Positions 1-64,000 of a DNA stretch of 64,000 nucleotides are shown one piece after another. The notes beneath the pieces were generated by a model that saw only the letters and a list, made by a program, of their open reading frames with translations, did no database searches and was not told the DNA's origin. The translations under genes were made by a program, and so were the position numbers. Numbering within the stretch: position 1 is the first letter of the stretch; every line of letters starts with the position of its first letter. Source of the DNA: Gammaproteobacteria bacterium (lineage in GTDB: Bacteria > Pseudomonadota > Gammaproteobacteria > Steroidobacterales > Woeseiaceae); contig JAACFJ010000006.1 in the NCBI GenBank assembly GCA_009937505.1, positions 4,923 to 68,922 on the forward strand, read 5' to 3'.

Positions 1-280
1 CGATGCGGCTGATGTGGCCGCCAGCCTCGTGTACCAGGCCGAGCATCTTGGCGTGCATCGCATCGAGCGCAGCCTGGTCGAAGAGCCCGCGGGCGATGCC
101 GGACTGGTTGCTCGCTATCGCCAGCGTAAACCCGGCTTTCGTCAGCGCGGCAATTGCTTCCAGGCTCCCCGGAATCGGCCGCCACTCGTCTTCGTTCTTG
201 ATGAACGCCTCGGAGTCGTGATTGATCACGCCGTCGCGATCGAGAATGATCAGCCCTTTGCCGAGACCTGCGCCGCTCAT
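1..280 (-). CDS. gmhB: D-glycero-beta-D-manno-heptose-1,7-bisphosphate 7-phosphatase (HAD family). Only the N-terminal part is present; the gene runs off the window.
   Basis: The reverse-strand ATG at 278-280 opens MSGAGLGKGLIILDRDGVINHDSEAFIKNEDEWRPIPGSLEAIAALTKAGF.... It has the HAD DxDG(V/T) motif and GmhB-like N-terminal signature. It sits directly downstream of glyS, as in many gammaproteobacteria. It is absent from the ORF track because it is truncated by the window edge. Confidence 0.75.
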   Translation of the reverse strand, partial: MSGAGLGKGLIILDRDGVINHDSEAFIKNEDEWRPIPGSLEAIAALTKAGFTLAIASNQSGIARGLFDQAALDAMHAKMLGLVHEAGGHISRI

Positions 281-282
281 CT

Positions 283-2367
283 TCAGGCGACAGACAGCCG
301 CGAGATATCGGCCACGTCGAGAAACAGGGCTCTCAGCCCCGCGAGCAAAGCGAGGCGGTTGGACCTGACGGCCGTATCGTCAGCCATCACCATGACGTCG
401 TCGAAAAACCGGTCCACGGGCTCACGAAGCGCGGCAAGCGCCTGCAGTGCGCGGGTGTAGTCTCGCTCCTCGAGCAGCGGCCGAACGGTTCCCTCGGCGG
501 AAACAAGCGCATCGTAGAGCGCGCGCTCGGCGCCTTCCTCGAGCAGGCTCTCGTCGATGTCGCTCGTCTCGGTAACCTCGGCCTGCCGCAGGATGTTCGC
601 AATGCGCTTGTTGGCGGAGGCCAGGCTTTGTGCTTCGTCAAGCCGCAGGAACGCCTGCACCGCGTGCAAACGAAGCTCGAAATCCACCAGTGATGCAGGC
701 TGCCGCGCCAGCACGGCATCGAAAGTCTCCGTATCGAGTTCCGGATCACGGTCGAGGAAGTACCGCCGCAACCGGTCGCTTATGAACGTGTACAGCAACT
801 CAGAGAGCACCTGCGGGTCTTCCTTGCCGGCCGGCTGCAGCTCGAGCGCCTTCGCAATGAGTGCTTTGAGGTCAAGGTCCAGCCGGCACTCGATCGACAG
901 CCGAATGATGCCGAGCGCGGCGCGGCGCAGGCCGAATGGATCCCGGTTGCCCGAGGGCTTCTTGCCGATCGTGAAAATCCCGGCGAGCGTGTCGAGCTTG
1001 TCCGCCATCGCCACTACGCGGCCTTCGTCCGTCTCCGGAAGAGCGTCACCGGCGAACCGCGGGTGGTAGTGTTCGCCGATCGCCGTCGCGACGGCATCTG
1101 TCTCGCCGTCCGAGATCGCGTAGTAGCGGCCCATCGTGCCCTGGAGGTCAGGAAACTCCCCGACCATGCCCGTCAACAGATCGCATTTGCAGAGCTCCGC
1201 CGCACGCCCGGCCTGTGAGCCGTCAATGCCCAGGCGCTCAGCGACCCAGGACGCGATCTCTGCGGTCCGGGCACTCTTGTCGTACAGGCTGCCGAGGCCG
1301 CGTTGGTAGACCACCTCCCGCAGCGCTTCGCGGCGCGTCGAGAGCGCCTTGCGCCGGTCACTGTCCCAGAAGAACGCCGCGTCCGCGAGCCGCGGCCGGA
1401 TTACGCGCTCGTTACCGTCTCGAACTTTGTCGGGCTCTTTGCTCTCGAGGTTGGCCACCGTTACGAAGCTGGGCAGAAGCGCACCGGAATCGTCAGCGAC
1501 CGGGAAATACCGCTGGTGGCCGGTCAGCGTGGAAACGACGACCTCGCGGGGCAGCTCGAGAAAAGCCTCGTCGAACCTGCCCAGTACCGGCACCGGCCAT
1601 TCCACGAGCGCAGCGACCTCGTCATAAAGCGACTCACCGTCGACGATATGGCCCTTCGCCTCTATCGCGCTGGCTTCCACACCCTTGCGAACCAGTTCGC
1701 GGCGGACGCCAAAGTCGGCAATGACGCGACCTTCCCGCTCGAGGGTCTCGAGGTAGGCAGACGGCGCGGAAATCGTAATCGGGCCCCTCGAATGAAAGCG
1801 GTGGCCCATCGTCGTATTGCCACACGCGATGCCCATGACGCTCCCGTCGATGACTTCCGTGCCGTGCAGCACGACGACCCAATGTATCGGGCGCACGAAC
1901 TCCGCTTCACCCGCGCCCCAGCGCATGCGTCGCGGAATCGGCAGGTCGGCCAGTGCCTGCTCGATGAGCGCCGGCAGCAGCGCCGCGCTCGTCTCGCCTT
2001 TCTCCACGGTTTCCGCTGCGAGCCACTCGCCTTTGTCCGTCTTGACGCGGCCCAGCTCGGCGACGTCCACGCCGCACTTCTTTGCGAACGCGGTTGCGGG
2101 CGGCAACGGGTTGCCGTCGTCGTCATAGGCGACCGAAACGGGCGGTCCTTTTTGCGACAAGCGACGATCTTCCTGGCTCGCCGCAAGTTTTTCCACGATC
2201 ACGGCCAGGCGCCGCGGGCTTGCGTAGGCATGCACGTCGCCGTGCTCGAGGCGTGCCTCGTCTATTGCGCCGCCGAGATTTGTGGCGAACGCATCCATCA
2301 GTCCACGCAGCGCTTTCGGCGGAAGCTCCTCGGTACCGATCTCCACGAGCAGGTCGGCGGGCTTCAT
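283..2367 (-). CDS. glyS: Glycine--tRNA ligase beta subunit
   Basis: The 694-aa ORF has a typical GlyS N-terminus ([15 protein letters not shown]) and full length. It overlaps the glyQ stop by 4 nt. Confidence 0.97.
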
Positions 2368-3296
2368 GCGCGCTTGCTCCGGGCGCGCACCGACTCGATC
2401 ATCGGGAAACCCAAGGCCTCGCGGCTCTTGAAATAAGCCTCTGCGACCGCGCGCGCCATGGTGCGGACGCGCAGGATATAGCGCTGGCGTTCGCTTACCG
2501 AGATGGCCTGGCGCGCGTCCAGCAGGTTGAAGAGGTGTGATGCTGCGAGCATTTTTTCGTAGGCCGGCAGCGCGAGGTTAAGTTCGATGAGGCGCTCGCA
2601 GTCGTGTTCGGCATGATCGAAGTCGTGAAACAGGTTATCGATATCGGCTTCTTCGAAATTGTAACGGGACTGCTCGACCTCGTTCTGGTGGTAGACATCG
2701 CCGTAGGTGATGCGTCCGAGCGGGCCGTCGGTCCAGACGATGTCGAAAATACTCTCGACGTTCTGCAGATACATCGCCAGGCGCTCGAGCCCGTAGGTGA
2801 TCTCACCCGTTACCGGCCGGCACTCCAGGCCGCCGACCTGCTGGAAGTAGGTGAACTGCGTCACCTCCATGCCATTAAGCCAAACCTCCCAGCCGAGGCC
2901 CCAGGCGCCGAGAGTCGGAGACTCCCAGTTGTCTTCGACGAAGCGAATGTCGTGCACGAGGGTGTCGATACCGATGGCCTCGAGTGACTCGAGATACAGA
3001 TCCTGGATATCGTCCGGCGAGGGCTTGATCGCGACCTGGTACTGATAATAGTGCTGGAGCCGGAACGGGTTATCCCCGTAACGGCCGTCCGTCGGTCGCC
3101 GGCTCGGCTGCACGTAGGCCGCGCTCCATGGCTCCGGCCCGACCGCACGCAGGAACGTCGCCGGGTGAAAGGTGCCGGCGCCCATCTCCTTGTCGTAGGG
3201 CTGCATCACGACACAGCCACGCTCTGCCCAGTACTGCTGCAGGCGGAGTATCAGGTCCTGAAAGGAAAGAAACGATTGTGCGTCCTTGGCACTCAT
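2364..3296 (-). CDS. glyQ: Glycine--tRNA ligase alpha subunit
   Basis: The 310-aa ORF carries highly conserved GlyQ sequence ([17 protein letters not shown]...[15 protein letters not shown]). Confidence 0.97.
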
Positions 3297-3515
3297 TGAG
3301 CGGGGTCACTTGCGGAAAACCCGCGCAGTATAGGGTACTCGGGCGAGTTCGGACACCACCACCCGGCCCGGCCCTGGCCGAGGCGTAATTATCGAACGGC
3401 GACCGTTCTTGTCCCGGCGGGCGGCCGGGGCACTTGTCTCCCTCATGGCTCGCTACGCGGCGCCTGAATGCGGCCGGCCAAAACGGTGCACAGCGCTGCT
3501 GTCGCTCTAAAATAG

Positions 3516-3550
3516 TGCACCCACCGGGCAGGTTGCACTATACTGGTGCA
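3516..3550. promoter_or_regulatory. NtrC (NRI) enhancer sites upstream of glnA
   Basis: TGCACTATACTGGTGCA at 3534-3550 is a near-perfect TGCACC-N5-GGTGCA palindrome. A TGCACC half-site lies at 3516-3521, and further GCACC half-sites lie at 3487 and 3604. The sites sit about 65-100 nt upstream of the sigma-54 element. Confidence 0.65.
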
Positions 3551-3612
3551 GACTTCGGGAGCGGCTTCACCCGAAGCCTATTAAAAACAGTGGCTTAGAT
3601 GAAGCACCATTT

Positions 3613-3628
3613 TGGCACGCTTAATGCA
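3613..3628 (+). promoter_or_regulatory. Sigma-54 (-24/-12) promoter of glnA
   Basis: TGGCACgcttaATGCA fits TGGCAC-N5-TTGCA with one mismatch and the correct GG/GC spacing. It lies about 65 nt upstream of the glnA ATG at 3694. Confidence 0.65.
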
Positions 3629-3693
3629 GTAGATAAGGCAACCGGGCCGGTTTTGCCGGCCGTTTCCATGCATAGCGAATCCTGGAGGAAATC

Positions 3694-5063
3694 ATGACGC
3701 CCGCAGAGGTACTAGGCCTCATCAAAGAGAAAGAGGTCAAATTTGTCGACTTTCGGTTCACGGACACGAAAGGAAAGGAACAACACGTCACCGTGCCGTC
3801 GCATACGATCGACGAGGACCTGTTCGAGGACGGCAAGATGTTCGACGGCTCGTCCATCGCCGGATGGAAGGGCATCAACGAGTCCGACATGATCCTGTTG
3901 CCCGATCCCGCGTCCGCCGTGGTCGACATCTTCACGGACGAGGTCACCATGAACCTGCGCTGCAATGTCATCGAGCCGGCGACGATGCAGGGCTATGATC
4001 GCTGCCCGCGGTCGCTGGCAGAGCGTGCCGAGGCCTACCTGAAATCGACCGGCATCGCCGATACCGCTTTCTTCGGCCCCGAGAACGAGTTCTTCGTCTT
4101 CGATCACGTCTCCTGGGACGATTCGATGCAGGGCGCGTTCTACAAGGTCGACTCCGAGGAGGGCGCCTGGAACACGAACCGCAGCCGCGAGGAGGGCAAT
4201 ACCGGGCACCGCCCGACGGTGAAGGGCGGCTATCCTCGATGTGCCTGGCACTGGAAGAGCTGGGGCTCGAGACGGAAGTTCACCACCACGAGGTTGCCAC
4301 GGCGGGCCAGTGCGAGATCGGCGTCAAGTTCAATACGCTGGTGCGCAAAGCGGACGAGGTACAGGTCCTGAAGTACGTCGTGCACAACGTTGCGCACGCT
4401 TATGGCAAGACGTCGACGTTCATGCCAAAGCCGCTCGTCAACGACAACGGCAACGGCATGCACGTGCACCAGTCTTTGTTCAAGGGTGGAGAAAACCTCT
4501 TTACCGGCGACGGCTACGGCGGCCTGTCGGATACGGCGCTGCACTATATCGGCGGCATCATCAAGCACGCCAGAGCCATCAATGCGTTTACGAACCCGGC
4601 CACTAACAGCTACAAGCGGCTGGTACCCGGCTTCGAGGCACCGACGATTCTTGCTTACTCAGCGCGCAATCGCTCTGCGTCAATTCGTATCCCGTACGAG
4701 TCGAATCCGAAGGGCCGGCGCATAGAGGTCCGCTTCCCGGATTCGATGGCCAATCCCTACCTCGCATTCTCGGCCATGATGATGGCCGGTCTCGACGGCA
4801 TCCAGAACAAGATCCACCCGGGGGACGCCATGGACAAGGATCTCTACGACCTGCCGCCCGAGGAGGAGAAACAATTGAAGCTCGTCGCGTTCTCGCTCGA
4901 TGAGGCGCTCGCGGCACTTGATGAGGATCGCGAATTCCTCAAGGCCGGCGATGTGTTTTCCGATGACCTCATCGATGCGTATATCGACCTGAAGATGGAA
5001 AATGTGACGCGACTGCGCATGACCACGCATCCGGTCGAATTCGACATGTACTACAGCCTCTGA
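3694..5063 (+). pseudogene. glnA: Glutamine synthetase type I, interrupted by an internal deletion and frameshift near 4233-4239
   Basis: Two ORFs in different frames together cover a full GS-I: 3694-4371 and 4239-5063. The first ends its homologous part at ...[10 protein letters not shown]. The second resumes at [24 protein letters not shown]. The conserved FPVPPVDS.QD.RS segment between them is missing. The total of 1370 nt is not a multiple of 3. Confidence 0.9.
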
Positions 5064-5080
5064 GGTGTCAAAACTGTGAA

Positions 5081-5104
5081 CCGGGCGGCATTTTAGCCGC
5101 CCGG
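5081..5104 (+). terminator. Stem-loop after glnA (possible terminator or attenuator before the DUF4124-ntrBC genes)
   Basis: CCGGGCGGC-atttta-GCCGCCCGG forms a perfect 9-bp stem 18 nt after the glnA stop. There is no clear T-tract. Confidence 0.4.
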
Positions 5105-5144
5105 TCGCTGCCCCAAATGCGGAATTAATTGCTATGCTAACCGT

Positions 5145-5669
5145 ATGGAATTGCGCTCGGTCTTCATGTTCGTCTGCTTCTTCGCGGCCGCCACCACGGC
5201 GGCACAGGAGGCCTATCGCTGGGTCGATGAAGACGGCGTCGTGCACTATTCCGACCGACCGCGCGAAGGTGCAGAGGCCATCGTGTTGCCAGAGGCCAAT
5301 GTCGCAACGACCCGTCGTATCCCGCAGCCTTCCGCGGCACAGGACGAGGACGACGGGCCGGCCGAAGAGCCGCAAACCGGCTACACCAGTATCGAGGTTG
5401 TCTCGCCCGGGGCGGAAGAAACGCTATGGAACATCGAGGGCGTCCTGAGCGTCTCGGTGGCCCTGCAGCCGGCCCTGCAGCCGGGCCACCAGGTGCGCGC
5501 GTATTTCGACGGCCAGATGCAGCCGGTGAGCGGCACGAGCTTCCAGCTACAGGAAGTCTGGCGGGGAGTCCACAACATCCAGGTGGAGGTGGTGGATGCG
5601 ACCGGCAAGGTGATGATCCGAACTCGGCCGAGCCGCTTCTACGTGCAGCAGAACACGGTGGCGTTTTAG
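5145..5669 (+). CDS. DUF4124 domain-containing secreted protein
   Basis: A signal peptide is followed by the YRWVDEDGVVHYSDRP motif typical of DUF4124. The position between glnA and ntrB recurs in gammaproteobacteria. Confidence 0.75.
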   Translation: MELRSVFMFVCFFAAATTAAQEAYRWVDEDGVVHYSDRPREGAEAIVLPEANVATTRRIPQPSAAQDEDDGPAEEPQTGYTSIEVVSPGAEETLWNIEGVLSVSVALQPALQPGHQVRAYFDGQMQPVSGTSFQLQEVWRGVHNIQVEVVDATGKVMIRTRPSRFYVQQNTVAF

Positions 5670-5746
5670 CCGGCGGCAAGCCCGCGGGCGACGACGGCGA
5701 GATCCGCGATCAGGCAAAGAACATCCTCGACAGCCTGAGCTCAGGC

Positions 5747-6763
5747 GTGATCTTGCTCGACAGGAACCTGCTCATCCTGGGGCTCAACCCCGCCGCGGAA
5801 AACATTCTCGGTATAAGCCAGCGGCGCGCACGCGGTGAATCGCTGTTGAGACTGCTCGAGGACGATCCCGAACTGCGCGACATCCTTAGCCGGGTCAGCG
5901 CAACGGGCGATCACTACGCCAACGAGTTGCGCCTCGGTCCGAACGAGGTCGAAGCGGACGAGCGGATCGTCGACTGCCGCGTGTCGCCGATCGACAGCGG
6001 CCCGGCAACCCTGCTCGTCGAGCTTACCGACGTGACGCGGCGCTCGAAGATCAGCCGGGAAAACGCGCTGCTGATCCAGCACGGCGCCGGCCGGCAGATG
6101 ATCAGGCAGCTCGCCCACGAGATCAAGAACCCGCTCGGCGGCATCCGGGGATCCGCGCAGTTGCTGGCGCGCCAGCTCGACAACGAGGAGCTCACCGAGT
6201 ACACCGACGTCGTGATTAGTGAGACTGACCGTCTCGCGAATCTCGTCGACACCTTACTGGGTCCCGGTGGTGCGCCGAACAAGCAGCCGCTGAATGTGCA
6301 CGAGCTGATCGAGTACGTGGTGCGCATCATCGAGGCGGAAGATCGGCGCTCGCTGCATATTGTCCGCGACTACGACCCGGGGCTGCCGTTGATCGAACTC
6401 GACCGTGACCAGATGGTGCAGGCTTTGCTGAACCTGATGCGCAACGCGGCAGCCGCGCTCGACGGCCAGGGGACAATAACGCTGCGCAGCCGCGCGGTAA
6501 CGAATTTCACCATCGGCGATGCCCGTCACCGCGTCATCGCCAGCATCGAAATCCAGGACGACGGTCCGGGCATCCCGGCGGACCTGCAGGACACCGTGTT
6601 CTACCCGCTCGTTACCAGCAACCCTCATGGAACCGGGCTGGGGCTTCCGGCGGCGCAGGAATTGCTTAGCCGGCATGGCGGCCTGATCGAATTCGAGAGT
6701 CGGCCCGGACGCACCGTATTCTTCGTGCGCATACCGCTCGACCAGAAGGGGCCGCCAGCGTGA
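5747..6763 (+). CDS. ntrB: Nitrogen regulation sensor histidine kinase NtrB (start uncertain)
   Basis: It has the H-box LAHEIKNPLGGIRGSAQLL plus N, G1 and G2 boxes, and overlaps ntrC by 4 nt. 5747 is the first canonical in-frame start (GTG) downstream of the upstream gene's stop. The conserved N-terminal residues (..NILDSLSSG) continue in frame upstream to about 5700 with no ATG, GTG or TTG. The track's ATG at 5426 would overlap the DUF4124 gene by 244 nt. Confidence 0.88.
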   Translation: MILLDRNLLILGLNPAAENILGISQRRARGESLLRLLEDDPELRDILSRVSATGDHYANELRLGPNEVEADERIVDCRVSPIDSGPATLLVELTDVTRRSKISRENALLIQHGAGRQMIRQLAHEIKNPLGGIRGSAQLLARQLDNEELTEYTDVVISETDRLANLVDTLLGPGGAPNKQPLNVHELIEYVVRIIEAEDRRSLHIVRDYDPGLPLIELDRDQMVQALLNLMRNAAAALDGQGTITLRSRAVTNFTIGDARHRVIASIEIQDDGPGIPADLQDTVFYPLVTSNPHGTGLGLPAAQELLSRHGGLIEFESRPGRTVFFVRIPLDQKGPPA

Positions 6764-8160
6764 CGGGCGAGACCCTGAAAGTCTGGGTTGTCGACGACGA
6801 TCAGTCGGTCCGTTGGGTTCTCGAAAAGGCTTTGCGGCAGGAGAAGATGGACACCCGGAGTTTCGAGCGGGCCGAGCATCTGCTCGAAGCCATGGATCTC
6901 GAGTCCCCGGACGTCCTCGTTACGGACGTGCGCATGCCGGGAATGAGCGGCATCGCCCTGCTCGAGGAAGTGAACCGCCGCTGGCCGGGTTTGCCGGTGA
7001 TCGTGATTACCGCCCACTCCGACCTCGAGAGTGCGGTGGCCGCCTACAAAGGCGGCGCTTTCGAGTACCTGCCAAAGCCCTTCGACATCGATGAAGCGGT
7101 AGAGCTCGTCCGGAAGGCCGCGCGCCGCAACGGCCAGGCACCCGAGGAATCCGGCGGGGACAAGCAGGACCTGCCGTCGCTCATCGGCCAGGCGCCCGCG
7201 ATGCAGGAGGTGTTCCGTTCCATCGGCCGGCTGGCCGGCTCGAGCATGACCGTGCTCATCACCGGTGAGTCCGGCACCGGCAAGGAACTCGTTGCCCGCG
7301 CGCTGCACGAACACAGCCCGAGGGCGGGCAAGCCCTTCGTCGCGCTCAATACCTCCGCGATCGCGGCGGAACTGCTGGAGTCCGAGCTTTTCGGTCACGA
7401 GAAAGGCGCATTCACGGGTGCCGATGCCCGACGCATAGGCCGATTCGAACAGGCGGATGGGGGCACGCTGTTTCTCGACGAGATCGGCGACATGTCCCCG
7501 GCATTGCAGACGCGGCTGCTACGCGTGCTGGCGGAAAGCGAGTTCTATCGGGTCGGCGGGCAGCAATCGATCAAGGTCGACGTACGTGTCATCGCAGCGA
7601 CCAACCAGGACCTGGCGCGAGCAGTCAAAGAGTCGCGATTCCGCGAGGACCTGTTCCACCGCCTGAACGTCATTCGCATCAATACCCCGCCGCTCCGTCA
7701 GCGGCGCGCAGACATCCCCCTGCTGCTGAACCACTACCTCGCGGAATCTGCACGCGAGCTGACCGCGTCGGCGAAGTCGGTCGACCCCGAAGCCATGGAA
7801 GTGCTGCAGAGCTACGACTGGCCCGGCAACGTCCGTCAATTGGTGAACGCGACGCGGCGGCTGACGGTGACCGCACCCGGTGGCGTCATCGGTACGCAGG
7901 ACCTGCCTCCGGAAATGGGCGGCACCGTGTCGCAGGAGCGCGCCACGCAGGACTGGACCCGCAGCCTCGCGAGCTGGGCGGAGCGGCAACTCAGCTCGGG
8001 AGAATCGCCCTTGCTCGACCGGGCCCTGCCCGAGTTCGAAAAGACCCTCATCCGCATCGCGATGAGCCAGACCAACGGTCACCGCCAGGAAGCCGCCAGG
8101 CTCCTCGGCTGGGGCCGCAATACCCTGACCCGAAAAATGAAGGCGCTGCACCTCGACTGA
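6760..8160 (+). CDS. ntrC: Sigma-54-dependent nitrogen response regulator NtrC
   Basis: It has a receiver domain (VWVVDDD...DVRMPGMSG), an AAA+ domain with GESGTGKE and GAFTGA, and a C-terminal Fis-type HTH. Confidence 0.95.
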
Positions 8161-8355
8161 TCCTTGCGAGCGCTTCCCGAACCGCGATTGCGCTTGAGCC
8201 CGTCGCTGGGTTCGTCCGCAATTTTCGGTTGAACGTTCGAGGGCGGCCCGGGGCGTTTGTCGACCGAAGTAAAGCGCAGCACAGCGAGCCATGAGGGAGA
8301 CAAATGACCCGGGCCGCCCAACAGGTCAAGCCCAGCCGCGATTCGAGAATCGCTC

Positions 8356-9303
8356 CTACGTCTGCAGCGTTCCGACGAGGTCGGTGACGGAGGCGAAGCC
8401 GTGGCGCTCGAGGTAGTCGAGGATGCCCGCGTTGATCTTCTTGCAGGCGAGCGGGTCATAGAACAAAGCGGTGCCGACGCCGACGGCGGTTGCGCCTGCA
8501 ACGATGAACTCGATCGCGTCGATCGCCGTGCGTATCCCGCCCTGGCCGATGATCGGGATGCGGTGAGGCGCGGCCACTTCGTGCACCTCGTGGACCTTGA
8601 GAAGCGCGATCGGTTTGATTGCCGGGCCCGATAGGCCGCCGCGCACGTTGCCTATGACGGGCTTGCGGGTCTCTGCATCGATGGCCATCCCGGTTACGGT
8701 ATTGATGACCGAAAAACCGTCCGTGCCGGCCTCGATGCACAGTCGAGCATTATCGCGGATGTCGGTCTGGTTTGGTGACAGCTTGGTAAAGATGGGCTTT
8801 GTCGTTTGCGCGCGGCAGGCCGCGACGACACGGGCGGACATCTCCGGATCGTTACCGAACTGCACGCCCCCTTCCTTGACGTTCGGACAGGAGATATTGA
8901 TCTCGATGCCGTCGATCGGCGAGTCATCGAAGCGCCGTGTAACGCGCGCGTACTCGTCGATCGTGGACCCGGAGACGTTGGCGAAGAAGCGCGTTTCGGT
9001 GAAGTCGAGCCCGGGAAGGATCTCTTCCACCACCGTCTCAACGCCGGGATTCTGCAGGCCGATAGCGTTGAGCATGCCCATCGGGGTCTCGTAAACGCGG
9101 TGCGGCGGGTTGCCGAGCCGCGCGCCCCCGGTGGTGCCCTTGAGCACGACGCCGCCGACATCGCGGTTCGAGAAACCCTCGATGCGAGTGTACTCTTCGC
9201 CGAAGCCGACACAGCCGGACAGCAGCACGACCGGCGAATCCATCGATACGCCACAAAGGTCGGTGTGCAGAGGGTTGTTTCGGTGGTTCATCGGATGCGG
9301 CAT
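8356..9303 (-). CDS. Class-1 (PyrD-1B/PreA-like) dihydroorotate dehydrogenase family protein
   Basis: Motifs: SGCVGFG, GLQNPG, IEINISCPNV, GGLSGPAIKPIAL, IIGQGGI. I chose the internal ATG at 9303 (MPHPMNHRNNPLHTDL..) because the longer ORF would overlap trmL. Confidence 0.8.
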   Translation of the reverse strand: MPHPMNHRNNPLHTDLCGVSMDSPVVLLSGCVGFGEEYTRIEGFSNRDVGGVVLKGTTGGARLGNPPHRVYETPMGMLNAIGLQNPGVETVVEEILPGLDFTETRFFANVSGSTIDEYARVTRRFDDSPIDGIEINISCPNVKEGGVQFGNDPEMSARVVAACRAQTTKPIFTKLSPNQTDIRDNARLCIEAGTDGFSVINTVTGMAIDAETRKPVIGNVRGGLSGPAIKPIALLKVHEVHEVAAPHRIPIIGQGGIRTAIDAIEFIVAGATAVGVGTALFYDPLACKKINAGILDYLERHGFASVTDLVGTLQT

Positions 9304-9313
9304 TCTAAACGAT

Positions 9314-9778
9314 ATGTTCAGCCTGATCCTGTACGAGCCGGAGATTCCACCCAATACCGGCAATATTATTCGCCTGTGCGCAAACACCGGCGCCGACCTG
9401 CACCTCGTGGAGCCGCTCGGGTTCGAGCTGGACGAACCGCGGCTGCGCCGCGCGGGCCTCGACTACCGTGAATTCGCACACGTGCAGACCCACGCATCGC
9501 TGGAGGATGCGCTCGCGGCTATCGGCAAGCCGCGCGTATTTGCTCTGAGCACGCGTGGCAGTACCCGCTACGATACGCCACGTTACCGGGCCGGCGATGC
9601 GTTCCTGATGGGGCCGGAGACGCGCGGCCTGCCGCAGGCGTTGCTCGACAGCCTGCCGGAGGAACAAAGGCTGCGGTTGCCGATGAGGGCGGGCAACCGC
9701 AGCCTGAACCTGTCTAACGCCGCCGCCGTCGTCGTCTATGAGGCCTGGCGGCAGCTCGGCTTCGAGCAGGGTGCCTGA
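9314..9778 (+). CDS. trmL: tRNA (cytidine/uridine-2'-O-)-methyltransferase TrmL (SpoU/TrmH family)
   Basis: MFSLILYEPEIPPNTGNIIRLCANTGADLHLV...SLNLSNAAAVVVYEAWRQ matches the characteristic TrmL sequence. The ATG at 9314 lies inside the longer track ORF. Confidence 0.85.
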   Translation: MFSLILYEPEIPPNTGNIIRLCANTGADLHLVEPLGFELDEPRLRRAGLDYREFAHVQTHASLEDALAAIGKPRVFALSTRGSTRYDTPRYRAGDAFLMGPETRGLPQALLDSLPEEQRLRLPMRAGNRSLNLSNAAAVVVYEAWRQLGFEQGA

Positions 9779-11254
9779 TCAGGCGGCAGGCTCGATGTTG
9801 CTGTTGAGCCGGAACAGGTTACCGGGGTCGTGCTGCGCCTTGATCTTCGCCAGGCGTGAGTAGGCAGGACCGTAGTTGCCGGCCGCCGCGCCGCCATCGA
9901 ACTCGATGTTGTCGTAATAGCCACCCATGTAGGGCTTCAGTGCGGCGTACTGCGCCTTCGTAGCCTGGATCATCTCCTGGTCCATCGCCGGGTCGCCCCA
10001 GCCGGTCACGAAAACGAGCATGAGCTCGGCATTGCGGTGCGGAAACGCGGTGTCGGTCTCACCGACGCGCTTCACGGCCCCGCCGGCGACGTGGTTGGTG
10101 AGGAACATGCGCGGATCGTAGGCATCGATCAGCGCATCGACGAGCCCCTGCGACCATTCCCTGACCATGCCGTTCTTGGCATAGGACCGGACGCCGTGAG
10201 CCATCATCGCGTCGGCGCTCGTCTGCATGATCATGTAATCCTGCATCGCCACGCCGTCCGCCACCGGTTTGCCGATCGCCCTGAGCGGCGCGAGCTCTTT
10301 CTCCCCGGCAGCCGGATCGCCGTTATAGACAATTTCCATGATGACCGAGTCGCCGACTTCGGGCAGCCTCGCCAGGGAGGGCCCTACGTACAGCTCATCC
10401 GAGAGGCCGGCCGACCATTCGGCATAGAACTCGAGTACGTCGCGCGCCTGCTCCAATGGCCATACGATGTTGCCGGACAGGACGTTGCGGTCGAACGGGT
10501 GGAGCTGGTATTCGAATTCGGTTACGACGCCGAAGTTTCCGCCGCCGCCACGGATCGCCCAGAAAAGGTCGGGTTCTTCGTCCGCAGAAATCCAGCGGGC
10601 CTGGCCGTCGGCCGTGACGATCCGGGCCCCGGTAACATTGTCGATGGTCAGGCCGTACTTGCGGTTGAGCCGGCCGAATCCGCCGCCCAGCGTGTAACCG
10701 CCACAGCCCGTGTGCGAAACCACGCCGGCGGTCGTCACCATGCCTTTCTCGAGAGCCGCCGAGTCCAGCCCGTTCAGCAAGGCGCCACCCTGCGCGCGAG
10801 CGCGCCGGGTGTCTGCGTCTGCCGTGACGGTATTCATTTGCGACAGGTCGATCATGAGGCCGCCGTCGCAAACCGACTTGCCGGGCCAGCTGTGGCCGCC
10901 GCCGCGCACCGCGACGAGCAGGTTGTTGTCGGAAGCAAAACTGACGGCGTTGCCGACGTCCTCGGCATTCATGCAGCGCGCGATCAAGGCCGGGCGCTTG
11001 TCGTGCATGCCGTTCCAGATCATGCGGGCTGAGTCGTACTGCGGATGCCCGGAGAGCATTACGGGACCCGACGAGGCATCGCCGAGCTCCCTGATGGCCG
11101 CTTTCGTCAGTTCGATTTCCGCGCCGTCGAGAGAAATGGCGGTGATGCCCATGTCGGCTTGTGTCGCAACCGGTGTTTCTTTGCCGCAGCCCGGCAGGAA
11201 TGCCGCGGCTACGCCAGCAGCAACCGCAGACCGGCAGAATTGACGTCTGTCCAT
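9779..11254 (-). CDS. Tat-exported FAD-linked oxidase with a BBE-like C-terminus
   Basis: The N-terminus has a twin-arginine motif and a lipobox (MDRRQFCRSAVAAGVAAAFLPGCG). The FAD_binding_4-type core includes VAVRGGGHSW. The C-terminus (YDNIEF...DPGNLFRLNSNI) is typical of berberine-bridge-like domains. Confidence 0.8.
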   Translation of the reverse strand: MDRRQFCRSAVAAGVAAAFLPGCGKETPVATQADMGITAISLDGAEIELTKAAIRELGDASSGPVMLSGHPQYDSARMIWNGMHDKRPALIARCMNAEDVGNAVSFASDNNLLVAVRGGGHSWPGKSVCDGGLMIDLSQMNTVTADADTRRARAQGGALLNGLDSAALEKGMVTTAGVVSHTGCGGYTLGGGFGRLNRKYGLTIDNVTGARIVTADGQARWISADEEPDLFWAIRGGGGNFGVVTEFEYQLHPFDRNVLSGNIVWPLEQARDVLEFYAEWSAGLSDELYVGPSLARLPEVGDSVIMEIVYNGDPAAGEKELAPLRAIGKPVADGVAMQDYMIMQTSADAMMAHGVRSYAKNGMVREWSQGLVDALIDAYDPRMFLTNHVAGGAVKRVGETDTAFPHRNAELMLVFVTGWGDPAMDQEMIQATKAQYAALKPYMGGYYDNIEFDGGAAAGNYGPAYSRLAKIKAQHDPGNLFRLNSNIEPAA

Positions 11255-11359
11255 GTTGAACCCCCCAATATTTCCTGAGCGCTTAGCTTATAGGACCTAC
11301 TGCCCTATAAGGGAAAAGTTTAGACGAAAGCCGGAAATTAGCCAGCTGACAGGGGCCGC

Positions 11360-12313
11360 TCAGCGAACGAGTTCCGTGTCCGGATGAAACGTGTACCAGG
11401 CAAACCAGAACAGGCGCGTGGGCGTGTAGCGACCGCCGTGCTGGTCTCGGGCGGTGACCGAGCCGTCTTCCCCCATTTCGGCAACGAGCTCCAGATCACC
11501 GGACGTATGGGCATGTTTGCCGCCGTCATCGAGCAGCGATGCCGTGTAGGCGACAGAGCGACCGTCGACGTCGAAGCCGTATACGACGGTTTTCGGATGA
11601 ATCCTGTCGTCCTCGTTATTGACCGGAAACATGATTCCGTCGGAGCCCCGGTACCGTGCGTACCGGTCCGTGGAGTAATCGATCGAGTGGCCCGTGTCGG
11701 TTGACAATATCCGGGTATCGGGGTGCGCCTCGCGCCAGCGTTCCCAGGTGGTCATCGTTACGGGCACGAGTGCCAGGGTTTCGCCGGTTCTCCGGCCAAC
11801 GATTCCCTTCGCCTCGATCTGGTCCCAAAGCGTCTCGCTTGCGCGGTCGTAGAGCACGAGATCGCTGTTGTACAGGAGGCCCGAGACCCCGAACTCGGTG
11901 AGTTCGCCGGCAATTTCCCGGCGGATACCGACCGCCGAACCGCACAGCGGACACCAGGTGATGGCAACCGGGATGCCGCCGATCGTATCGTTCACTATTT
12001 CGTGGCGATCCATGATGCGCGCCGGATAGGCGCGGTGATCGCCGTTCAGCGCAATCGCGATGACCGGGTCGTCGTCGGCCACGTGCGATGCGGCATCCGC
12101 GGCAACGTATTTGGGGTCGTCGATGGAGGGAATGCAGTCGCGAGCGGGGCAGCCCTGGTGGAGATCCTCCAGCGCTACCGACTTCGGCGTCGATTCGTCG
12201 AAGCCAAAGGTATCGGCGAGAATATCGGTATCGTACGTTCGCTCTGCTGCCGCCGTGTACAGTGGCAGAGCTGCGCAGCAAACGGCGAACGCCGAGAGCA
12301 ATCGGGTCATCAC
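11360..12313 (-). CDS. DUF3179 domain-containing secreted protein
   Basis: It has a signal peptide and the motifs DCIPSIDDPKYV, AYP, TWCPLCGS and LLYNSDLVLYD. Confidence 0.75.
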   Translation of the reverse strand: MMTRLLSAFAVCCAALPLYTAAAERTYDTDILADTFGFDESTPKSVALEDLHQGCPARDCIPSIDDPKYVAADAASHVADDDPVIAIALNGDHRAYPARIMDRHEIVNDTIGGIPVAITWCPLCGSAVGIRREIAGELTEFGVSGLLYNSDLVLYDRASETLWDQIEAKGIVGRRTGETLALVPVTMTTWERWREAHPDTRILSTDTGHSIDYSTDRYARYRGSDGIMFPVNNEDDRIHPKTVVYGFDVDGRSVAYTASLLDDGGKHAHTSGDLELVAEMGEDGSVTARDQHGGRYTPTRLFWFAWYTFHPDTELVR

Positions 12314-12332
12314 TTTCCCCTGTGTTGGTTTG

Positions 12333-13346
12333 TCAGTGTTCTGACTTCAGGTCGCGGCGCATGAGTGCGCCGACTGCCTCGCGGGGTGATGCGCCGTCGT
12401 AAAGGATGCGATAGACCTGGTAGCAGATCGGCATTTCGATCCCGAGTTTCTCGGCAACCTCGTGCACGGCTTCCGCGGCCAGGACGCCTTCGACGACCTG
12501 TTGAATGTCTTCCTGCGCTTCCTCGACGGATTTGCCTTCCGCCAGCGCGAGGCCCATGCGGCGGTTACGAGACAGGTTGTCGGTACATGTGAGCATTAGA
12601 TCGCCCATGCCGGCCAGGCCCATGAAGGTTTCGCGCTTCGCGCCGAGCGCCACGCCCAGTCTTGTCATTTCGACAAGGCCGCGCGTAATAAGTGCCACGC
12701 GGGTATTCGCGCCGAAACCGAGGCCATCGGACATGCCGGCACCGATGGCGAGTACGTTCTTGACGGCGCCGCCCACCTCGACCCCGACCATGTCGTCCGA
12801 GGTGTAGGCGCGGAAATTGTCGCCCGAAAGTGTCACCGCAAGATCCTGCGCAAACGCCGCGTCGTTGGCCGCGATCGTGAGCGCGGTCGGCAACCCCTGA
12901 CCAACTTCCTTGGCGAACGTCGGGCCGGACAAGACGGCGACCGGCCGGTCGGCGCCGAGAACCTCGGCTGCGACCACGTGGGGAAGTTTCCCGGTGTGCA
13001 GTTCGAAGCCCTTCGTAGCCCAGCAGATTCTTGCGCCATTCTTCAACGACGGCCTGATGGCCTCGAGGGTCTCGCGGAAACCATGGCTGGGTACGGCGAC
13101 GAGGATATCGCCGACGCCTTCGAGACATTCGTCGAGCCCGACGAACGCCTGGACATTATCCGGAAAAGTCGCGCCCGGCAGATAACGCGCATTCACGCGT
13201 TCCTCGCGCATCTTTGCGAGCTGGATACGGTCGCGGCCCCAGAGCCTGATCGGCCGCCCGCATCTCGCGAACTGCAGCGCAAGCGCGGTCCCCCAGGAGC
13301 CCGCACCGAGGACCGCAATCGGCTGTGAGTGAGCGTCGCTTATCAG
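12333..13346 (-). CDS. gpsA: NAD(P)H-dependent glycerol-3-phosphate dehydrogenase (start codon unresolved)
   Basis: The body is strongly GpsA-like (GPTFAKEV, GGAVKNVLAIGAGMSDG, GDLMLTCTDNLSRNRR). The dinucleotide-binding motif PIAVLGAGSWGTALA is encoded in frame upstream of the first ATG (13211). No ATG, GTG or TTG exists between it and the secB stop, only CTG, ATA and ATT. Confidence 0.88.
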   Translation of the reverse strand: MISDAHSQPIAVLGAGSWGTALALQFARCGRPIRLWGRDRIQLAKMREERVNARYLPGATFPDNVQAFVGLDECLEGVGDILVAVPSHGFRETLEAIRPSLKNGARICWATKGFELHTGKLPHVVAAEVLGADRPVAVLSGPTFAKEVGQGLPTALTIAANDAAFAQDLAVTLSGDNFRAYTSDDMVGVEVGGAVKNVLAIGAGMSDGLGFGANTRVALITRGLVEMTRLGVALGAKRETFMGLAGMGDLMLTCTDNLSRNRRMGLALAEGKSVEEAQEDIQQVVEGVLAAEAVHEVAEKLGIEMPICYQVYRILYDGASPREAVGALMRRDLKSEH

Positions 13347-13825
13347 TGTGTCTCCGCCGCCGAGGCTGCTTCCGCCTGTTGCTGCTGCATCGATTGCTGG
13401 TACAGCGCATCGAAGTTGATGGGCTGCAGGACGAATTCGGGGAAGCCGCCCTTCTGGATAATCCCGGCGATCGCCTCACGCGCATAAGGGTATAACACGC
13501 CCGGGCAGAAACTGCCGATGAGTACGCTCATTTCCTCTTTCTCGTAGCCGCCGATCTCGAACAATCCGGCCTGCTGCAGTTCCACCAGGAAGATCGTCTT
13601 GTCGGTTTCTTTTTCCTTGGCATCGACGGTAATTGTCAGCACGACCTCATGCAGCGAATCGCTGACCGGCGAGTGCGAGCTGCGAAGGTTCAGGTTCGTG
13701 CTGGGCGCCCACTCTTTTGCATTGAAGACACTCGGTGTCAGCGGAGATTCGAAGGAAAAATCCTTGACGTAGATCTTTACGACGGAAAGATGTTTCTCGG
13801 GGGTCTGTGCTTCCTGTTCAGCCAT
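13343..13825 (-). CDS. secB: Protein-export chaperone SecB
   Basis: The 160-aa ORF carries typical SecB sequence (VKIYVKDFSFESP...LFEIGG...PYAREAI). Confidence 0.95.
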   Translation of the reverse strand: MAEQEAQTPEKHLSVVKIYVKDFSFESPLTPSVFNAKEWAPSTNLNLRSSHSPVSDSLHEVVLTITVDAKEKETDKTIFLVELQQAGLFEIGGYEKEEMSVLIGSFCPGVLYPYAREAIAGIIQKGGFPEFVLQPINFDALYQQSMQQQQAEAASAAETH

Positions 13826-13839
13826 GTTCTTTTCCTGGT

Positions 13840-14133
13840 CTAATGAGAATGCTGGCCGGCAGTCTCGCCGGCGAGCAGTTTATCCAGTTTGCCGCTTTTA
13901 TCGAGCGAACACACTTCGTCGAAACCGCCGACGTGGACGTCGCCGACAAATACCTGTGGAACCGTGCGACGGCCGCCGCTGCGCTCTTGCATTTCATCGA
14001 AGCGGGCCGGATCCCTTGACACAAGGATGTCTTCGAACTTGATGCCCTTGCGTGTGAACAACATCCGAGCGGCCGCGCAGTATGCGCAGAACTCGTCGCC
14101 GTAGATGACCACCGGAATCTTTTCGTTCTTCAC
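13840..14133 (-). CDS. grxC: Glutaredoxin 3
   Basis: VVIYGDEFCAYCAAARMLFTRKGIKFEDI...RRTVPQVFVGDVHVGGFDE matches glutaredoxin 3. I chose the GTG start at 14133 because it lies just after the rhodanese stop. The active site reads CAYC rather than the usual CPYC. Confidence 0.85.
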   Translation of the reverse strand: MKNEKIPVVIYGDEFCAYCAAARMLFTRKGIKFEDILVSRDPARFDEMQERSGGRRTVPQVFVGDVHVGGFDEVCSLDKSGKLDKLLAGETAGQHSH

Positions 14134-14144
14134 GGAACCGGCGC

Positions 14145-14594
14145 CTATTTCTTGCTCTTGCTCTTGGTCTTCTTGCCGGACACCACCGGCAATCCGGCCT
14201 GGCCCCATGCGCCCATGCCGCCCTTCAGGTTGTAGACACTCTCGAAACCGGAGTTGCGCAGGGTGTTTACTGCCTTCGATGACGTTACGCCGGCGTCGCA
14301 GACGGCGACGACGGGTTTGTTGCGAAACTTTGCCAGTTTTTCCAGGTGGCCATCCAGCTCGTCCATGGGAACGTTGCGGGCGCCGACGATATGGCCGCGC
14401 AGGAATGACTCCGAGCTGCGCAGGTCCAGCACCACTGCATCGTTGTTGATGAGCTTGACGGCGTCCGTTGGTGCAACCGCCAGCATGCCGGTGGCTTTGC
14501 GCCTGAGCTCGGTAAATATGACCAGCAGGAAACTGGCCACCAGCGCAAACACCAGCAAAGTATGGCTGCCGGCGAACTCCAATAATCTGTCCAT
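14145..14594 (-). CDS. Membrane-anchored rhodanese-domain protein
   Basis: It has an N-terminal transmembrane helix and a rhodanese fold with the catalytic loop VAVCDAGVTSSKA. The internal ATG (MDRLLEF) was chosen as start. Confidence 0.8.
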   Translation of the reverse strand: MDRLLEFAGSHTLLVFALVASFLLVIFTELRRKATGMLAVAPTDAVKLINNDAVVLDLRSSESFLRGHIVGARNVPMDELDGHLEKLAKFRNKPVVAVCDAGVTSSKAVNTLRNSGFESVYNLKGGMGAWGQAGLPVVSGKKTKSKSKK

Positions 14595-14695
14595 GAGGCG
14601 TCGTGTGCGCGGGCTGCGCAAGGTTGGTCGAAAGGCGGCATTATAGCAGCGCCCGGCGATGGAAATACCCCGCAAACGATCTACACTGTGCGCCC

Positions 14696-15815
14696 ATGCG
14701 CTACCTGTACATCCTGATCCCGTTCATTCTCGCCTCACCTGCGGCCGCCGTTGCCCAGGATGACGGGGCCGGTCTCGCCAAGATCAAGGAGCATGAACTC
14801 GAGGAGGTTCGCGACAAGATCAGCGATCTCAAGAAGAGCATGGACAGGAGCGCAAGGGATCGCGATCGGCTGACGGATGACCTGCAGAGCGCCGAGGTTG
14901 GCATCGCTGAAAAGCGTTTGCGCCTGCAGGACCTGGAGCGGGAGCGCGCCTACAGCGCGAAGCGCCTGGCCGAACTGGATGCCGCGATTGCCGAGCGCGA
15001 AGCGGAGCTGGCGCGGGAATCCGGGCACCTTTCGGCGCAGATCAGGGCCGCCTACATGAGCGGCAACCAGGAGAAGATCAAGCTGCTGCTGAACCAGCGC
15101 GACCCGGCAATCCTCGGCCGCATGATGACCTATTACCGGTATTTCAATGACTACAGGGCGGACAATATCGGCGCTGTAAGCTCGAAAATCCGCGAGCTGG
15201 CGGGGATGCACAGCGAAGTCGCGGCGGAAGAGGCGCGCCTCGCGGACCTCGCCAGGACGCGCTCCGCGGAGCTCGAGAAACTGGCGGCGGCGCAACAGGA
15301 GCGGCAGGCGTTGCTGGCGGCACTAAAGGACAGGATGGCGGCCGAGGGACGGGAAATAGAGCGTCTCGCGGCACAGGAAAAGGACCTGGCCCGGCTGATC
15401 GCGGAGCTGACCAGCATCCTTTCCGACTACCCGATCACGTCCGAGGAGCCATTCAGCGAGCATCGCGGTCGCCTGACGTGGCCGGTCGCGGGTACCCTGT
15501 TGCGCGACTTCGGCCAACCGCGGGTCGGCGGTGAACTGAAATGGAACGGGGTCGTGCTGGCTGCACCCATTCTCGGACTGGCTCGCAGGCATGGGCCTGC
15601 TCGTTATCGTCGACCATGGCGAGGGTTACATGACCCTGTACGGGTATAACGAGACGATTCTCAAGAACGCAGGCGACTGGGTCGCCCCGGGGGACGTAAT
15701 TGCCACGGTCGGTGACAGCGGTGGACAGGCAGACGCAGGGCTGTACTTCGAGATACGACGGGGCACCAGGCCCCTGAACCCGAGACGCTGGGTAACCCGC
15801 AGGCCCGGTGACTGA
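14696..15815 (+). pseudogene. envC: Murein hydrolase activator EnvC (M23/LytM family), interrupted by an internal deletion and frameshift near 15568-15570
   Basis: A signal peptide and long coiled coil end at ...KWNGVVLAAP. The LytM domain then resumes in another frame at FSDWLAGMGLLVIVDHGEGYMTLYGYN...GLYFEIRRGTRPLNP (track ORF 15591-15815). About 13-14 conserved residues are missing between the two parts. The 1120-nt total is not divisible by 3. Confidence 0.85.
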
Positions 15816-15921
15816 GTCGGCTTGGCCGAACTTGTCGGTCCTCACAGTACAGCGCCCACGGACTGTGGTATCGTCATTTGAACCGGCCGGGCAATGAAAC
15901 GGCCGGCGTGCGGAGTTGTGT

Positions 15922-17142
15922 ATGTCGTTGAAAGTCAGGGCTATCCTGGTCGTTGTGATCGGAACCGTAATGGGGCTGAGCCTTTCGATCGGTGGTGGTC
16001 TGCTTGCGGGGGGCGGCGCGCCCGCCGAGGAGGAGCTCGCCTGGGAGAACGCGCGGCTGTTCGCCGAGGTCATGGAGCGCGTCAAGCGGGATTATGTTGA
16101 ACCGCTGGACGATAGCCAGCTGCTCGAAAGCGCCATTCGCGGCATGGTCGGCGATCTCGATGCCCATTCCCAGTACCTCGACGCCGACGAGTATCGCGAT
16201 ATTCGCATCAGCACGACCGGCACCTACACGGGCGTCGGCGTGGAAGTCGCGGACATAGACGGCGCCATCAAGGTTGTCACGCCGATCACGGGCTCGCCGG
16301 CGGCGCGTTCCGGGATACAGAGCGGTGACCAGATCATCGCCGTTGACGGCATCGCGGTGGAGCGGGACCACCTGCAGGACACGATCGGCCGCATGCGCGG
16401 CCGTGCCGGATCGAGAATCAGCATCACGGTACTCCGTGACGACGAGGCCATCGACCACGAAATGCGGCGGGAGATCATTCGCGTCGCCAGCGTGCATTAT
16501 GAAACCATGGGCCCGTCCTACGGTTATATCCGCATCAGCCAGTTCAGCGAAACCACGGCGCGTGAACTCAGCCGCGCCATCGACGCGATGCAGGAAGCCG
16601 GCGGGGGCATGCTGGCGGGCCTGCTGCTGGACCTGCGCAACAACCCCGGCGGTGTGCTGGATTCCGCGGTCGACGTCTCCGACCTGTTTCTCGATTCGGG
16701 CGTCATCGTGTTGGCTGACGGCCGCACGAACGACGCCCGTTTCACGCGATCGGCACATCGCGGCGACGTACTCGATGGCGCCGAACTGGTGGTGCTGGTG
16801 AACGAGGGTTCCGCGTCCGCCTCGGAAATCGTGGCTGGCGCCCTGCAGGACCACGGCCGCGCGATCGTCGTCGGAACCGGCACGTTCGGCAAGGGGCTGG
16901 TACAGACGGTCATGCCCCTGTCCCAGGGCCGGGCGCTCAAGCTGACGACATCGCGTTACTACACGCCGTCAGGCGACTCCATCCACGAAACCGGCATTAC
17001 GCCGGACGTGTATGTCGAGGGCACGCCGGGTTATCCGGACATGAGCCTGAGCGGTTTTGTTGATCGCGAGCAGGACGCACAGTTGCTCGAAGCGCTGAAT
17101 CGCCTGCAGCGCGGCGATGTGATGCACAGCAACGCTCAATGA
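15922..17142 (+). CDS. ctpA: Carboxy-terminal processing peptidase (S41A, PDZ-containing)
   Basis: It has a PDZ segment (GSPAARSGIQSGDQIIAVDG), LDLRNNPGG, and the catalytic-region motifs SASASEI and FGKGLVQ. Confidence 0.9.
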   Translation: MSLKVRAILVVVIGTVMGLSLSIGGGLLAGGGAPAEEELAWENARLFAEVMERVKRDYVEPLDDSQLLESAIRGMVGDLDAHSQYLDADEYRDIRISTTGTYTGVGVEVADIDGAIKVVTPITGSPAARSGIQSGDQIIAVDGIAVERDHLQDTIGRMRGRAGSRISITVLRDDEAIDHEMRREIIRVASVHYETMGPSYGYIRISQFSETTARELSRAIDAMQEAGGGMLAGLLLDLRNNPGGVLDSAVDVSDLFLDSGVIVLADGRTNDARFTRSAHRGDVLDGAELVVLVNEGSASASEIVAGALQDHGRAIVVGTGTFGKGLVQTVMPLSQGRALKLTTSRYYTPSGDSIHETGITPDVYVEGTPGYPDMSLSGFVDREQDAQLLEALNRLQRGDVMHSNAQ

Positions 17143-17876
17143 CGTTTGCGCAATTCCGCGCCGCCGCGATCCTTCTGTTGCTCGCGTCGCAGAGTTTCGC
17201 GCAGTCCGTGCCGCGCATCGCAATCATCATCGATGATCTCGGCTACCAGATGGCGGCGGGGCACCGTGCCGTAGCGTTGCCCGGTCCGGTGGTCTGCGCG
17301 ATCCTGCCCGGCACGCCAAGGGCGGCGCAGCTGGCGCAGGCCGCCTGGGAGCGCGGCAAGGAAGTACTCCTGCACCTGCCGCTGCAGTCCGTCGATCATC
17401 ACGGCGCGGCAGAACCGGGCTCGATTACCCTCGATACGACTCGCGAGGGCTTCGCCCAGACCTTCACGATTGCGATGGAATCCGTGCCTTTCGCCGTGGG
17501 CGTCAACAGCCATCGCGGTAGCCTGCTCACGCAGCACCCGGGCCACATGAGCTGGCTGATGGAGGAAATTCTCCGGGCCGGCGGGCTCTACTTCGTCGAC
17601 AGCTACACCACGCATCGCAGCGTCGCGCTGCAGATCGCATCGGAGCGAGGCGTGCCGGCGATCAAGCGGGACGTGTTCCTGGATTCGGATCCGGCGCCCG
17701 AAAAGGTCGCGCAGGAGTTCGAGCGCCTCAAGGCGCTGGCGCGGGAGCGCGGACTCGCGGTGGGCATCGGACACCCTTACCCCGAGACGCTGGCGTTCCT
17801 GGAACGGGCGATCCCGAGCCTTGTCGAAGAAGGCATACAGCTGGTACCGCTTCGTGAACTGATAGACTTTCCCTGA
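17139..17876 (+). CDS. yibQ: Divergent polysaccharide deacetylase family protein (YibQ-like)
   Basis: A signal peptide is followed by [10 protein letters not shown]...HLPL...NSHRGS. An ATGA overlap with the ctpA stop fits the envC-ctpA-yibQ order known from enterics. Confidence 0.8.
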
Positions 17877-18805
17877 TGATGAACAAAGTTGTTGCTTGTA
17901 TCGTCGCGAGCCTGCTGGCATTGCCTGTCATTGCCGCCGACGGTCCATTGTTACTTGCGCAAGCCAATGAGGTGGCCTGCACGATGGATTACACGCCGGT
18001 TTGCGGAGCCGACGGCAAAACCTACAGCAATGAGTGCGTCGCCAACGTGGCGGGCGCCGAAATCGTTGCCGAAGGCGAATGTCCCGCCGCGACCAACGGC
18101 GAGAACGCGGGTGAGGAAGCGGGCGAAAGCGACGGTTCGGATACGGCCGCCGACGAACAGGACGTCGTCGAGGAAGAATCAGACGAAGACGAATCTCTCG
18201 CGACCCCGGGGGAGTGCAGCGAAGATTACGATCCGGTCTGCGGCATCGACGGAAACACCTACATCAACGAGTGTTTTGCGGCGAAATCCCGCGTCGAAAT
18301 CGCCGGCCTCGGCGCCTGTGCGCCGAGCGGTTGTCCGGGCGCCCCGGATCCGGTCTGTGGCATGAACGGTCGCACCTACCTGAACCGCTGCGAAGCAAAC
18401 GTGGACCGCGTGCCGGTGCAGCGCGCAAGCGCGTGTGACATCAATAACTGCCCGCAGGTATTCGCGCCCGTCTGCGGCAACGACGGTGTGACTTACGAAA
18501 ACGCCTGCTTCGCCGACACGGCCGGAATTACGAGCTATACCGTCGGCATCTGCAACCAGCGCCCGTGTCCGAACCTGTTCGTTCCCGTGTGTGGTTCGGA
18601 CGATCTGACCTACGCCAATGCCTGCTATGCGGAGCGGCGCGGAACCCGCATCGACTATGCCGGCATGTGTGAGGAACAGGGGCGCAACTGTCCGCGGGTT
18701 TACCTGCCGGTGTGCGGGCTCGACGGCGTTACCTACGATAACGAGTGCCAGCTCGAAAACGCGGGCGTCATCAAGGCCTATGCCGGCGCCTGCATCGGCG
18801 ACTAG
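17876..18805 (+). CDS. Secreted protein with six tandem Kazal-type inhibitor-like domains
   Basis: A signal peptide is followed by six repeats of C-x(4-5)-PVCG-x-(D/N)G-x-TY-x-N-x-C-x(n)-C. Examples are [20 protein letters not shown] and [20 protein letters not shown]. An acidic linker follows repeat 1. The start overlaps the yibQ stop (TGATG). Confidence 0.8.
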
Positions 18806-18946
18806 CTAGCCGAAAAGCGTCAGGCGGCACGATACGGCGTTGAAGCCGGCCGCAAAATGCTCATGTACTCCCGTGTACACTGCGCTTTCTCGGCCGTCTT
18901 CGCCATGTCTCGCACTCGCCTGACGTTTTTCGTGGTTTGACAGAGA

Positions 18947-21349
18947 TCAGGTCCAGGCGGGCCTGAGCCGGCCCTTGGAGTCGGGTGAATACGGCATCCA
19001 CGCGAGCGCGAGTACCGGTACATGAACGTCTGTCGTTTTCGCGCGAACGACGATCTCTTCCAGGTCCTCGGCCTGTGCATCGAAGCCAGTATCGAGCGCA
19101 TCGACTTCCTTTTCGAGCCGTTGGTTGAGCGCCTCGAGATCAGCGCGGACCTTTTCCGCCGTCTGTTTGGCGCGGGCCACGTCGGCCGCTTCCTTGCGCG
19201 CGCTGCCGGCCGTCTTGATCGCGGTGCCGACGCGGCTCGCCGACGTTGTCGAGAGCCGCTTCCGTCCGAGCACGGCACCCAGGATTGCGGTGCCGATTGA
19301 GACGGCCGTGTCCAGCGTCTTTTTACTCACCTGCTGCTGCTCGCGCGCGATTGCCTGTTGTGCCCGCATCAGGCGATTCTCGAGCGTCGTTGCCTTGCCT
19401 GCATAGCGCTTGCGTAGTTTCGCGATTGCCTGGTCGCGTTTCTCGCTGGCCAGCTCCTGCAGGCGGACGCGAAAGTCGCCCTCTGATTCGCCGGGCACAG
19501 AGGTCAGCCGGAAACGTTTGTTCCTGTAGAGGATGATTGTCTCGTTCCGGCGAACCCAGCCCTTGAACTCGCGCTGCCACGCCGTGTACCGCTTCGCGAT
19601 AGCGGCCGCCCCGGGGAGCTCAGCGAACGAGGCGCCGGGAACGGCGGCCTCACTCAGCGCTTCGACCGCCATGTCCAGCGGCTCGGCGTTGTCCCAGTCG
19701 ATAGCCACGGGACCATCTTCGATCTCGACGGTGTACAGTGCGCTGCGCTCGTCTTCGACCCGGTAACGCGCGTTCGAAAAGACAAGGCTGGCGCCACCGA
19801 CCAGGCGCGGAAAATAGGTCACATCCTCCGCCCCTCCCGGCACGAAGTATTGGTCGATAGCGGGCGGCAGCGCGGGCGCGTCCGAGCTGCCCTTCTGTTT
19901 CGGTTTCGCGGCCCCTGCCGGGCTCGTGGCAGCAGCCTTCTGCGCATCGCCCATGAGCGTGCGAATATGGTCCCGGGTCATCGGGCCTGCGAGGTAGGAC
20001 ATGACCCAGCGGGTCCCGAACACGACGGGCGCGTCCTCGTGCACGTTGTGCAGCAGGAAGCGGCGTTTGCCGAGGCCGGCAAGCGTTCGCTCCATCGCCT
20101 GCTTGTCGAAGTCGCCCTGGCTTGCGCCTTCGAGACCTTCCATAACCCTGGCCTTGTCGCGCTCCGTCTGCAGCCGCCCGATGAACCAGGTGCCGGTGTT
20201 TGACAGGCCCTTGTAATCGAGATCGACCGGGTTCTGCGTCGCGAGCACCAGCCCGAGGCCATACGCGCGTGCTTGTTTCAGCAAGGTCAGGAACAGCAAC
20301 TTGGATGGCGGATTGGCAACCGGCGGCATGAAGCCGAATATCTCGTCCATGTACAGGATCGCGCGCAGGCTGGAGGTGCCCTGCTGCGCCCGCATCCAGG
20401 CGATGATCTCGTTCAGCAGCATCGACACGAAGAACATCCGCGACGCGTCGTCCAGGTGTGCAATGGACATGACCGAAATGCGCGGCTTGCCTTCGGCGGT
20501 GTAGAGCAGGTTTTTCGCGCTCAGTGGTTCGCCCTGCATCCAGGCTTCGAAGCCGGGTGCCGCCAGCAGGTTGTTGAGCCGCATCGCGAGCGCGAAGCGG
20601 TCCTTCTCCGGGAAAAAGGCATCGAGGCTCATGACGCCGATCGTGGTAAACGGCGGGTTCTGGATCGCGGCGATCAGCGCCGCTATGTCCAGTTCCCCGC
20701 CTTCCTGCCACGCGGCATCCAGCAGGCGGGAGATGAGTATGTGCTCGCGGCTGGCGACCGGGTCGGCATTAATGCCGAGCAGCGTCAGGATGCCGGTCGC
20801 TGTTGCCTGCACGCGCTCGCGGTACAGGTCGAGGTCATCCATGAGCGCCGCTTCAGGCGCTGAAAATGATTTCAGTACGGAAACGGGGAGCCCGGCATTG
20901 CTGCCCGGCGTGTAGATGGCCATGTCGACGTTGTTGCGCAGCTGGGCGATGCGCTTGCCCGACTGGCCCCACTTGCCGAGGCCCTTCTTCCACAAGGCTG
21001 CTTGAGCCGCGGCGTAGTCGTCGACGGTTTGTCCCTGGTCGCTGGCGCTGCGCGGGTTTACCCATGGGCGGAAATCGGTGGGCGCCAGCTTCGGGAACGT
21101 CAGCAGCAGGTTACCCATGTCGCCCTTGGGATCGATGGCGATGACCGGGATGTGATCCAGGGCAGCCTCTTCCAGCAGGCCTATGCCGAGTCCTGTCTTG
21201 CCGGAACCCGTCATGCCGATAATCACGGCGTGGGTCGTAAGGTCCTTCGAGTCGTACAGGACGAGCTCGTCCGTGAGTGCGTCCGAGTCCGCGTCGTGAC
21301 GCTTGCCGAGATAGAAGCTGCCGAGTTTCTCGAAGTCCGGCATGGCCAT
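18947..21349 (-). CDS. HerA/FtsK-like P-loop ATPase (DUF87/helicase-HerA-type core) with a long C-terminal coiled-coil region
   Basis: The ORF is 800 aa. Walker A is GMTGSGKTG and Walker B is ILYMDEIFGF. The motif LVLATQNPVDLD is typical of HerA/VirB4-like ATPases. The C-terminal roughly 250 aa are rich in heptad-like charged repeats. Confidence 0.7.
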   Translation of the reverse strand: MAMPDFEKLGSFYLGKRHDADSDALTDELVLYDSKDLTTHAVIIGMTGSGKTGLGIGLLEEAALDHIPVIAIDPKGDMGNLLLTFPKLAPTDFRPWVNPRSASDQGQTVDDYAAAQAALWKKGLGKWGQSGKRIAQLRNNVDMAIYTPGSNAGLPVSVLKSFSAPEAALMDDLDLYRERVQATATGILTLLGINADPVASREHILISRLLDAAWQEGGELDIAALIAAIQNPPFTTIGVMSLDAFFPEKDRFALAMRLNNLLAAPGFEAWMQGEPLSAKNLLYTAEGKPRISVMSIAHLDDASRMFFVSMLLNEIIAWMRAQQGTSSLRAILYMDEIFGFMPPVANPPSKLLFLTLLKQARAYGLGLVLATQNPVDLDYKGLSNTGTWFIGRLQTERDKARVMEGLEGASQGDFDKQAMERTLAGLGKRRFLLHNVHEDAPVVFGTRWVMSYLAGPMTRDHIRTLMGDAQKAAATSPAGAAKPKQKGSSDAPALPPAIDQYFVPGGAEDVTYFPRLVGGASLVFSNARYRVEDERSALYTVEIEDGPVAIDWDNAEPLDMAVEALSEAAVPGASFAELPGAAAIAKRYTAWQREFKGWVRRNETIILYRNKRFRLTSVPGESEGDFRVRLQELASEKRDQAIAKLRKRYAGKATTLENRLMRAQQAIAREQQQVSKKTLDTAVSIGTAILGAVLGRKRLSTTSASRVGTAIKTAGSARKEAADVARAKQTAEKVRADLEALNQRLEKEVDALDTGFDAQAEDLEEIVVRAKTTDVHVPVLALAWMPYSPDSKGRLRPAWT

Positions 21350-21358
21350 TGCGCGTCC

Positions 21359-22909
21359 TCAGGGATAGGTGTAGCTGGAAGCGAAACCCAGCGGCAGGCC
21401 GATGGCGTAGTAAACCAGCAGGAACACCGTCCAGCAAATCAGGAACCAGACGGAATAGGGTAGCATCATTGCCGCAAGCGTCCCGATTCCCGTGTTCTTG
21501 ACGTATCGCTGGCAATAGATGACGACCAGCGGGAAATAGGGCATGAGTGGCGTAATGATGTTCGTACTGGAGTCACCAACGCGGTAAGCCGCCTGGGTCA
21601 GGTCCGGAGATATCCCAAGCGTCATCAGCATGGGTACAAAGATGGGCGCGAGCAGCCCCCACTTTCCGCTCGCGGAGCCGACGAAAATATTCACGAACGC
21701 CGTCAGTAAGACGATGCCGACGATCATGATGGCCGTGGGTAGCCCCATCGCTTTCAATAATTCCGCGCCCGAAATCGCCAGCAGTGTGCCGAGGTTCGAG
21801 ACACTGAACGCGATGACGAACTGTGCGATGAAGAACATGATCACGATGTAGTAGGCCATGTTGTGCATTGCCTTGGTCATGCCCTCGATCATGTCCCTGG
21901 TTCCGCGCATCGACCCGGACACTTTGCCGTAGATAATTCCCGGGATGATGAACAGGAAAAATATCAGTGACACAATCGACTTCATAATCGGCGCATTGTT
22001 CGTTGCAATGCCCCCCTCGGCATCGCGCCAGGCCGAATCGTCGGGATACACGCTGATGAACAGGATCACGAGGCCGAGGACCATTGCTGTCAGTGACCAT
22101 CGCAAACCTTTGCGCTCATTATCCTGCAGTTCGTGCATCTCGGGCAGGTCGTCGGCGTCACCGTCAATCTCGACGCCCTGCAGTCGGGGCTCGACAACCC
22201 GGTCAGTCAGCCACCAACCGAGCGCGACGATGAGTATCGAGGATGCGGTCGTAAAGAAATAGTTGTTGAGCGTGTTAACCGCAATGTCGGGGTCGAGCAA
22301 CCGCGCGCCTTCCTGGGTGAGGCCCTGTAGCAGCGGGTCGAGTGAGGACGGTACAAAATTTGCGGAGAAGCCCCCCGATACGCCGGCGAATGCGGCGGCT
22401 ATGCCAGCGAGCGGGTGTCGACCAGCGGCATAGAAGATGACGCCGCCCAGCGGAATAACCAGGACGTATCCGGCATCTACTGCAGCGTGACTGACGATGC
22501 CGACGATGATGACCATCGGTGTCAGCAGCCACTTGGCAGTGACATTGAGCAGCGCACGAATCGACGTGTCGATGAAACCCGCGTGCTCGGCGACGCCGAT
22601 GCCGAGCATTGCAACGAGAACGACACCTATCGGACCGAAGGTGACGAATCTCGTGACCATTGTCGACATGAACTGAACGAAAGACTCGCCGGACAACTGG
22701 TTGATGATCAGGATGCGGTCACCGGTCGCCGGGTGGAACACGTCGAATGTCACATACGAAAGCAGCCAGGACATGATCCAGACGACAAACAACAATGCGA
22801 TAAACAGTACGGCGGGATCGGGTAGTGCATTGCCGACCCGCTCGACGTTACGCAGTATGCGTGTGGTCAGGTCGGTCTTTGCCGCCTGATCCTGTTGTTG
22901 CTCTGACAT
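21359..22909 (-). CDS. AbgT family transporter (p-aminobenzoyl-glutamate/antimetabolite exporter family)
   Basis: This is a multi-pass membrane protein with an AbgT-like N-terminus (RILRNVERVGNALPDPAVLFIALL). The start was set at MSEQQQDQ. Confidence 0.85.
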   Translation of the reverse strand: MSEQQQDQAAKTDLTTRILRNVERVGNALPDPAVLFIALLFVVWIMSWLLSYVTFDVFHPATGDRILIINQLSGESFVQFMSTMVTRFVTFGPIGVVLVAMLGIGVAEHAGFIDTSIRALLNVTAKWLLTPMVIIVGIVSHAAVDAGYVLVIPLGGVIFYAAGRHPLAGIAAAFAGVSGGFSANFVPSSLDPLLQGLTQEGARLLDPDIAVNTLNNYFFTTASSILIVALGWWLTDRVVEPRLQGVEIDGDADDLPEMHELQDNERKGLRWSLTAMVLGLVILFISVYPDDSAWRDAEGGIATNNAPIMKSIVSLIFFLFIIPGIIYGKVSGSMRGTRDMIEGMTKAMHNMAYYIVIMFFIAQFVIAFSVSNLGTLLAISGAELLKAMGLPTAIMIVGIVLLTAFVNIFVGSASGKWGLLAPIFVPMLMTLGISPDLTQAAYRVGDSSTNIITPLMPYFPLVVIYCQRYVKNTGIGTLAAMMLPYSVWFLICWTVFLLVYYAIGLPLGFASSYTYP

Positions 22910-22990
22910 GGTTGTCCCCCGTTTTCCTACCTGGGTTAATCGCGGTTCGCGCACCCCCTCGAAAACGGGGGTCATAACCCCTCTAATCTT

Positions 22991-24514
<1,524 letters not shown>

Positions 24515-24746
24515 TGGGTGACTGTCCTCGGGGCCGCCCGTATCCGTGCAGGGCGGCAAAGTGTTGTTTATGGTCCAGCGCCTGCCGCGCTTGAACTTTG
24601 GTGTTCTGACGGGTTAGGCAAGTTACACAAATCAGTCTCGTAATGCCACTTGCCCGCCATGGCTGTTGTGACCGCCTTTCTGCGGTGTATTTCAGTGAAT
24701 TTCTATCTGCCGGGTACGTTGCAGAGGTTTGGCGTTGGCCTCTTCG

Positions 24747-25541
24747 TCAGTTGTCCGTCGCGATCGCTTCGTCTTCACTCTCTTTACGCCTGGTCGTGAA
24801 CAGTCGCGACATGACGATGCCGAGCTCGTACAGCAGGTAGACAGGTACGGCGAGCAACGTCTGGCTGATTATGTCCGGCGGAGTCAGGAACATGCCGACG
24901 ACGAAAGCCATCAGGAACACATACGGCCGCGCCTTGCCCAGTTTCTGGGGCGTCGTCAGCCCGGTCCAGACGACCAGCACCGTGGCGATGGGAACTTCGA
25001 AGGCGAGGCCGAAGGCGAGAAAGATCTTTGTGATGAAGTCGAGGTAGGCCGCGATGTCGGTCATCATCTCCACGCTCTGCGGGGTGACAGACGCGAAAAA
25101 ACCGAACACGAGTTCGAATACGACGAAATACGCAAACGCGATACCGGCATAGAACAGGATGATGCTGGAGCCGAGCAGCGGGAACGCGAAACGCTTTTCT
25201 TTCCTGTAAAGGCCCGGCGCCACGAAAGCCCACACCTGGTAGAGGACGACGGGCATTGCCACGAACAGCGCAACGAAAAACGTGAGTTTGAACGGCGTCA
25301 GCAGTGGCGAAGCCACGGCTGTCGCGATCATCTTCTGCCCCGGGAGGACCTCGACGAGTGGCCTGGATACGACCACGAAGATCTTTTGAGAAAACGGCAG
25401 CAGGATAACGAACACGCCTATGACCGCGATGGAGATCCTGATCAGCCGCGAACGCAATTCGACGAGGTGCGATAACAGCGTGCCCTCGGCGAGATCGTCG
25501 TCTTGCTGCTGTTTGTCCTTGTTCGTGGTTTCGTCGCTCAC
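24747..25541 (-). CDS. tatC: Twin-arginine translocase subunit TatC
   Basis: LLSHLVELRSRLI...FLTPPD matches the six-transmembrane TatC pattern. It overlaps tatB by 4 nt. Confidence 0.95.
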   Translation of the reverse strand: MSDETTNKDKQQQDDDLAEGTLLSHLVELRSRLIRISIAVIGVFVILLPFSQKIFVVVSRPLVEVLPGQKMIATAVASPLLTPFKLTFFVALFVAMPVVLYQVWAFVAPGLYRKEKRFAFPLLGSSIILFYAGIAFAYFVVFELVFGFFASVTPQSVEMMTDIAAYLDFITKIFLAFGLAFEVPIATVLVVWTGLTTPQKLGKARPYVFLMAFVVGMFLTPPDIISQTLLAVPVYLLYELGIVMSRLFTTRRKESEDEAIATDN

Positions 25542-25945
25542 GCCGGCTTCTCTTTCGCCTGTTCTTCAGCGTCCCCCTCGTCATCCGGCATTGCCTCGGG
25601 CTCGATGGGCGCAACGTCTTCCTCGACTTTCACGCCTGCCACCGAGGGACCCGGGTCCTTATCGTGCAGCGGGGAATACGTATCGTCATCGTGCGGGACG
25701 TGCGCTGCCGCTGGCCCGATCGTGAGGTCGTCTTTGAGCTCGTCGCCGAGCGTTTTCAGGTTTTTGAAGTTGTCGTCGAGATCCAGCTCGTCTTCGAGCT
25801 GGCGCTTCATGACGCGGGTCATGCGGCGCGCCTGGCCGATCCACGTGCCGAGTTGATTAGCAACCTTGGGCAGGCGCTGGGGACCGAGCACGACAAGCCC
25901 GATCATGAACAAAATCACGAGTTCGAAGAAACCGATGCCGGACAT
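25538..25945 (-). CDS. tatB: Twin-arginine translocase subunit TatB
   Basis: The N-terminus MSGIGFFELVILFMIGLVVLGPQRLP is followed by an acidic tail. Confidence 0.85.
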   Translation of the reverse strand: MSGIGFFELVILFMIGLVVLGPQRLPKVANQLGTWIGQARRMTRVMKRQLEDELDLDDNFKNLKTLGDELKDDLTIGPAAAHVPHDDDTYSPLHDKDPGPSVAGVKVEEDVAPIEPEAMPDDEGDAEEQAKEKPA

Positions 25946-25958
25946 GGGGCGGGGTCAA

Positions 25959-26189
25959 TCAGGTTTCTTTACGGGGCTCGTCAACCGGCGTGTTTTCAAA
26001 GTTGGCGTCTTCCTGTGAATCATCGCGAAGCTGATCTTTTTCTTCTTCCGCGTCTTTCATCGCGCCGCGAAACCCTTTGACCGCACTGCCCAGGTCGGAA
26101 CCCAGGGTACGCAGGCGCTTCGTACCGAAAACGGCAAGCACGATAACCAGGATGATCAACAGCTGCGGCCAGCTAATGTTGGCAAACAT
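25959..26189 (-). CDS. tatA: Twin-arginine translocase subunit TatA
   Basis: [41 protein letters not shown] matches TatA. An internal ATG was chosen. Confidence 0.9.
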
Positions 26190-26312
26190 CCGATACTCCC
26201 GGGGCAGAGCCCCTGATCCTCTCAAAAGCCCGGCTAAAACCGGGCGCGCATTATGTTCATGATACCGATGAAATGGCAATAAAACCGAACGAATATCACG
26301 TATTGGTAACGC

Positions 26313-26750
26313 TCAGCTCTCGAGCCAGAACGTAACCGGACCGTCATTTGTCAGGGTCACCTGCATATTCGCGCCGAAGCGCCCGGTCTCGACCGCAGGT
26401 AGCGTGTCACGGCAGATGCGGACCAGCTGCCGAAAATACGCTTCGCCCTTTTCGGGCGCCGCGGCCCTGGTAAAGCTGGCCCGCGTGCCTTTCTTCGTGT
26501 TGGCCGCCAGCGTGAACTGTGGCACGAGCAACAAGCCGCCGCCCTCGACGACGACGCTGCGGTTCATGCGTCCCTCGTCATCCGGAAAGACCCTGTAGGA
26601 CAGCATTCGTTCCGCCAGGCGGGCCACGTCGCGTTCGCTGTCGTCGCGGTGTACGGCCACCAGCACCAGCAGGCCACGGCCGATTTCGCCGACCGTGTCG
26701 CCGTCGACCTCGACCCTGGCATTAGTGACGCGTTGTAACAGACCGATCAT
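26313..26750 (-). CDS. dtd: D-aminoacyl-tRNA deacylase
   Basis: MIGLLQRVTNARVEV...LLVPQFTL...NDGPVTFWL matches Dtd. The product is 145 aa from the internal ATG. Confidence 0.92.
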   Translation of the reverse strand: MIGLLQRVTNARVEVDGDTVGEIGRGLLVLVAVHRDDSERDVARLAERMLSYRVFPDDEGRMNRSVVVEGGGLLLVPQFTLAANTKKGTRASFTRAAAPEKGEAYFRQLVRICRDTLPAVETGRFGANMQVTLTNDGPVTFWLES

Positions 26751-26957
26751 TTGTGCGCTGTCCCGACAGTTTTTGCCACCCGGCCCCTTTATTAATGCAT
26801 CAACCAGTAACAAAGGCCATAGCCCTCAAAAACCCGTGCGACATTGTCGGCACCGGCCGGCGGGCAAGCGGACCCCGGCGCTCCGCCGTGCTACGCGTGT
26901 CGGGCCGCCATGGATGGCGACCCGGTGTCCCACACCACCGGCAGGGCCAGGGAAGGA

Positions 26958-26990
26958 CGGGCCCCGGGCGATAGTCCGGGGCCCACTTTT
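26958..26990 (+). terminator. Orphan intrinsic-terminator-like hairpin in the dtd/TRAP intergenic region
   Basis: GGGCCCCGG-gcgatagt-CCGGGGCCC is followed by ACTTTTT on the + strand. No annotated + strand gene lies upstream of it. Confidence 0.4.
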
Positions 26991-27201
26991 TCGCCCAAAA
27001 AACCACGAAACAGATATTAAATCCCACCAAAAAGACAATAGAACAAAAGTGGGATAGTGGTTCATAAAAAAAGGATTATCTGAGACCATCGTGGGCTTTT
27101 ATTGCAAACAGACCCCGTTCCGGATAATGGCGGTGTAGTGGCGTCGTTGATAGTCCCCGCATACACTAGCCGCTGAATCAGCCTTCCGCGCGGTAAGACC
27201 G

Positions 27202-28293
27202 ATGAAAAGACGACAATTTGTGGGCAGCCTGGCGGCTGCGGCCGGCCTGGCGGCCTGCTCGAAGCAGGAAGACGGCAGCGCGGCGCAGGCGCCGTGCTCC
27301 AGTGAAGCCTTCGAATGGTCCATAGCGACTTCATGGCCACCCAAATACCCCGGTCTCGGCATCGCGGTGAACAACCTCGCGAACAGAATCGAAGCTGCGT
27401 CAGGCGGGCGGCTGAAACTCAAGGTCTACGCGGCCGGCGAACTCGTGCCGGCCTTCGAGGCATTCGATGCCGCCAGTCGAGGTATCGTCGAGATGGGGCA
27501 CGACGCGGCGTATTACCACAAGGGCAAGGTGCCGGCAGCGCAGTTCATGACGGCGATTCCCTTCGGCATGACGTTCATGGAGATGAACGCGTGGCTGTAT
27601 TACGGCGATGGGCTGAAACTCTGGCGCGAGCTGTACGAACCGCTCAACCTCGTACCGTTTCCCTGCGGCAACACCGGCGTGCAGATGGGCGGCTGGTTCA
27701 ACAAGGAGATCAATTCGATCGGGGACCTGAAGGGCCTCAAGATGCGCATTCCCGGCCTCGGTGGCGAAGTGTTCCGCCGCGCCGGCGGGACCCCGGTTAC
27801 GCTGCCGGTGTCGGAAATTTTCACCTCCCTGCAGACCGGCGCTATTGATGCGACAGAATGGGTGGGCCCCTACAATGACATTACCAACGGTTTCCATACC
27901 GTTGCCAGGTATTACTACTACCCCGGCTGGCAGGAGCCCGCGCCCGCGCTGCAGGCCTATGTCAACAGGCAGGCATGGGACTCCCTGCCCCCGGACCTGC
28001 AGTCAATTATCGAAATTTCCTGCCAGGCAATCACCACGGACATGCAGTCCGAATACACGCACGGCAATGCGGTGGCGCTGGAACAGTTGATGAAGGATCC
28101 GAACGTCGAACTGCGCCGGTTCCCGGACGACGTGCTTCAGTACCTGAAGTCGATCACGCAGGAAATAGTGGAGGAGATGGCCGCCGACGATCCGATGGCC
28201 GCGAAGATCTACAAGTCGTGGTCGTCGTTCCTCGCACAATCGATCCCGAACCAGCGGATCACGGAGCAGGCATTCCTCGCAACGCGGCTGTAA
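27202..28293 (+). CDS. TRAP transporter substrate-binding protein (DctP-type, Tat signal plus lipobox)
   Basis: MKRRQFVGSLAAAAGLAACS is followed by a DctP-family body (WPPKYPGLG...GGWFNKEI...EWVGPYND). Confidence 0.85.
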   Translation: MKRRQFVGSLAAAAGLAACSKQEDGSAAQAPCSSEAFEWSIATSWPPKYPGLGIAVNNLANRIEAASGGRLKLKVYAAGELVPAFEAFDAASRGIVEMGHDAAYYHKGKVPAAQFMTAIPFGMTFMEMNAWLYYGDGLKLWRELYEPLNLVPFPCGNTGVQMGGWFNKEINSIGDLKGLKMRIPGLGGEVFRRAGGTPVTLPVSEIFTSLQTGAIDATEWVGPYNDITNGFHTVARYYYYPGWQEPAPALQAYVNRQAWDSLPPDLQSIIEISCQAITTDMQSEYTHGNAVALEQLMKDPNVELRRFPDDVLQYLKSITQEIVEEMAADDPMAAKIYKSWSSFLAQSIPNQRITEQAFLATRL

Positions 28294-29667
28294 CTAGTTG
28301 CCGTAGATCTTGCCCGGCAGCCAGGTCACGAGCTCCGGGAAGAGAGCGAGCAGGAGCAGCGCGCCCAGCTGTATAGCCACGAACGGTATGACGCCGCGAT
28401 AGATCTGCTGCGTAGTCACGGACGGTGGCGCCACACCGCGCAAATAGAACAACGCAAACCCGAAGGGCGGCGTCAGGAAGGATGTCTGCAGGTTGATCGC
28501 GATCATCACGCCGAGCCAAACGGGATCGAGCCCCATTGCCAGCAACACGGGACCGACGATCGGGACGACAACGAACGTGATCTCGATGAAGTCGAGTACA
28601 AAGCCGAGCAGGAACATCACCAGCATCACGAGAATGACAGCGCCAACGACGCCGCCAGGAAGCGATTCGAGAATGGCGTGCACGCCGTCGTCGCCGCCGA
28701 AGCCCCGGAATACGAGCGAAAAGACCGATGCGCCGATCAGAATCAGGAACACCATGCTGCTGATCTTCAGGGTTGCCTGCATGACGTCCCTGAGGCGCGC
28801 CAGGCTTATCTCGCGCCGCGACAGCGCCAGGAGAAGCGCACCCATGCCGCCGACGCCCGCCGCCTCCGTCGGGGTAGCGATGCCTGCGAGGATCGAGCCG
28901 AGTACTGCGAATATCAGCAGCAGCGGCGGTAACAGAGCACGCAGGATCTGCACGAATGAAACGACGTCGTCCTCGCTCCGTTCGTAGGCCGGCATCAGCG
29001 CGGGTCTGAAGAACGCGGCTGCGACGAGGTAGAGAATATAGAGGACCACGAGCAACAGCCCCGGAATCAGCGCGCCGGCAAACAGGTCGCCCACCGACAC
29101 GGTCTTCGGCGAGAAGATGCCCATCTCCAGCTGCGCCTGCTGGTACGCACTCGACATGACGTCTCCGAGCATTACCAGGATGATCGACGGCGGGATGATT
29201 TGACCCAGGGTGCCGGACGCGCAAATCGTGCCGGTTGCGACCTCCGGCGAGTAGCCGCGGCGCAGCATCGTCGGTAGCGACAACAGGCCCATCGTAACCA
29301 CCGTAGCGCCTACGATGCCGGTGCTGGCGGCAAGCAGCATGCCGACCAGGGTCACCGAGATGCCGAGGCCGCCGCGCAGGGCACCGAAAAGCCGGCTGAG
29401 CGTGTCGAGCAAGTCCTCGGCAATCCGGGCTCTCTCGAGCGTGACGCCCATGAACACGAACAAAGGCACGGCAACGAGCGTCTCGTTGGCCATGATGCCG
29501 AAAACCCGGTTTGGCAGACTGGACAACAGGGCGTCGTTAAAGGTGCCCGTAACGGTGCCTGCTGCGGCGAAGAGCAGTGCCGTGCCGCCAAGCGTGAAGG
29601 CGACCGGAAAACCCGCGAGCAGGACCACGATCACCGTCGCGAAAAGCAGTAGCGCCACCCACTCCAT
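28294..29667 (-). CDS. TRAP transporter large permease (DctM family)
   Basis: This is a 457-aa polytopic protein with DctM-like sequence, adjacent to the small permease with a 1-nt overlap. Confidence 0.9.
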   Translation of the reverse strand: MEWVALLLFATVIVVLLAGFPVAFTLGGTALLFAAAGTVTGTFNDALLSSLPNRVFGIMANETLVAVPLFVFMGVTLERARIAEDLLDTLSRLFGALRGGLGISVTLVGMLLAASTGIVGATVVTMGLLSLPTMLRRGYSPEVATGTICASGTLGQIIPPSIILVMLGDVMSSAYQQAQLEMGIFSPKTVSVGDLFAGALIPGLLLVVLYILYLVAAAFFRPALMPAYERSEDDVVSFVQILRALLPPLLLIFAVLGSILAGIATPTEAAGVGGMGALLLALSRREISLARLRDVMQATLKISSMVFLILIGASVFSLVFRGFGGDDGVHAILESLPGGVVGAVILVMLVMFLLGFVLDFIEITFVVVPIVGPVLLAMGLDPVWLGVMIAINLQTSFLTPPFGFALFYLRGVAPPSVTTQQIYRGVIPFVAIQLGALLLLALFPELVTWLPGKIYGN

Positions 29668-30191
29668 CAGCGACGCTCCCGGAGGGTGCTCAGGGCACGC
29701 CCCAGCATCGCAACACCCTGCAGCGCGAGCAGCAGGGGCATCAACAACAATACCGACTTGAGGATCGGCAGAAACGGATACGGCATGCCGCCGGGTTCCC
29801 GTGAAGACTCACCGAGTTGCCAGGACACTGCGACGAAATCCCAGGCCTTGTAGCCGAGAAACGCACAGAGAGGGAGCAGGAACAACAGCGTGCCGAAAAG
29901 GTCGACCCAGGCGCGGCGGCGTTTACTCATGCTGCGATAGAAGATATCGACGCGCACGTGTTCGTCTTGCTGCAACGTGTACGCAGCCCCCACCATGAAC
30001 ACGACGGCGTGCATCCAGACCACCGATTCCTGCAGCCAGATCGCGCCCGCGTCGAAGACGTAACGCATGACGACAACGACGAAGGTCACGACCACCATGA
30101 TGAGCGTCAGCCACGCGGTGAGTCGCCCGGACAGGATGCTGATCCGGTCGAGGACCGTCAGGTCGCGGTTGTCGGCCGGCGGTTCTTTCAA
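29667..30191 (-). CDS. TRAP transporter small permease (DctQ family)
   Basis: The product is 174 aa with four transmembrane helices. It lies immediately upstream of the DctM gene. Confidence 0.85.
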   Translation of the reverse strand: MKEPPADNRDLTVLDRISILSGRLTAWLTLIMVVVTFVVVVMRYVFDAGAIWLQESVVWMHAVVFMVGAAYTLQQDEHVRVDIFYRSMSKRRRAWVDLFGTLLFLLPLCAFLGYKAWDFVAVSWQLGESSREPGGMPYPFLPILKSVLLLMPLLLALQGVAMLGRALSTLRERR

Positions 30192-30194
30192 GGT

Positions 30195-31646
30195 TCAGCG
30201 CCGCCAGAATGTCGGCGTGAACAGTACCAGCAATGTGAAGATCTCCAGACGCCCGAGCAACATGCCGGCGATCGCTATCCACTTGGCTACGTCGCTCAGC
30301 GACATGAAGCCATTCGATACATCGCCGAGCCCGGGACCGAGATTATTGAGCGTGGCGGCAACGGCGGAAAAAGCGGTTACCTGGTCGAGACCCGTAGCCA
30401 TCATGGCAAGCATCATTCCGGCGAACACGATGACGTAGATCGAAAAGAACCCCCAGACCGCGTCGACCACCCGGTACGGCACGGCCTTGTTGCCGAGCTT
30501 GACGGGGATCTCGGCCGAAGGATGGACGAGGCGCACGATCTCACGGACGCCCTGCTTGTAGACCAGCAACCAGCGAATGACCTTGATCCCTCCCGCAGTC
30601 GATCCGGCCGAGCCACCGATGAAACTCGCGAATACGAGCAGCACGGGAATAGCCGTGGGCCACATGGAGAAATCGGACGTCGTGAAGCCCGTCGTCGTCG
30701 CGATGGACACGGCCTGAAACAGCCCGTTGACGATGGCGTCGCTCGCGGTGGCAAACGTGTTGAAGTACACCAGCGCCGAGATCACCATAACCGAGATAAC
30801 CGTCAATACGAACGCGTAGGCACGGCACTCGGGATCCTGCGTGTAGTGCTTGACGGAAACGTACCGCCACGCGAAAAAATGCAGCGAAAAGTTGATGCCG
30901 GCGAAGAACATGAAAACGACCGCGACGAGACTGATCGCATTGCTGTCGAAATAGCCGATGCTGAGATCGTGTGTGGAGAAACCGCCGATGGCGACCGTGG
31001 AGAAGGCGTGGCACAGGGCGTCGAATCCGCTCATGCCCGCCAACATGTAGCCAGCCAGACAGCTGATCGTAAAACCGAGATAGACGTACCACAACGCTTT
31101 GGCGGTCTCGGTAATGCGTGGCGTCAGCTTGGTGTCCTTGACCGGACCCGGCGTCTCGGCGCGGTACAGCTGCATACCGCCGACACCCAGCATGGGCAGC
31201 ACCGCGACGGCGAGGACGATGATGCCCATGCCGCCGAGCCATTGCAGCTGTTGCCGATAATAGAGTATGGAGCGCGGTAGCTCGTCCAGGCCGGTGAGAA
31301 CCGTCGCCCCCGTGGTGGTCAGCCCGGATATCGACTCGAATATCGCATCCGTCACCGTCAACGACAGGCTGTCATCGAAATACAGCGGCGCCGCGCCGAA
31401 CGTCCCGAGCACGGTCCAGAATGAAGCGACCACCAGGAAGCCGTCACGTAGCCGCAGCTCCCTGCGTTCGCGACGCACCGGAAGCCAGCAGACAATGCCC
31501 GCCACGAGGGTCAGCGCAAAGCCCTCGATGAAGGACAGCCACGCCTGGTCGGCGTACCAGATGCTGACGAGGATCGGCGGCAGCATCGTAATGCTGAACA
31601 CCATCAGGAGCAGGCCGAGAATGCGTTGTACGACGGTCCAGTTCAT
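30195..31646 (-). CDS. trkH: Trk potassium uptake protein TrkH
   Basis: The 483-aa product shows a TrkH pattern (SGLTTTGATV, TTTGFTTSDF). Confidence 0.93.
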   Translation of the reverse strand: MNWTVVQRILGLLLMVFSITMLPPILVSIWYADQAWLSFIEGFALTLVAGIVCWLPVRRERRELRLRDGFLVVASFWTVLGTFGAAPLYFDDSLSLTVTDAIFESISGLTTTGATVLTGLDELPRSILYYRQQLQWLGGMGIIVLAVAVLPMLGVGGMQLYRAETPGPVKDTKLTPRITETAKALWYVYLGFTISCLAGYMLAGMSGFDALCHAFSTVAIGGFSTHDLSIGYFDSNAISLVAVVFMFFAGINFSLHFFAWRYVSVKHYTQDPECRAYAFVLTVISVMVISALVYFNTFATASDAIVNGLFQAVSIATTTGFTTSDFSMWPTAIPVLLVFASFIGGSAGSTAGGIKVIRWLLVYKQGVREIVRLVHPSAEIPVKLGNKAVPYRVVDAVWGFFSIYVIVFAGMMLAMMATGLDQVTAFSAVAATLNNLGPGLGDVSNGFMSLSDVAKWIAIAGMLLGRLEIFTLLVLFTPTFWRR

Positions 31647-31661
31647 CCCGTGCCAAGGTCC

Positions 31662-33038
31662 CTAGACGAACGACACGCCAACCTGGAACAGCTGCTCGAG
31701 GCGCTCTATCTTGCGTCGATCGGTCATGAAAAGAATGACGTGGTCGTCGGTCTCGATGACCGTATCGTGGTGTGCAATGATGACCTTGTCGTCGCGGACG
31801 AGCGCGACGATAGCGGTGCCCTTCGGTAGTTCGACATCTTCGATCTTGCGTCCCACGACGCGCGACTCTTTCTCCGTGCCGTGCGCGATGGCCTCGATCG
31901 CCTCAGCGGCTCCTCGCCGCAGCGAATGAACCTTGACAACGTCACCGCGGCGTACATGTGCAAGCAGTGAGCCGATCGTGACCTGCTGGGGCGAGATCGC
32001 TATGTCTATACTGCCCGCTTCTACGAGGTCGACATAAGAAGCCCGGTTGATCAGAGCCATCACCTTGTGAGCGCCGAGACGTTTCGCCAGCATCGAGCTA
32101 AGAATGTTCGCTTCTTCGGAATCGGTGATCGCACAGAACACATCGACGCTGTCGACGTTTTCCTCGAGCAACAGCTCCTCGTCGGCCGCGTCGCCGACGA
32201 GCACGATAGCGCGATTGAGCTGCTCGGAGATGGCCCTGGCCCGGCTTGTATCGCGTTCGATGATCTTGACCTGGTTGGTCTGTTCGAGCGCGAGCGCGAG
32301 GCGCACACCGATGTTGCCGCCGCCGGCTATTACAACCCGGCGCACCGGTTCCTCCAGCCGCCGCATCTCGCTCATGAAGACGCGTATGTCCTTGCGGTCG
32401 GCGATGAAGAATACTTCATCACCTTCCTGGATAACGGTTTCGCCGTCCGGGAGCATCGCCTTGCCGCGCCGGTAAATGGCGGCGATGCGGCCTTCGGTGT
32501 TCGGTACGTGCTCTTTGAGCGTTGCGATGCGCTGCCCGACGAGCAGTCCGTCGCGGTCCGCGATCACGCCGACCAGCCTTACGCGTCCGCCGGCGAAATC
32601 GAGCACCTGCGACGCACCCGGGTACAGGATCAACTGCTCCACGTACTCGCACACCAGTTGTTCCGGGCTGATGCCGACGTCGATGGGAATGGCATCCTGC
32701 GAGAACAGCTGTTTCGTATTCATGTACTCGGCGGAGCGGATACGGGCAATCTTGGTCGGAGTGTGAAACAGCGTGTACGCGATCTGGCAGGCGACCATGT
32801 TGATCTCGTCCATGTCTGTCAGGGCGACGACGATGTCAGCATCGTTGGCCCCGGCGCGGTCGAGCACCTCCGGGTAGGCTGCGTGGCCGACGACGGTGCG
32901 GATATCCAGCCGGTCCTGCAGTTCGCGCAGGACCTCGGGACGCACGTCGACGACGGTAACCTCGTTGGCCTCCTCGCGCGACAGATGGTACGCGGCGGAA
33001 GAACCAACCTGACCTGCACCGAGTATTAGAATCTTCAT
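31662..33038 (-). CDS. trkA: Trk system NAD-binding protein TrkA
   Basis: MKILILGAGQVGSS is followed by a second Rossmann repeat (VVIAGGGNIG). The product is 458 aa. Confidence 0.95.
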   Translation of the reverse strand: MKILILGAGQVGSSAAYHLSREEANEVTVVDVRPEVLRELQDRLDIRTVVGHAAYPEVLDRAGANDADIVVALTDMDEINMVACQIAYTLFHTPTKIARIRSAEYMNTKQLFSQDAIPIDVGISPEQLVCEYVEQLILYPGASQVLDFAGGRVRLVGVIADRDGLLVGQRIATLKEHVPNTEGRIAAIYRRGKAMLPDGETVIQEGDEVFFIADRKDIRVFMSEMRRLEEPVRRVVIAGGGNIGVRLALALEQTNQVKIIERDTSRARAISEQLNRAIVLVGDAADEELLLEENVDSVDVFCAITDSEEANILSSMLAKRLGAHKVMALINRASYVDLVEAGSIDIAISPQQVTIGSLLAHVRRGDVVKVHSLRRGAAEAIEAIAHGTEKESRVVGRKIEDVELPKGTAIVALVRDDKVIIAHHDTVIETDDHVILFMTDRRKIERLEQLFQVGVSFV

Positions 33039-33092
33039 TATTGTCGACAGGCTTTAGAGGGCGACACGAAGTGTCGCTGCAGTGTGGTAAGT

Positions 33093-35267
33093 CTACATCA
33101 GATCGAGATTCGCATAGGAAAGAACCAGCCATTTTGTGCCGGCCGTCTCAAAATTGACCTCGACCCTGGCGTGGGCGCCCTGCCCTTCGTAATTGAGAAT
33201 GACGCCATCGCCGAATTTTCCGTGGCGGACGCGCTGGCCGAGCCGCACGCCCATCTCGGCATCCGATGACTTCCTCAGCGAATTCGCGGACCCGGAGCGC
33301 GGCCCGCGAACCGGCCGTGATACCTGCACGCGCGGCCGGATCTCCTCGACGTAGTCGTCGGGGATCTCCGAAATGAAGCGCGATGGCTGGGAAAAACTGT
33401 CCATGCCGTGAAGGCGACGCTGCTCCGCGTAAGTCACGTACAGGGTCTGCTTCGCGCGCGTGATGCCGACGTAGCACAGGCGCCTTTCTTCCTCCAGGCC
33501 GTTCGGGTCTGCGATCGAGCGTTGATGCGGGAACAGCCCGTCTTCCATGCCGCACATGAACACCAGCGGAAACTCGAGTCCCTTGGCCGAGTGCATCGTC
33601 ATCAGCTGCGCGCAGTCTTCCCAGGCCTCGGCCTGGCCCTCGCCGGCCTCCAGGGCCGCGTGCGACAGGAATTCGTCGAGAGGCGACATCTCGCCGGCCG
33701 GATCCGGCTCGAAACTCTTCGCAGCGCTTACCAGCTCCATCAGGTTTTCGAGCTTGGTTTCGCCGCGTTCGCCCTTGTCGTTGCGGAACATCTCGACGAG
33801 GCCACTGGCATGGATCACGTGGTCGACCTTGTCCTGCAGGTCGAGCCCCGTCGTCTCGCGCGCCATGCGCTCGATGAGATTAATGAAAGCGAGTACCGCA
33901 TTGGCTGCGCGGCCCGCAAGCTCATCGCTCGCCACTGCTCCGGCGGCGCGCCACATTGTGCAGCTGTTGGCCCGCGCATAAGCCCGCATGATCTCGACCG
34001 TGCGGGCGCCGATACCGCGTGTCGGCCGGTTTACGATGCGCTCGAAAGATGCGTCGTCCTCGCGATGCGAGATAAGCCTCAGGTAGGCGAGCGCATCCTT
34101 GATCTCGGCGCGCTCGAAGAAGCGCAGTCCGCCGTAGACGCGGTATGGGATGCCCGCGTTGATGAGCCCTTCTTCGAGTACCCGGGACTGGGCGTTCGAG
34201 CGGTACAGGATCGCCGCATCGGCGCGAGCATTGCCCTGGTCGATCCAGTCGCGCAGCCGGCCGATGACGAAGTCGGCTTCATCGCGCTCGTTGTAAGCCG
34301 CATAAAGCCTTATCGGTTCACCCTCGGCGCCCTCGGTCCACAGGTTCTTGCCCATGCGGTCGGCGTTGTTGGCGATAACGGCATTGGCAGCATTGAGGAT
34401 GGTGGCTGTCGAACGGTAGTTCTGCTCCAGTTTCACGACCGTCGCGCTCGGGAAGTCACGTTGGAAGCGGTGTATATGTTCGACACGCGCACCGCGCCAG
34501 CGATAAATTGACTGGTCGTCATCTCCGACGACGAAGGGGATGGCCGCATTATCGCCCGCGAGCAGCCGCAGCCACGCATACTGGATCGCATTGGTGTCCT
34601 GGAACTCATCCACGAGCAAGTGCTGGAAGCGCCGCTGGTAGTGGGCCAGGAGGTCGGGGTTGTCGCGCCATAGCTCGTGCGCCCGCAAGAGAAGCTCCGC
34701 GAAATCCACGAGCCCGCCGCGCTGACAGATCTCCTCGTAGGCCGCGTAGAGCGCGATCATCTGCCTGCGGTTCGGGTCCCGCTCGTCGTCGAGATGCTGC
34801 GGCCGCAGGCCTTCATCCTTTTGCGCATTGATGAACCACTGGATCTCTTTGGGCACCCAGCGGCTGTCGTCGATCTCGAGGTTCTTCAACAGGCGCTTGA
34901 TCAGGCGCAGCTGGTCGTCCGAATCGATAATCTGGAAGTTCTGCGGCAGCTTCGCTTCCTGCCAGTGCCGCCGCAGCAGGCGATGAGCGAGGCCGTGAAA
35001 CGTGCCGATCCACAGGTGGCTGACCGGCATGTCGAGCAGCGCCTCGATACGGCCGCGCATCTCCCCCGCCGCCTTGTTGGTAAACGTGACGGCGAGCAAG
35101 CCCTGTGGCGACACGCCCTCGACATCGATCAGCCACGCGGCCCGGTGTACGAGCACGCGCGTCTTGCCGCTGCCGGCGCCGGCGATTACCAGGGTCGGTT
35201 CTGCGGGGGCCGTGACGGCTTGCCGCTGCGCGTCGTTGAGGGATTCGAGAATCGGGGTGACGTCCAT
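33093..35267 (-). CDS. uvrD: DNA helicase II (UvrD family)
   Basis: LNDAQRQAV...AGAGSGKTRVL, VDEFQDTN and further SF1 helicase motifs are present, plus a C-terminal tudor-like tail. The ATG at 35267 gives 724 aa. Confidence 0.93.
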   Translation of the reverse strand: MDVTPILESLNDAQRQAVTAPAEPTLVIAGAGSGKTRVLVHRAAWLIDVEGVSPQGLLAVTFTNKAAGEMRGRIEALLDMPVSHLWIGTFHGLAHRLLRRHWQEAKLPQNFQIIDSDDQLRLIKRLLKNLEIDDSRWVPKEIQWFINAQKDEGLRPQHLDDERDPNRRQMIALYAAYEEICQRGGLVDFAELLLRAHELWRDNPDLLAHYQRRFQHLLVDEFQDTNAIQYAWLRLLAGDNAAIPFVVGDDDQSIYRWRGARVEHIHRFQRDFPSATVVKLEQNYRSTATILNAANAVIANNADRMGKNLWTEGAEGEPIRLYAAYNERDEADFVIGRLRDWIDQGNARADAAILYRSNAQSRVLEEGLINAGIPYRVYGGLRFFERAEIKDALAYLRLISHREDDASFERIVNRPTRGIGARTVEIMRAYARANSCTMWRAAGAVASDELAGRAANAVLAFINLIERMARETTGLDLQDKVDHVIHASGLVEMFRNDKGERGETKLENLMELVSAAKSFEPDPAGEMSPLDEFLSHAALEAGEGQAEAWEDCAQLMTMHSAKGLEFPLVFMCGMEDGLFPHQRSIADPNGLEEERRLCYVGITRAKQTLYVTYAEQRRLHGMDSFSQPSRFISEIPDDYVEEIRPRVQVSRPVRGPRSGSANSLRKSSDAEMGVRLGQRVRHGKFGDGVILNYEGQGAHARVEVNFETAGTKWLVLSYANLDLM

Positions 35268-35352
35268 GAAGCGCGCAAGTTTAGCAGGATTGCGCACGGA
35301 TTCGGGCGTCGAGAAAACCGCGTCTGGGGGGGCAAAGATCGGCCGGGAACGA

Positions 35353-36948
35353 CTAGTCCTGGCGCCAGACGAAGCCCAGCGAGTAGCGGCCGCGCTCGTA
35401 CTGGATGCGCGTGTCGTTCGACACGAAATCGTCGAAACGGCCTTCCAGCGCAACGCTGAACCGGGGCGTTATCCGGTAGCTGAGCGTGGCGTCCGCCCTG
35501 GCAGTTTCGAGAGTCTTGGTAGGCAGCAACGGGTTGTTGAACGCGAATGCGTTCTCGTAGTTGTAGTTGCGGTAATACCCGGAGAGCTCCAGGTCGAAGC
35601 GCGCGCCCGGGGACCAGTGAAACTCGAACTCGTAATGATCGCGGACGTAATTGCCATATCCGGCGTAACGGTCCTCACGATCGACACGTTCGTATTCGAA
35701 GCCGACCCACATGCTCCTGGTTATGCGTTGCCTCGCGAGCAGTGAAAGCCCGATGTAGTCGTAGCGAACGCCCTGGTTACCGATCGGCTGGGTGCCGTCA
35801 GGCTCGAAGGAGGGGCGGTCGCTGTACCGTCGGCTGAATTTTTCCGCCGTAACGCGCAGGAGCGACGTTTTCGTGAACGAATACTGCGTGTGAAGACTGA
35901 AGAGAAAATACTCGTGGTCGTACGACGGCACGACCTCGACATCCTCATAATCATACAGGTAGCCCTTGGCCACCAACCCGAGGGCGAGTTTCCCCCGGCG
36001 CTGACGGAAGCGGATATCCGGCCCATAGCGCGTGTAGTTCATGCGATCGCCGATATCCACGCCACCGACTGCCCGCGGCAGGCCGTCGTCGGGGTCGTAG
36101 TAGACACCGTCGCGCTGCGCGAAGCGGAAGGAGCTGAAGACTTCGCGCTTGCGACCCTCCTCCTTGCGGACGTACTCGTTGCCAACACGCAGCTCGTGCC
36201 GGAACTCGTCCGCGTCGCTCTGGTTACGGTCCTGGTAGTAATCGCCGGACGCGCGATACGCTGCGTAAAACCCTTCGAACCGGTAGGTATTGATTGTGTA
36301 TTTCGCGCCCATGTCGTAAGGAAGATAGCTGCCGGTCTGGGCCACGGGCACGATGAGCGGCAGGTTCGGGTTCGCGAAATCGATGTATGGCTCGGACGGT
36401 GAGCGAAAAACATTGGTGTCATTGCCGTAGCCGACACTGGCGAAGTAGCTGAAGTCGAAAATATCCCGTTCTTTTTGCTCTGCCACGCGCTGCTGGTAGA
36501 CGGGGTCTTCAGCGCGTTCGCCGCGCCGGATGCGCGCGATCGCGGTGCGGGCGAGGCCCGATAATTCCTCGCTGGTGCCCTGGTCGCGGGCGTAGCGGAA
36601 CCAGCCCAGCGCCTCGTCGTTATCGCCTAACGCGTAGGCATTCAGGCCGAGGTTGTAATGTGCGAGCTGCCGCAGCGATGGGGAGCGAGTCGCTTTCTGC
36701 AGCGACTCACGGGCCCGGATGTGCTGACCCGCTTTGTAATGCGCAACGCCGGTGTTGTAGTGCAGCAGTGGGGTGTCCATCCCTGCTTCGGTGGCCTGCC
36801 CGTAGCGCAACAGCGCAGCCCAGTAGAGGTCGTCACGAAACAGCCGGTTGCCATCTTTGAATAGATCCTCGGCGCTCATTGCGGCCGCGGTGCCGCTCGT
36901 GAGCAGGCACATCAGGGCGACTGCGACGGCTATGGTTCGCGCCGGCAT
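35353..36948 (-). CDS. Outer-membrane protein with an N-terminal TPR domain and a C-terminal beta-barrel (Slam/DUF560-like or PgaA/BcsC-like architecture; family not resolved)
   Basis: It has a signal peptide and about 130 aa of TPR-like helices (LYWAALLRYGQA..., HYNTGVAHYKAG, AHYNLGLNAYALGDNDEAL). About 370 aa then show alternating aromatic/polar beta-strand patterning, rich in Y, R, D and G. Confidence 0.6.
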   Translation of the reverse strand: MPARTIAVAVALMCLLTSGTAAAMSAEDLFKDGNRLFRDDLYWAALLRYGQATEAGMDTPLLHYNTGVAHYKAGQHIRARESLQKATRSPSLRQLAHYNLGLNAYALGDNDEALGWFRYARDQGTSEELSGLARTAIARIRRGERAEDPVYQQRVAEQKERDIFDFSYFASVGYGNDTNVFRSPSEPYIDFANPNLPLIVPVAQTGSYLPYDMGAKYTINTYRFEGFYAAYRASGDYYQDRNQSDADEFRHELRVGNEYVRKEEGRKREVFSSFRFAQRDGVYYDPDDGLPRAVGGVDIGDRMNYTRYGPDIRFRQRRGKLALGLVAKGYLYDYEDVEVVPSYDHEYFLFSLHTQYSFTKTSLLRVTAEKFSRRYSDRPSFEPDGTQPIGNQGVRYDYIGLSLLARQRITRSMWVGFEYERVDREDRYAGYGNYVRDHYEFEFHWSPGARFDLELSGYYRNYNYENAFAFNNPLLPTKTLETARADATLSYRITPRFSVALEGRFDDFVSNDTRIQYERGRYSLGFVWRQD

Positions 36949-37146
36949 GCCGATTCCAGGTTTATTGAGTGCGGCGGTAATTCGCTGAGTTTCCGTATCG
37001 CGTTATGTCAGATCGCCAAAATGCCCCATATTCGCCACGAAAACTATGACGTAGTGCAAGAAAATCCCCCTGGGTGGTCACCACCCAGGGGGATTGCTGC
37101 GGATTGCGCCTGATTTACGTCAGGCGGGAGGCTTTTCAGCGTGACA

Positions 37147-37725
37147 TCAATCGTCCGTTGGGTCGTCACCTTCCTCGCTTCCGTCATCGTCACCGAGGTC
37201 ATCTTCCATGTCGTCCTCGACGCCATCCTCTTCAAAGCCGGTGTCGTCTTCGGGCTCTTCTTCATCGCCCTCCATGTCGTCCTCTTCTTCGTCGTACTCG
37301 TCTTCCTCGATGTCTTCGCCTTCCTCGTGATCGTGCTCATCGTCATCGATCTCGTCGACATCGTCGATTTCTTCGTCACTCTCGAAATCGTCGTCCCGCC
37401 CGTCATCGAAGTCTTCGGCGTCGTCGTCGCCATCTTCGTCATCGAAGTCTTCGTCCTCGCCGGACTCGTGTTCCTCTTCATGCTCTGACTCGTCCTCGGA
37501 TTCATCGTCATCCTCGGGCTCGTCTTCGTCCCAGTCGTCCTCGTCGTCTTCCGGGCCCCGCATCTCGATCATCTCGTCAATGTCGTCATCGAGATCGCCG
37601 TCGTCATCGAGCACTTCCATCATGACGTCGAGATCGTCGAGGTCATCGTCGGCGCGCACGGCGGCCGGCAGGAACGCGAAACACGTCAGCACCAGGACCG
37701 CTATAAATACGTTGAAATGCTTCAT
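37147..37725 (-). CDS. Secreted, extremely acidic (poly-Asp/Glu) low-complexity protein
   Basis: A Sec signal (MKHFNVFIAVLVLTCFAFLPAAVRA) is followed by 167 residues. By my count about two-thirds of these are D or E, with only 2 Arg, no Lys and 4 His in D/E-H patches. It is co-directional with the ECF sigma/anti-sigma pair upstream and the TPR-barrel gene downstream. Confidence 0.65.
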   Translation of the reverse strand: MKHFNVFIAVLVLTCFAFLPAAVRADDDLDDLDVMMEVLDDDGDLDDDIDEMIEMRGPEDDEDDWDEDEPEDDDESEDESEHEEEHESGEDEDFDDEDGDDDAEDFDDGRDDDFESDEEIDDVDEIDDDEHDHEEGEDIEEDEYDEEEDDMEGDEEEPEDDTGFEEDGVEDDMEDDLGDDDGSEEGDDPTDD

Positions 37726-37772
37726 GGCTTTACTCCCTCAATTTCTTCCTGGACATCCAGTCCAGCCGTGAA

Positions 37773-38306
37773 TCAGGATACGTCGACCCGTAACCGGAAC
37801 GTCCGGTTGCGGTCGTCATGTTCGAGGCGGGCCAGCAGTTCGCCGCCGGCCGGCGTCAGTGCTATCAGCGTCAGCGGTAACAGGTTCTTGCCTTCCTGCA
37901 GGCTCGTCTCCCAGGTTATTTCGCGCTGCCCGGGGAAACCGGCCAGTTCGATGCCTTCGGGCAACGAGACCGTCAACGTTGCCGAGTCAAGCGCCTCGGC
38001 GGATGCGAATACCAGCCGCACGGTGTGTTCCTGTTCCATTGCGATGGTCACGCCGGGTATCGTGGGCGCTGCGTCCGGCAGCTGCGGCGTTGTCATCAGC
38101 ATCGCCGTAACTGCCCAGATCGCGAGTCCCGCCGCGATCGCGGAGCCGAAGCCGGCCAGTATCCAGCGATTGCGCTGACGGCGCGAGCCCTTGTGTACGG
38201 CACGCACGAGCGCCCGATCGTAGAATCCTGCTTCAGCTTCCGGCACCGTGTAATCCTTTAACAAGTCGAGGAGTTCCTGCTCCTCCATGTTGTCTCTGTT
38301 GTTCAT
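37773..38306 (-). CDS. Putative single-pass anti-sigma factor (non-ZAS)
   Basis: It lies immediately downstream of the ECF sigma gene (36-nt gap). It has a roughly 50-aa cytoplasmic N-terminus, one transmembrane helix (WILAGFGSAIAAGLAIWAVTAML) and a roughly 105-aa periplasmic domain. No HxxxCxxC motif is present. Confidence 0.55.
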   Translation of the reverse strand: MNNRDNMEEQELLDLLKDYTVPEAEAGFYDRALVRAVHKGSRRQRNRWILAGFGSAIAAGLAIWAVTAMLMTTPQLPDAAPTIPGVTIAMEQEHTVRLVFASAEALDSATLTVSLPEGIELAGFPGQREITWETSLQEGKNLLPLTLIALTPAGGELLARLEHDDRNRTFRLRVDVS

Positions 38307-38342
38307 CGCATTTGTCCTGTCTGATCCATTACACGCCAGTCA

Positions 38343-38882
38343 TCAGGAAATGGTTCCATCGTTTTCCAGGATTTGACGTAACCTCGCCCGGGCCCTGTGG
38401 AGCCGTGACTTGATGGTACCAACCGGGGTCCCCGTCATGCCCTCGATCTCCTCCAGCTTGTACCCCTCGGTGTCGTGCAGCAGAACGACGAGGCGGTGTT
38501 CCTCACTGAGTTGCTGCAGTGCCGCATCCAGCCGCCGGAATTTCTCCAGCCGTTCCCGGTCATCGACCGGATCGAGATCGCCGGCCAGGTCGGCAAGCCC
38601 CTGCCCCGGCAGATGCCCCTCGTCGACGAGGTGCATGCGCTGACGGGCAAAGCGGCGGTGTTGATCGACGAACTGGTTGTACATCACGCGGCACAACCAC
38701 GAGCCGGGTTCCTCGATATTGACGAGTTCGTCGAGCTTGCCGAATGCCTTGATCAGCAGCTCCTGGAACAGGTCTTCGGCTTCGGGCTTGGTGCCGGTGA
38801 GCCGCCACGCCAGCCGGTAAAGGCGGTCGAAATGCGGTCGCACCAGGCGTTCGAAAACCTCGGTTTGGTGTGGGTCGGTCAT
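38343..38882 (-). CDS. ECF (sigma-70 family, group IV) RNA polymerase sigma factor
   Basis: Region 2 reads FERLVRPHFDRLYRLAWRLTG...AEDLFQELLIKAF...YNQFVDQHRR. Region 4 reads LSEEHRLVVLLHDTEGYKLEEIEGMTGTPVGTIKSRLHRAR. The product is 179 aa from the internal ATG. Confidence 0.9.
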   Translation of the reverse strand: MTDPHQTEVFERLVRPHFDRLYRLAWRLTGTKPEAEDLFQELLIKAFGKLDELVNIEEPGSWLCRVMYNQFVDQHRRFARQRMHLVDEGHLPGQGLADLAGDLDPVDDRERLEKFRRLDAALQQLSEEHRLVVLLHDTEGYKLEEIEGMTGTPVGTIKSRLHRARARLRQILENDGTIS

Positions 38883-38963
38883 CGCACCGCTGAGTGTATA
38901 GCTACTGTCACCCCCTTCGGCAAGGACGTGTCCTGCTATTCTTGCAGAAAAGCAGCGGTTTTG

Positions 38964-39806
38964 ATGAAAACAAACACACTCATATTGACGGCGGCCGCCA
39001 TGATGGCTTTTGCTGCGAATTCGGTCCTGTGCCGGCTTGCCCTGGGTGCAGGGCTCATTGACGCGGCCAGCTTCGCCACGGTCCGAACGATCTCCGGGGC
39101 GGTCATGCTCGGCGCCATCCTGCTCCTGAGACGCAAGGCGGTAACCGCGAAACCGGACTGGCGTTCCGCGCTGACGCTGTATCTCTACATGGTGTTTTTC
39201 GCGTTTGCCTACCTGTCGCTGAGTGCGGGCACGGGCGCCTTGATCCTGTTCGGCGCCGTGCAACTGACGATGTTCACCATGGCATTGCGCTCGGGAGAAC
39301 ATTTCTCCGCCATATCCTGGGCCGGTCTGGTCCTCGCAATCGCGGGTCTCGTGTATCTCGTGTCGCCGGGCCTGACCGCGCCGGATCCGCTGGGTGCCGC
39401 CCTGATGACGATCGCCGGCATCTCCTGGGGTTTCTATTCGCTCGTCGGACGATCCTCGGGAGACCCGACCGAAGCGACCGCGCACAACTTCCTGTATGCC
39501 GTGCCGCTGGTGGTGGTGACGAACCTCGTATTCATCGCCGGCTTCGAGGTGACGGCTGCGGGTGCCGCCTATGCGGTCGCCTCCGGCGCTATCGCGTCGG
39601 GAATCGGCTACACGATCTGGTATGCGGCGCTAAAGGGACTGACTGGCACCGGGGCTGCCACGGTGCAACTCTCCGTGCCCGTCATTGCGGCCATGGGCGG
39701 GGTGCTCTTGCTGTCGGAAGCCGTGACGCTGCGCCTCATTGTCGCCTCTGCAGCGACCCTTGGCGGGGTGGCGCTCGTTCTCACCCAGAGAAACCGGTCG
39801 AGTTAA
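38964..39806 (+). CDS. DMT superfamily (EamA-like) transporter
   Basis: The product is 280 aa with about 10 transmembrane helices and two EamA-like halves. The ATG at 38964 lies inside the longer track ORF. Confidence 0.85.
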
Positions 39807-40702
39807 ATAATTAGCTGCAGCAGGAAGTGGTGGTCGACGAGCAGCGCCGCGAACAGGATGGCCAGATAGGTGATAGAGAACCTGAAGGTGCGCATGGGCA
39901 ATTCGGCGTCGTCCGTTTCGATTTTCATGCGGATTGCGTAGTTCAGGAATATTGCCCCGAGGACCAGCGCGGTGCCGAGGTAGATCAGGCCGCTCATGCC
40001 GGTGAGATACGGCAGGACCGTGATCACCACCAGCAGGATCGTATATAAAAGTATGCTCAGACGTGTGTAGGCTTCGCCGTGCGTCACGGGCAGCATCGGT
40101 ATGCCGACCTTTGCGTATTCCTCCTTTCGTGCAATGGCCAGTGCCCAGAAATGCGGCGGTGTCCAGACGAAGACGATCAGGAACAGCAGCAACGCGCTGC
40201 TCGTAATCTCTCCCGTGACGGCCGTCCAGCCAAGCACGGGCGGTGCGGCGCCTGCGGCACCGCCGATCACTATATTTTGTGGCGTCGCTCGTTTCAGGAA
40301 CACGGTGTAGACCACGGCATAGCCGATCAGTGAGGCAAAGGTGAGGGCGGCAGTGAGCGGGTTTACGAGAAACCACAATACGATCATCGACAGCACGCAA
40401 ATCGCCGAGGCGAACATCAGCGCGTTGCTCTCGCTGACGCGGCCCTGTGGCAGCGGCCGGCCCCGCGTACGCAGCATGTGAATATCGATGCGGGCATCGA
40501 GCACGTGGTTGAATACCGCCGCGGCCGATGCGGCCATGCCGATGCCGATGGTGCCGAAAAACAGCGCCCATGCGCCAGGCCATCCGGGTACGGCGAGGAA
40601 CATCCCGACCACGGCCGTAAACACGATAAGCATGACCACGCGAGGTTTGGTTAGCTCGTAGTAGTCGCGCCAGTCCGTCAGTCTTTCTATGTTCGTGCTC
40701 AA
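39803..40702 (-). CDS. ctaB: Protoheme IX farnesyltransferase (heme O synthase)
   Basis: [20 protein letters not shown]...NHVLDARID...[10 protein letters not shown] are UbiA-family CyoE/CtaB motifs. Confidence 0.93.
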
Positions 40703-40715
40703 AATATTTCCTTTC

Positions 40716-41285
40716 TCAGCCGATCCGAGACAATTTCAGCAGGCGCTTTATATCATCGACCATGTCCCTCGGATTGATGCCCGGGCCGAAATAAAGCACC
40801 AGGTTGCCGAGCGGGTCGATCAGGTAGAAGCCGCCTGCCGGCAGCGATTCGGGCTTCTTGTTGTCGAGGACCACCCTCAGTGCTGCGTCCTGCAGCGTGA
40901 TGAGCCCCCCGTGTTCTTCGGCAATAAACAGGGTATCGGGAGCGTGTTCGCCATGCAAGAACACCCGCTCCACCCGGTCCATTTCCTTGCCCAGCATGAG
41001 CCGTGACTGCCTCAGCGTATGCAGCGACGAGCGGCAACGGTCGCCGCAGTCTCCGTCATTTGCATACAGCAGCCGCCAGGAGCGGCTGTCATGAATCGGC
41101 GAACCGGGTACGGCGTCGACGAGGCTGACGATAGGCTCCAGCAGCATGCCGTGGTTGGCCCTTGATTCCGGCTGCAGCGCATCGCCACTGTAGTAAAGCC
41201 AGGCGGCGAGCAGCAGGGGACCAAAAAAGATGCCGGCAATCAGCAGGAACTGCAGGCGCCCCCTGGTCCGTTGTCGGTCGCTCAA
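40716..41285 (-). CDS. Membrane-anchored SCO/SenC-like thioredoxin-fold protein of the cox cluster
   Basis: It has an N-terminal transmembrane helix, a CGDRC (CxxxC) motif and an [14 protein letters not shown] segment resembling SCO proteins. The TTG start at 41285 overlaps the SURF1 stop (TTGA). The position matches the conserved hypothetical gene in gammaproteobacterial cox loci. Confidence 0.5.
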
Positions 41286-41998
41286 GTCCGCATTCCTCGT
41301 TTGCGGTAATTCCAGGCCAGCAGGCCCGCCAGTACCAGGCCCATCGCAAACCACTGAAACGCATAGGCATAATGACGTTCTGGTCCCATTTCCTGGGGCA
41401 CCCAGTGCCGCAGCAGGCCATGTTCTTCCTCGGGCTCCAGCAGCAGGATGAAGGGTTGCACCTCACGTCCCAAAGATGCCGCCAGCTCATCCAGTGTCGG
41501 GTACACAGCATGCTGAGGCCATGTCGACGGCGACTCGATCGCCGCGCCCATACGGTAGCCTGCCCGCGGCAAAGAGCCGACCCGGCCACGAATGGTCACG
41601 CGGTAGTCGGCCGGCACATCGATAGCCGATGTATCCACGCCCCCTCCCGAGCGCTCGATCCAGCCGCGGTTCACGATCAGCAGTGGCGCATCGTCGGAAT
41701 AGGCCAGCGGTGTCAGCACGTAATGCCCGTAACGGTTGTTGAGGATAATGTTATCGAGCAGGAACTGGTGCGTGGCGTCGAATTCGCCCTCCGCGGACAG
41801 TCGCTGGTAGGGCCGTACCTGCATGCCGTCGACGAAACGGGTAAACCCGGACTGCTTCTCGAAAGCTTCCTGGCTGGCGCGTTTTTCGAGCGCACGACTG
41901 ACTTGCCAGACGCCCAGCCCGGCGAACTGGATTACCAGCAAAGCACCGAGCGCGTATGGAAGCCAGCGCCTTATTGACTTTTGCAGGCCTGGCTTCAC
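41282..41998 (-). CDS. SURF1 family cytochrome oxidase biogenesis protein
   Basis: It has two terminal transmembrane helices and the motifs GVWQVSRALEK and GYHVLTPL-like (GHYVLTPLAY), in a cox context. Confidence 0.85.
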   Translation of the reverse strand: MKPGLQKSIRRWLPYALGALLVIQFAGLGVWQVSRALEKRASQEAFEKQSGFTRFVDGMQVRPYQRLSAEGEFDATHQFLLDNIILNNRYGHYVLTPLAYSDDAPLLIVNRGWIERSGGGVDTSAIDVPADYRVTIRGRVGSLPRAGYRMGAAIESPSTWPQHAVYPTLDELAASLGREVQPFILLLEPEEEHGLLRHWVPQEMGPERHYAYAFQWFAMGLVLAGLLAWNYRKRGMRT

Positions 41999-42033
41999 GT
42001 TATACTGCGCGAAATCCGGCTATCGAGTAACTA

Positions 42034-42228
42034 GTGAAATTCATCGTCCTGATCCTGCTGGCCGCCGTCGTCGTCAGCCTGTTCTCCGGCCTATTCTTCC
42101 TTGTCAAGGACAGGGATAAGCCCGAATCGACGCGCATGCTGCAGTCCCTCAAGATTCGCGTCGGGCTGTCGATTACCCTGATCATCTTCCTCGTTGCCGC
42201 GTATTCGCTCGGCTGGTTAAGCCCTTAA
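42034..42228 (+). CDS. Twin-transmembrane small protein (DUF2909/HIG1-like)
   Basis: The product is 64 aa with two transmembrane helices joined by a basic loop (KDRDKPESTRMLQSLKIR). It lies on the opposite strand within the cox cluster, as in other gammaproteobacteria. Confidence 0.65.
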   Translation: MKFIVLILLAAVVVSLFSGLFFLVKDRDKPESTRMLQSLKIRVGLSITLIIFLVAAYSLGWLSP

Positions 42229-42295
42229 GCGTTACGCGGTGGACATATTCGCCTCACGGCGCCGACCAACGGCCCGAACGCCAGAAACCGCTGCC

Positions 42296-43162
42296 CTACA
42301 TCCAGTAAACAAATACGTACAGGCCGACCCACACGACGTCCACGAAGTGCCAGTACCATGCCACCGCCTCGAAGGCGAAGTGGTTTGTTGCAGTGAAGTG
42401 TCCCTTCATCACGCGTAGCCACATGATCGTTAGCATGATCGCGCCAATCGTCACGTGCATGCCGTGAAAGCCGGTCAGCATGAAAAATGTTGAACCGTAA
42501 ATGCCACTGGTCAGCTTCAGGTTCATCGCCTCATAGGCGTGGATGTATTCCTCGGCCTGCAGGAATATGAAAACAAAACCCAGGATGAATGTCAGCGCGA
42601 GGAATGTCTTCAGGATTCCGCGCTGTCCCGCGATCAGTGCGTGGTGTGCAATCGTCACCGTTGCCGAACTGGTGAGAAGAATAACGGTGTTGATAAGCGG
42701 CAGGCCGAACGGCCCCATCACCGCGAAATCTCCGCCTACGCCGGCAGGACCATTCGTCGGCCAGGTTGCCTCATACCCTTCCCAGAGAATGTTATTGGTG
42801 AAGAAATTGTTGCTGTCACCGCCGAGCCACGGTACGGCCATGGTGCGGGCATAGTACAGGGCGCCGAAGAAAGCGGCGAAGAACATCACTTCGGAAAAGA
42901 TGAACCAGAACATTCCCATTCGGAAGGAGTAATCGACTTGATCGTTGTAAAGGCCCCCGGTGCTTTCATTAATTACCGTGCCGAACCAGCCAATCAGCAT
43001 GAATACGATCACGGCGACACCAACCAGCATGATCCAGAAGCCGGAGCCGGCGCCATTCAGCCAGTTGGAGACACCCACCATGAGAAACAGCAGCCCGATC
43101 GAGCCGACGATAGGCCAGTGGCTGCTATGAGGTACGTAATAGCGGTCTTCAGCGTGGGGCAT
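42296..43162 (-). CDS. coxC: Cytochrome c oxidase subunit III
   Basis: The 288-aa product has a HYVPHSSHWPIVGS start and FTGFHGMHV and WYWHFVDVVW motifs. Confidence 0.93.
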   Translation of the reverse strand: MPHAEDRYYVPHSSHWPIVGSIGLLFLMVGVSNWLNGAGSGFWIMLVGVAVIVFMLIGWFGTVINESTGGLYNDQVDYSFRMGMFWFIFSEVMFFAAFFGALYYARTMAVPWLGGDSNNFFTNNILWEGYEATWPTNGPAGVGGDFAVMGPFGLPLINTVILLTSSATVTIAHHALIAGQRGILKTFLALTFILGFVFIFLQAEEYIHAYEAMNLKLTSGIYGSTFFMLTGFHGMHVTIGAIMLTIMWLRVMKGHFTATNHFAFEAVAWYWHFVDVVWVGLYVFVYWM

Positions 43163-43185
43163 GATTTTTCTCGATACGTTGTCGT

Positions 43186-43746
43186 TCAGGACTCATCGTT
43201 CGCCGAGACGCGAACGGTGTCATAAAAGGTGTATTGCAGCGTGATCGTATCCACGAACTCCGGCAGCTCCGGGTCCACGATGAACTGCAGCGGCATGGCG
43301 CGCTCTTCATTCGCCCGGAACTCCTGGTTCGTGAAACAGAAACACTCGATCTTCTTGAAGTGACCGGAGGCACTGACCGGCGCGACGCTTGGAACGGCCT
43401 GCGCGACCTTCTTGTCGTCGGTGAGATTACGCGCCGTGAACGTTGCGTAATACATCTTGCCCGGCGTAACTTCCATGCTGTCGCGGTCTGCACTGAATTC
43501 CCATGGAGCGTACTCATTGACCGTCGTCACGAATTCCACCCGGATCGAGCGCGAGAAGTCAGGGTTTTCCTGGCTGCTCTCGGCCACGGTATTAGTGCGG
43601 CCGCCAAAACCGGTGATCTCGCAGAAGACGTCGTACAGCGGCACGAGCAGATAGCCGAAACCGAACATTGCCGCCGCGAGCAACAGCAGCTTGCCGGTCA
43701 GCGATCGGCTGTCATTTCCAGGCTTCTTTTCGGTGCTGTCGTTCAT
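43186..43746 (-). CDS. ctaG: Cytochrome c oxidase assembly protein CtaG/Cox11
   Basis: A transmembrane anchor is followed by [14 protein letters not shown] and CFCF motifs. Confidence 0.9.
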
Positions 43747-43751
43747 ATGAG

Positions 43752-43868
43752 TCAGGCGCGCAGTACGCCAATCAGGATGAAACCGAGATAAAAAGCCAGC
43801 GCAACGGCGATGAGGATGATCGCTGTTCGCCGTACCCCTTTACGCTGGTCCTGCCGGCCATCTGTCAC
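43752..43868 (-). CDS. Small single-transmembrane cytochrome oxidase assembly protein (38 aa)
   Basis: A GTG overlaps the coxA stop (GTGA) and opens (M)[38 protein letters not shown] micro-ORF of this type sits between coxA and ctaG in many proteobacteria. Confidence 0.5.
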
Positions 43869-45469
43869 TCGAAGGCTTCCTCTGCGATCCTGGCCTTGGG
43901 CGGTGTATCGAAGGTGTGATACGGCGCCGGCGAAGGTACGGTCCATTCGAGTCCTTTCGGCGCCTCCCAGACGCGATCGGTCGCCGTGGCGCCCTTCTTT
44001 GCGGTGAGCAACACATAGACGAAGACCAGCTGCGAAATGCCGAAACCAAGTGCGCCGATGCTTGCGATCAGGTTGAAATCCGCGAACTGGGTCGAGTAGT
44101 CCGGGATGCGTCGCGGCATGCCGGCAAGCCCGAGGAAGTGCATCGGGAAGAACGTGACGTTGACGAAGATCGTTGACAACCAGAAGTGCAGCTTGCCGAG
44201 CGACTCGTTGTACATGTGGCCGGTCCATTTCGGCAGCCAGTAATACGCTGCGGCCATGATGGCGAAGATCGAGCCTGGAACCAGCACGTAGTGGAAGTGG
44301 GCAACGACGAAGTAGGTGTCGTGATACTGGATGTCCGCAGGCGCGATAGCGAGCATCAGGCCCGAGAAGCCGCCGATCGTGAACAGGAACACGAACGCCA
44401 GCGCAAACAGCATCGGCGTCTCGAAGGTCATCGAGCCGCGCCACATCGTCGCGACCCAGTTGAATACCTTCACGCCCGTCGGGACGGCGATCAGCATCGT
44501 CGCAAACATGAAGAACAGCTGGCCGGACAAGGGCATGCCCACCGTGAACATGTGGTGTGCCCAGACGATGAACGACAGGAACGCGATGCAAGATGCGGCG
44601 TAAACCATCGAGTCGTGACCGAAGAGCGGCTTGCGCGAGAACGTAGGGATGATCTCAGAGACGACGCCGAACGCCGGCAGTATCATGATGTAGACCTCGG
44701 GGTGGCCGAAGAACCAGAAGATGTGTTGGAACATGACCGGGTCGCCACCGCCGGCGGCGAGGAAGAAACTCGTTCCGAAGAACTGGTCGGTCAGCAACAT
44801 CGTAACCGCGCCCGCCAGCACTGGCATTACCGCTATCAGGAGATAGGCCGTAATCAGCCAGGTCCACACGAAAATTGGCATCTTGAGCAACCACATGTCC
44901 GGTGCGCGCATGTTGAGAATCGTCACGATGATGTTGATCGCGCCCATGATCGAGGAGATGCCCATCAGGTGCACCGAGAAAATCAGGAACGGGAATGCGT
45001 CGCCTGTCTGCAGGATCAGCGGGGGATACATCGTCCAGCCGCCGGCCGGAGCACCGCCCTCCATGAACAGTGTCGAAAGCAGGATGCCGAACGCGACGGG
45101 CAGGATCCAGAACGACCAGTTATTCATGCGCGGCAGCGCCATGTCCGGCGCGCCGATCATCATCGGGATCATCCAGTTTGCGAGTCCGACGAAAGCCGGC
45201 ATGACTGCGCCGAAGACCATGATCAGTGCGTGCATCGTCGTCATCGAGTTGAAGAACTCCGGATGCACAAACTGCAGTCCCGGCTGCATCAGCTCGCTGC
45301 GGATGACCAGCGCCATCGTGCCGCCGATGAAGAACATGATGAGGCTGAAAATCAGGTACAGCGTACCGATGTCCTTGTGATTGGTCGTAAACAGCCAGCG
45401 CCGGAAGCCTTTTTCCGGGCCGTGATGCTCGTCGTGTGCGTCCTGCGCCTCCGCGACTGCCGTTGTCAT
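43865..45469 (-). CDS. coxA: Cytochrome c oxidase subunit I (aa3-type)
   Basis: The 534-aa product has canonical heme-copper oxidase motifs (GAPDMALPRMNN, WAHHMFTVG, HFHYVL). Confidence 0.97.
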   Translation of the reverse strand: MTTAVAEAQDAHDEHHGPEKGFRRWLFTTNHKDIGTLYLIFSLIMFFIGGTMALVIRSELMQPGLQFVHPEFFNSMTTMHALIMVFGAVMPAFVGLANWMIPMMIGAPDMALPRMNNWSFWILPVAFGILLSTLFMEGGAPAGGWTMYPPLILQTGDAFPFLIFSVHLMGISSIMGAINIIVTILNMRAPDMWLLKMPIFVWTWLITAYLLIAVMPVLAGAVTMLLTDQFFGTSFFLAAGGGDPVMFQHIFWFFGHPEVYIMILPAFGVVSEIIPTFSRKPLFGHDSMVYAASCIAFLSFIVWAHHMFTVGMPLSGQLFFMFATMLIAVPTGVKVFNWVATMWRGSMTFETPMLFALAFVFLFTIGGFSGLMLAIAPADIQYHDTYFVVAHFHYVLVPGSIFAIMAAAYYWLPKWTGHMYNESLGKLHFWLSTIFVNVTFFPMHFLGLAGMPRRIPDYSTQFADFNLIASIGALGFGISQLVFVYVLLTAKKGATATDRVWEAPKGLEWTVPSPAPYHTFDTPPKARIAEEAFE

Positions 45470-45519
45470 ACTGTTTCTCTCCGTTCACGTGCCGGCATGC
45501 GGCACATTGATGAATTCAT

Positions 45520-46326
45520 TTATTGGCTTGCAGCGACGCGTTCGCCGTCCTGCTGGTGCGTTTCGACCCATGCGAGGTAAGCGTCCGGTTCGACAACCTC
45601 GACGACAATGGGCATGTAGCCGTGATCCTTTCCGCACAGCTCCGTGCACTGGCCCCGGAACGTGCCGGTCTGCTCCGCGCGGAACCAGGTCTCATTGATG
45701 ATGCCGGGTACGGCATCTTTTTTTATAGCCAGGTCTGGTACCCACCAGGAGTGCACGACGTCGCTGGACGTGATGAGCAAGCGCACCTTGGCGCCCTTCG
45801 GCACGACCAGTGGACGATCGACTTCGAGCAGGAAATTCTCGACATCGAACGGGTCAATGCCGGAGTTCTTCGGCCGCGCTTCGACGCTGCCACGGTCCAG
45901 GCTCGAGTAGAAAGCGATGTCCTCGTCCTGGTACTTGTAGTGCCATTTCCACTGGTAAGCGGTAATGACAACGGAAATGTCGGGATCGCGTGAATCCTCG
46001 AGCTTGATCATCGTTTCGGCCGCCGGAAGCGCCATCGCGAGGAGGATAACGACGGGAAGCGCTGTCCAGATGACTTCGGCCGTGGTGCTGTGCGAGAAGG
46101 TCGCCGGTTCCACGCCCTTCGACTTCCGGTGCATGAACAGCGAGATGATCATGGCGCCGAATACGACGACACCGATGCCGACGCACCACCAGAACACCAT
46201 CATATGCAGTTCGTAGGTCTCGGCGCTGAGTTCAGTGACGCCCCGGGGCATGTTGAGGGCCCAGTCGGCGCTCGCTGCGCCGGCCCACAACGTTCCGAGT
46301 AAGCTGAATAGCGATTTTCGAATCAT
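45520..46326 (-). CDS. coxB: Cytochrome c oxidase subunit II (CuA domain only, no fused cytochrome c)
   Basis: It has a signal peptide, two transmembrane helices and the CuA site HSWWVPDL...CTELCGKDHGYM. The product is 268 aa. Confidence 0.93.
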   Translation of the reverse strand: MIRKSLFSLLGTLWAGAASADWALNMPRGVTELSAETYELHMMVFWWCVGIGVVVFGAMIISLFMHRKSKGVEPATFSHSTTAEVIWTALPVVILLAMALPAAETMIKLEDSRDPDISVVITAYQWKWHYKYQDEDIAFYSSLDRGSVEARPKNSGIDPFDVENFLLEVDRPLVVPKGAKVRLLITSSDVVHSWWVPDLAIKKDAVPGIINETWFRAEQTGTFRGQCTELCGKDHGYMPIVVEVVEPDAYLAWVETHQQDGERVAASQ

Positions 46327-46565
46327 CGTGTATGCACTCCACAGACCGACGGCGGTCCGCGCTCAAAAAATTACGAATTAACGGGTGGCAGATTTGAGGT
46401 TCGGGACAGCCGGACGCCCCGCTCAAGAGCTTCGGAAGTTTACTGAAACGCGCGGGCGCAGGCAATCCTGTCCCTGCACCCGCAGAAATCGAAACCAATT
46501 AGATTACAACGGCTTATCATCAAGCACTGAGGGCCGGTTGAAGTTTCCTGCTGCGACGCCGCAAG

Positions 46566-47432
46566 TCATTGCTGCCGCAGTGGAATTTTGCCGGCGTCCA
46601 CGGCAATGTCGCCGCCTGTCCGGCGGGGCTCCCCACCCCAGCAGTGGCCATAGACGATTTCGAGTGTGAGCGAACACGCGTTACCTGGCGAAAACAGCGC
46701 GTCGGTGAACCTGCGAAATCGATTTCTGCCCATAAGGCCCGTCCGCCGCTGGTACAGTGTGTTGCGTGCTCCGCTGGCCGTGAGGTCGCGAAACAGCGCC
46801 TCGCTGTTGCGGTAGCTGACAGACAAACGGTCGACATCCAGCACCGGGTCTCGCAGGCCGGCGCGGACCAGTGCGTCCCCCACATCATGCATGTCCGGGA
46901 AGCGCTTCACGTGTTCGCCCTCGTCGGATGCCCGCCACGCCTGCCGTATTTCCAGCAGGGTGTCAGGCCCGAGCGTCGCGAAGGCGAACAGGCCACCCTT
47001 GCGCAGCACGCGTGCAACTTCCTCGAAAACCAAGTCAGGCTGATCCAGCCACGGCAACATAAGGTTGGAAAAGACCACGTCAACACTTGCGTCGGCAAGT
47101 GGCATCGCCCTGGCATCGGCCTGTACGGCATGTCTCTTCGAAAGCAGGGAGCGTTTGCTGCGCACGACCTGCAACATGCGCGCGGAACTGTCGACCGCGA
47201 TCACGAGGGCGCGACGGAAGCGCTTCTGCAACAGAGGGATGGCGCTTCCCGTCCCTGCACCGAGGTCGACGACGGTAGTTGCTTCGGCGGTTATCGGGCG
47301 CATGCGCGCGAGCAGGCCTTCGCAGGTCACGCGATGCACGAAGTCGGCTTCGTCAAACGAGCCTGCCGCGTCGTCGAAACGTCGCCTGACGTCCCGAGTG
47401 CGCAAGTCCGATGTGTGATTACTGGCGTTCAT
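46566..47432 (-). CDS. bioC: Class I SAM-dependent methyltransferase, probably malonyl-ACP O-methyltransferase
   Basis: RRRFDDAAGSFDEADFVHR... is followed by the VVDLGAGTG SAM motif and a BioC-like C-terminal part. The gene neighbours comF, as in many bio loci. Confidence 0.65.
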   Translation of the reverse strand: MNASNHTSDLRTRDVRRRFDDAAGSFDEADFVHRVTCEGLLARMRPITAEATTVVDLGAGTGSAIPLLQKRFRRALVIAVDSSARMLQVVRSKRSLLSKRHAVQADARAMPLADASVDVVFSNLMLPWLDQPDLVFEEVARVLRKGGLFAFATLGPDTLLEIRQAWRASDEGEHVKRFPDMHDVGDALVRAGLRDPVLDVDRLSVSYRNSEALFRDLTASGARNTLYQRRTGLMGRNRFRRFTDALFSPGNACSLTLEIVYGHCWGGEPRRTGGDIAVDAGKIPLRQQ

Positions 47433-47535
47433 TGCACGTTGGCACCCGCAGGACGCGACACGTTATCACGCTTTCCGGCGAATTCGCGCGAATTGCCGGG
47501 GTGCCGGGTACCGGTGCGAACGCCACAATGACCTG

Positions 47536-48273
47536 ATGCGTATGCACCGACCGCTGATGCCGACCTGGCAGCTCGCCTGCCGCGCAGCCAGGGAAATCGA
47601 ATTCGCCGTCATGCCGCGGCGCTGTGCATTTTGCGGAGCGGCAAGACGGCATGAGGAGTCGGCGATCTGCGCGGGCTGCGAGGCTGACCTGCCATGGGTA
47701 TCCGAGCAGTGCACCGGTTGTGCACGGCCGCTTGCTGCAAAGCCTGACGACGGGGTCCTGTGTGCCGGGTGCCAGGACCACCCGACGCCGTTCGACGTCG
47801 CGGCAGCGCCGTTGACCTATGAATTCCCTGTCGATGCCGCCATCCGGCAGTTCAAGTTTCACCGTAAGCTGCACTACGCGAGCGCTTTTGGCGAGTTGCT
47901 TTGCAAGGCAGCCGCGGACCTCCCCGCCGACATCGACGCCCTGCTGCCGGTGCCGTTGCACTGGCTGCGGCACGGCATTCGGGGTTTCAACCAGGCGACC
48001 GAAATCTGCCGGCCATTGCAGAAGGCGAGCGGTCTGCCCGTCATTCGTAACGTGTCGAGGATCCGGCGAACCCACTACCAGTCCGGCCTCGGCTCGCGGG
48101 AGCGGCGCCGCAATCTCGCCGGCGCGTTTGCCGTCAGGGGCGCGATCGATTCGCGGCACGTACTGTTGATCGACGACGTGATTACGACAGGCGAAACCTG
48201 CGCGCAGCTTGCGCGCGAGTTACTCGCACACGGCACGCAGAAGGTCAGCGTGCTGGCGCTGGCACGAGCCTGA
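47536..48273 (+). CDS. comF: ComF family protein (phosphoribosyltransferase-like)
   Basis: An N-terminal 4-Cys zinc-finger pattern (CAFCGA...CAGC...CTGCARP...CAGC) is followed by a PRT motif (VLLIDDVITTGET). Confidence 0.85.
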   Translation: MRMHRPLMPTWQLACRAAREIEFAVMPRRCAFCGAARRHEESAICAGCEADLPWVSEQCTGCARPLAAKPDDGVLCAGCQDHPTPFDVAAAPLTYEFPVDAAIRQFKFHRKLHYASAFGELLCKAAADLPADIDALLPVPLHWLRHGIRGFNQATEICRPLQKASGLPVIRNVSRIRRTHYQSGLGSRERRRNLAGAFAVRGAIDSRHVLLIDDVITTGETCAQLARELLAHGTQKVSVLALARA

Positions 48274-48328
48274 GTGTCAGCACATCGGAGGATTGCGCTA
48301 CAGGCTGTTTTTGTGTACTAGTCCCGTT

Positions 48329-49705
48329 GTGCGCAAGGGGGGTAAAAAAACAAGAACGCGTGTTGGGCTGCTGTTAGCCATGCTGTGCCCTGCCGTCGCA
48401 CAAGCGCAAGGTGATGCGCAGCGCCTGGAGCCCGCGGCCGAAACCCCGGACAGGCTGTCAATAAGCGGCAGTTTTCGGCTGCGCTATGAGTCCATGGAAA
48501 ATACGTTTCGCCTCGTCGGTCCGGCACAGGACGAACTGCTGCTGTCACGGCTACTCGTGCACGCGCAGGTCAACGGCGAACGATTTTACGGGGGGTTCGA
48601 ACTGCAGGACTCCCGGGCGTGGCTGGAACAGGACCTGACGCCCGTCGGCACCGATGACGTCAACGCGCTCGAGCCGCTACGGGCGTATGTCGGCTACAGG
48701 AACGAGAACGTGGACATCCAGGTCGGCCGTATGACGATGGACGTTGGCAGCCGCCGTCTGGTGTCGCGTAATCGTATGCGCAATACGATCAACTCCTTTA
48801 CGGGCGTACGCGCAAGGTGGTCGAAATCCGGGGGCGTCGGGTTGCAGGCATTTCTGACGATGCCGGTTGCCCGCCTTCCCAATAATCTCGAACTAGACCG
48901 CTTGCGAAACAACGAGTTCGAACTCGACCAGGAACATTGGGAACGTATCCTCTGGGGGTTGCATGTGGCCGACGTGCGTATCGGCAACCAAGTGCATACC
49001 GAGTGGTATCTGTACGGGATCCGCGAGAAGGACCGGCCGAGCCTGCCCACACGCAATCGTGACTTCCTGACTGCCGGCCTCCGTGCGCAGAACTCGGGCG
49101 ATGTATGGGCCTACGAGCTCGAGACCGCGTTCCAGCACGGCAAGAGCCGCGCCAGCCTGCTGCCGACTGACACCACGGACCTCGATCACCGGGCGTGGTT
49201 CATTCACGCGGAAGTCAGCCGCAAGCTGCAGGGCAGCTGGAAGCCTCGCGTGATATTCCGTTTCGATTATGCATCGGGCGATGAAGACCCGGACGACGGC
49301 GAGTTCAACCGCTTCGATACTTTGTACGGTGACAGACGCTGGGAGTTCGGACCGACAGGCATCTACGGCGCATTGACACGCAGCAATATCCTGTCGCCCG
49401 GAATCGCCCTGCGGTCGAAGCCGGGCCCTTCGACGGATTTCCGAATCGACTACCGGCCTGCGTGGCTCGCCAGCGATCGCGATTTCATGCCGACGGCCGT
49501 GCTGAGAGATCGTGACGGCAACTCAGGGTCGTTCATCGGCCATCAGGTAGATTTGCGGTGGCGATGGTGGTCAGCTTCGCGAGATCTGACGGTCGACTTC
49601 ACAGCCGCTTACCTGTGGAAAGGGGAGTTTCTCAAAAATGCCCCCGGTGCGCCGACGTCCTCCAATACGGCATACGCATACATCTCGACAGCGATGGCGT
49701 TCTGA
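48329..49705 (+). CDS. Alginate-export family outer-membrane porin
   Basis: The GTG start gives the signal peptide (M)RKGGKKTRTRVGLLLAMLCPAVAQAQ. ISGSFRLRYESMEN and beta-barrel patterning follow, ending in an aromatic residue (AF). Confidence 0.65.
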   Translation: MRKGGKKTRTRVGLLLAMLCPAVAQAQGDAQRLEPAAETPDRLSISGSFRLRYESMENTFRLVGPAQDELLLSRLLVHAQVNGERFYGGFELQDSRAWLEQDLTPVGTDDVNALEPLRAYVGYRNENVDIQVGRMTMDVGSRRLVSRNRMRNTINSFTGVRARWSKSGGVGLQAFLTMPVARLPNNLELDRLRNNEFELDQEHWERILWGLHVADVRIGNQVHTEWYLYGIREKDRPSLPTRNRDFLTAGLRAQNSGDVWAYELETAFQHGKSRASLLPTDTTDLDHRAWFIHAEVSRKLQGSWKPRVIFRFDYASGDEDPDDGEFNRFDTLYGDRRWEFGPTGIYGALTRSNILSPGIALRSKPGPSTDFRIDYRPAWLASDRDFMPTAVLRDRDGNSGSFIGHQVDLRWRWWSASRDLTVDFTAAYLWKGEFLKNAPGAPTSSNTAYAYISTAMAF

Positions 49706-50890
49706 TCAGGACGGGAACGCCCGGCGCCATCCCGACAGCCCGCTATCCAGGTTATGCACTAGCGCATAACCGCGCTTTATCAGCGACTCCGCGGCGAGCA
49801 GGCTCCGGCTCCCCGTTGCGCAAAAGATGACCAGGCTGGACGAGGGATGGAACGGTACGCCGTTTGCGAGCAGTTCGTTCAGCGGGATGTGTTCGGATCC
49901 GGGCAGGCTGTCTGCAAGACGTTCGTGCGTGTCGCGCACGTCGATGAAAACAGCATCTGCCGACTCGAGGAGCTCGGCGGCCTCGACAGGCGATATCTGT
50001 GGGACCAGCGAATCCGGCGCAGCTCCGACGCCGCAGAACGCGTTGTAGTCGACGAGTTCCGTGATCGTGGGGTCGTGCCCGCAGATCGCACACCGCGGGT
50101 CTTTCTGCACATTGAAGCTCGAAAACGCGAGCGCCAGCGCATCGTAATGCACGAGCCTGCCGCTTGCGATCTCGCCGAGGCCGAGCACCAGCTTGATGAC
50201 CTCGGTTGCCTGCAGCGTACCCATCACGCCGGGCAGGACTCCGAGCACACCGCCCTCTGCGCAGGAAGGAGCCATGCCTGGCGGAGGTGGGATGGGAAAC
50301 AGGCAGCGGTAGCAGGGTCCGTCGCCATGGTTGTAGACTGAAAGCTGTCCCTCGAAGGCGAGTATCGATGCCGACACCAGCGGTTTGTTCTCGAGCACGC
50401 AAGCATCGTTGACGAGGTAGCGCGTTGCAAAATTATCGGCGCCGTCGGCGACGAGGTCGTAACGCGAGATGATCTCTCTCGCATTATCGCGGCTTAGTGC
50501 GCAAGCGTGTTCGTCAAAGTCGACGTGCGGGTTCAGGTCGCGAAGCCGCTCTGCGCCACAGGCGAGTTTTGCCATGCCGACCTGGCTGCTGCCGAACAGA
50601 ATCTGGCGGTGCAGGTTCGATGCATCCACGGAGTCGAACTCGACAATGCCGATACGGCCTAAACCGGCGGCCGCCAGGTACATCGCCAATGGTGAGCCGA
50701 GCCCGCCCAGCCCGACGAGTAGCACGGAAGCGCCCTTGAGCCGAGCCTGACCCTCCGGACCCACTTCGCGAAGGCTCAGGTGCCGGCTGTAGTGTGCCAG
50801 CTCGCGTTCCGTGAATGTATCCAACTTACCTGGCACCGAACCCTTACCTGTCTCCGCCCGTCCACCGATTTTGATCATAGCAGCTGCCAC
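49706..50890 (-). CDS. moeB: ThiF/MoeB-type adenylyltransferase fused to a C-terminal rhodanese domain (MoeZ/MoeBR-like)
   Basis: HYSRHLSL...VLLVGLGGLGSP is the nucleotide-binding motif. CxxC pairs (CYRC, CAIC) are present. The C-terminal rhodanese domain has the active loop IFCATGSRS. Confidence 0.85.
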   Translation of the reverse strand: MAAAMIKIGGRAETGKGSVPGKLDTFTERELAHYSRHLSLREVGPEGQARLKGASVLLVGLGGLGSPLAMYLAAAGLGRIGIVEFDSVDASNLHRQILFGSSQVGMAKLACGAERLRDLNPHVDFDEHACALSRDNAREIISRYDLVADGADNFATRYLVNDACVLENKPLVSASILAFEGQLSVYNHGDGPCYRCLFPIPPPPGMAPSCAEGGVLGVLPGVMGTLQATEVIKLVLGLGEIASGRLVHYDALALAFSSFNVQKDPRCAICGHDPTITELVDYNAFCGVGAAPDSLVPQISPVEAAELLESADAVFIDVRDTHERLADSLPGSEHIPLNELLANGVPFHPSSSLVIFCATGSRSLLAAESLIKRGYALVHNLDSGLSGWRRAFPS

Positions 50891-50917
50891 CCGCGAAGAT
50901 TCTGCTACTATTTTTCA

Positions 50918-51661
50918 ATGGCTGAATCCGATTCATTCGATAGGCGCAAGTTCATCAAGGCTTGTGTAGGCGCGGGTGCTGCGGTGGCAGCGGATCCGTC
51001 TCTGATGGCGCAGCCCGCCGGCGAACTTGTGCCGGCCGAGCGGGTCAGGCTGGTGGACGCCGACGAGAAGACACTGCTGCCCGAAGCGCTGGCGGTGGGC
51101 CAGAGTTACGTCTTTCACTACCCCTACGTCACGACACCGTGTTTCCTGATCGACCTGGGTTTACCCACGGAACCCGGCGCCGAGCTCGAAACCTCGGACG
51201 GCCGTCCGTATCGATGGTCCGGCGGCGTCGGGCCCGGCCGCTCGATCGTCGCGTTCTCGGCGATCTGCGCACACCGGATGAGCTACCCGACGCGCAATGT
51301 CAGCTTCATCGACTACCGCCACAAGCCCATGAACACCGAGGCACCGGGCAACGACTGGTGGTCACGCGGGCAGGTTATCTATTGTTGTTCGGAAGGTAGC
51401 GTCTACGATCCGAGCGACGGGGCCCGCGTGCTGGCGGGGCCTGCACCGCAGCCACTTGCAGCCGTGCGCCTCGAGTATGACGATGATGAAAAAGCGCTTT
51501 ATGCGACCGGCGTCTACGGTGGCGATATGCTCGAGCGGTTTCTTACCGAATTCGGCTTCCAGGTTGCCCTTGCGCACAAGCGTGATGACATCCGGCACCC
51601 CGCGCGGAATGTAACCACTGTCTGGCCTATGAGCGAATATTCGCGCACGGGCGCCTGCTAG
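50918..51661 (+). CDS. Tat-exported Rieske-like domain protein with a degenerate second cluster-binding box
   Basis: The Tat motif is SFDRRKFIKACVGAGAA. The first Rieske box CAH is present (AICAHRMSY). The second box reads YCCSEGSVYD instead of CPCHGSxFD. Confidence 0.6.
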   Translation: MAESDSFDRRKFIKACVGAGAAVAADPSLMAQPAGELVPAERVRLVDADEKTLLPEALAVGQSYVFHYPYVTTPCFLIDLGLPTEPGAELETSDGRPYRWSGGVGPGRSIVAFSAICAHRMSYPTRNVSFIDYRHKPMNTEAPGNDWWSRGQVIYCCSEGSVYDPSDGARVLAGPAPQPLAAVRLEYDDDEKALYATGVYGGDMLERFLTEFGFQVALAHKRDDIRHPARNVTTVWPMSEYSRTGAC

Positions 51662-52305
51662 GAATTGTCGGTCCCTTCGAGGTATTCCGCTATGTCGGCG
51701 TGGCCCGCCGACCGTGCGATCGTTGCTGCGGTATTGCCATTCCGATCCTCGGTAGCACGGTCTGCGCCATGAGACAGGAGTAACCGGATCATCCCGAGGT
51801 CTCCGCTCGCGGCGGCAATGTGCAGTGCGGTCGCACCGTCCTCCTGGCGAACGCCGAGGTCGGCGCCGGGGCTCTCTAGCAGCAGTCGCACAAAGTCGAG
51901 GCGGCGCCTGTCGACGGCGCGCATCAATGGCGTCCATCCATAGGTATCGCGAACCCCCTGGTCCGCTCCGGCATCGAGCAGGACCTCGGCCACCCCCGTG
52001 TATCCCTTGACCGCGGCCAGTGCGAGGGCCGTCCAGCCGAGCTTGGCCTTGCTGTCCGTGCGTGCACCCGCCTTCACGAGCAGGCTCGTCACCAGCGGGT
52101 CGCCGCTGAGCGCCGCGAACATCAGCGCCGTTGCGCCGCCGGCATTACTGGCATTCACGTCGGCGCCTGCCGAGATGATTCGTGCGACGGCAGCGGCATC
52201 ACCCTGCCGCGCTGCGGACATCAGCGGGGTTTTCCCTTCGGCATCCGGGTCCTGCAGCAACTGGCCACCAGCGGTGGCGAAGGGCAGGCCCAGAAACAAC
52301 AACAC
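51658..52305 (-). CDS. Ankyrin-repeat protein, probably exported
   Basis: At least five ANK repeats are present (GKTPLMSAARQGD..., GATALMFAAL, GWTALALAAVKG, GWTPLMRAV, GATALHIAAASG, GNTAATIA). The start was set at the GTG at 52305, just after the FDH terminator, which gives a short hydrophobic leader. The exact start is uncertain. Confidence 0.75.
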   Translation of the reverse strand: MLLFLGLPFATAGGQLLQDPDAEGKTPLMSAARQGDAAAVARIISAGADVNASNAGGATALMFAALSGDPLVTSLLVKAGARTDSKAKLGWTALALAAVKGYTGVAEVLLDAGADQGVRDTYGWTPLMRAVDRRRLDFVRLLLESPGADLGVRQEDGATALHIAAASGDLGMIRLLLSHGADRATEDRNGNTAATIARSAGHADIAEYLEGTDNS

Positions 52306-52308
52306 AAC

Positions 52309-52336
52309 GAAAAACCGGCCGGCAAAAGCCGGCCGG
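52309..52336 (-). terminator. Rho-independent terminator after the formate dehydrogenase gamma subunit
   Basis: On the - strand, CCGGCCGGC-tttt-GCCGGCCGG is followed by TTTTTCG, about 30 nt past the stop at 52367. Confidence 0.7.
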
Positions 52337-52366
52337 TCCGTTAGTGGTTTATCGGTCCGCCGTGGT

Positions 52367-53425
52367 TCAGGTCGCGGGGGCACTCGACGCGCCCGGAGCT
52401 GCCTCGCCTTCCGCAGGCGCAGCGCTACCCTTGACTTCTTCGTACCAGACGCTGTGATGCTGCCTGGCAAAGCCTTCGTCGACTTCGCCGCTCACCATGC
52501 CCTCGAGTACGCCTTCGGTGCCGACGCTGCCGAGATAGATGTGCCCCAGCGCAACGGCAATCAGGAACAGCCCGGAGGAAGCGTGAATGATGTGCCAGAA
52601 CTGCATCGATTCCCGTACAGTTTCAAGATTCGGGAACAGCAAATAGACACCCGAGAGCGTCATTGCGACCCCGCCCAGGAAAATCATCCAGTAGAAGACT
52701 TTTTCACCGGCGTTAAAGAAACCGGCCGGCGGATGACCGTCACCGATCGCGCCGCCCAGGGACTTCAGCCACTCGAAGTCGTAGCTCTTCACGCTGTTTT
52801 TACCAATCCACATGAGCAACATCAGGAACAGGCCTGCGGCAAAAGGCAGTGCGAGATAGTCGTGGACGGGTTTTGCTATCTGCGCCCAGGCGGCAAAGCC
52901 CTCCTTGCCCATCAACGGAATGAGTACGTTCTTTCCGAAGATCAGGCTGAGGCCGGTAATCGCCAGGATTATGAACGAGATGGCGACATACCAGTGCATC
53001 ACGCGTTCGAACGTCGACCAGCGCGTTATCGTGCGCCCGGTGCGTGACTCGAGCTTGTCCTTGCCCTTGACGATGTGCTTCGCCGCAAGCAAGAGTAGTA
53101 CGGCGATGATCAGCGACGCACCATAGAAAGACACCGGGCCGTTTCGAACCGCGCGCCAGTTCTGCCCGCCATTCTGAATCAGCACGCCGGTCTCCTGGCC
53201 CGACACGGCAGAGTACCCTTCGGTGCCGCCACGCACGGCACGCCAGTATTCAGCACGCGGATTCACGGCTTCCTTGTCCGCATCCTCGGCCGCCAGCGCC
53301 AGGCCGGCGTCGTGGGCGAAATACCCTGTCAGCGGTAATGCCATGGAAACCATCAGCGACACTACGACAGTAACGAGGACGGCACGACGGCGGCCCCGTT
53401 GTTTGCTAGTTTTTTGTTCGCGCAT
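52367..53425 (-). CDS. Formate dehydrogenase gamma (cytochrome b) subunit with a periplasmic N-terminal extension
   Basis: It has an FdnI/Ni-Fe-hydrogenase b-type cytochrome pattern (RWSTFERVMHWYVAISFIILAITG, conserved His residues, four transmembrane helices). It is the last gene of the FDH operon. Confidence 0.85.
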   Translation of the reverse strand: MREQKTSKQRGRRRAVLVTVVVSLMVSMALPLTGYFAHDAGLALAAEDADKEAVNPRAEYWRAVRGGTEGYSAVSGQETGVLIQNGGQNWRAVRNGPVSFYGASLIIAVLLLLAAKHIVKGKDKLESRTGRTITRWSTFERVMHWYVAISFIILAITGLSLIFGKNVLIPLMGKEGFAAWAQIAKPVHDYLALPFAAGLFLMLLMWIGKNSVKSYDFEWLKSLGGAIGDGHPPAGFFNAGEKVFYWMIFLGGVAMTLSGVYLLFPNLETVRESMQFWHIIHASSGLFLIAVALGHIYLGSVGTEGVLEGMVSGEVDEGFARQHHSVWYEEVKGSAAPAEGEAAPGASSAPAT

Positions 53426-53497
53426 TGACCAGGCTCCTGTTTGCGCCACGACCCCAGCCGGGTCGCGGCGTCCATTCGCTTCTCCGGACCGGCCTGG

Positions 53498-53722
53498 CTA
53501 CCGGTCCGACTGCCCCTTGGCAAATCGCTCCTGCAGTGTCTGGATTTGCTGCGGATTCTGCTGCTTTGCCAGCAGCGGGTCCACGCCACCCTTGTAGACA
53601 CCCGGTTCGTGCAAGGTTACGTCCGCCCGTTCCGCACAGGCGGTCAAGCTCATCGACATAACAGTGAGGGCCAGCGCCGTTGCCAGCTGGCGCTGCCCCT
53701 TTTTCTTGACTGTTGTCATCAT
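53498..53722 (-). CDS. Small lipoprotein (74 aa) inside the FDH operon
   Basis: MMTTVKKKGQRQLATALALTVMSMSLTAC carries a lipobox. It lies between the Fe-S and cytochrome b subunit genes. Confidence 0.5.
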   Translation of the reverse strand: MMTTVKKKGQRQLATALALTVMSMSLTACAERADVTLHEPGVYKGGVDPLLAKQQNPQQIQTLQERFAKGQSDR

Positions 53723-53747
53723 TTTTATTCCCGCAACGCCCAGTAGA

Positions 53748-54297
53748 TCAGGCGTCGCCCTTGTAGGCGGTCTCCCAGCCCCAGGTCTCGGGGCGTCCGC
53801 CGCGCTTCGTAATCCGCTCGCGGTAAATGTCTGCAACCATATCACCGTCGCCCGCAAGCAGAGCCTTCGTGCTGCACATCTCGGCGCACAGTGGCAGCTT
53901 GCCCTCGGCAATACGGTTTTGACCGTACTTCTCGAGCTCGGCGGCGGAGTTGTTGTCCTCGGGACCGCCCGCGCAGAACGTGCACTTGTCCATCTTGCCG
54001 CGCACGCCAAAGGCCTCCTGCTGCGGGAACTGCGGTGCCCCGAACGGGCAGGCATAGAAGCAGTAGCCGCAACCGATGCAGAGATCCTTGTCGTGCAGGA
54101 CGATGCCGTCGTCGGTCGTGTAGAAACAGTCGACCGGGCACCGATACCGATTTCTCACCGGGAACACCGTCATCGAGAGTCACGACGCGGCGCCTGTTGA
54201 CGCCCCATGGAACTTCGTGCTCGTTCTTGCAGGCCGTTACACAACCGTTGCACTCGATGCAGCGCTCGGCGTCACAAAGAAATTTCATACGTGCCAT
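53748..54297 (-). pseudogene. Formate dehydrogenase iron-sulfur (beta) subunit, interrupted by an internal deletion and frameshift near 54140-54141
   Basis: The N-terminal frame reads MARMKFLCDAERCIECNGCVTACKNEHEVPWGVNRRRVVTLDDGVPGEKSVS. The C-terminal frame resumes at CPVDCFYTTDDGIVLHDKDLCIGCGYCFYACPFGAPQF...KCTFC. The expected ..ACMHC.DAPC.. cluster motif between them is absent. The 550 nt are not divisible by 3. Confidence 0.85.
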
Positions 54298-54308
54298 GAT
54301 CGAGCCTC

Positions 54309-57155
54309 CTAAGCCGCGGTGATCTTGCAGAGAGATGCTTTCGTTTCCTGCATCTGAGTGACGGAGTCATAACCGTAGGTGAAGGCAGTGTTAGCCGCCT
54401 CGCCCCGCACATACGGCGCGGCGCCCTCCGGATACTTGTCCAACAGGTCCTTACCCTGGTACCAGCCGCCGAAGTGGAATGGCGTGAACACGACGCCACG
54501 CTCCACTCTCGGCGTCACCATGGCTTTTATCTTGATCTTCGCGCCCTCGGGGCTTTCCAGCCACACCCACTGGCCGTCGCGTACACCCGCGTTGTTGGCA
54601 TCGGCCGGGTTGATCTCTGCGAACATGTCCTGCTGCAGTTCGGCGAGCCATGGATTGGAGCGACTCTCCTCGCCGCCGCCCTCGTACTCGACCAGGCGTC
54701 CGCTGGTGTGGATGAGCGGGAAGTCCTTCGAGTAGTCCTTGGCCTGGATCGAGCCGTAGCCGAGGTCGCGCCGCGACGTGTACAGCGGCTCACGGTGTAT
54801 CGGGACCGGGTCCGGGAAAGTCCAGACGACGGTTCTAGCCTTGGCGTTGCCGAACGGTGCGCAACCGTGTTTGATCGCGACGCGCTGGATGCCGCCGGAG
54901 AGGTCGGTCTTCCAGTTCTTGCCCTCGGCCGCCTTTTTCTCGTCGGCCGTGAGCTCGTCCCACCAGCCGAGCTGCTTGAGCATGTCGGCCGTGAATTCCG
55001 GATAGCCGTCCTGGATCTCGGCGCCCTTGCTGTACGAGTCCTCTGCAAGGAGATTTACACCGTTACGTTCGACACCGAAGCGGGCACGGAAGTTGAGGCC
55101 GCCCTCAGCGACATGTTTGCTGGTGTCGTAAAGTATCGGTGTGCCCGGGTGTTTCATGTCCGGGGTTCCCCACGACGGCCACGGCAGCCCGTAGTAGTCT
55201 CCGTCGCACGGCCCGCCCTCGGCTTTCAGTGTCGTCACGTTGAAGGTGTGCTTGTTCTCCATGTGGAGCTTGAGCCGCTCCGGACTCTGGCCCGTGTAGC
55301 CGATCGTCCACATGCCGCGATTGATCTCGCGCAGGATGTCTTCGATCAGCGGCTCGTCGTTCTCGACCTTGATGTTCTTGAACAGCTCGTCGGAGAATTC
55401 GAGTTTCTTCGACAGCTTGTACATGATCGTGTGGTCGGGAAGCGCCTCGAAGAGCGGCTCGATGAGCTTGTCGCGCCACTGCAGCGAGCGGTTCGATGCG
55501 GTGACCGAGCCGTAGGTCTCGAACTGCGTCGCGGCGGGCAGCAGGTAGACGCCTTCCTCCCGGTCGGGCAGGACCGCCGTGTGCGTCGGATACGGATCGA
55601 CGACGACGACGAGGTCGAGCTTCTCGAGCGCTTTCTTCATCTCCGGACCGCGGGTCTGGCTGTTCGGTGCGTGGCCCCAGAAGAACATCGCTTTGAGCTG
55701 GTTACGCTGGTCGATCAGCTCGGCTTCTTCGAGCACACCGTCGACCCAGCGCGAGACCGGCATGCCGGCCGAGTTCATCGGGTTCGCGAACGGTACCGGC
55801 CCGTCTTCGGCATTGCCGGTGTTGGCATATTCGGTGTCGAAGCGGCCCCGGACCCAATCGTAGTCGAGGCCCCATACGCGAGACCAGTGCTTCCATGAAC
55901 CGTCCGACAGGCCGTAGTAGCCAGGCAGCGTGTGCGAGAGAATACCGAGATCCGTTGCGCCCTGGACGTTGTCGTGGCCGCGGAAGATATTCGCGCCGCC
56001 GCCGGATACGCCTACATTACCGAGCGCCAGCTGCATCGCGCAGTAAGCTCTCGTGTTGTTGTTGCCGATCGTGTGCTGCGTGCCACCCATGCACCAGACG
56101 ATTGTGCCGGGCCGGTTTTCGGCCATGGTCCTGGCGGCGAGCGCCACCTGTTCTTCGGGAACGCCCGTGACGTTCTCGACGACGTCCGGTGTCCACTTGG
56201 CGACTTCGGCGCGGATCTCGTCCATGCCGTAAACGCGCTGCTGGATGTACTCCTCGTCCTCCCAGCCGTTCTCGAAAACGTGCCACAGGATGCCCCAGAT
56301 GATGGGAACATCCGTACCCGGGCGGATGCGGAGGAATTGGTCGGCATGCGCGGCCGTGCGCGTGAAGCGCGGGTCGACGACGATCATCTTTGCGCCGTTT
56401 TCCTTGCCGCGCAGTATGTGCTGCATCGCAACCGGGTGTGCTTCTGCGGCATTACTGCCGATGAAAAACATCGCCTTGCAGTTGTGCATGTCGTTGTAAG
56501 AATTGGTCATCGCGCCGTAGCCCCAGGTGTTGGCTACGCCCGCGACCGTCGTCGAGTGGCAGATGCGCGCCTGGTGGTCGACGTTGTTCGTGCCCCACAG
56601 GGCTGCGTACTTGCGGAACAGGTAGGCCTGTTCGTTGTTGAACTTGGCCGAACCGAGCCAGTACACCGAATCCGGACCATATTGTTCGCGGATGTCGAGC
56701 ACCTTGTCGCCGATCTCGTCGATCGCCTGTTCCCAGGAGAGACGGGTCCAATTGCCGCCCGTGAGCTTCATCGGGTATTTGAGCCGGCGCTCGCCGTGGC
56801 CGTGCTCGCGAACGGATGCGCCCTTCGCGCAATGGCCGCCCATGTTGAACGGAGAATCGAAATCCGGTTCCTGTCCGGTCCAGACGCCGTTCTGTACTTC
56901 GGCGACAACGCCGCAGCCCACCGAGCAGTGGGTGCAGACTGACTTGCGGATTTCCGATTCGACGCCGGGGTCGATTCTCTCGGCACTTGCGCGCCGGATC
57001 ATCGTCGTGGGCAGTGTCGCCGCCACGGCTGTACCGCCGAGGCCGAGGCCTGCGCGCCGCAGGAAGGCGCGGCGATCCACGGTGGAGCCGAGCACGCCGC
57101 TCGATACACTGGCCGATTCGGTGGCGGTGAGGTCTCGCTTCTTGATCAGCTTCAT
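54309..57155 (-). CDS. fdhA: Formate dehydrogenase catalytic (alpha) subunit: molybdo/tungstopterin, Tat-exported, Cys-type
   Basis: The Tat signal is VDRRAFLRRAGLGLGG. The N-terminal 4Fe-4S motif is CTHCSVGCG. The active-site region ARICHSTTVAG has Cys at the Sec/Cys position. The product is 948 aa. Confidence 0.95.
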   Translation of the reverse strand: MKLIKKRDLTATESASVSSGVLGSTVDRRAFLRRAGLGLGGTAVAATLPTTMIRRASAERIDPGVESEIRKSVCTHCSVGCGVVAEVQNGVWTGQEPDFDSPFNMGGHCAKGASVREHGHGERRLKYPMKLTGGNWTRLSWEQAIDEIGDKVLDIREQYGPDSVYWLGSAKFNNEQAYLFRKYAALWGTNNVDHQARICHSTTVAGVANTWGYGAMTNSYNDMHNCKAMFFIGSNAAEAHPVAMQHILRGKENGAKMIVVDPRFTRTAAHADQFLRIRPGTDVPIIWGILWHVFENGWEDEEYIQQRVYGMDEIRAEVAKWTPDVVENVTGVPEEQVALAARTMAENRPGTIVWCMGGTQHTIGNNNTRAYCAMQLALGNVGVSGGGANIFRGHDNVQGATDLGILSHTLPGYYGLSDGSWKHWSRVWGLDYDWVRGRFDTEYANTGNAEDGPVPFANPMNSAGMPVSRWVDGVLEEAELIDQRNQLKAMFFWGHAPNSQTRGPEMKKALEKLDLVVVVDPYPTHTAVLPDREEGVYLLPAATQFETYGSVTASNRSLQWRDKLIEPLFEALPDHTIMYKLSKKLEFSDELFKNIKVENDEPLIEDILREINRGMWTIGYTGQSPERLKLHMENKHTFNVTTLKAEGGPCDGDYYGLPWPSWGTPDMKHPGTPILYDTSKHVAEGGLNFRARFGVERNGVNLLAEDSYSKGAEIQDGYPEFTADMLKQLGWWDELTADEKKAAEGKNWKTDLSGGIQRVAIKHGCAPFGNAKARTVVWTFPDPVPIHREPLYTSRRDLGYGSIQAKDYSKDFPLIHTSGRLVEYEGGGEESRSNPWLAELQQDMFAEINPADANNAGVRDGQWVWLESPEGAKIKIKAMVTPRVERGVVFTPFHFGGWYQGKDLLDKYPEGAAPYVRGEAANTAFTYGYDSVTQMQETKASLCKITAA

Positions 57156-57209
57156 CGCTAATCTCCCAAGGTTGGTTGCTGTTGCTCTGCAGTCCGGTGA
57201 TTAGGCCGG

Positions 57210-57419
57210 TTACAGGCGAGCAGAACGGTAATAGCTGCGAATGTGGGGGGTTTCGTGATAACCCTTTTGTTTGGCCGGCTCGGGCGCGGTGCCCTGCTCC
57301 GGTGAGGCGACGGCCGCACGGCCGGACATTGCGACCGCTGCCGTTGCGCCCCCCGCCGCAGCCAGCTTCTTGAGAAATGTACGCCGATCAGCGGTGTACG
57401 AACTCGATTTACGACTCAT
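57210..57419 (-). CDS. Small twin-arginine protein of the formate-dehydrogenase-region TAT-target type
   Basis: The 69-aa product reads MSRKSSSYTADRRTFLKKLAAAGGATAAVAMSG...YHETPHIRSYYRSARL. It lies directly upstream of fdhA, as described for this small-protein family. Confidence 0.7.
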   Translation of the reverse strand: MSRKSSSYTADRRTFLKKLAAAGGATAAVAMSGRAAVASPEQGTAPEPAKQKGYHETPHIRSYYRSARL

Positions 57420-58098
57420 CTCCTGAAATACCGGGGCGAACCGGCTCGGGCGGCGCGGCGTCCGAGCGTTCCACCATTTCCAGGTAACTTTGGTCCGTAT
57501 TAATGTATTGCTCTCCAAGCTGGCCCACGGCCCGGTAGAAACGCGCCGCGTTAGCCTCCTGCATGTCGCGGAAGAAGCGCGCCATCCAGGTTCCGATATG
57601 GGTTTCGAAAAACGCAGCCTGCACCTCGAGACTGCCGGGACGGGTGTCTTCTGCAAGCAACGCCATGATTTCGCAGAGCGCCGCAGCGTGATCCTCGGGC
57701 TCGGCCACGTTGTCCTGACGCTCGAAGCCGAGCTTTTGCATGTCGGTGCGGAGCCGGGCGAGCGGCTGTTCCATCAGGAACCCCGTGAGGTACCACGATG
57801 CGAACGGGACGAGCTCGCCGCGGCCGAGGCCGATGAACAAGGCCTCGTATTCGTCAACCACCTGGTCTGCCGTCGAGCGCTCGGCGGACAGCGCAAGCAT
57901 CCGCCAGGCGACGGCGAGGAGGTTGTCTTCGTTGCTGACGGGGGCGGTTGCGAACAGGCCGAGCGTCTCCGCGTCCGGCGGTGCCGCAAGCAGCCGGCCG
58001 AGAACCCGGTAGGTATCGGCGCGGAGCTGGTCTTCCGGCTCCGGAGACGCGATGCCGGCAGAAGCGGTTGCGTCGTGTGTTGCAGGTGCTTCGGTCAT
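57409..58098 (-). CDS. TorD/DmsD-family redox-enzyme maturation chaperone
   Basis: RADTYRVLGRLLAAPPD...EYEALFIG...PFASWY...EPEDHAAALCEIMA is typical of the TorD-like family. It lies upstream of the Tat-dependent FDH. Confidence 0.8.
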   Translation of the reverse strand: MTEAPATHDATASAGIASPEPEDQLRADTYRVLGRLLAAPPDAETLGLFATAPVSNEDNLLAVAWRMLALSAERSTADQVVDEYEALFIGLGRGELVPFASWYLTGFLMEQPLARLRTDMQKLGFERQDNVAEPEDHAAALCEIMALLAEDTRPGSLEVQAAFFETHIGTWMARFFRDMQEANAARFYRAVGQLGEQYINTDQSYLEMVERSDAAPPEPVRPGISGDES

Positions 58099-58293
58099 AT
58101 ATTCCGAGCCCGCTGTTCCCCCACTTGTTTCAATGTAGTTTAGTCAAATAAGGCGGCAGCTGCTACTGACAATAAATCACTATGGAGGGCTAAAAAATCA
58201 GAGCTTTATGAGGCCAGCAAGCCCAATATGCGACATTTTGTCCATGCAATGCCCTGTTGCCGCGAAACACGCCGTGCGCTGGCCGCCCCCGGT

Positions 58294-59964
58294 TCAGATC
58301 GTGTCCGGCCCGCCACCCTGTTGCGCGCGCATCAGGTCCTTGACCCGGCAGTCTTCGCACATCTCCAGGCGCCGCCGGTCGGCCTCGCTCTGGAACATCC
58401 AGTGGTCCTCGAGCTTTTTCGCCATGACCTTGAGCATCGACCGCGTGGCGAACGGCTTGCCGCAGGAGATGCAGCACAATGGCTGCTCTTCGTGCAGCAG
58501 GCGCTGGGCACCGCGCGCCTTGTCGTCATACAGGAATCGGGTCTCCAGCGAGACGGCGTCCTCCGGACAGGCCTTCTCGCACGATCCGCACTGGATACAG
58601 GATCTTTCGACGAAATTCAGCTGCGGCAGTCCCTGGCCTTCGCGCACCGCCGACGTCGGACAAACCGCCACGCAACTCATGCACAGGGTGCAGGCGGCCG
58701 CATCGACCTTGATCTGGCCGAACGGCGCACCTGCGGGCAGGGCCGCAACCTTCCGGCGGCTCGGGGCATGCTCCAGAAGGTAGTTGATCGCCGTGCGCAG
58801 CAGCAGGCGTTTTTCCGGGGGCGGCGTGAAACGGGCGGGGCTTTCCAGGCTGATCGCCTGGTCCGAGTTCGCGGCTGCCGTTACCGTGTCGGTCTCACCC
58901 GAATCCAGTGCCTCTATGGCAGCCCCGGAGTAACCCATGCCCTCGAGGATTGGCGCGGTGTAGCCGATCTGGCGCTCCAGCACGTCGCGGATGGTCTGCG
59001 GCGTTTCGCCACCCGTGAGGATGAGCACGCGACGGGCGCCGTAGGCGAGGCAGGTCAACCACGCATCCATGCCGATGGATCCGACCTCTTCCAGCTCGAC
59101 CGGCAGTGCGCTTTCCGGTAACGCGGCGCCGAGTCCGTCCGCAATCGCGCCCGCGGAAGCGCGGTCGTAAAACACGAGCAGCGGATCCGTCCCGCCGGCA
59201 TCGCGGTAAGCGACGAGAACGGCCCGTACGTAGCCGAGCAGGTCGCCGGTGCTCGGGAATGCGTAAGTGATCGCACCTGTCGGGCAGACGGACGCACAGC
59301 TGCCGAAGCCCTGGCACAGGTTCGGGTTCACAGTCACGTGTTCGCCGGCCGAGGTGATCGCCCAGGCCGGACAGACATCCAGGCAGCGCGTGCAGCCGCG
59401 GATGCCCCTGCGTCCGTGCGCGCAAATCTCGGTATCGAGATTGAAATATTTGGGTTTCTCGAACTCGCCGCGCATTTCCGGTAATTCGGCAATGGCGCTG
59501 TCGAGGGCGTCTGCGTCGCCGCGCGGAGCGTAGTAGCCCGGCGGCAACGCCTCTTGCTGCAGCAACGGCGGATCGGCCAGGTCGAGGACGAGGTCGAAGC
59601 GCGCCTGCGTGAGCAGCGCGACGGCGGGCGATTCCTGTTCGTCTTCCGATTCCTCGAGACTCAGGCTGTAGCCGCCCAGGCTGCCGGAAAGCTGAGGCTG
59701 TCCGCCGCGAACGACAGTGAAGCCGTCGACAGCAGCCGTTACCGGCCTCGAATCCGCAGGACAAAACAGCGTCGCAACGAGTCCTTCGCCCAGCCGGCCT
59801 GCAGCGGACAGTGCCTGCGCTTCCTCGCCGACGATGAGCACGCGGCCGTGGGACAGGAAGTTGACGAGGGACGTGGGCGCCACCTCCGGCCGATGGCGGA
59901 GATCGAGGGCCTCTGCTCGCGCACGGCCGCTTGCGGTACTGTCAGGAAGGTTCAGATCGGTCAT
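58294..59964 (-). CDS. Large multi-cluster 4Fe-4S ferredoxin-domain protein (FDH-associated)
   Basis: Four ferredoxin-type Cys motifs are present: CTRCLDVCP, CQGFGSCASVCP, CTLCMSCVAVCP, CIQCGSCEKACP. A C-terminal CCISCG...CEDC motif follows. The ATG at 59964 gives 556 aa. Confidence 0.8.
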   Translation of the reverse strand: MTDLNLPDSTASGRARAEALDLRHRPEVAPTSLVNFLSHGRVLIVGEEAQALSAAGRLGEGLVATLFCPADSRPVTAAVDGFTVVRGGQPQLSGSLGGYSLSLEESEDEQESPAVALLTQARFDLVLDLADPPLLQQEALPPGYYAPRGDADALDSAIAELPEMRGEFEKPKYFNLDTEICAHGRRGIRGCTRCLDVCPAWAITSAGEHVTVNPNLCQGFGSCASVCPTGAITYAFPSTGDLLGYVRAVLVAYRDAGGTDPLLVFYDRASAGAIADGLGAALPESALPVELEEVGSIGMDAWLTCLAYGARRVLILTGGETPQTIRDVLERQIGYTAPILEGMGYSGAAIEALDSGETDTVTAAANSDQAISLESPARFTPPPEKRLLLRTAINYLLEHAPSRRKVAALPAGAPFGQIKVDAAACTLCMSCVAVCPTSAVREGQGLPQLNFVERSCIQCGSCEKACPEDAVSLETRFLYDDKARGAQRLLHEEQPLCCISCGKPFATRSMLKVMAKKLEDHWMFQSEADRRRLEMCEDCRVKDLMRAQQGGGPDTI

Positions 59965-60529
59965 TGTCGGCCTCGCGGTCAACCTCGTTGTCGGGCTCGT
60001 CGCCCTCTCCGGCGTCGACCGCGGCCACGGCCGACGAATCTTCCGGGCTCTCCTCGTCCTCGTCGAGGCCCGCGAGTCGCTCCAGTTCGCGCTCAACGCG
60101 ATAGCGCATCTCGGCCGTGATGATGTCACCCAGCGGCTCGGGATTGGTGAAATCCCAGTCGTAGTCATCCAGGCCATCGCGGATATTGAATTTGGGGCTG
60201 TGAAACAGCTTGTTCAGGGCCTTCTGCCGCACGTCGGCGGGTACGCCGTCGCCGAGAAACGCACTGTAATCCGAGTTCTCATCCAGCGACTCCAACGGCG
60301 GCAGTTCCGGCTCAGCGTCCTGCGGGACGCCGGCCTCTTCGCCAGGATGCTCCGGCAATGCCTCTTCCACAACCGGCGACGATTCCTGTCCGGGCGCGGA
60401 AGCCTCCGGCAGCTCCTCGTCTGCATCCTGCGCAGGCTCCGGCAGCTCTTCGCCGCTGCGCGACAAGACTTTGCGGCGCGACCAGCGCGTCAGGAAACCC
60501 TCCTGCTCGTCGTGTCGATTCTCGCTCAT
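59942..60529 (-). CDS. DUF3306 domain-containing protein
   Basis: The N-terminus MSENRHDEQEGFLTRWSRRK is followed by an acidic body, and the C-terminus reads DYDWDFTNPEP. An ATGA overlap links it to the upstream gene. Confidence 0.7.
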   Translation of the reverse strand: MSENRHDEQEGFLTRWSRRKVLSRSGEELPEPAQDADEELPEASAPGQESSPVVEEALPEHPGEEAGVPQDAEPELPPLESLDENSDYSAFLGDGVPADVRQKALNKLFHSPKFNIRDGLDDYDWDFTNPEPLGDIITAEMRYRVERELERLAGLDEDEESPEDSSAVAAVDAGEGDEPDNEVDREADNDRSEPS

Positions 60530-61008
60530 CAGCCCGGGGTCTCTGACCAGTTCTTCCGCTTGCGCTTCTTGCGCTCCTGCGGCACGAAGTGGGTCACGAC
60601 GAACTTCTCGAGATGCTGGTAGACCTCGGGCGGGATCGGCACCGCGAAAACCTGGTCATCACTCTCGAGACAGACCGTGGCCGAATCGTGATCCGCGGTG
60701 ACCCGGAACGGCGTCATCTCGCCATCTGGCGTCTCGTGACAGATGACGAACAACGCGGGGTTGTCGCCCGTCAGGTTGTACCAATACTCTTCGGCGAGAT
60801 CGCGATACAGCAGCAACGGGAGGCCGGACCAGAGGTACTGCGCCTCGTCGTCGCTTTCGTACATCGGGCTGCGGCCAGTGCCTTTGCCGACGACGTGCTC
60901 GCCCGCAACCACGGACACCGCGCGCCAGCTCGGGACGGACCACCGTCCGCGCTTGACCTGCGTGCGCTCCATAATGACAGCTACGGTATGTCGATCTGGT
61001 TGGCTCAT
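60529..61008 (-). CDS. DUF3305 domain-containing protein
   Basis: The 159-aa product from the internal ATG reads VAVIMERTQVKRGRWSVPSWRAV...YWYNLTGDNPALFVICHE. It is paired with DUF3306, as commonly seen next to FDH genes. Confidence 0.65.
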   Translation of the reverse strand: MSQPDRHTVAVIMERTQVKRGRWSVPSWRAVSVVAGEHVVGKGTGRSPMYESDDEAQYLWSGLPLLLYRDLAEEYWYNLTGDNPALFVICHETPDGEMTPFRVTADHDSATVCLESDDQVFAVPIPPEVYQHLEKFVVTHFVPQERKKRKRKNWSETPG

Positions 61009-61136
61009 TTCTGCCAATATAGCGCAATGACGAGAGTGAGTATGATTTGACTTCCGGGAAGGCAGACAGCGAAGCGCAGGACGCGGCAGCTGCAACGGCC
61101 GGCGGCGAAGCGAACGGCGAAAATCAGCCGCGCTTC

Positions 61137-62018
61137 ATGACGGTGAAGCAGGCGGCTGCCTACCTGCAGGTGAACGAAAAGAAAATCTACGCGCTGGTGC
61201 GCGAGGGCAAGATCCCGGCGACGAAGCTCACCGGCAAGTGGCTGTTCCCGCGCGATCTCGTCGATCAGTGGCTGCTCGAGTCGAGTCATGGCGGGTTGCT
61301 GACCGACCGTATCGTGATCGCGGGAAGCGACGATCCGCTGCTGTTTCGTGCCGTGACGCAAGTCGCCAACACGCTGCAGTCGAGGGCGCTGATCAGCTAC
61401 GCAGCGACCGGCAGCCAGCTCGGCCTGATGCTGCTCGCACACCGGCGCGCGGACGTCTGTGGCATTCACTGGGGTCCTGCGGACGAGAGCTATCAGCGCC
61501 ACCCCGCGCTGATCCGGCAATTCGTACAGGCGGGCGACTGGGCGCTGGTGCGACTGTTTCGGCGTGAGCAGGGCTTGCTGGTGACGCCAGGCCTGTGGTC
61601 GGCCGGGATGGGATTCGAAGGGCTGTTTCAGCGCGAGGTCCGCTGGGTCGAACGCCAGGAAGGTGCCGGCTCGCAGCGATTTCTGCGCGAGCTGATTTCG
61701 CGCCACGACCTGGATCCGGCAGACCGCCGGATCACCGGCCGCGCGAGCACGGAGCGCGAGGCGGCCTCGCTGGTCGCGATGGGGCAGGCGGAAGTGGGTT
61801 CGGGGGTGCGTGCCGCGGCCAACGAGTTCGGTCTCGACTTCGTGCCCATCGGCTGGGAGGCATTCGATCTTGCGCTGCACCGCGGTATCTTCTTCCGCAG
61901 GCTGTTTCAGCGGCTACTGGATTACCTGCGCGGCGACGAGTGCCGGCGGCAGGCAAACATGCTGGGCGGTTACGACCTCGCCGAGCTTGGCAATCTCGTC
62001 TGGACGGGCACCGACTGA
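61137..62018 (+). CDS. Transcriptional regulator: excisionase/MerR-type HTH fused to a periplasmic-binding-protein-like (molybdate/tungstate-type) domain
   Basis: MTVKQAAAYLQVNEKKIYALVREGKIPATKLTGKWLFPRDLVDQWL is the HTH_17-like part, followed by a PBP-like body. A TTG at 61047 would add an unstructured 30-aa extension. Confidence 0.7.
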   Translation: MTVKQAAAYLQVNEKKIYALVREGKIPATKLTGKWLFPRDLVDQWLLESSHGGLLTDRIVIAGSDDPLLFRAVTQVANTLQSRALISYAATGSQLGLMLLAHRRADVCGIHWGPADESYQRHPALIRQFVQAGDWALVRLFRREQGLLVTPGLWSAGMGFEGLFQREVRWVERQEGAGSQRFLRELISRHDLDPADRRITGRASTEREAASLVAMGQAEVGSGVRAAANEFGLDFVPIGWEAFDLALHRGIFFRRLFQRLLDYLRGDECRRQANMLGGYDLAELGNLVWTGTD

Positions 62019-62116
62019 CGCGCCTGCGAATGCCGGGGAGCGGGCAGCTTTTTGGGAGCGGGCCTCGGCCCGCGACCAGGTCGGGCTTCAAGAAGCGCTC
62101 CCGCAGAGACGTGCTC

Positions 62117-62335
62117 CTACTTACCCGTGTCGATCTCGTGGTCGATGACGTGCTCCAGCCCCAGTTCGGGGACGGTAAGCGTCATCCTGGCCTGCAGCTT
62201 TTCCGAGTCCGGCAGGGTGCCCGAGTCAACTGCCTCGCGCACGGCCTTTTCGATTTCACGTTGCGAGGTGATGCCCACGACCTTGAGGAACTTGCGTATT
62301 GCGACATTCAGGCGATCTTCGTCGATGCTTGTCAT
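62117..62335 (-). CDS. Small conserved hypothetical protein (DUF6494-like, 72 aa)
   Basis: The product reads MTSIDEDRLNVAIRKFLKVVGITSQREIEKAVREAV.... The internal ATG was chosen. It lies immediately downstream of the regulator gene. Confidence 0.45.
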   Translation of the reverse strand: MTSIDEDRLNVAIRKFLKVVGITSQREIEKAVREAVDSGTLPDSEKLQARMTLTVPELGLEHVIDHEIDTGK

Positions 62336-62351
62336 GCTGAAAAATACTCCA

Positions 62352-63593
62352 TTACTCGTTGCCGGAGGCGCCGAGTTTGCGGTCCAGTGTCTTGCGGGAG
62401 ATGTCCAGACGCCGTGCGGCGGCCGACTTGTTGCCGTCACTGGCCGCGAGAACGCGAGCCATGTGATGGCGTTTTACCTGCTCGAGGGTCCAGTCTAGCG
62501 GATAATCGTGGACCCCGGGGCGTCGCTGCGCGGGCTTTGCGAGCGCGCCGGCCGGCAGCCGGCCAAGCCGCAAGGTCTGCTCGACCACCTCGCGCAATTC
62601 CCGCACGTTTCCGGGCCAGTCATGCTCCGCGAGCCTGTCCAGCTCCGCGGGGCGCAACTCAAGCAACGGCAACGACATGTCGGCAGACAGCTTATTCGCA
62701 AAGTGCGCCGCGAGCAGCGGGATATCCGCCCGCCTTTCGCGAAGCGGCGGGAGTCCGATGCGAACCACGCTGAGCCTGTAATACAGATCCGCACGGAAAC
62801 GGTGCGCGGCTGCCAGCCTGGCAAGACCTGTCGTTGCCGATGCGACGATACGGGTGCTGACCGGGTATATCGCATTCTCCTCAATGCTGCGCAGCAAGCC
62901 GGCCTGCAGGTCGGGGGACGCCTCATGAACGGCTTCGAGAAACAGGGTGCCGTCGCCCGACGTTTCCCGGGCATAACTGAGCAGCTCTCGCTGCAGGCCC
63001 GGTTCCGTGACTGCGCGGCAGTCGACAGACACGAAAGGGCCTTGCCGGCCGCTACGTCCGTGCAGCAACCGGGCCGCCAGTTTCCTCCCTGTGCCTGCTT
63101 CGCCCTCGATAAGTAACGTCGCAGGCGTGGCCGCGATGTGCTCGATCAGCGCCCGGATTGCCCGTATGGGCCCGCTGCTCCCGACCAGCATCTGCCGCGA
63201 ATCGCCCATGCGAGCAGGAGCGCGCGCGGCGCATTCCCCGCAAATTGCGTTGATCTTTGCGACAAGTTCCTCGGTCGAGAACGGCCTCAAGAGCACATCC
63301 GATGCGCCATTCTGCAACGCTTCGATGGCGGTCTCGGCACTGGACCTATCTGCGATTAACAGGGTCTCGGACGGCAGGCCGTCGCAGACGTCGAGCACGT
63401 CACGGATTGCGCTCCAGGGGCCCTGGGGATCGATGACCACGAGCAGGTGAAAGCGGCAGCGCTGCGCCAGTTCGCGCGATTCGTCGATCGTCTGTGAACA
63501 TTCCACCGTCAGAAAATGCCTTGCCAGCCGCCGTTGCAGGCGCGACACCTCGGAGCCATCACCGAGGAGAAGAATCGACTTGGACTGGGACAC
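62352..63593 (-). CDS. NtrC-family response regulator with a degenerate AAA+ domain (no GAFTGA loop)
   Basis: It has a receiver domain (ILLLGDG...LLVVID), Walker A GEAGTGRK, the arginine-finger region FRADLYYRLSVVRIGLPPLRERRADIP and a Fis-type HTH (NKSAAARRLDISRKTLDRKL). The [15 protein letters not shown] segment is replaced by QRELLSYARETSGDG. Walker B reads LFLEAV. The start is a GTG at 63593. Confidence 0.8.
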   Translation of the reverse strand: MSQSKSILLLGDGSEVSRLQRRLARHFLTVECSQTIDESRELAQRCRFHLLVVIDPQGPWSAIRDVLDVCDGLPSETLLIADRSSAETAIEALQNGASDVLLRPFSTEELVAKINAICGECAARAPARMGDSRQMLVGSSGPIRAIRALIEHIAATPATLLIEGEAGTGRKLAARLLHGRSGRQGPFVSVDCRAVTEPGLQRELLSYARETSGDGTLFLEAVHEASPDLQAGLLRSIEENAIYPVSTRIVASATTGLARLAAAHRFRADLYYRLSVVRIGLPPLRERRADIPLLAAHFANKLSADMSLPLLELRPAELDRLAEHDWPGNVRELREVVEQTLRLGRLPAGALAKPAQRRPGVHDYPLDWTLEQVKRHHMARVLAASDGNKSAAARRLDISRKTLDRKLGASGNE

Positions 63594-63820
63594 AAATTCT
63601 CCGGCTGACGGGTTTCGGCGGAAAGTTCGTCCAAAGCCTATGCTGTGGGTCAAATTGTCGCAAGGGCACGGTGACCGTCCGACTATTTGTTGCTGGCGTC
63701 GCGCCGAGGCATCTGAAAGAATGCTTTTTACCGTCCCGCCGGCACTCCAACCGGAACGCGTGCAGGGGCGGATGACCAATGCAAGGGGGGTGGTCGCGAA
63801 AACGTGGCCGGTTTCTGAGG

Positions 63821-64000
63821 ATGAACGAGTTTTCGTCTGCTATCGTTGCGGCGCTGTCGATGATTGTGACGCTCGACGAGGGCCTGGTGGAAATCGTCCT
63901 GTTGTCCCTGCAGGTCAGCTTGGGCGCCGTCACGATCGCTTCGGTCATTGCGCTGCCGCTGGGCGCAGTCATTGCACTACAGAGCTTCCCCGGCCGACGC
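63821..64000 (+). CDS. ABC transporter permease, N-terminal fragment (possibly tungstate/molybdate-type)
   Basis: MNEFSSAIVAALSMIVTLDEGLVEIVLLSLQVSLGAVTIASVIALPLGAVIALQSFPGRR resembles the N-terminus of TupB-like permeases. It is truncated by the window edge. Confidence 0.45.
   Translation, partial: MNEFSSAIVAALSMIVTLDEGLVEIVLLSLQVSLGAVTIASVIALPLGAVIALQSFPGRR

Follow-up and report, generated by a model that had tools for sequence, protein, structure and literature searches.

Five short blunt losses in conserved genes of a Woeseiaceae metagenome-assembled genome most probably reflect local misassembly

The 64-kb window, i.e., the whole stretch of DNA analysed here, lacks short pieces of conserved coding sequence at five positions, with blunt losses of 36, 40, 41, 41, and 54 nt. 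Based on the comparison among assemblies, we consider these losses to be local misassemblies in the public NCBI metagenome-assembled genome (MAG) record, with a probability of roughly 0.93, and neither products of excision nor of pseudogenisation. The organism itself almost certainly carries intact genes for glnA, envC, the alpha and beta subunits of formate dehydrogenase (FDH), and the TorD-like chaperone. The original prediction described frame-shifting lesions in three of these genes (glnA, envC, and the FDH Fe-S subunit) and favoured a technical artefact at assembly junctions. This preference is borne out because each of the five junctions is private to the source record and shared by no other same-population assembly, independent assemblies are intact, and other assemblies carry lesions of their own, often at contig ends or strain forks.

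We compared the window with near-identical contigs of the same population (99.7–100% identity), with about 10–20 assemblies covering each site, and with a more distant relative, a Woeseiaceae MAG of approximately 72–75% DNA identity (L001). Junctions 1 and 2 were sized by Megablast breaks against ten contigs (L081–L090). A scan of the metagenome_contigs collection gave only relatives of at most 90% identity, which were useless for sizing the lesions and showed joins flagged by NN. Junction 1 is located at 4232/4233 within glnA (3694–5063, forward strand), where 40 nt are missing and the reading frame shifts. The missing piece, CTTCCCGGTACCGCCGGTCGACTCGCTGCACGATCTTCGT, is present as exactly 40 extra nt in the ten near-identical contigs as well as in L001 and encodes (Y)FPVPPVDSLHDLR(S); the intact glnA product in relatives consists of 469 aa with the Gln-synt_N and Gln-synt_C domains. 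Junction 2 is located at 15567/15568 within an envC-like peptidase M23 gene (14696–15815, forward strand), where the loss of 41 nt also shifts the frame; the intact protein in relatives comprises 386 aa with a Peptidase_M23 domain. The bases missing at both junctions are present in 10/10 same-population loci.

Junction 3 resides at 54140/54141, with a placement ambiguity of 1 nt, in the gene of the FDH Fe-S (beta) subunit (53748–54297, reverse strand), from which 41 nt are missing with a frame shift. The intact subunit, found in L100, L103, L190, and L192, consists of 196 aa with a Fer4_11 domain. Re-adding 40, 41, and 41 nt restores the lengths of 469, 386, and 196 aa observed in the relatives, so the sizes originally proposed for the three frame-shifting lesions were exact, and the lesions themselves are confirmed at the positions given above. 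The bases lost at junction 3 are present in 13 of 15 same-population loci, and the two exceptions (Ga0493823_54091 and Ga0493762_09617) show losses of other sizes at this site.

Junctions 4 and 5 add two losses of similar size to the three originally described. At 54760/54761 in the FDH alpha (molybdopterin) subunit gene (54309–57155, reverse strand), 54 nt are missing in frame, shortening the protein by 18 residues from 966 to 948 aa; the missing bases are present in 15/15 same-population loci, and the 948-aa form is a singleton in NCBI nr, found on one contig. The same-population assembly GCA_041551595.1 covers junctions 1–4 and is intact at all four. At 57424/57425, 36 nt are missing from the TorD-like chaperone gene (57409–58098, reverse strand), and the stop codon is lost, which extends the product from 225 to 229 aa. 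The same loss removes most of the spacer upstream of a 69-aa TAT-signal gene (57210–57419). The bases missing at junction 5 are present in 10/10 same-population loci, and the 229-aa variant occurs on a single contig, as compared with 52, 15, 13, and more contigs carrying intact 225-aa forms (NCBI, JGI, ENA, and Logan). In NCBI nr, the FDH alpha and TorD-like products that carry the lesions each come from a single 69,241-nt contig, and exact-product look-ups of both variants returned no gene positions because they are singletons from one NCBI contig. Look-ups of the GlnA N-terminal fragment and of a 627-aa ORF likewise returned no gene positions, and the searched protein collection contained no frameshifted fragments. 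A gene of 556 aa is called in the relatives, and the 627-aa ORF is probably an overextended version of it.

The five losses share blunt ends and little else. Neither a boundary motif nor direct or inverted repeats were found at the five junctions, and the homology across them amounts to 0–1 nt, so the search for shared microhomology or motifs suggested with the original prediction came back empty. Slippage and microhomology-mediated deletion are ruled out by the same blunt boundaries. The GC content of the lost segments ranges from 43 to 78%, with no consistent feature among them, which lends no weight to an explanation by GC content or hairpins. The proposal of one common loss of about a k-mer does not hold, as the sizes span 36–54 nt in the window and 14–112 nt elsewhere. 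Against the closest relative (L086), the window shows 6 SNPs in 21.2 kb, no small indels, and two large blunt deletions, a spectrum unlike that of natural gene decay. More generally, there are no indels of 1–10 nt relative to same-strain contigs, at an SNP divergence of about 0.03–0.1%. Near-identical MEGAHIT-type contigs from ENA and NCBI, covering approximately 340 kb, contain no indels of at least 10 nt, and the five losses in 64 kb can therefore not be attributed to chance.

The same class of error appears in other assemblies. Contigs of the JGI Ga0493xxx series carry 13 private losses of 9–112 nt in about 207 kb, at sites other than those of the window, and Ga0452215 carries two private losses. 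A literature search on the JGI sample identifiers was without result. Several of these sites are hotspots: three lesions and two contig ends fall at 54026/54027, three lesions and one MEGAHIT contig end at 54140/54141, and lesions and contig ends also coincide at 34889/34890, 35181/35182, and 35295/35296. Where assemblies share a hotspot, their lesions have one boundary in common and differ in the other. Altogether, lesion boundaries match contig ends or strain forks elsewhere at junctions 3 and 4 and at four hotspots of other assemblies. At the gaps of JABA-named metagenome contigs (L111, L118, and L176), which are written as "NN", 44–74 nt are missing or 29–44 nt are duplicated. The N runs in two further contigs (L054 and L076) are ordinary scaffold gaps of 20–100 nt and are uninformative.

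The coincidence with strain forks is closest at junction 3. Seven SNPs within 40 nt divide two co-occurring haplotypes, and position 54141, where the loss begins, is precisely the first of them. Losses of 28 and 69 nt in L105 and L106 begin at the same base, and one MEGAHIT contig (L198) terminates at 54139. At junction 4, two contigs (L103 and L104) stop about 20–25 nt into the missing piece, and a variant haplotype in L101 starts 8 nt ahead of it. Haplotype switches occur in assemblies around both junctions. At junctions 1, 2, and 5, the retrieved relatives showed neither contig ends nor strain variation. A role of forks is demonstrated for junctions 3 and 4 only.

Taken as local misassembly, the losses could have arisen when the assembly graph broke at short untraversable stretches, for instance where co-occurring strains fork or coverage is thin. 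The flanking contigs would then have been joined end to end, minus 36–54 nt and without N placeholders, possibly by a scaffolder or gap closer, during bin reassembly, or when short N runs were deleted ahead of submission. We infer that the five junctions lack read support. The narrow band of 36–54 nt in the window counts against this reading, which offers no specific explanation for it.

As for the last of these steps, N placeholders or flagged spans in the original scaffolds might have been removed, and the flanks fused, ahead of submission, so that each deletion would mark a true unassembled gap. We regard this variant as possible, though doubtful. It is in line with the JABA-named records, in which "NN" stands exactly at sites missing 44–74 nt, with the blunt boundaries free of microhomology at all junctions, and with the left boundary of junction 3, which is the last shared base before the strain fork and hence a natural end of a de Bruijn contig. 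However, proteins in nr are translated straight through junctions 4 and 5, and the public record therefore contains no Ns there. Any stripping must thus predate submission, which leaves the originally suggested loss of ambiguous bases possible at that stage; its occurrence during preparation of the window is not supported and is rejected for junctions 4 and 5. The Ga-named loci contain no N anywhere in about 1.5 Mb, as would be expected after stripping and equally from an assembler that emits no Ns.

Alternatively, the segments could really be gone from the sampled strain, which would then belong to a decaying or mutator lineage. The deposited sequence does contain the deletions, and three of them break the reading frame, as in pseudogenes. 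Nevertheless, five deletions of 36–54 nt would have accumulated at the low SNP divergence noted above and in the absence of small indels, they would affect central genes such as glnA and envC, and none of them is common to any other assembly of a widespread population. Moreover, each lesion-prone assembly carries a different set at about one lesion per 13–16 kb, which would amount to hundreds of broken genes per genome. Real gene loss is accordingly highly improbable. It is slightly less probable still that the hotspots in uvrD (34835–35322) and FDH beta/alpha (53966–54814) represent real deletion variants segregating in Woeseiaceae populations, e.g., from failed recombination between strains of about 10% divergence, with some assemblers reporting minority alleles, in which case some lesions would be biological. 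Programmed or site-specific excision of elements of about 40 nt, which the original prediction already considered the lesser option and which three losses of 40–41 nt might recall, can practically be dismissed because the length is not constant (36–54 nt here, 14–112 nt elsewhere), the boundaries lack any conserved motif or repeat, one end at shared hotspots is fixed while the other varies between assemblies, and the lost pieces, rather than being inserted elements, are ancestral DNA that encodes conserved protein blocks and occurs in L001 as well.

The original prediction also connected the missing start codons of ntrB and gpsA with the same type of lesion. The absence of canonical starts is real, but the proposed connection fails, since neither 5′ region shows an indel against ten same-population assemblies and L001 is arranged alike. 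In gpsA (5′ region 13211–13346, reverse strand), the conserved N-terminus is encoded without ATG, GTG, or TTG, as there is no such in-frame codon from the upstream stop at 13478 to 13211. Positions 13319–13290 encode the Rossmann motif IAVLGAGSWG; the ATT at 13319–13317 aligns with an ATG in another relative (L002), and a CTG at 13346–13344 overlaps the stop codon of secB (CTGA). In ntrB (5′ region 5670–5749, forward strand), no canonical start occurs between the stop of the upstream DUF4124 gene (5667–5669) and the GTG at 5747, and the only in-frame canonical starts are this GTG and a codon at 5426, located 244 nt inside the DUF4124 gene. The coding sequence of the conserved ILDSLSSG block precedes GTG 5747, and the ntrB region is identical in all ten assemblies.

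The more distant L001 shares both arrangements, with conserved N-terminal coding sequence ahead of the first canonical start; in its ntrB, the positions of the GTG and TTG of the window are ATT and CTG, and a canonical start is absent there, too. The comparison thus indicates that the missing canonical starts are a genuine property of the lineage, separate from the deletions. Bacterial genes are known to use non-canonical starts, such as the ATT of E. coli infC and rare CTG starts. As in such genes, the conserved N-terminal residues of gpsA and ntrB are encoded ahead of the first ATG, GTG, or TTG, and the candidate initiation codons are CTG or ATT for gpsA and possibly the ATC at 5702 for ntrB. 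The CTGA overlap of gpsA with secB has the same geometry as an ATGA coupling overlap.

The importance of the five losses lies in quality control rather than in biology. With a lesion about every 13 kb, false pseudogenes or shortened proteins in the source MAG would number on the order of hundreds; one example in NCBI nr is the 948-aa FDH alpha lacking 18 residues. Anyone inferring metabolism from this MAG and concluding "no glutamine synthetase" or "inactive formate dehydrogenase" would be mistaken. Since the JGI assembly series shows the same error class at similar density, genome scans will keep yielding findings of "recurrent lesions" unless these are checked against sibling assemblies.

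The lesions resemble the pseudogenes of reductive evolution in that frame-shifting deletions interrupt conserved genes; unlike those, they are accompanied by no small indels, premature stops from point mutations, or raised divergence, and they are unshared even at 99.9% identity. Gene sequences in MAGs are known to be corrupted by local assembly errors, as documented previously (Chen et al., 2020, Genome Res; PMC7111523). As in the cases described there, the window would contain short, read-unsupported consensus at strain heterogeneity or scaffolding joins, and such errors have reached public databases as truncated or frameshifted genes. The present losses differ in being clean, 36–54 nt long, and without an N placeholder, and they are recognised here by comparing assemblies, whereas the defining test in that study is the reads (Chen et al., 2020; PMC7111523). 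The scaffold joins of the JABA-named records are marked by NN, whereas the window and the JGI Ga0493xxx loci are unmarked at the join; in both, tens of nucleotides are missing between correctly ordered contigs, on the same scale.

The window covers a gammaproteobacterial housekeeping region with a GC content of ~62%. Within the genome collection searched, the Woeseiaceae MAG L001 is its nearest species-level relative, syntenic over window positions 78-18803 with ~69-78% DNA identity and 79% protein identity for NtrC. Exact-protein look-ups retrieved 39 loci that share 99.7-100% identity with the window and jointly span all of it; they derive from no fewer than 25 independent metagenome assemblies (ENA, JGI, NCBI). 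A 448-nt stretch (21214-21661) without direct alignment lies inside two ORFs, whose starts, stops, and lengths agree with the relatives' calls.

Comparison with these relatives confirmed the recurrent internal losses of the original prediction and extended them from three lesions to five. The glnA gene has lost 40 nt at 4232/4233, where the GlnA translation, normal up to this point, continues in another frame, and the Peptidase_M23 (envC-like) gene has lost 41 nt at 15567/15568. Megablast alignments break cleanly at both sites, the extra 40 and 41 nt being present in 10/10 same-population contigs; L001 likewise has these 40 and 41 nt. The FDH Fe-S gene has lost 41 nt at 54140/54141, as seen by comparison with relatives. 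Because restoring the lost nucleotides gives the intact products called in relatives (GlnA, 469 aa; Peptidase_M23, 386 aa; the Fer4_11 protein, 196 aa), the three predicted lesions and their sizes are exactly right. The relatives also exposed two lesions of the same type overlooked in the prediction: the FDH alpha subunit has lost 54 nt in frame at 54760/54761 (966 to 948 aa), and a TorD-like chaperone gene has lost 36 nt at 57424/57425, including its stop codon and the spacer before a small TAT-signal gene (225 to 229 aa).

The five lost segments are ancestral coding DNA with unremarkable GC content. All five joins are blunt, and the proposed search for shared microhomology or motifs yielded 0-1 nt of homology and no common motif at the five joins. 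Between the window and L086, its closest sibling contig, there are 6 SNPs over 21.2 kb, zero small indels, and two large deletions. None of the five losses is present in any other assembly compared. By exact-sequence look-up, the 229-aa TorD variant occurs on one 69,241-nt contig only, sourced from NCBI/nr alone, and intact 225-aa forms occur on 52, 15, 13, and more contigs from NCBI, JGI, ENA, and Logan. The 69,241-nt contig also encodes the 948-aa FDH alpha subunit, a singleton cluster; since both variants come from this contig, the lesions sit in the public NCBI record itself. The frameshifted fragments were not found in the protein collection, as would be expected if they are annotated as pseudogenes in that record.

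Local misassembly is the best-supported account of the five losses. The assembly graph may have broken at short untraversable stretches, which would be strain forks for the two FDH junctions only (54140/54141 and 54760/54761), and the flanks would then have been joined with the intervening bases left out. Candidate steps are a scaffolder or gap closer, bin reassembly, or removal of short N placeholders prior to submission. We consider this last variant rather unlikely as the specific route; the public record contains no Ns, at least at 54760/54761 and 57424/57425. The literature documents such local assembly errors in MAGs, along with their spread as wrong gene sequences (PMC7111523). The artefact favored in the original prediction was supported by the privacy of the losses to one record and by the same error class and contig-end boundaries in other assemblies. 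Its common, k-mer-sized loss was not, as the sizes vary (36-54 nt in the window and 9-112 nt elsewhere). Genuine deletion of the ancestral sequence is very improbable and programmed excision is scarcely credible: both are contradicted by this privacy, a spectrum wrong for decay, the variable sizes, and hotspots at which one lesion boundary is fixed and the other variable. The five losses are not a biological feature.

The boundaries recur among assemblies. Three different lesions have their right edge at 54026/54027, where two contigs also end, and 54140/54141 is the left edge of lesions in the window and in two other loci (L105, L106) as well as a MEGAHIT contig end (L198). Lesions are also paired with contig ends at 34889/34890, 35181/35182, and 35295/35296. 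The 5' part of uvrD and its upstream region (34835-35322) form a hotspot, where three contigs end and four JGI assemblies carry different losses (14, 40, 55, 74, and 27 nt); no loss affects the window there. Just upstream of uvrD, L092, L104, and L100 have one G fewer in a G7 run (35326-35332), through either polymorphism in homopolymer length or sequencing error.

Two co-occurring haplotypes, ~10% divergent, exist for the FDH operon, and assemblies switch between them near 54140/54141 and 54760/54761. A run of seven SNPs within 40 nt begins at position 54141, so the piece lost from the window there is essentially this SNP cluster. The operon (50082-55403) is a strain-mosaic hotspot with 86-90%-identical blocks in otherwise 99.9%-identical contigs (L193, 50082-54760; L100, 54139-54760; L199, 54215-54760; L101, 54761-55403), suggesting either that co-occurring strains have recombined or that the assemblies are chimeric. 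A further contig, L177 (LKGT01004292.1), contains >100 single N characters at 563-6549, many at multiples-of-3 spacing, as if a strain consensus had been masked at ambiguous third codon positions.

The canonical start codons reported missing from gpsA and ntrB are indeed absent; their attribution to similar deletions failed, as neither 5' site shows an indel against ten same-population assemblies. From the stop at 13478 to 13211 on the minus strand, gpsA has no in-frame ATG, GTG, or TTG, and it encodes IAVLGAGSWGTALA from 13319, upstream of any canonical start. A CTG at 13346 shares bases with the secB stop (CTGA), a geometry like ATGA-type translational coupling, and the ATT at 13319 aligns with an ATG in the locus L002. 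L001 shares both CTGA and ATT (L001 about 15480-15520). Lacking a canonical start in this conserved arrangement, the protein is shortened by gene callers to 287-292 aa, with loss of the Rossmann motif. ntrB (plus strand) has just two in-frame canonical starts: 5426, deep in the DUF4124 gene, and 5747, past the conserved ILDSLSSG block; gene callers pick the latter (338 aa). Upstream, the open frame extends 244 nt into the DUF4124 gene as far as the ATG at 5426, which L001 also has. At the window's GTG (5747) and TTG positions, L001 has ATT and CTG and hence likewise no canonical start there. Synonymous differences upstream in L001 indicate translation of the ILDSLSSG block, and ATC at 5702 is one candidate start. 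Judged from sequence, the lineage seems to start both genes at sites that are truly non-canonical or not yet resolved. Gene calling also differs at about 38475-39806 (L091 3233-4564, L092 3289-4752), where ENA calls one 443-aa EamA ORF and JGI calls a 280-aa EamA plus an opposite-strand 179-aa sigma-70 (ECF) gene; the DNA is identical, and this is a gene-calling discrepancy.

Private losses also occur in contigs of the JGI Ga0493xxx series and Ga0452215: L088 (44 and 49 nt), Ga0493830_16229 (55 and 61 nt), L101 (14 and 31 nt), L102 (40, 74, 112, and 60 nt), Ga0493823_54091 (27, 28, and 15 nt), and Ga0493762_09617 (69 nt). In glyQ, L083 (Ga0493824_20242) has an in-frame loss of 9 nt (window 2618-2626; 307 aa vs. 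310), perhaps a natural variant, perhaps a minor error at a join. Counting this one, the Ga0493xxx series totals ~13 losses in 207 kb; no loss of at least 10 nt was found across ~340 kb of near-identical ENA/NCBI contigs (MEGAHIT k141, SPIRE-style scaffolds). The value of the five losses lies in the warning they give about this record and the lesion-prone assembly series. JABA-prefixed WGS metagenome contigs contain two-base 'NN' runs (L111:5038, L118:8699, L176:3844, L136:1511 and 3441); compared with sibling contigs, the joins marked by these runs either omit 44-74 nt or repeat 29-44 nt, and the number of Ns is no guide to the size of the gap. These are the same kind of join as those in the window, but openly flagged.

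Follow-up and report, generated by a model that had tools for sequence, protein, structure and literature searches.

Why does a bacterium of the family Woeseiaceae carry a chain of six Kazal-type protease inhibitor domains behind a set of cell-wall genes? The locus lies within the window, that is, the whole stretch of 64,000 nucleotides that was analysed. The best reading, and one that we consider probable, is that the array works in the periplasm in the manner of ecotin, as a multi-specific inhibitor of proteases of the subtilisin or trypsin type.

The Kazal gene and its operon

The gene (17876..18805, + strand) is an open ORF for a 309-aa precursor and the last of a run of + strand genes. 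The first-pass annotation had described six tandem Kazal copies, and profile searches bear this out: Pfam Kazal_1 (E 1.2e-48, 163.3 bits, cut-off 21) and Kazal_2 (E 3.6e-38, 129.9 bits, cut-off 22.8) both match six stretches, and all six heads lie above the profile cut-off in a genome-wide search. Because of these scores and a Cys spacing that is invariant in 64 of 69 orthologues, a chance origin of the repeats is excluded. The protein is clearly a member of the Kazal inhibitor family (MEROPS I1; PF00050, PF07648).

The precursor opens with a predicted Sec signal peptide (residues 1-20, 17876..17935, + strand, followed by ADGP), with a Lys n-region, a hydrophobic core and V-I-A ahead of the predicted cut. 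This call, made by eye from the sequence, agrees with the earlier one; comparable stretches begin all orthologues, and export to the periplasm is presumed. One Cys falls in the signal peptide and 24 in the heads. Head 1 is followed by an acidic spacer, as previously noted, of 44 aa (18083..18214, + strand), with 17 Asp or Glu and no Lys or Arg. Composition, length and a pLDDT below 50 at residues 73-98 and 104-108 of the AlphaFold model mark it as disordered. The long linker at this place is an insertion limited to the clade of the window (29-44 aa, versus a median of 7 aa in relatives). Heads 2-6 are joined by linkers of 4-6 residues, and the chain ends after head 6 in I-G-D, a tail that reads [ILV]-G-D in most orthologues.

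The first gene of the operon is envC-like (14603..15815, + strand) and encodes a coiled coil and a LytM/M23 domain. NCBIfam EnvC matches over the coiled coil (E 1.2e-22), which is all that the ORF contains; the Peptidase_M23 match (positions 34-96) falls in ORF 15591-15815, in a different frame. The gene is therefore frameshifted in this assembly, near 15570-15590, and relatives have an intact envC-like gene of 381-385 aa. Next is ctpA (15916..17142, + strand), whose product is a C-terminal processing protease of family S41 (Peptidase_S41, E 1.2e-54) that is periplasmic and has a PDZ domain; it also matches PDZ_6 and a CtpB_N-like domain and exceeds the cut-off of the prc subfamily model TIGR00225. 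The yibQ/sddA homologue (17139..17876, + strand) encodes a divergent polysaccharide deacetylase of 245 aa (Polysacc_deac_2, E 4.2e-69). The domain spans residues 29-241, and the protein is without a long C-terminal tail. Its E. coli counterpart YibQ is the peptidoglycan deacetylase SddA (bioRxiv 10.1101/2025.02.18.638797).

Both gene overlaps described in the first-pass annotation are present. The yibQ start codon (17139-17141) overlaps the ctpA TGA (17140-17142) as ATGA, and the yibQ TGA (17874-17876) shares its A with the Kazal ATG (17876-17878) as TGATG, with a second ATG directly after. A long hairpin (18811..18932) lies between the convergent Kazal and HerA-like genes. Its predicted RNA fold has an energy of -68.5 kcal/mol (z -4.6; none of 200 shuffles was equally stable), and it is likely a bidirectional transcription stop that ends the operon. 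In a promoter and terminator scan, nothing resembling a sigma-70 site was detected, and the stretch from envC to the Kazal stop has no notable terminator-like site, the one stem being a weak one of 5 bp within ctpA; the scan is uninformative on internal promoters. We infer that the Kazal gene is co-transcribed with envC-ctpA-yibQ.

Cysteine framework and reactive-site loops

Each head has four Cys in the arrangement C-x7-C-x10-C-x14-C, beginning C-x5-PVCG, and this is the same in all six heads of the 64 orthologues with invariant spacing, which form the alignment used here for conservation. Equivalents of C1 and C5 of the classical six-Cys framework (1-5, 2-4, 3-6) are absent in all heads, which excludes the classical Kazal subtype and leaves membership of the family intact. 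The spacing is that of the two-disulfide subtype represented by GmSPI-2, with predicted bridges C2-C4 and C3-C6 and without C1-C5. The Cys topology is thus compatible with the original domain call.

GmSPI-2 of Galleria mellonella (4hgu, 2m5x) has disulfides Cys5-24 and Cys13-39 and its P1 residue two positions past the first Cys, and it strongly inhibits subtilisin and proteinase K (PMC4169406). The bacterial heads resemble it in Cys spacing, in the loop between Cys 1 and 2, and in the P1 site. However, GmSPI-2 is a lone 36-residue domain of insect silk with demonstrated activity, whereas the bacterial protein strings six of these domains together, is predicted to be exported and has a predicted inhibitory activity.

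All heads are encoded on the + strand. Head 1 (Cys35-Cys69, 17978..18082) has the loop C-T-M-D-Y, which can be matched to the loop of the third ovomucoid domain (ACTLEY) at every residue, so that the predicted P1, Met37, falls on P1 Leu18; Met is found here in 44 of the 64 orthologues. In head 2 (Cys114-Cys148, 18215..18319, C-S-E-D-Y) the predicted P1 is Glu (58/64). Head 3 (Cys153-Cys187, 18332..18436, C-P-G-A-P) would have Gly at P1 in this sequence; of the 64 orthologues, 11 have Gly and 46 have Ser. Head 4 (Cys192-Cys226, 18449..18553, C-P-Q-V-F) has a predicted P1 Gln in this sequence; the family consensus loop is C-P-K-V-F, with Lys in 30 orthologues and Arg in 8. The predicted P1 of head 5 (Cys231-Cys265, 18566..18670, C-P-N-L-F) is Asn (Asn 28/64, Arg 15/64), and that of head 6 (Cys272-Cys306, 18689..18793, C-P-R-V-Y) is Arg (41/64). 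Across the orthologues each head thus retains a P1 of its own (Met, Glu, Ser, Lys, Asn and Arg in heads 1-6), and P2 is Pro in heads 3-6.

Conservation within the heads is uneven. Scaffold positions (P4' Pro, P5' Val, Cys, Gly, Thr-Tyr, Asn) have near-zero entropy, and the P-V-C-G segment shows little or no variation in any head. The loop-supporting Asn of T-Y-x-N-x-C is invariant at N131, N170, N248 and N289 and at least 90% conserved at N52 and N209. P1, P1' and P3', by contrast, rank in most heads with the loop positions that vary most, a pattern that we read as the signature of canonical inhibitors, in which these residues would contact the protease. The heads are orthologous by position, since 380 of 384 nearest neighbours carry the same index. 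Close homologues with three to four heads (P0010, P0026, P0029) were considered as another architecture and rejected; they represent the same locus, frameshifted in error-prone assemblies.

The AlphaFold model has a mean pLDDT of 82; within the heads, the average exceeds 90 for most blocks of 10 residues. In the model every head shows the strand-strand-helix-strand order expected of the Kazal fold with its exposed reactive-site loop. Single modelled heads superpose on 4hgu, 1an1_I, 2kmo and 3pis at 0.4-0.8 Å: the rmsd to GmSPI-2 (4hgu) is 0.8 Å with 58% identity, and that to trypsin-bound LDTI (1an1_I) is 0.5 Å with a TM score of 0.90 and 51% identity.

Judged by the model, the heads share a compact fold with LDTI (1an1, 1ldt, 2kmo) and other non-classical Kazal inhibitors (CrSPI-1, infestin, rhodniin). 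These are animal proteins that act on host blood or immune proteases, unlike the bacterial array, and LDTI, which is single-headed with three disulfides, also differs from six heads with two disulfides each. Ovomucoid, ovoinhibitor and the dipetalogastin-like proteins likewise have heads in tandem that differ in P1 and hence in specificity; insect and mollusc members of the last group are among the sequence matches. The heads of ovomucoid and ovoinhibitor are classical six-Cys domains with longer linkers, whereas the bacterial heads are without the C1-C5 bridge and are joined by 4-7 residues. EPI1 and EPI10 of Phytophthora infestans are also two-disulfide Kazal domains exported by a microbe, and they inactivate the plant subtilase P69B. 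They are, however, eukaryotic effectors against a host enzyme, and EPI1a lacks Cys 3 and 6, whereas the heads of the array lack Cys 1 and 5. Such two-disulfide domains of Phytophthora stably inhibit subtilisin-family proteases (PMC1236909).

The structural matches also raise the question, put forward in the first-pass annotation as follistatin-like binding, of whether the array inhibits proteases at all. It might be a rigid, disulfide-rich binding or spacer protein, comparable to follistatin, agrin or the N-terminus of HtrA1, and might hold an envelope ligand or partner. Follistatin complexes are the top whole-chain fold matches (E 2.7e-06), agrin is the best PDB sequence match, the very short, fixed linkers of 4-6 aa suggest a stiff rod, and a fusion to YibQ (see below) is tolerated. 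Some eukaryotic Kazal-like arrays, follistatin and agrin among them, are not protease inhibitors, which counts against an inhibitory reading here. Nevertheless, the whole-chain follistatin matches have a TM score of only 0.17-0.20, against 0.83-0.90 for single heads on true inhibitors, and reflect repetition. Follistatin and agrin do have tandem Kazal-like modules, as in the array, but theirs are six-Cys modules with extra sub-domains that bind ligands instead of inhibiting proteases. All heads retain the Asn that supports the loop, their P2-P3' geometry is that of active inhibitors, and variation at P1, P1' and P3' fits protease contacts and not a common binding face. We therefore regard a purely structural or ligand-binding role as very unlikely.

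Distribution, neighbouring genes and a possible link to CtpA

The first-pass annotation regarded bacterial Kazal domains as sporadic. This holds for the class, since only one genome in a draw of about 398 has Kazal genes, but it fails for Woeseiaceae, where a single-copy orthologue is present in 144 of 150 genomes, every good genome of the family among them; the rest of the order and class is almost devoid of it. Across the order, 18 of 151 genomes have Kazal genes. Linkage to the operon is specific to the family. In 67 of 68 Woeseiaceae loci the Kazal gene follows envC-ctpA-yibQ, but the Kazal genes that occur in the order outside Woeseiaceae and in another member of the class (G037, G612, G644, G335) are unlinked to ctpA or yibQ, and those of a Myxococcota bacterium and a metagenome bacterium (P0025, P0033) are also in unrelated contexts. 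Translational coupling, likewise proposed, is consistent with the overlap at this locus and is limited within the family: a gap of 10 nt or less is seen in only 12 of 67 loci, and in 23 loci a gene for a cytoplasmic methyltransferase sits between yibQ and the Kazal gene.

One lineage (P0005/L092, three independent assemblies) has an in-frame fusion in which the array follows YibQ and uses the YibQ signal peptide, placing it in the compartment of a periplasmic enzyme. Among loci with long upstream frames this is the only true fusion; other long open frames (456 and 540 aa, for example) result from chance openness of GC-rich DNA and are not in the frame of yibQ.

The Kazal gene is old in Woeseiaceae. 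Its GC content (0.62) and GC3 (0.745) are within the range of the adjoining genes, and its heads are orthologous across 16 genera; a recent horizontal acquisition was rejected on these grounds. Ten genomes of sister families have envC and yibQ in the same arrangement without a Kazal gene, and in 9 of the 10 ctpA lies between them. It was probably in the ancestor of Woeseiaceae that the gene joined the 3' end of envC-ctpA-yibQ(sddA), a septal cell-wall operon that already existed.

The position of the gene invites a second explanation, in which the array would attach to CtpA (or to a paralogue resembling Prc) or cover the substrates of this protease, and so tune turnover of SddA/YibQ and of cell-wall hydrolases at division. 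Besides the family-wide placement and the fusion to the YibQ C-terminus, precedents in other bacteria speak for it. In E. coli, SddA/YibQ was recently found to be degraded by the S41 protease Prc: its levels rise without this enzyme, which according to an AlphaFold3 model may engage the flexible C-terminal tail of SddA (bioRxiv 10.1101/2025.02.18.638797). In P. aeruginosa, envC, ctpA and PA5135 form a single operon, and cell-wall endopeptidases are among the proteins that CtpA degrades (PMC12569750). The conserved [ILV]-G-Asp end of the array also favours this explanation, since tail-specific proteases would be expected to grip such a tail poorly.

The known targets of Kazal inhibitors are S1 and S8 enzymes, and we know of no Kazal or other canonical inhibitor of Ser/Lys-dyad S41 enzymes, which counts against a regulator of this kind. 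Six heads with six distinct P1 residues are poorly suited to a single target, the ten sister-family genomes manage with the same gene order and an equally short YibQ, Kazal genes outside the family are unlinked to the operon, and the methyltransferase gene intervenes in many loci. Control of CtpA, as proposed in the first-pass annotation, is therefore unsupported, and we consider S41 regulation highly doubtful. A related suggestion, that the array replaced the protease-sensitive C-terminal tail of SddA, was discarded, since the tail-less YibQ of the ten Kazal-free genomes has a similar 9-33 residues after the domain.

A narrower version, which we regard as a faint prospect, replaces the general shield by a protein devoted to the septal cell-wall module: at least one head would bind CtpA or a Prc-like paralogue, or cap SddA/YibQ, and so set the lifetime of SddA and of cell-wall hydrolases at division. 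It is kept alive by the placement behind ctpA-sddA, the SddA-Kazal fusion and the status of E. coli SddA as a Prc substrate. If true, no earlier protein inhibitor of a tail-specific protease of family S41 would precede the array, and Kazal loops would have a new use against a Ser/Lys dyad. Tuning of S41 proteolysis of septal enzymes would add a new layer of control over cell separation.

Candidate target proteases

Among the roles proposed in the first-pass annotation, protection of the type provided by ecotin fits best, by analogy. The chain would be exported by Sec and folded in the periplasm with the aid of the DsbA system, homologues of which are present in the genome. Its six independent heads, with C2-C4 and C3-C6 bridges and canonical, substrate-like loops, would be a standing trap for S8 (subtilisin-type) and S1 (trypsin/chymotrypsin-type) proteases that reach the envelope. 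Each head would bind one protease tightly in the standard (Laskowski) manner, and the six P1 types (Met, Glu, Ser/Gly, Lys/Gln, Asn, Arg) would broaden the range of enzymes caught. The operon position might provide growth-linked co-expression with exposed periplasmic cell-wall enzymes, which the array possibly shields.

Multi-specific trapping would give the array a role like that of E. coli ecotin (MEROPS I11), a periplasmic, broad-range shield against S1-type proteases from outside (PMC9904509). Ecotin has an unrelated fold and works as a dimer, so that the likeness is a functional analogy only. A profile search of the genome detected neither ecotin (PF03974; the E. coli control was detected) nor a serpin. 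The only S1-fold enzymes of the genome are of the HtrA type, and there is thus no obvious endogenous S1 target for the Lys, Arg and Glu heads. Woeseiales inhabit protein-degrading sediment communities (PMC7082342).

Several points weigh against a general shield. The short linkers between heads 2-6 may prevent all heads from binding large proteases simultaneously, and the fact that the gene has stayed behind the same operon throughout the history of the family might indicate a narrower task. Heads with Gly/Ser or Asn at P1 are expected, from the ovomucoid P1 series, to be weak against most well-studied enzymes.

The cell's own enzymes offer another possible target. Two subtilases of the genome have a PA-domain insert, and one of them has the arrangement I9-propeptide/S8/PA/fn3_6, as in P69B. 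The array might guard the periplasm from these large secreted subtilases during folding and exit, in parallel to AprI and Inh, periplasmic inhibitors that guard metalloprotease-secreting cells. The inactivation of P69B by EPI1 and EPI10 and the inhibition of subtilisin-family enzymes by GmSPI-2-type heads are in line with this, as is the peptidase-rich nature of Woeseiales, S8 included (PMC7082342). However, orthologues of the large subtilase are found in 80 of the 151 genomes of the order, against 18 with Kazal genes, and many of the sister families that have the subtilase are without any Kazal gene. The array and its candidate endogenous target thus do not co-occur, and co-occurrence was dropped as a target signal. 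In addition, both subtilases bring their own I9 propeptide inhibitor, and six heads with differing P1 exceed the need of two enzymes. Self-protection is therefore an unlikely explanation.

A broad periplasmic shield, if that is what the array is, would mean that bacteria have solved the problem addressed by ecotin in enterobacteria a second time and independently, and it would be informative on protease warfare in sediments. Woeseiaceae are an abundant marine-sediment family thought to feed on detrital protein. The main genomic survey of Woeseiales, an order with a cultured member in Woeseia oceani XK5, deliberately omitted peptidase inhibitors from its report (PMC7082342). Our literature search, which was in part poorly targeted, found no bacterial Kazal protein of tested function, and a conserved, single-copy, six-headed example is thus a good entry point. 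Small, stable two-disulfide heads with a natural variety of P1 residues might also be useful as scaffolds for inhibitor design.

A six-headed Kazal protein of predicted two-disulfide type

The open frame at 17876-18805 (+) encodes 309 residues, and the reading of six Kazal domains in the first-pass annotation agrees with Pfam, in which Kazal_1 (E 1.2e-48) and Kazal_2 (E 3.6e-38) each match six stretches. The core motif proposed there (C-x(4-5)-PVCG...) was likewise correct, PVCG always being preceded by a five-residue gap. Residues 1-20, read by eye, resemble a Sec signal peptide, with MMNK at the start, then a hydrophobic core, and V-I-A ahead of ADGP. Each Kazal module, or head, has the spacing C-x7-C-x10-C-x14-C, which accounts for 24 cysteines; one further cysteine lies in the signal peptide. 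The acidic spacer noted after head 1 is present, with 17 Asp/Glu and zero Lys/Arg among its 44 residues.

Like the signal peptide and the disulfide pairing, the reactive-site (P1) assignments are predictions. They give Met for head 1 (Cys35/43/54/69), Glu for head 2 (Cys114/122/133/148), Gly for head 3 (Cys153/161/172/187), Gln for head 4 (Cys192/200/211/226), Asn for head 5 (Cys231/239/250/265) and Arg for head 6 (Cys272/280/291/306). Alignment of 21 residues of head 1 with 21 of the ovomucoid third-domain loop places Met37 on the P1 Leu18 (numbering from PDB titles). Both cysteines of the classical C1-C5 bridge are absent from the heads and, with only four cysteines per head, a classical six-cysteine Kazal protein is ruled out. 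Exactly the same four-cysteine framework is found in GmSPI-2, a Galleria silk inhibitor with bridges Cys5-24 and Cys13-39, seven residues between its first two cysteines and P1 at Thr7, which strongly inhibits subtilisin and proteinase K (PMC4169406).

An AlphaFold2 model built on an alignment of 69 orthologues has a mean pLDDT of 82. Most 10-residue blocks within heads average >90, values below 50 occur at the signal-peptide region and the acidic linker, and every head folds as strand-strand-helix-strand. Foldseek searches of the PDB matched single heads to GmSPI-2 (4hgu; TM 0.83, rmsd 0.8 Å, 58% identity), to trypsin-bound LDTI (1an1_I; TM 0.90, rmsd 0.5 Å), to CrSPI-1 domain 1 (3pis; 0.4 Å), and to many ovomucoid and SPINK1 complexes. 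The protein is placed in the Kazal family, as a putative non-classical, two-disulfide member of the GmSPI-2 type, by its profile score, its cysteine framework, the predicted fold and the residues that support the loop. Follistatin-like binding had also been proposed, and follistatin complexes are indeed the best whole-chain matches; their TM of only 0.17-0.20 indicates tandem repetition rather than a common architecture. That the array is a non-inhibitory binding or spacer protein is improbable.

Conservation was counted over 64 six-head orthologues, which, being drawn from related genomes, do not count as independent observations. Cysteine spacing does not vary among them, and entropy is approximately zero at the scaffold positions (P4' Pro, P5' Val, Cys, Gly, Thr-Tyr and Asn), while in most heads the loop positions that vary most include P1, P1' and P3'. 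The preferred P1 is Met in head 1 (44/64), Glu in head 2 (58/64), Ser in head 3 (46/64), Lys in head 4 (30/64), Asn in head 5 (28/64) and Arg in head 6 (41/64). In 380 of 384 cases a head finds its closest match in another genome at the same index, and the same head is 68-79% identical between genomes, compared with 46% for different heads within one protein. Because the heads are thus orthologous by position, the six-head design must be older than the Woeseiaceae radiation. Linkers are short and of constant length, those between heads 2 to 6 having 4, 4, 4 and 6 residues; that after head 1 has a median of 7, the long acidic form (29-44 aa) being confined to the clade of the window. The C-terminus carries a conserved [ILV]-G-Asp.

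Position at the end of a septal operon

Both gene overlaps reported for this region are present at the coordinates as read. The ATG of yibQ (17139-17141) overlaps the ctpA stop (17140-17142), and the last base of the yibQ TGA (17874-17876) is shared with the Kazal ATG at 17876, which is directly followed by a second ATG. According to Pfam, the genes 5' of the Kazal gene code for CtpA, an S41 protease carrying a PDZ domain, and for YibQ, which matches Polysacc_deac_2. The EnvC-like ORF (14603-15649) contains the coiled coil only. Its LytM/M23 part is encoded in another frame (ORF 15591-15815, Peptidase_M23 at positions 34-96, with the first third of the domain absent), and thus envC, which is 381-385 aa when intact in relatives, is frameshifted in this assembly (window 15560-15815). 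The more probable explanation is an error of assembly, as other frameshifts in the window had been flagged by the first-pass annotation.

Downstream are two convergent genes, coding for an 800-aa HerA/DUF87-like ATPase and for abgT. The P-loop ATPase region is N-terminal in the former (18947-21349, minus strand), which is kept at the same position in most Woeseiaceae loci with no partner genes evident. A near-perfect 122-nt hairpin (18811-18932; -68.5 kcal/mol, z -4.6), whose stem ends are A/T-rich on both strands, fills the gap between this gene and the Kazal gene; it may terminate transcription in both directions or represent a repeat element. A scan of the window found no convincing terminator within the envC-to-Kazal run; this and the overlaps suggest that envC, ctpA, yibQ and the Kazal gene are co-transcribed. 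GC and GC3 of the Kazal gene are in line with those of its neighbours.

Across 80 loci of Woeseiaceae, a group of Gammaproteobacteria from marine sediment, the order is, with almost no exception, gpsA-secB on one strand, envC-ctpA-yibQ-Kazal, and then a convergent HerA-like gene and/or abgT. By predicted starts, 67 of 68 loci have yibQ 5' of the Kazal gene and co-directional with it, at a distance of 10 nt or less in 12, 11-200 nt in 31, about 300 nt in one and about 640-690 nt in 23. The long gaps are occupied by a gene for a class-I SAM methyltransferase without an export signal. This gene, which codes for ~205-220 aa and overlaps the yibQ stop, sits between yibQ and the Kazal gene in 23/67 loci (L053:7306-7923, L023:7256-7918 and 21 others), and accessory genes seem to accumulate at the 3' end of the operon.

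The envC and yibQ arrangement is retained in ten genomes representing eight sister families, nine of them with ctpA between, and none of the ten has a Kazal-like gene 3' of it; the operon is therefore the older element, to which the ancestor of Woeseiaceae added the Kazal gene. No envC, ctpA or yibQ was found beside the Kazal genes of three other genomes of the order (G037, G612, G644), one of the class (G335), a metagenome bacterium (P0025) or a Myxococcota MAG (P0033); an unrelated S41 gene lies 5 kb away on one of two Myxococcota contigs. The proposed linkage thus holds within Woeseiaceae and fails in these other genomes; it is a trait of the family and does not extend to bacterial Kazal genes in general.

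In one lineage yibQ and the Kazal gene are fused in frame. The product, P0005 (501 aa), consists of the YibQ signal peptide, the deacetylase domain, a short linker and six heads that lack their own signal peptide. Three independent metagenome assemblies (L119:2849-4354, L120:848-2353, L121:681-2186) encode the same protein in the usual envC-ctpA context, and the protein is also encoded in L092, so the fusion is not a sequencing slip. It places the array at work in the same compartment as YibQ and shows that tethering to YibQ is tolerated. Where other loci have the convergent HerA-like gene, the fusion lineage has a co-directional ECF sigma factor gene.

E. coli YibQ, recently described as SddA, acts in the periplasm, where it deacetylates the denuded glycan strands that septal amidases leave behind; its gene is co-expressed with envC, and the protein is more abundant in a prc mutant (bioRxiv 10.1101/2025.02.18.638797). 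Prc, an S41 tail-specific protease, thus appears to degrade SddA, and AlphaFold3 modelling suggests contact between Prc and the flexible C-terminal tail of SddA (bioRxiv 10.1101/2025.02.18.638797). The P. aeruginosa genes envC, ctpA and PA5135 (yibQ) form a single operon that has an internal promoter for ctpA, and cell-wall endopeptidases are degraded in this species by LbcA-CtpA (PMC12569750). Given such neighbours, the Kazal gene ends a septal wall-splitting operon in which regulated S41 proteolysis is a theme. A role dedicated to controlling how S41 proteases degrade SddA and wall hydrolases, which extends the CtpA control first proposed, would accord with the family synteny, the fusion and the SddA-Prc link; having no known mechanistic precedent and not fitting six distinct heads, it is nevertheless considered unlikely. 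The YibQ of the window (245 aa) ends at its catalytic domain. There is no sign that the array replaces a YibQ tail, as YibQ is equally short in Kazal-free sister families.

Candidate proteases and function

The genome of the window (88% complete) encodes two subtilases, one with an I9-S8-PA-fn3_6 layout, three S1-fold proteins (each of HtrA type and carrying PDZ domains), five S41 matches including CtpA, and DsbA homologues. Neither a serpin nor a free-standing trypsin- or chymotrypsin-like enzyme fitting the Lys, Arg or Glu heads was found in it. Protection against the cell's own subtilases in transit is a rather doubtful role; many sister families without a Kazal gene also have the large subtilase.

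We favour, with some confidence, a true canonical inhibitor array in the periplasm, each head trapping one S8 or S1 protease. Once exported, the heads would be bound in a substrate-like manner, and six P1 types would give breadth in the proteases caught. A canonical array of this kind would form a standing shield for envelope proteins against proteases entering from a protease-rich sediment community, and its place on the envC operon would give growth-linked expression beside exposed cell-wall enzymes. Ecotin plays this shielding role in E. coli, an analogy already drawn in the first-pass annotation; the array itself is not an ecotin, of which no match was found in the genome. The literature searched contained no bacterial Kazal protein with a tested function, and the main genome survey of Woeseiales states that inhibitor matches were left unreported (PMC7082342).

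Distribution in bacteria

A Kazal_2 profile matched 144 of 150 Woeseiaceae genomes, including all 93 of high quality (16/16 genera), compared with 3/136 genomes from other families of the GTDB order, 1/~398 in an even draw from the class outside the genus, and 0/14 control genomes. The array is a real, ancient, Woeseiaceae-wide feature. The view that bacterial Kazal domains are sporadic is apt in that they are rare per genome; they are not unknown in bacteria, and in this family they are near-ubiquitous. Many bacterial arrays are present in a large protein database, with entries from Myxococcota and Saprospiraceae already titled 'Kazal-type serine protease inhibitor domain-containing protein'.

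A profile search of the genome of the window found a single Kazal gene. G443, G457, G464, G487, G496 and other Woeseiaceae genomes have 7-14 Kazal_2 matches in open frames of 370-660 aa, so these genera may have additional heads or carry another Kazal gene. Outside the family, the protein of G037 (L116:7044-7532) has three four-cysteine heads and a signal peptide, and that of G335 (L098:811-2091; 426 aa) has two heads, each after a further cysteine-rich segment. On two Myxococcota contigs (L132/L133:8543-13182) the array lies near a very large SpvB/RHS/TcdB_toxin_midN-type gene, suggesting a different, possibly antagonism-related context.

Follow-up and report, generated by a model that had tools for sequence, protein, structure and literature searches.

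Several described systems resemble parts of the locus studied here. The polysaccharide exporters BcsC and PgaA (fused) and AlgK/AlgE (split) combine a periplasmic TPR domain with a 16-stranded barrel and handle linear, unfolded polymers, which are anionic in the case of alginate. In Slam/T11SS (DUF560, PF04575), an N-terminal TPR domain is followed by a C-terminal outer-membrane barrel, and the cargo gene lies adjacent. The Slam barrel has 14 strands, and the targeting domain of T11SS cargo is a C-terminal eight-stranded TbpBBD barrel. Some of this cargo is soluble and carries a Sec (SPI) signal (PMC8406197). In RpoE-RseA-RseB and CnrYXH, a sigma factor is accompanied by a single-pass anti-sigma factor and a periplasmic third protein. 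The Rlo system of P. aeruginosa comprises the retropepsin RloA, the inactive transglutaminase-7TM protein RloB and the ATP-grasp protein RloC; RloB and RloC share a pathway with secreted proteases that cleave poly-Glu, and the published rlo operon contains no TPR or barrel gene (PMC12239564).

Here we analysed a 64,000-nucleotide stretch of Woeseiaceae DNA (the window), in which four genes encode an ECF sigma factor, an anti-sigma factor, an acidic exported protein and a TPR-barrel protein (Table 1). The first three stand in the order known from RpoE-RseA-RseB and CnrYXH, but the polyacidic third protein has no similarity to RseB or CnrX. The fourth shares its TPR plus 16-stranded barrel with the exopolymer exporters and its domain order, next to a putative cargo gene, with Slam. 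We consider it about an even chance (roughly 0.5) that the core of this unit is a cargo/conduit pair, in which the acidic protein would be exported with the help of the TPR-barrel protein.

Table 1. Features of the four-gene module (window coordinates).
Feature	Position	Strand	Basis
Candidate sigma-70-like promoter of the sigma gene	38893..38923	-	consensus resemblance only
ECF (group 4) sigma factor, 179 aa	38343..38882	-	Pfam and NCBIfam matches
Single-pass anti-sigma factor, 177 aa	37773..38306	-	zf-HC2 of orthologues, ZAS-type derived
Acidic protein, whole gene	37147..37725	-	ORF call
Sec signal peptide, aa 1-25, cleavage between AVRA and DDD (AxA-type)	37651..37725	-	conserved in orthologues
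Conserved N-terminal module of the mature protein	37516..37650	-	DDxLDDLDVTMEVLDD..DLDDxIxEMRGPDDD..W
Polyacidic tail, presumably disordered (with stop codon)	37147..37515	-	composition
Intrinsic terminator 3' of the acidic gene	37058..37092	-	12-15 bp G+C hairpin and AUUUUCUU
Conserved DNA boxes 5' of the barrel gene	37001..37052	-	near-invariant in most loci
Box A, ACGTCATAGTTT	37041-37052	-	
-10-like element, TAnnnT/CATTTT	37018-37023	-	
Box C, CTGACATAACG	37001-37011	-	
TPR-barrel protein, whole gene	35353..36948	-	ORF call
Periplasmic TPR domain and linker helices, aa 24-163	36460..36879	-	Pfam, AF2
16-stranded beta-barrel domain, aa 164-531 (with stop codon)	35353..36459	-	AF2

Conservation of the quartet

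ORF calls in the window bore out the arrangement described by an earlier, sequence-only reading of this DNA, with four minus-strand genes at the listed positions and gaps of 36, 47 and 198 nt. Gene-neighbourhood analysis, which that reading had proposed as a check on co-occurrence, found the order sigma/anti-sigma/acidic/barrel retained in about 70 Woeseiaceae genomes; among the loci of sufficient length to show the quartet, the order is intact in all except two. In these two (L055 and L013) the acidic and barrel genes are present and the sigma and anti-sigma genes are absent from the locus. Since synteny within Woeseiaceae extends to cyoE and uvrD on either side of the quartet, conservation inside this family alone is uninformative. 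The quartet was also found in four further metagenomic contexts (L084, L086, L094 and L096) with wholly different flanks, including sulfatase/peroxidase, FKBP/TonB receptor and amidase/SCO1 genes. Identity of these distant modules to the window is 54% for the sigma factor (L084, L086 and L094), 46-49% for the anti-sigma factor and 30-36% for the barrel. Because the order is kept both across Woeseiaceae and in four contexts with different flanks, the adjacency is not due to chance, and comparison of the loci indicates that the four genes co-evolve as a unit across five genomic contexts.

The acidic and barrel genes were never separated in the loci examined, and in L094 and L096 they are only 31-35 nt apart, as in one operon. 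The acidic gene starts about 12-47 nt after the anti-sigma gene in almost every Woeseiaceae locus. No glycosyltransferase synthase gene was found beside the module. The hosts of the quartet inhabit marine sediment.

The encoded proteins

The first gene is an ECF sigma factor, as the sequence-only reading had it. Its product exceeds the Pfam cut-offs for Sigma70_r2 (E 7e-12) and Sigma70_r4_2 (E 3e-15) and reaches 83.7 bits against NCBIfam TIGR02937 (sigma70-ECF; cut-off 42.9). The mechanically called ORF extends upstream to a GTG at 39485; as this extension overlaps a divergent EamA gene, we place the start at the ATG at 38882. The candidate promoter consists of TTGCCG at 38918-38923 and TATACA/TACACT at 38893-38900, and the layout CTTG-N19/22-TACACT recurs in 28 Woeseiaceae loci; a simple promoter scan of the window did not list this candidate. 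Its distance of about 10 nt from the ATG implies that the sigma mRNA would be almost leaderless.

The anti-sigma factor has 48 residues in the cytoplasm and about 105 in the periplasm, joined by one TM helix, which agrees with the single-pass membrane protein proposed earlier. It is homologous to ZAS-type anti-sigma factors, yet the window protein has no Pfam match and lacks the HxxxCxxC zinc-finger helix. Orthologues with an N-terminal extension of about 35 aa match zf-HC2 (PF13490; E 3e-8, over cut-off), as do the anti-sigma factors of the distant modules. Judged from these deeper-branching orthologues, the window copy has lost zf-HC2. A profile search gave a weak match to RsiW (E 0.024).

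The acidic protein begins with a signal peptide (consensus MKQLNxFxAxLVLTxxAFxPAxARAD in about 75 orthologues), and of the 167 residues of the mature protein 111 are D or E (66%) and two are K or R, which corresponds to the Sec-exported, two-thirds Asp/Glu protein noted before. Cys is not conserved, so that it is not a lipoprotein, and no recognisable secretion domain was found in addition to the plain Sec signal. Of 75 orthologues, 67 have the VTM-type motif of the 45-residue N-terminal module and 71 have its EMRGP motif; the motif L[DE]VTM[EDH]V[LI][DE] also occurs in all four distant modules. Orthologous ORFs range from 118 to 260 aa with 37-70% D+E (about 40-60% in nearly all). As the conserved N-terminal part differs little among them, the length variation sits in the tail, where FEHDD and DFEDGEDVDDDEFDEE are semi-conserved and the distant modules carry other repeats (DSDM; DEPM/EAREE). 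The tail thus appears to evolve fast, whereas conservation of the signal peptide and module indicates that the ORF is under selection. Fixed N-terminal parts with free turnover of the tail are what one would expect if a targeting module were attached to a payload selected for its composition.

For the fourth protein, the proposed combination of periplasmic TPR and beta-barrel is supported by a confident AlphaFold2 model (mean pLDDT 86.5, barrel strands mostly above 90) in which residues 26-163 are helical and 164-530 form 16 beta strands. TPR_16 exceeds its Pfam cut-off and TPR_2 and TPR_1 fall just under theirs. Foldseek returned only generic barrels (BcsC, AlgE, FadL and porins among them), and BcsC structures are among the top full-length matches with low TM-scores (0.3-0.4). 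BBP2_2 gave sub-threshold matches in 29 of 65 orthologues. The likeness to Slam/DUF560 does not extend to membership, which we reject: the barrel has 16 predicted strands instead of 14, SlipAM matches weakly in 4 of 65 orthologues and not in the window protein, and a C-terminal barrel of the TbpBBD type is missing from the acidic protein, which is conserved at its N-terminus. The window barrel is not a sequence-family member of BcsC/PgaA either; NCBIfam matches to these were confined to TPR repeats of the separate TPR protein described below. With HMM, Foldseek and phmmer searches combined, the barrel lies outside any characterised family with an unrelated substrate, and its own family is unnamed.

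This family is small, with 262 clusters among 1.84 billion representatives in an exhaustive phmmer search. A barrel-only branch makes up 65 of the top 150 family representatives, and all five look-ups in it revealed an operon RloB-like/ATP-grasp/TPR protein/barrel, the barrel gene lying directly 3' of the RloB-like and RloC-like genes. The RloB-like gene is of the 7TM inactive transglutaminase type and the TPR protein, of 625-641 aa, is separate from the barrel. TPR therefore accompanies the barrel in both branches, fused in the window branch and separate in the sister branch, as among the exopolymer exporters. The ATP-grasp protein is RimK/RloC-like and glutamate-ligase-like, matching TIGR02291 (alpha-L-glutamate ligase-like) with E 5e-77 and a score of 259, below the model cut-off of 314. 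As the product of RloC-like enzymes is putative and this score is under the cut-off, the poly-Glu link of the sister branch is likewise putative. Given these neighbours and the Rlo/poly-Glu pathway, both branches would neighbour a supply of polyacidic peptide that reaches the periplasm, and the family may be an export route for polyanionic peptide chains. Acidic (Glu-rich) peptide material of the cell envelope is common ground between Rlo and the window module. Unlike in Rlo, the window polyanion is gene-encoded; RloA, RloB and RloC are lacking in the module, and no RloB or RloC homologue was found in the 64-kb window.

The region between the acidic and barrel genes

A 107-nt stretch containing the terminator has a folding energy of -48.2 kcal/mol (z = -5.5). 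Nearly all Woeseiaceae loci have a C5-6…G5-6 hairpin with a T-run behind it, and the inner stem sequences vary between loci; in L084 and L086, too, a hairpin lies 3' of the acidic gene. In 57 of 80 loci the DNA boxes vary little or not at all, with 39-42 nt between box A and box C, and each box is single-copy in the window. They show no conserved RNA structure, covariation or Rfam match, and we read them as a candidate promoter/operator. The quartet in the window is not a simple single operon, as the conserved terminator and boxes split the acidic from the barrel gene. Terminator hairpins between the gene of an abundant product and a machinery gene are a common stoichiometry device, established for pilin operons, and by analogy the same control may apply here.

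Export of the acidic protein and alternative roles

The cargo/exporter/regulator unit suggested by the sequence-only reading is upheld in part: the quartet is conserved and the sister branch offers independent comparative support for the cargo/exporter side, while the terminator and the boxes speak against a simple single operon in the window, and two genomes have the acidic and barrel genes without sigma/anti-sigma at the locus. In the reading we prefer, the gene 3 product would be an intrinsically disordered, Sec-exported polyanion, with the N-terminal module as a recognition or anchoring element and the poly-Asp/Glu tail as the functional part. The periplasmic TPR domain would take up the chain via this module, and the barrel would pass it or display it at the surface, by crossing or plugging. 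This mode would be like that of BcsC, PgaA and AlgK/AlgE with a polypeptide as the polyanion, ribosome-made and Sec-exported here and made by the ATP-grasp ligase in the sister branch. Sigma and anti-sigma, co-transcribed with the cargo gene, would set the timing of cargo production, and the terminator and separate promoter/operator would keep the barrel at a different, probably lower, level. Once exported, the polyanion might bind cations, control mineral nucleation, mediate adhesion to mineral grains or form a hydrated anionic coat.

The cargo/conduit reading draws on the co-evolution of the quartet, on the architecture shared with linear-polymer exporters, on the small specialised family in which both branches adjoin a polyacidic peptide source and TPR, on the targeting-like module with its free tail, on the terminator between product and machinery genes, and on the joint persistence of the acidic and barrel genes in L055 and L013. 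Several points count against it. The lumen-facing charges, estimated by strand periodicity, are mixed (27 K/R versus 20 D/E), so that the lumen is not clearly electropositive as in AlgE, and the TPR of the wider fused subfamily has no conserved basic patch, its conserved residues being the structural TPR signature only. The poly-Glu link of the sister branch is itself putative. In the window lineage, moreover, it is sigma/anti-sigma and not the barrel that share a transcript with the acidic gene, an arrangement which would suit a regulatory role too.

ECF operons often include a third periplasmic regulator, as established for RseB and CnrX, and the acidic protein, closely 3' of the anti-sigma gene and cut off from the barrel by the terminator, might be such a partner, with the barrel as a regulon member or signal entry point. 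In that case the N-terminal module would dock onto the beta-rich periplasmic domain of the anti-sigma factor, and the polyanionic tail would serve as a sensor of cations, polyamines or cationic peptides; as we read it, DLDVTMEVLDD of the module resembles IPGVTMTLEE of the first periplasmic anti-sigma strand, which could allow strand exchange or competition. We consider this unlikely. The acidic gene persists with the barrel gene but without sigma/anti-sigma at the locus in L055 and L013, and it shares an apparent operon with the barrel gene in L094 and L096. Peptide-ligase machinery, and not sigma factors, is what accompanies the sister branch, and free change in sequence and repeat type over two-thirds of the protein is hardly what one would look for in a sensor.

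A similarly small chance attaches to a reading in which the acidic protein is retained in the periplasm and acts there as a polyanion of fixed charge, like anionic osmoregulated periplasmic glucans, serving Donnan potential, hydration or divalent-cation buffering as salinity changes. On this view the TPR-barrel protein would act as a cation-selective channel or as a release valve, with the ECF system adjusting how much of the acidic protein is made. The plain Sec signal and the marine sediment hosts would fit, as would Rlo, tied to the sister branch, which is an osmotic-stress tolerance system working in the periplasm (PMC12239564). However, a buffer protein needs no dedicated barrel, from which the acidic gene was never apart in the loci examined, and neither its conserved N-terminal module nor the constant TPR, a hallmark of polymer exporters, would be explained. 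That the four genes have no functional connection, or that the acidic ORF is no real gene, with adjacency reflecting local cyoE-uvrD synteny in one family, is highly improbable and already contradicted by the comparative data, as the quartet reappears beside the sulfatase/peroxidase, FKBP/TonB receptor and amidase/SCO1 flanks and the acidic signal peptide and N-terminal motif hold at 30% barrel identity.

Gene content and conservation of the module

We found the four minus-strand ORFs exactly where the sequence-only reading had placed them (see table), and the ORF listing returned the same intergenic gaps of 36, 47 and 198 nt. Among the four products, only the sigma factor matches a curated family above its cut-off; the product of gene 4 matches TPR models only. 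The module is flanked by EamA, CyoE and SURF1/COX genes on one side and by UvrD and TrkA/TrkH genes on the other. The nearest genome loci are Woeseiaceae MAGs with a barrel identity of 85-92%, and the host is itself a member of the Woeseiaceae, a gammaproteobacterium of marine sediment.

Coordinates of the module genes, of DNA elements and of comparison features (window positions, unless preceded by an L-number, which denotes a fetched comparison locus)
Feature	Position	Strand	Basis or remark
ECF sigma gene (gene 1)	38343-38882	-	Sigma70_r2, Sigma70_r4_2, TIGR02937
Anti-sigma gene (gene 2)	37773-38306	-	orthologues with zf-HC2
Acidic protein gene (gene 3)	37147-37725	-	Sec signal, D/E-rich mature part
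TPR-barrel gene (gene 4)	35353-36948	-	AF2 model, TPR models
Hairpin and U-run	37058-37092		directly 3' of the acidic gene
Box A, ACGTCATAGTTT	37041-37052	-	almost invariant, most Woeseiaceae loci
Box C, CTGACATAACG	37001-37011	-	almost invariant, most Woeseiaceae loci
ECF-like promoter motifs	L084:3856-3879; L094:2592-2617; L095:2120-2145		about 25-55 nt upstream of the sigma start
Sister operons	L089:269-5889; L091:1548-7236; L092:1-5577; L093:3-5005; L097:3625-9203		other Proteobacteria

Gene 1 was confirmed as an ECF sigma factor of about 180 aa, which consists of the sigma-2 and sigma-4 domains only and has neither region 3 nor region 1.1 (Pfam Sigma70_r2 at residues 13-77, Sigma70_r4_2 at 116-168; 83.7 bits against TIGR02937, cut-off 42.9). 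None of the NCBIfam models scanned gave a named ECF group, as no equivalog model reached its cut-off. The mechanical ORF of gene 1 extends to a GTG at 39485 and overlaps the divergent plus-strand EamA transporter gene; the sigma orthologues all begin at a Met of the MTDPHQ type. A cognate anti-sigma gene directly downstream had also been predicted, and gene 2, with its zf-HC2-bearing orthologues, occupies this position.

The product of gene 2 has no Pfam or NCBIfam match of its own, and the HxxxCxxC motif is absent from it, the protein starting after that segment. The motif is present in the anti-sigma factors of L015, L018, L038, L060, L077, L078, L083, L084, L086 and L094. In the deeper-branching Woeseiaceae and in the distant modules, which have other flanking genes, it lies within some 35 additional residues at the N-terminus, a segment that scores above the zf-HC2 cut-off, with E-values of 3e-7 to 3e-8 in L060, L078 and L083 (scanned directly) and Pfam hits on record for L084 and L086 (weak) and for L094. 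The window protein aligns over its full length to zf-HC2-bearing orthologues (46-57% identity) and has retained the last cytoplasmic helices, the transmembrane segment and a periplasmic domain of some 100 aa, which is conserved and rich in beta structure. As the remaining cytoplasmic helices and the single transmembrane segment are homologous to those of the zf-HC2 orthologues, its proposed identity as a single-pass membrane anti-sigma factor holds. Taken together with a weak profile match to RsiW, the zf-HC2 segment of the orthologues identifies gene 2, as judged from sequence comparison, as a ZAS-derived anti-sigma gene whose zinc-finger helix was lost in the lineage of the window. Since only 36 nt separate the sigma and anti-sigma genes, this segment is genuinely lost and not mis-called. 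The shortened N-terminus concerns window positions 38200-38306, as compared with L060, L078, L083, L084, L086 and L094, and the short form is common to most Woeseiaceae. A homologue search with the anti-sigma as query returned near-identical Woeseiaceae proteins only, and its AF2 model, from an alignment limited to at least 86% identity, had a pLDDT of 39.7.

The description of gene 3 as encoding a Sec-exported protein of about two-thirds Asp/Glu proved accurate: an AxA-type signal peptide precedes a mature part of 167 aa, with 111 D+E and 2 K+R. No Pfam or NCBIfam domain was found in it, and its C-terminal part is low-complexity D/E. Conservation over about 75 orthologues covers the signal peptide and the first ~45 mature residues (DDxLDDLDVTMEVLDD..DLDDxIxEMRGPDDD..W), and two acidic motifs with aromatic residues recur near the C-terminus. 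The remainder differs among orthologues in its length and its kind of repeat, with 118 to 260 aa for the whole ORF. The acidic proteins of the distant modules share the N-terminal motif only (GLDVTMHVLDE, DLEVTMEVLDD, ELEVTMDIVED, ELEITIEVIEN). Their tails are differing short tandem repeats, DSDM in L086 (5257-5814) and DEPM/DEPV with EAREE in L094 (3856-4410); these unlike repeats suggest that selection acts on the composition of the tail, which is renewed by repeat expansion, and not on its sequence. A lipoprotein was considered and ruled out, since the orthologues do not share the Cys and position -1 holds a Thr. The acidic gene is also accompanied by opposite-strand ORFs of 183 aa and 115 aa (37074-37625, plus strand), which are by-products of GA-rich codon repeats and no separate genes. 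Its motif L-D-V-T/M-M-E-V-L-D (37600-37650) is similar to the first strand conserved in the periplasmic part of the anti-sigma (38030-38075; consensus I-P-G-V-T-M-T-L-E-E), a likeness that could be a coincidence of amphipathic strands or a hint of strand competition.

The sequence-only reading depended above all on co-occurrence of the quartet. Using the barrel as bait, we collected genome loci and found the genes in the order sigma/anti-sigma/acidic/barrel on every contig of sufficient length, except L013 and L055. In these two (L013:4077-8593, L055:5388-8593), the acidic and barrel genes lie between cyoE and uvrD, without sigma and anti-sigma genes at the locus. Because cyoE and uvrD are also syntenic across the Woeseiaceae loci, we extended the search to distant barrel relatives, and an exhaustive phmmer search of the barrel part against 1.84 billion cluster representatives gave 262 clusters at E <= 1e-3. 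The TPR-fused relatives looked up (L084, L086, L094/L095, L096; 27-36% identity) have wholly different neighbours. Where the contigs are long enough, they encode a sigma factor (54% identical), a zf-HC2 anti-sigma (46-49%), an acidic protein with a Sec signal and a TPR-barrel protein in the same order; the short L096 contig shows the C-terminal part of the anti-sigma, the acidic gene and the barrel only. The persistence of the quartet in distant contexts, together with the shared N-terminal motif, shows the acidic ORF to be a genuine gene that is under selection.

Transcriptional layout

A very stable hairpin followed by a U-run lies in the 198-nt gap directly 3' of the acidic gene; the 107-nt hairpin stretch has a folding energy of -48.2 kcal/mol (z = -5.5). 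Equivalent C5-6…G5-6 hairpins with differing inner stem sequences are found in nearly all Woeseiaceae loci, and hairpins 3' of the acidic gene occur also in L084 and L086. As the acidic and barrel genes of L094 and L096 are only 31-35 nt apart, we regard the terminator as a feature of the lineage and not a defining one. A simple promoter/terminator scan picked up neither the terminator nor promoter-like sites, which were defined by comparative alignment and folding.

The conserved boxes A (ACGTCATAGTTT) and C (CTGACATAACG), between the terminator and the barrel gene, each occur once in the window and have a spacing of 39-42 nt, with a TAnnnT element between them; the distant modules lack both. 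Within the boxes there is a 4-bp inverted repeat, GTCA…TGAC. An RNA element in this gap was rejected, since RNAalifold detected neither structure nor covariation over 22 diverse gaps; Rfam gave no match in the gap at E <= 1, nor across the whole window at the gathering threshold. The boxes were hence taken as DNA-level signals and are read as the putative promoter/operator of the barrel gene itself. The spacings within boxes A to C match neither a sigma-54 promoter nor a canonical ECF promoter (GGAAC-N16-CGTC), and both readings were discarded. The most suitable arrangement takes the TAnnnT element as a -10 beside a poor -35, which implies that the barrel-gene promoter may depend on an activator.

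A sigma-70-like pair, TTGCCG/TACACT, precedes the sigma gene in the window, about 10 nt from the ATG. The -35 lies within ~15 nt of the divergent EamA start codon. Within 38880-38923 the -10-like hexamer ends ~10 nt short of the ATG and a Shine-Dalgarno sequence is absent, which suggests a leaderless or near-leaderless sigma mRNA. ECF-like motifs before the sigma gene were found only in distant modules (GGAAC-N16-GTC / GAATC-N17-CGTC in L084 and L094/95), by a loose pattern whose matches could be due to chance; the same pattern search found none in the window's own module.

The TPR-barrel protein and its sister branch

The assignment of gene 4 as a TPR domain joined to a beta-barrel is upheld by an AF2 model with a mean pLDDT of 86.5, TPR/linker helices at residues 26-163 and 16 strands at 164-530. 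Its sequence matches in Pfam and NCBIfam are restricted to TPR models. Among 65 barrel orthologues, 29 had weak, sub-threshold matches to BBP2_2 (PF10082; best E 1e-5), and there were matches to SlipAM in 4 and to MipA in 5. The window barrel itself has no BBP2_2 match, and faint or weak precomputed matches occur also in distant barrel relatives. Foldseek searches against the PDB returned generic barrels with TM values of 0.3-0.4 and no specific family; BcsC, with its TPR and 16-stranded barrel (entries 9b8a, 9b8h, 6tzk), was among the top full-length matches. From the TPR-only matches, the sub-threshold orthologue matches and the generic Foldseek barrels it follows that the gene 4 barrel represents a small family that has no name, within the clan of outer-membrane barrels, in which it is probably a remote relative.

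The suggested kinship to Slam/DUF560 was not substantiated, as the window protein has no SlipAM match and those of the four orthologues are below family significance (best E 7e-6). The Slam barrel is 14-stranded, and T11SS cargo carries a C-terminal 8-stranded TbpBBD barrel (PMC8406197). The 16 strands of our model differ from this 14-stranded DUF560 barrel of Slam/T11SS (PF04575), and whereas the T11SS cargo has its TbpBBD domain at the C-terminus, the conserved part of the acidic protein is N-terminal and its C-terminus is low-complexity D/E. The likeness to PgaA and BcsC persists in architecture, with a periplasmic TPR and a 16-18-stranded barrel (AF2, Foldseek), but not in family membership, as there is no match to TIGR03939 or PRK11447. 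Moreover, the synthase-dependent exporters PgaA, BcsC and AlgE have an inner-membrane polysaccharide synthase in their cluster, whereas none is found among the neighbours of the window's module.

The top 150 barrel-family representatives comprise 28 TPR-fused and 65 barrel-only proteins (~400 aa), the rest being fragments. All of the barrel-only relatives looked up (5/5, one of them bearing a Deltaproteobacteria MAG name) are encoded at the end of one tightly packed operon type. On contigs showing the genes whole, where scanned, this sister operon encodes an RloB-like 7TM inactive-transglutaminase membrane protein (NF052267), an RloC-like, alpha-L-glutamate-ligase-like ATP-grasp protein (TIGR02291, E 5e-77, below the model's cut-off), an all-TPR protein of 625-641 aa with an N-terminal membrane anchor and, as its last gene, the barrel-only homologue of the window's barrel. 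In P. aeruginosa, RloB and RloC belong to one pathway with secreted poly-glutamate-cleaving retropepsins (PMC12239564). Neither TPR nor barrel genes are part of the rlo operon published for P. aeruginosa; the sister operon has both, and for this reason it looks like an export-equipped variant of the Rlo system. Searching the 64-kb window by tblastn with RloB-like and RloC-like proteins gave no match; these genes were found only beside the barrel-only branch.

Each branch of the barrel family is coupled to a TPR, fused or separate, and each would be tied to its own acidic-polypeptide supply: for the TPR-fused branch a gene-encoded, Sec-exported poly-Asp/Glu protein, for the barrel-only branch a ligase of the RimK/RloC type together with its 7TM partner. 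As far as could be found, the link to RloB/RloC-type operons is unreported. The peptide-ligase context of the sister branch lends independent comparative support to the earlier idea of a cargo with its exporter, but export itself stays something that we infer.

Proposed export of a polyanionic polypeptide

We propose that the module has the architecture of a TPR-barrel exporter of linear polymers, with a polypeptide polyanion as its substrate. The acidic protein would enter the periplasm by Sec export, where the TPR-barrel protein would recognise its N-terminal module. The barrel could then thread or display the disordered polyanionic chain, as BcsC, PgaA or AlgE do with linear polysaccharides. 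Cargo synthesis would be under sigma/anti-sigma control, and the terminator and the separate promoter may set the ratio of cargo to conduit. We assign this mechanism a probability of about 0.5. The data show the identities of the genes, the architecture, the conservation of the module, the terminator and the context of the sister branch. The central claim of the mechanism is the export of the acidic protein; recognition and translocation, the physiological role and the signal sensed are what we infer for the module. The lumen-facing charges of the barrel, deduced from strand periodicity, are mixed and give no clear signal, and no basic patch is conserved on the TPR domain in the wider subfamily, both of which count against export, as does the putative nature of the RloC-type product as an acidic peptide. 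With somewhat less confidence, the barrel family as a whole might be an unrecognised outer-membrane route for disordered polyanionic polypeptides, fed either by Sec-exported poly-Asp/Glu proteins or by Glu-rich peptide polymers built by RloB/RloC-type machinery; the recognition module of the gene-encoded cargo would then be the N-terminal L[DE]VTMEVLD[DE].

Known TPR-barrel exporters of the outer membrane handle polysaccharides, and Slam handles folded (lipo)proteins. To our knowledge, a conduit dedicated to a polyanionic polypeptide has not been reported, and our literature search found neither a description of the four-gene module nor a function for PF10082. If the proposal is true, a synthase-dependent-like exporter would for the first time have a peptide as its substrate. 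Envelope secretion would gain a new substrate class, and a link would be made between ribosomal and non-ribosomal (ATP-grasp) routes to one kind of polymer. The orphan RloBC pathway would gain an exit route and a testable product. The Rlo pathway of Pseudomonas and Vibrio is clinically relevant, and the module would point to its product there. The module is real, conserved and small, with four genes, and bears on what RloBC make and where the product goes. The Woeseiaceae, which rank with the most abundant bacteria on sand grains and in marine sediments, would, if the proposal is true, have a regulated anionic polymer at their surface. A polymer of this kind could bind cations (Ca, Mg, Fe or Mn), prevent or seed mineral formation, or let the cells adhere to grains.

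Two other roles for the acidic protein are each unlikely. In the periplasm it could partner the anti-sigma as a regulator or sensor, a role suggested by the tight coupling of the two genes and by the resemblance of its motif to the first periplasmic strand of the anti-sigma; against this speak L055 and L013, L094 and L096, and the sister-branch context. Alternatively, it might reside in the periplasm as a polyanion, serving as a Donnan or cation buffer, with the barrel as a channel. Such a role would fit the osmotic theme of Rlo, but it is similarly improbable, leaving the obligatory TPR and the conserved N-terminal module unexplained. The comparative data contradict a mere neighbourhood of unrelated genes or a spurious acidic ORF, and either is very improbable.

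Follow-up and report, generated by a model that had tools for sequence, protein, structure and literature searches.

Introduction

An open reading frame that encodes little besides aspartate and glutamate behind a signal peptide raises two questions: is it a real gene, and if so, what does such a polyanion do in the cell envelope? Both were addressed here for a locus of a gammaproteobacterium of the Woeseiaceae. Woeseiaceae are marine-sediment Gammaproteobacteria and belong to the most abundant bacteria of marine sediments. The analysed stretch of DNA (the window) is 64,000 nucleotides long, and the source assembly has 3.09 Mb and is 88% complete. Read along the minus strand, the locus consists of a gene for an extracytoplasmic function (ECF) sigma factor, a gene for a 177-aa membrane protein, the polyacidic gene, a hairpin, conserved intergenic blocks, a gene for a TPR-barrel protein and uvrD. 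In this study, we examined the coding frame of the polyacidic gene, the anatomy of its family, its regulators and the barrel protein that accompanies it.

An exported protein of extreme composition

The polyacidic gene (37147..37725, minus strand, stop codon included) encodes 192 aa. A Shine-Dalgarno motif, GAGGGAG, was read from the sequence 7 nt 5' of its ATG (37733..37739, minus strand). The first 25 residues (37651..37725, minus strand) form a signal peptide with n, h and c regions, which ends in AVRA and thus has Ala at position -1. By inspection, the order of MKH, a hydrophobic stretch, AVRA and then DDD is that of a Sec/SPase I substrate. A signal peptide with an AVRA site had been proposed in the initial annotation of this DNA, and this proposal holds; the Ala at -1 is invariant in all 33 sequences of the family alignment (alignment A2). 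A Cys at position 15 of the signal peptide is not conserved and lies outside any lipobox.

If cleavage occurs after AVRA (residue 25), the mature part of 167 aa contains 66 Asp, 45 Glu, 2 Arg, 4 His and no Lys, counts identical to those given in the initial annotation (about 111 of 167 mature residues Asp or Glu, two Arg, no Lys). The computed net charge of the protein at pH 7 is about -109. With a D+E fraction of 0.58, the whole protein ranks first among the 6589 ORFs of 100 aa or more in the source genome, for which the runner-up reaches 0.40, the 99.9th percentile is 0.26 and the mean is 0.10. This composition is far beyond chance. The longest run of Glu comprises 3 residues. A tandem-repeat finder detected weak 9- and 15-nt periodicities only; the gene is low-complexity DNA rather than a true repeat array. 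In an AlphaFold2 (AF2) model built with the family alignment, the mean pLDDT of the acidic protein is 56.9 (about 50-60 for the mature part). The signal peptide is the sole confident helix of this model, and beyond it only one short helix appears at residues 45-53. The mature protein is predicted from this model to be intrinsically disordered, as was also expected in the initial annotation.

The acidic frame is the coding frame

Low-complexity DNA of this kind can be read in more than one way. Three long ORFs overlap the acidic gene in alternative frames, at 37044-37511 (minus strand), 37074-37625 (plus strand) and 37141-37488 (plus strand), in agreement with the earlier expectation of long spurious ORFs in other frames and on the other strand. 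Taken by themselves, they would speak for the view that the acidic ORF merely reflects low-complexity DNA and that one of the overlapping frames encodes the true product, if there is one. A codon alignment of the acidic gene with ten orthologues (dS 0.47-1.7) gave a dN/dS of 0.07-0.22 for the acidic frame. The same nucleotide alignments were re-read in all six frames for six orthologues; here dN/dS was 0.8-6 in the other frames, among them the hydrophobic and the Arg-rich ones, with the exception of one antisense frame. This antisense poly-Ser frame yielded 0.17-0.27 and was never as low as the acidic sense frame. It shares its wobble position with the acidic frame, reads four-fold-degenerate TCN codons and is open in the window for 63 codons only, at the 5' end of the gene (37580-37771).

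Substitutions concentrate at the third codon position (in one example 8, 3 and 30 at positions 1, 2 and 3), and all length differences relative to the orthologues are whole codons. Because of these dN/dS values, the position-3 bias and the whole-codon indels, the hydrophobic and Arg/His-rich alternative ORFs are regarded as by-products of GAY and GAR codons. The acidic frame is the real coding frame and is under purifying selection, which contradicts an alternative-frame ORF as the true product. In no other frame is a low dN/dS found together with a start behind a Shine-Dalgarno motif and with a signal peptide and motifs that are conserved. Together with the dN/dS of 0.8-6 in the hydrophobic and Arg-rich frames and the exclusively whole-codon indels, this makes an artefact hardly credible.

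A family with two conserved motifs

No family was matched by the acidic protein in Pfam-A (E up to 10) or NCBIfam, including the EF-hand, RTX and calsequestrin models. A word-based search retrieved 22 homologues, whereas a profile built from 33 orthologues retrieved 258 representatives of 50%-identity clusters, 161 of them at E <= 1e-10. A composition-aware search for orthologues had been recommended in the initial annotation, and the gene illustrates well how word-based searches can under-detect a low-complexity ORF. The best 150 of the 258 profile matches are all small proteins (52-266 aa), and in nearly all of these the match starts at or near residue 1. Ten sequences from the profile search were inspected, and all ten possess the signal peptide, both motifs and the family features. 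One entry, P0022, was set aside as a probable assembly chimera: a foreign N-terminus is joined in it to an acidic tail that is nearly identical, and its contig has 1.07x coverage and a GC shift.

In alignment A2, the family architecture is a signal peptide followed by an N-motif, an acidic linker of variable length and a C-motif. The N-motif (residues 26-58, LDDLDVMMEVLDD...EMRGP; 37552..37650, minus strand) directly follows the cleavage site. Its consensus is LDDLDVTMEVLDD-x3-LD-x2-I-x-EMRGP, or in short form LDDLDVTMEVLDD..EMRGP, and D31, L32, V34, M36, V38, D40, M55, G57 and P58 are nearly invariant. The linker (residues 59-110; 37396..37551, minus strand) is rich in indels and poorly aligned, both in A2 and among close relatives. 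The C-motif region (residues 111-147, DDDFE...EEGEDIEEDEYDEE; 37285..37395, minus strand) has the form DDDFE ... DDFEEGEDVDDDEFDE. In this region F114 and D142 are invariant, and D112, D117, D132, E134, G136 and D145 are nearly so. The window protein thus carries the family hallmarks, (D/E)L(D/E)VTMxV(L/I)DD ... EMRGP followed by an acidic tail with DDFExGEDVD. Two His patches had been pointed out in the initial annotation. Both are present (SEHEEEHESGE, residues 80-90; DDEHDHEEGE, residues 128-137), but neither is conserved: the first lies within the variable linker, the second replaces the F/Y of the DDFEEGED found in most members, and both are clade-specific.

Among 40 distinct Woeseiaceae members, the D+E fraction of the mature protein ranges from 0.32 to 0.68 (median 0.62), the length from 118 to 215 aa and the net charge from -32 to -111. 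The window protein is near the extreme. Tract length varies between relatives, by whole codons, a comparison that was also called for at the outset. In other families of the order the N-motif is kept despite much less acidic tails, which consist of DGDSDSFD repeats in one family and of mixed D/E/R repeats in another. The conserved core is thus the N-motif protein plus the barrel protein, and extreme acidity is a trait of the Woeseiaceae clade. Literature searches on polyacidic periplasmic proteins returned nothing relevant, and no description of the acidic family or of the cassette was found in the literature searched. The acidic protein defines a new, undescribed family.

Linkage to a TPR-barrel outer-membrane protein

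The gene downstream of the acidic gene (35353..36948, minus strand) encodes a 531-aa outer-membrane protein in which a signal peptide is followed by TPRs and a beta-barrel. An AF2 model from 27 sequences (pLDDT 85.6) places three to four TPRs before 16 strands. The only Pfam matches were to TPRs; for the barrel part neither Pfam nor NCBIfam has a model. The combination of a TPR domain with a 16-strand barrel is that of the BcsC/PgaA/PelB-type exopolymer porins; no inner-membrane polysaccharide synthase adjoins the gene, and no BcsC or PgaA model was matched. A sequence search of the PDB gave generic TPR matches only. The best fold matches in the PDB include BcsC, with PelBC also listed (9b8a, 6tzk, 9h80), at TM-scores of about 0.35-0.38, values that in these model comparisons point to generic barrel similarity. 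Slam and type XI secretion were considered and rejected, since no DUF560 match was obtained at E up to 10 and the barrel has 16 strands vs the 14 of Slam. Of 116 residues assigned to the lumen, 22 are Arg, several of them invariant, and 20 are acidic, for a net charge of about +7; this assignment is approximate, as it follows strand alternation rather than coordinates.

The acidic gene is strictly linked to the barrel gene. When Woeseiaceae loci were retrieved using the barrel protein alone, a family member stood immediately upstream of the barrel gene in 31/31 loci. In 28 of these it was found by the D+E filter, two hold less acidic members, and the remaining one lies on a truncated contig where just the C-terminal end of the acidic protein is left. 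An orthologue with the same signal peptide and an acidic body was found at this position in every examined relative that keeps the flanking genes, a recurrence on which the initial annotation had staked the reality of the gene. The two genes also co-occur. In an even sample of the order, which consists of related genomes and is therefore given as a pattern with no statistical test, both were found in genera g1 (23/23), g19, g21 and g22, and neither was found in g18 (0/10), g20, g23, g24 and g25. The full or partial module is also present in four further families of the order. The other neighbours of the barrel gene are uvrD and trkA/H.

Genome G264 has both a family member and the barrel gene, but at unlinked sites. 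The weak profile matches G264:C64 and G179 were rejected as cassettes; they have an N-motif and no adjoining barrel gene.

Sigma factor, anti-sigma factor and terminator

The pair of acidic and barrel genes usually follows an ECF sigma/anti-sigma pair. In the window, the first gene of the operon (38343..38882, minus strand) encodes an ECF-type sigma factor, for which a 179-aa start was picked from the orthologues. It matches Sigma70_r2 and Sigma70_r4_2 in Pfam and the sigma70-ECF superfamily in NCBIfam (83 bits vs a cut-off of 42.9), and according to both databases it has sigma-2 and sigma-4 regions only, as is the case for ECF factors. The second gene (37773..38306, minus strand) encodes a 177-aa single-pass membrane protein without a match in Pfam and with 1738 metagenome homologues. 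By homology it is a cut-down anti-sigma factor: its TM and periplasmic part is 42% identical to a 213-aa ZAS-type (HxxxCxxC) anti-sigma factor that occupies the same locus position in a sister genus. The N-terminal HxxxCxxC (ZAS) domain is absent from the window protein and present in the positional orthologues L060, L111 and L114, with which the TM and periplasmic domain is held in common. In the window's genus, the anti-sigma factor has thus lost its HxxxCxxC domain. Its periplasmic domain is net acidic (8 K+R vs 15 D+E).

Downstream of the acidic gene stands an intrinsic terminator (37057..37095, minus strand) with a perfect 15-bp stem, a 3-nt loop and a following UUUUCUU; its folding energy is -34.5 kcal/mol (z = -6.3). 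Divergent orthologous loci also have a hairpin with a T-run at this site, and their stem sequences differ. Because this terminator stands between them, the acidic and barrel genes need not be co-transcribed. The intergenic blocks TTGCRCYACGTCATAGTTT and CTGACATAACG (37001..37059, minus strand), 5' of the barrel gene, are conserved even between loci that share only about 50% protein identity, and they may be candidate promoter or operator elements. No ECF-type promoter could be assigned to these blocks, and no Rfam family was matched in the intergenic region. A scan for sigma-70 promoters and terminators gave nothing above shuffled controls and missed the real hairpin. A partial copy of CTGACATAACG elsewhere in the genome was rejected as a sign of a regulon, as it belongs to a duplicated contig end.

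The ECF sigma factor and the anti-sigma factor probably control the acidic gene. The arrangement also brings to mind RseB for RseA and CnrX for CnrY, and the acidic protein could likewise be a periplasmic partner in ECF signalling, with cation-dependent compaction or anti-sigma binding by the acidic protein setting sigma activity. The acidic gene does come third, after the sigma and anti-sigma genes, in an operon closed by a strong terminator, the same gene order occurs in several families of the order, and periplasmic export is a further feature in common with RseB and CnrX. However, these two proteins are folded, whereas the acidic protein is predicted to be disordered. Its gene is tied to the barrel gene and not to the anti-sigma gene, as reduced modules show: the pair persists without the sigma and anti-sigma genes in L011, where it lies beside ctaB, and in L057, which is from another family. 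Moreover, an acidic protein would face a periplasmic anti-sigma domain that is itself net acidic, and in the window's genus this anti-sigma factor is without the ZAS sigma-binding part. We consider a signalling role improbable.

Kinship of the barrel with Rlo operons

When 400 genomes from the whole class were searched with a profile, barrel-only homologues turned up in three distant genomes (E 1e-43 to 1e-60). In BLASTP, the window barrel and the barrel of such an Rlo operon are 27% identical over residues 165-528 (E 3e-40). Including four additional metagenomic homologues, the barrel-only homologue is the last gene of the same operon in 7/7 contexts. This extended Rlo operon encodes, in order, a YfiO-like TPR lipoprotein, an inactive-transglutaminase/7TM protein of the RloB type (PF14400, PF14402), an ATPgrasp_ST ligase of the RloC type with weak similarity to RimK (PF14397), a TM/TPR protein of about 625 aa and the barrel. 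About ten basic barrel positions are found in both branches (R182, R302, R378, R406, R408, R424, R436, K478, R514 and R519).

In P. aeruginosa, the retropepsin RloA is secreted and cuts Glu runs of 8 residues or more; it left a mixed D/E stretch intact. The defects of cells without RloA are suppressed when rloB or rloC is mutated (PMC11957051). The Rlo system is thereby tied to poly-glutamate. We predict that the extended RloB/RloC operons are poly-Glu export operons, for which the barrel homology provides a candidate outer-membrane exit. The kinship of the two branches suggests a barrel family built for polyanionic peptides.

At the window locus, the barrel gene follows the acidic gene and not genes for RloB, RloC and the TM/TPR protein. 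RloB and RloC are encoded in the source genome on another contig (C15) with no barrel gene beside them, and RloB is also found in genera without the acidic gene. The link to Rlo is therefore one of barrel homology and not of a single pathway. In principle, the acidic protein could be a substrate or primer of the Rlo system, with RloC polyglutamylating it or an RloA-like protease trimming it. RloB and RloC are at hand in the genome, and enzymes of the RloA type cleave poly-Glu and are not known to have a genome-encoded substrate (PMC11957051). Yet the acidic protein has no Glu run longer than 3 residues, far from the 8 that RloA needs, and this protease spared a mixed D/E stretch. The source genome contains only a fragmentary retropepsin-like ORF, RloB occurs in genera in which the acidic gene was not found, and RloC is cytoplasmic, whereas the acidic protein is exported. 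Such a role is thus very improbable.

Discussion

Which function could connect a disordered polyanion with a TPR-barrel? We tentatively favor, at somewhat below even confidence, the reading that the acidic protein is a Sec-exported polyanion which is docked to, or passed through, the TPR-barrel as its cargo or partner. After Sec export of the disordered chain, the signal peptide would be removed. The N-motif, and possibly the C-motif too, would then dock the unfolded chain on the periplasmic TPR arm, and the Arg-rich 16-strand barrel would either thread it to the cell surface or hold it in the outer membrane. We infer both docking and translocation from the anatomy of the two proteins. At the surface, the carboxylates would bind cations or mineral surfaces. 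The ECF sigma factor and the cut-down anti-sigma factor, which precede the acidic gene in one apparent operon, would control its expression.

Several lines of evidence argue for a cargo or partner of the barrel. The acidic and barrel genes co-occur and are linked, also where the regulators are missing; the barrel has TPRs and 16 strands, the layout common to the exopolymer exporters BcsC and PelBC; and homologues of the barrel close RloB/RloC operons, with basic positions common to both branches. The predicted disorder would also suit threading through a narrow channel. Several observations weigh in the other direction. The lumen also holds acidic residues and has a net charge of only about +7, the TM-scores to BcsC and PelBC are low, the pair is unlinked in G264, the acidic and barrel genes have a terminator between them, and RloB and RloC are encoded at another locus, so that the tie to Rlo consists of barrel homology only.

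Alternatively, the acidic protein might stay in the periplasm as a cation buffer, a Donnan osmolyte or a polyanionic holdase, with the TPR-barrel acting only as an anchor or sensor. As a Donnan osmolyte it would be the protein counterpart of the anionic periplasmic glucans. The protein has a Sec signal and no recognisable outer-membrane targeting domain, its linker keeps charge density and not sequence, and the Rlo system with its homologous barrel is linked to hypo-osmotic tolerance in P. aeruginosa (PMC11957051). No MdoG/OpgG was found in the source genome, but this is a weak argument for a genome that is 88% complete. For mere anchoring, a 16-strand barrel that forms a pore would be a strange choice. 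Furthermore, a less acidic member (L039, D+E fraction 0.32) and one with mixed D/E/R repeats (L116) keep both the motifs and the barrel partner. Because these members retain them, the interaction between motif and barrel seems to outweigh bulk charge. We therefore judge a purely periplasmic role to be rather unlikely, although less so than a role in signalling.

As a cargo or partner of the barrel, the acidic protein would have parallels in several known systems. BcsC, PgaA, PelB/PelC and AlgK/AlgE likewise pair a periplasmic TPR arm with a 16-strand barrel that passes an unfolded, charged polymer. Unlike in these systems, there is no glycosyltransferase synthase nearby, no sequence match was obtained, the TM-score is only about 0.37, and the proposed cargo is ribosomally made and delivered by Sec. 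RloABC/RimK-RimB and the extended Rlo operon share with the window locus the homologous barrel, its common basic positions and the connection to polyanionic peptides. They differ in that the window locus has no ATP-grasp ligase or 7TM-transglutaminase, in that the TPRs are fused to the barrel, and in the polyanion itself, which is here genome-encoded, Asp-rich and interrupted by other residues rather than poly-Glu. Curli (CsgA N22, CsgG) follow a similar logic, with a Sec signal, a short address at the mature N-terminus, an unfolded cargo and a dedicated outer-membrane channel that uses no ATP. However, there is no relationship in sequence or structure: CsgG is a nonameric lipoprotein channel and is absent here, and the cargo of curli forms amyloid and is not polyacidic. 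On the favored reading, the acidic protein and the barrel would represent a kind of dedicated outer-membrane channel for an unfolded polymer.

Calsequestrin and Aspein/Asprich resemble the acidic protein in their extreme D/E content and very low pI. They have no homology to it, no thioredoxin-like folds were recognised in it, and composition is all that is held in common. A role in Ca binding or biomineralisation would thus be an analogy, and the same applies to the cation binding that we propose for the acidic protein.

It is tempting to speculate that the two branches of the barrel family form one dedicated conduit for polyanionic peptides, with a poly-Glu-type product made by enzymes in the Rlo branch and a ribosomally made, Sec-delivered protein of net charge -32 to -111, addressed by its N-motif, in the Woeseiaceae branch. 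We regard this unifying scheme as less likely than not. If it were true, it would amount to an undescribed protein-secretion route, and an abundant marine-sediment clade would wear a polyanion coat that binds cations or minerals. There is a real chance that the acidic protein and the barrel constitute a distinct secretion route. A conserved, stress-regulated polyanion with a charge of about -100, within the envelope or outside it, would bear on how Woeseiaceae handle cations, minerals and surfaces.

Conserved elements and anti-sigma reduction at the locus

A conserved sigma-70-like promoter (38883-38935, minus strand) precedes the ECF sigma gene and consists of TTGCCG, 17 nt and TATACA/TACACT. 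Just 13-15 nt or so separate the -10 element from the start of the sigma gene, which points to a very short leader or none at all. An ECF-type autoregulatory promoter was not recognised in this segment. The anti-sigma-like protein encoded downstream (37773-38306, minus strand) has lost its N-terminal HxxxCxxC (ZAS) domain in the window's genus. This domain is retained in the anti-sigma proteins of sister genera and other families (L060:3417-4058, L111:1097-1774 and L114:2104-2742), and homology of the window protein to these three counterparts is left in the transmembrane and periplasmic domain only. Between the acidic gene and the barrel gene, two intergenic blocks (37001-37059, minus strand) were found to be conserved across loci whose proteins are just ~50% identical. 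The block TTGCRCYACGTCATAGTTT lies immediately 3' of the terminator and CTGACATAACG, which is similar to an extended -10 element (TGnCATAAC), follows about 30 nt beyond. No Rfam match was obtained for these blocks.

Variation in the acidic family

The tetrapeptide M-R-G-P (residues 55-58; 37552-37563, minus strand), which ends the N-motif, is near-invariant throughout the acidic family (M55, G57, P58) and might represent a processing or recognition site. Members from outside the Woeseiaceae, encoded 5' of their barrel genes (locus L116 in genome G032 and locus L115 in genome G222), keep the N-motif and have diversified tails, with mixed-charge ERDLESDL-type repeats in one and six copies of DGDSDSFD in another. 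In the 241-aa ENA protein P0022 (locus L121), a foreign Lys/Ser/Thr-rich N-terminus is fused to a near-identical acidic tail. As its contig has a coverage of 1.07x and shifts in GC from ~0.47 to 0.58, P0022 is probably an assembly chimera.

Barrel relatives and the Rlo system

TPR-plus-barrel proteins of a second class, shorter at ~420-450 aa (loci L067, L070, L075 and L083) and with weak similarity to BBP2_2 and PEP-CTERM-associated OMP, are common across Gammaproteobacteria, and the window's own genome has one copy (G000:C5:205-1464). This genome also encodes RloB and RloC on contig C15 (L097:4765-7636), with neither a barrel nor a TPR gene beside them. For the 114-aa ORF that follows, the matches to Zn_protease (retropepsin-like) and to RimK are no more than fragmentary, and it is possibly a decayed rimB/rimK remnant. 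The barrel-only homologues were found in the same five-gene operon in all seven contexts (L092:2459-10072, L093, L098 and L117-L120), which encodes, in order, a YfiO-like TPR lipoprotein, an RloB-type 7TM inactive transglutaminase, an RloC-type ATP-grasp protein, a TM/TPR protein of ~625 aa and the barrel of ~400 aa. This operon looks like an outer-membrane arm of the Rlo system, an arm that is absent from the account of this system in P. aeruginosa (PMC11957051).
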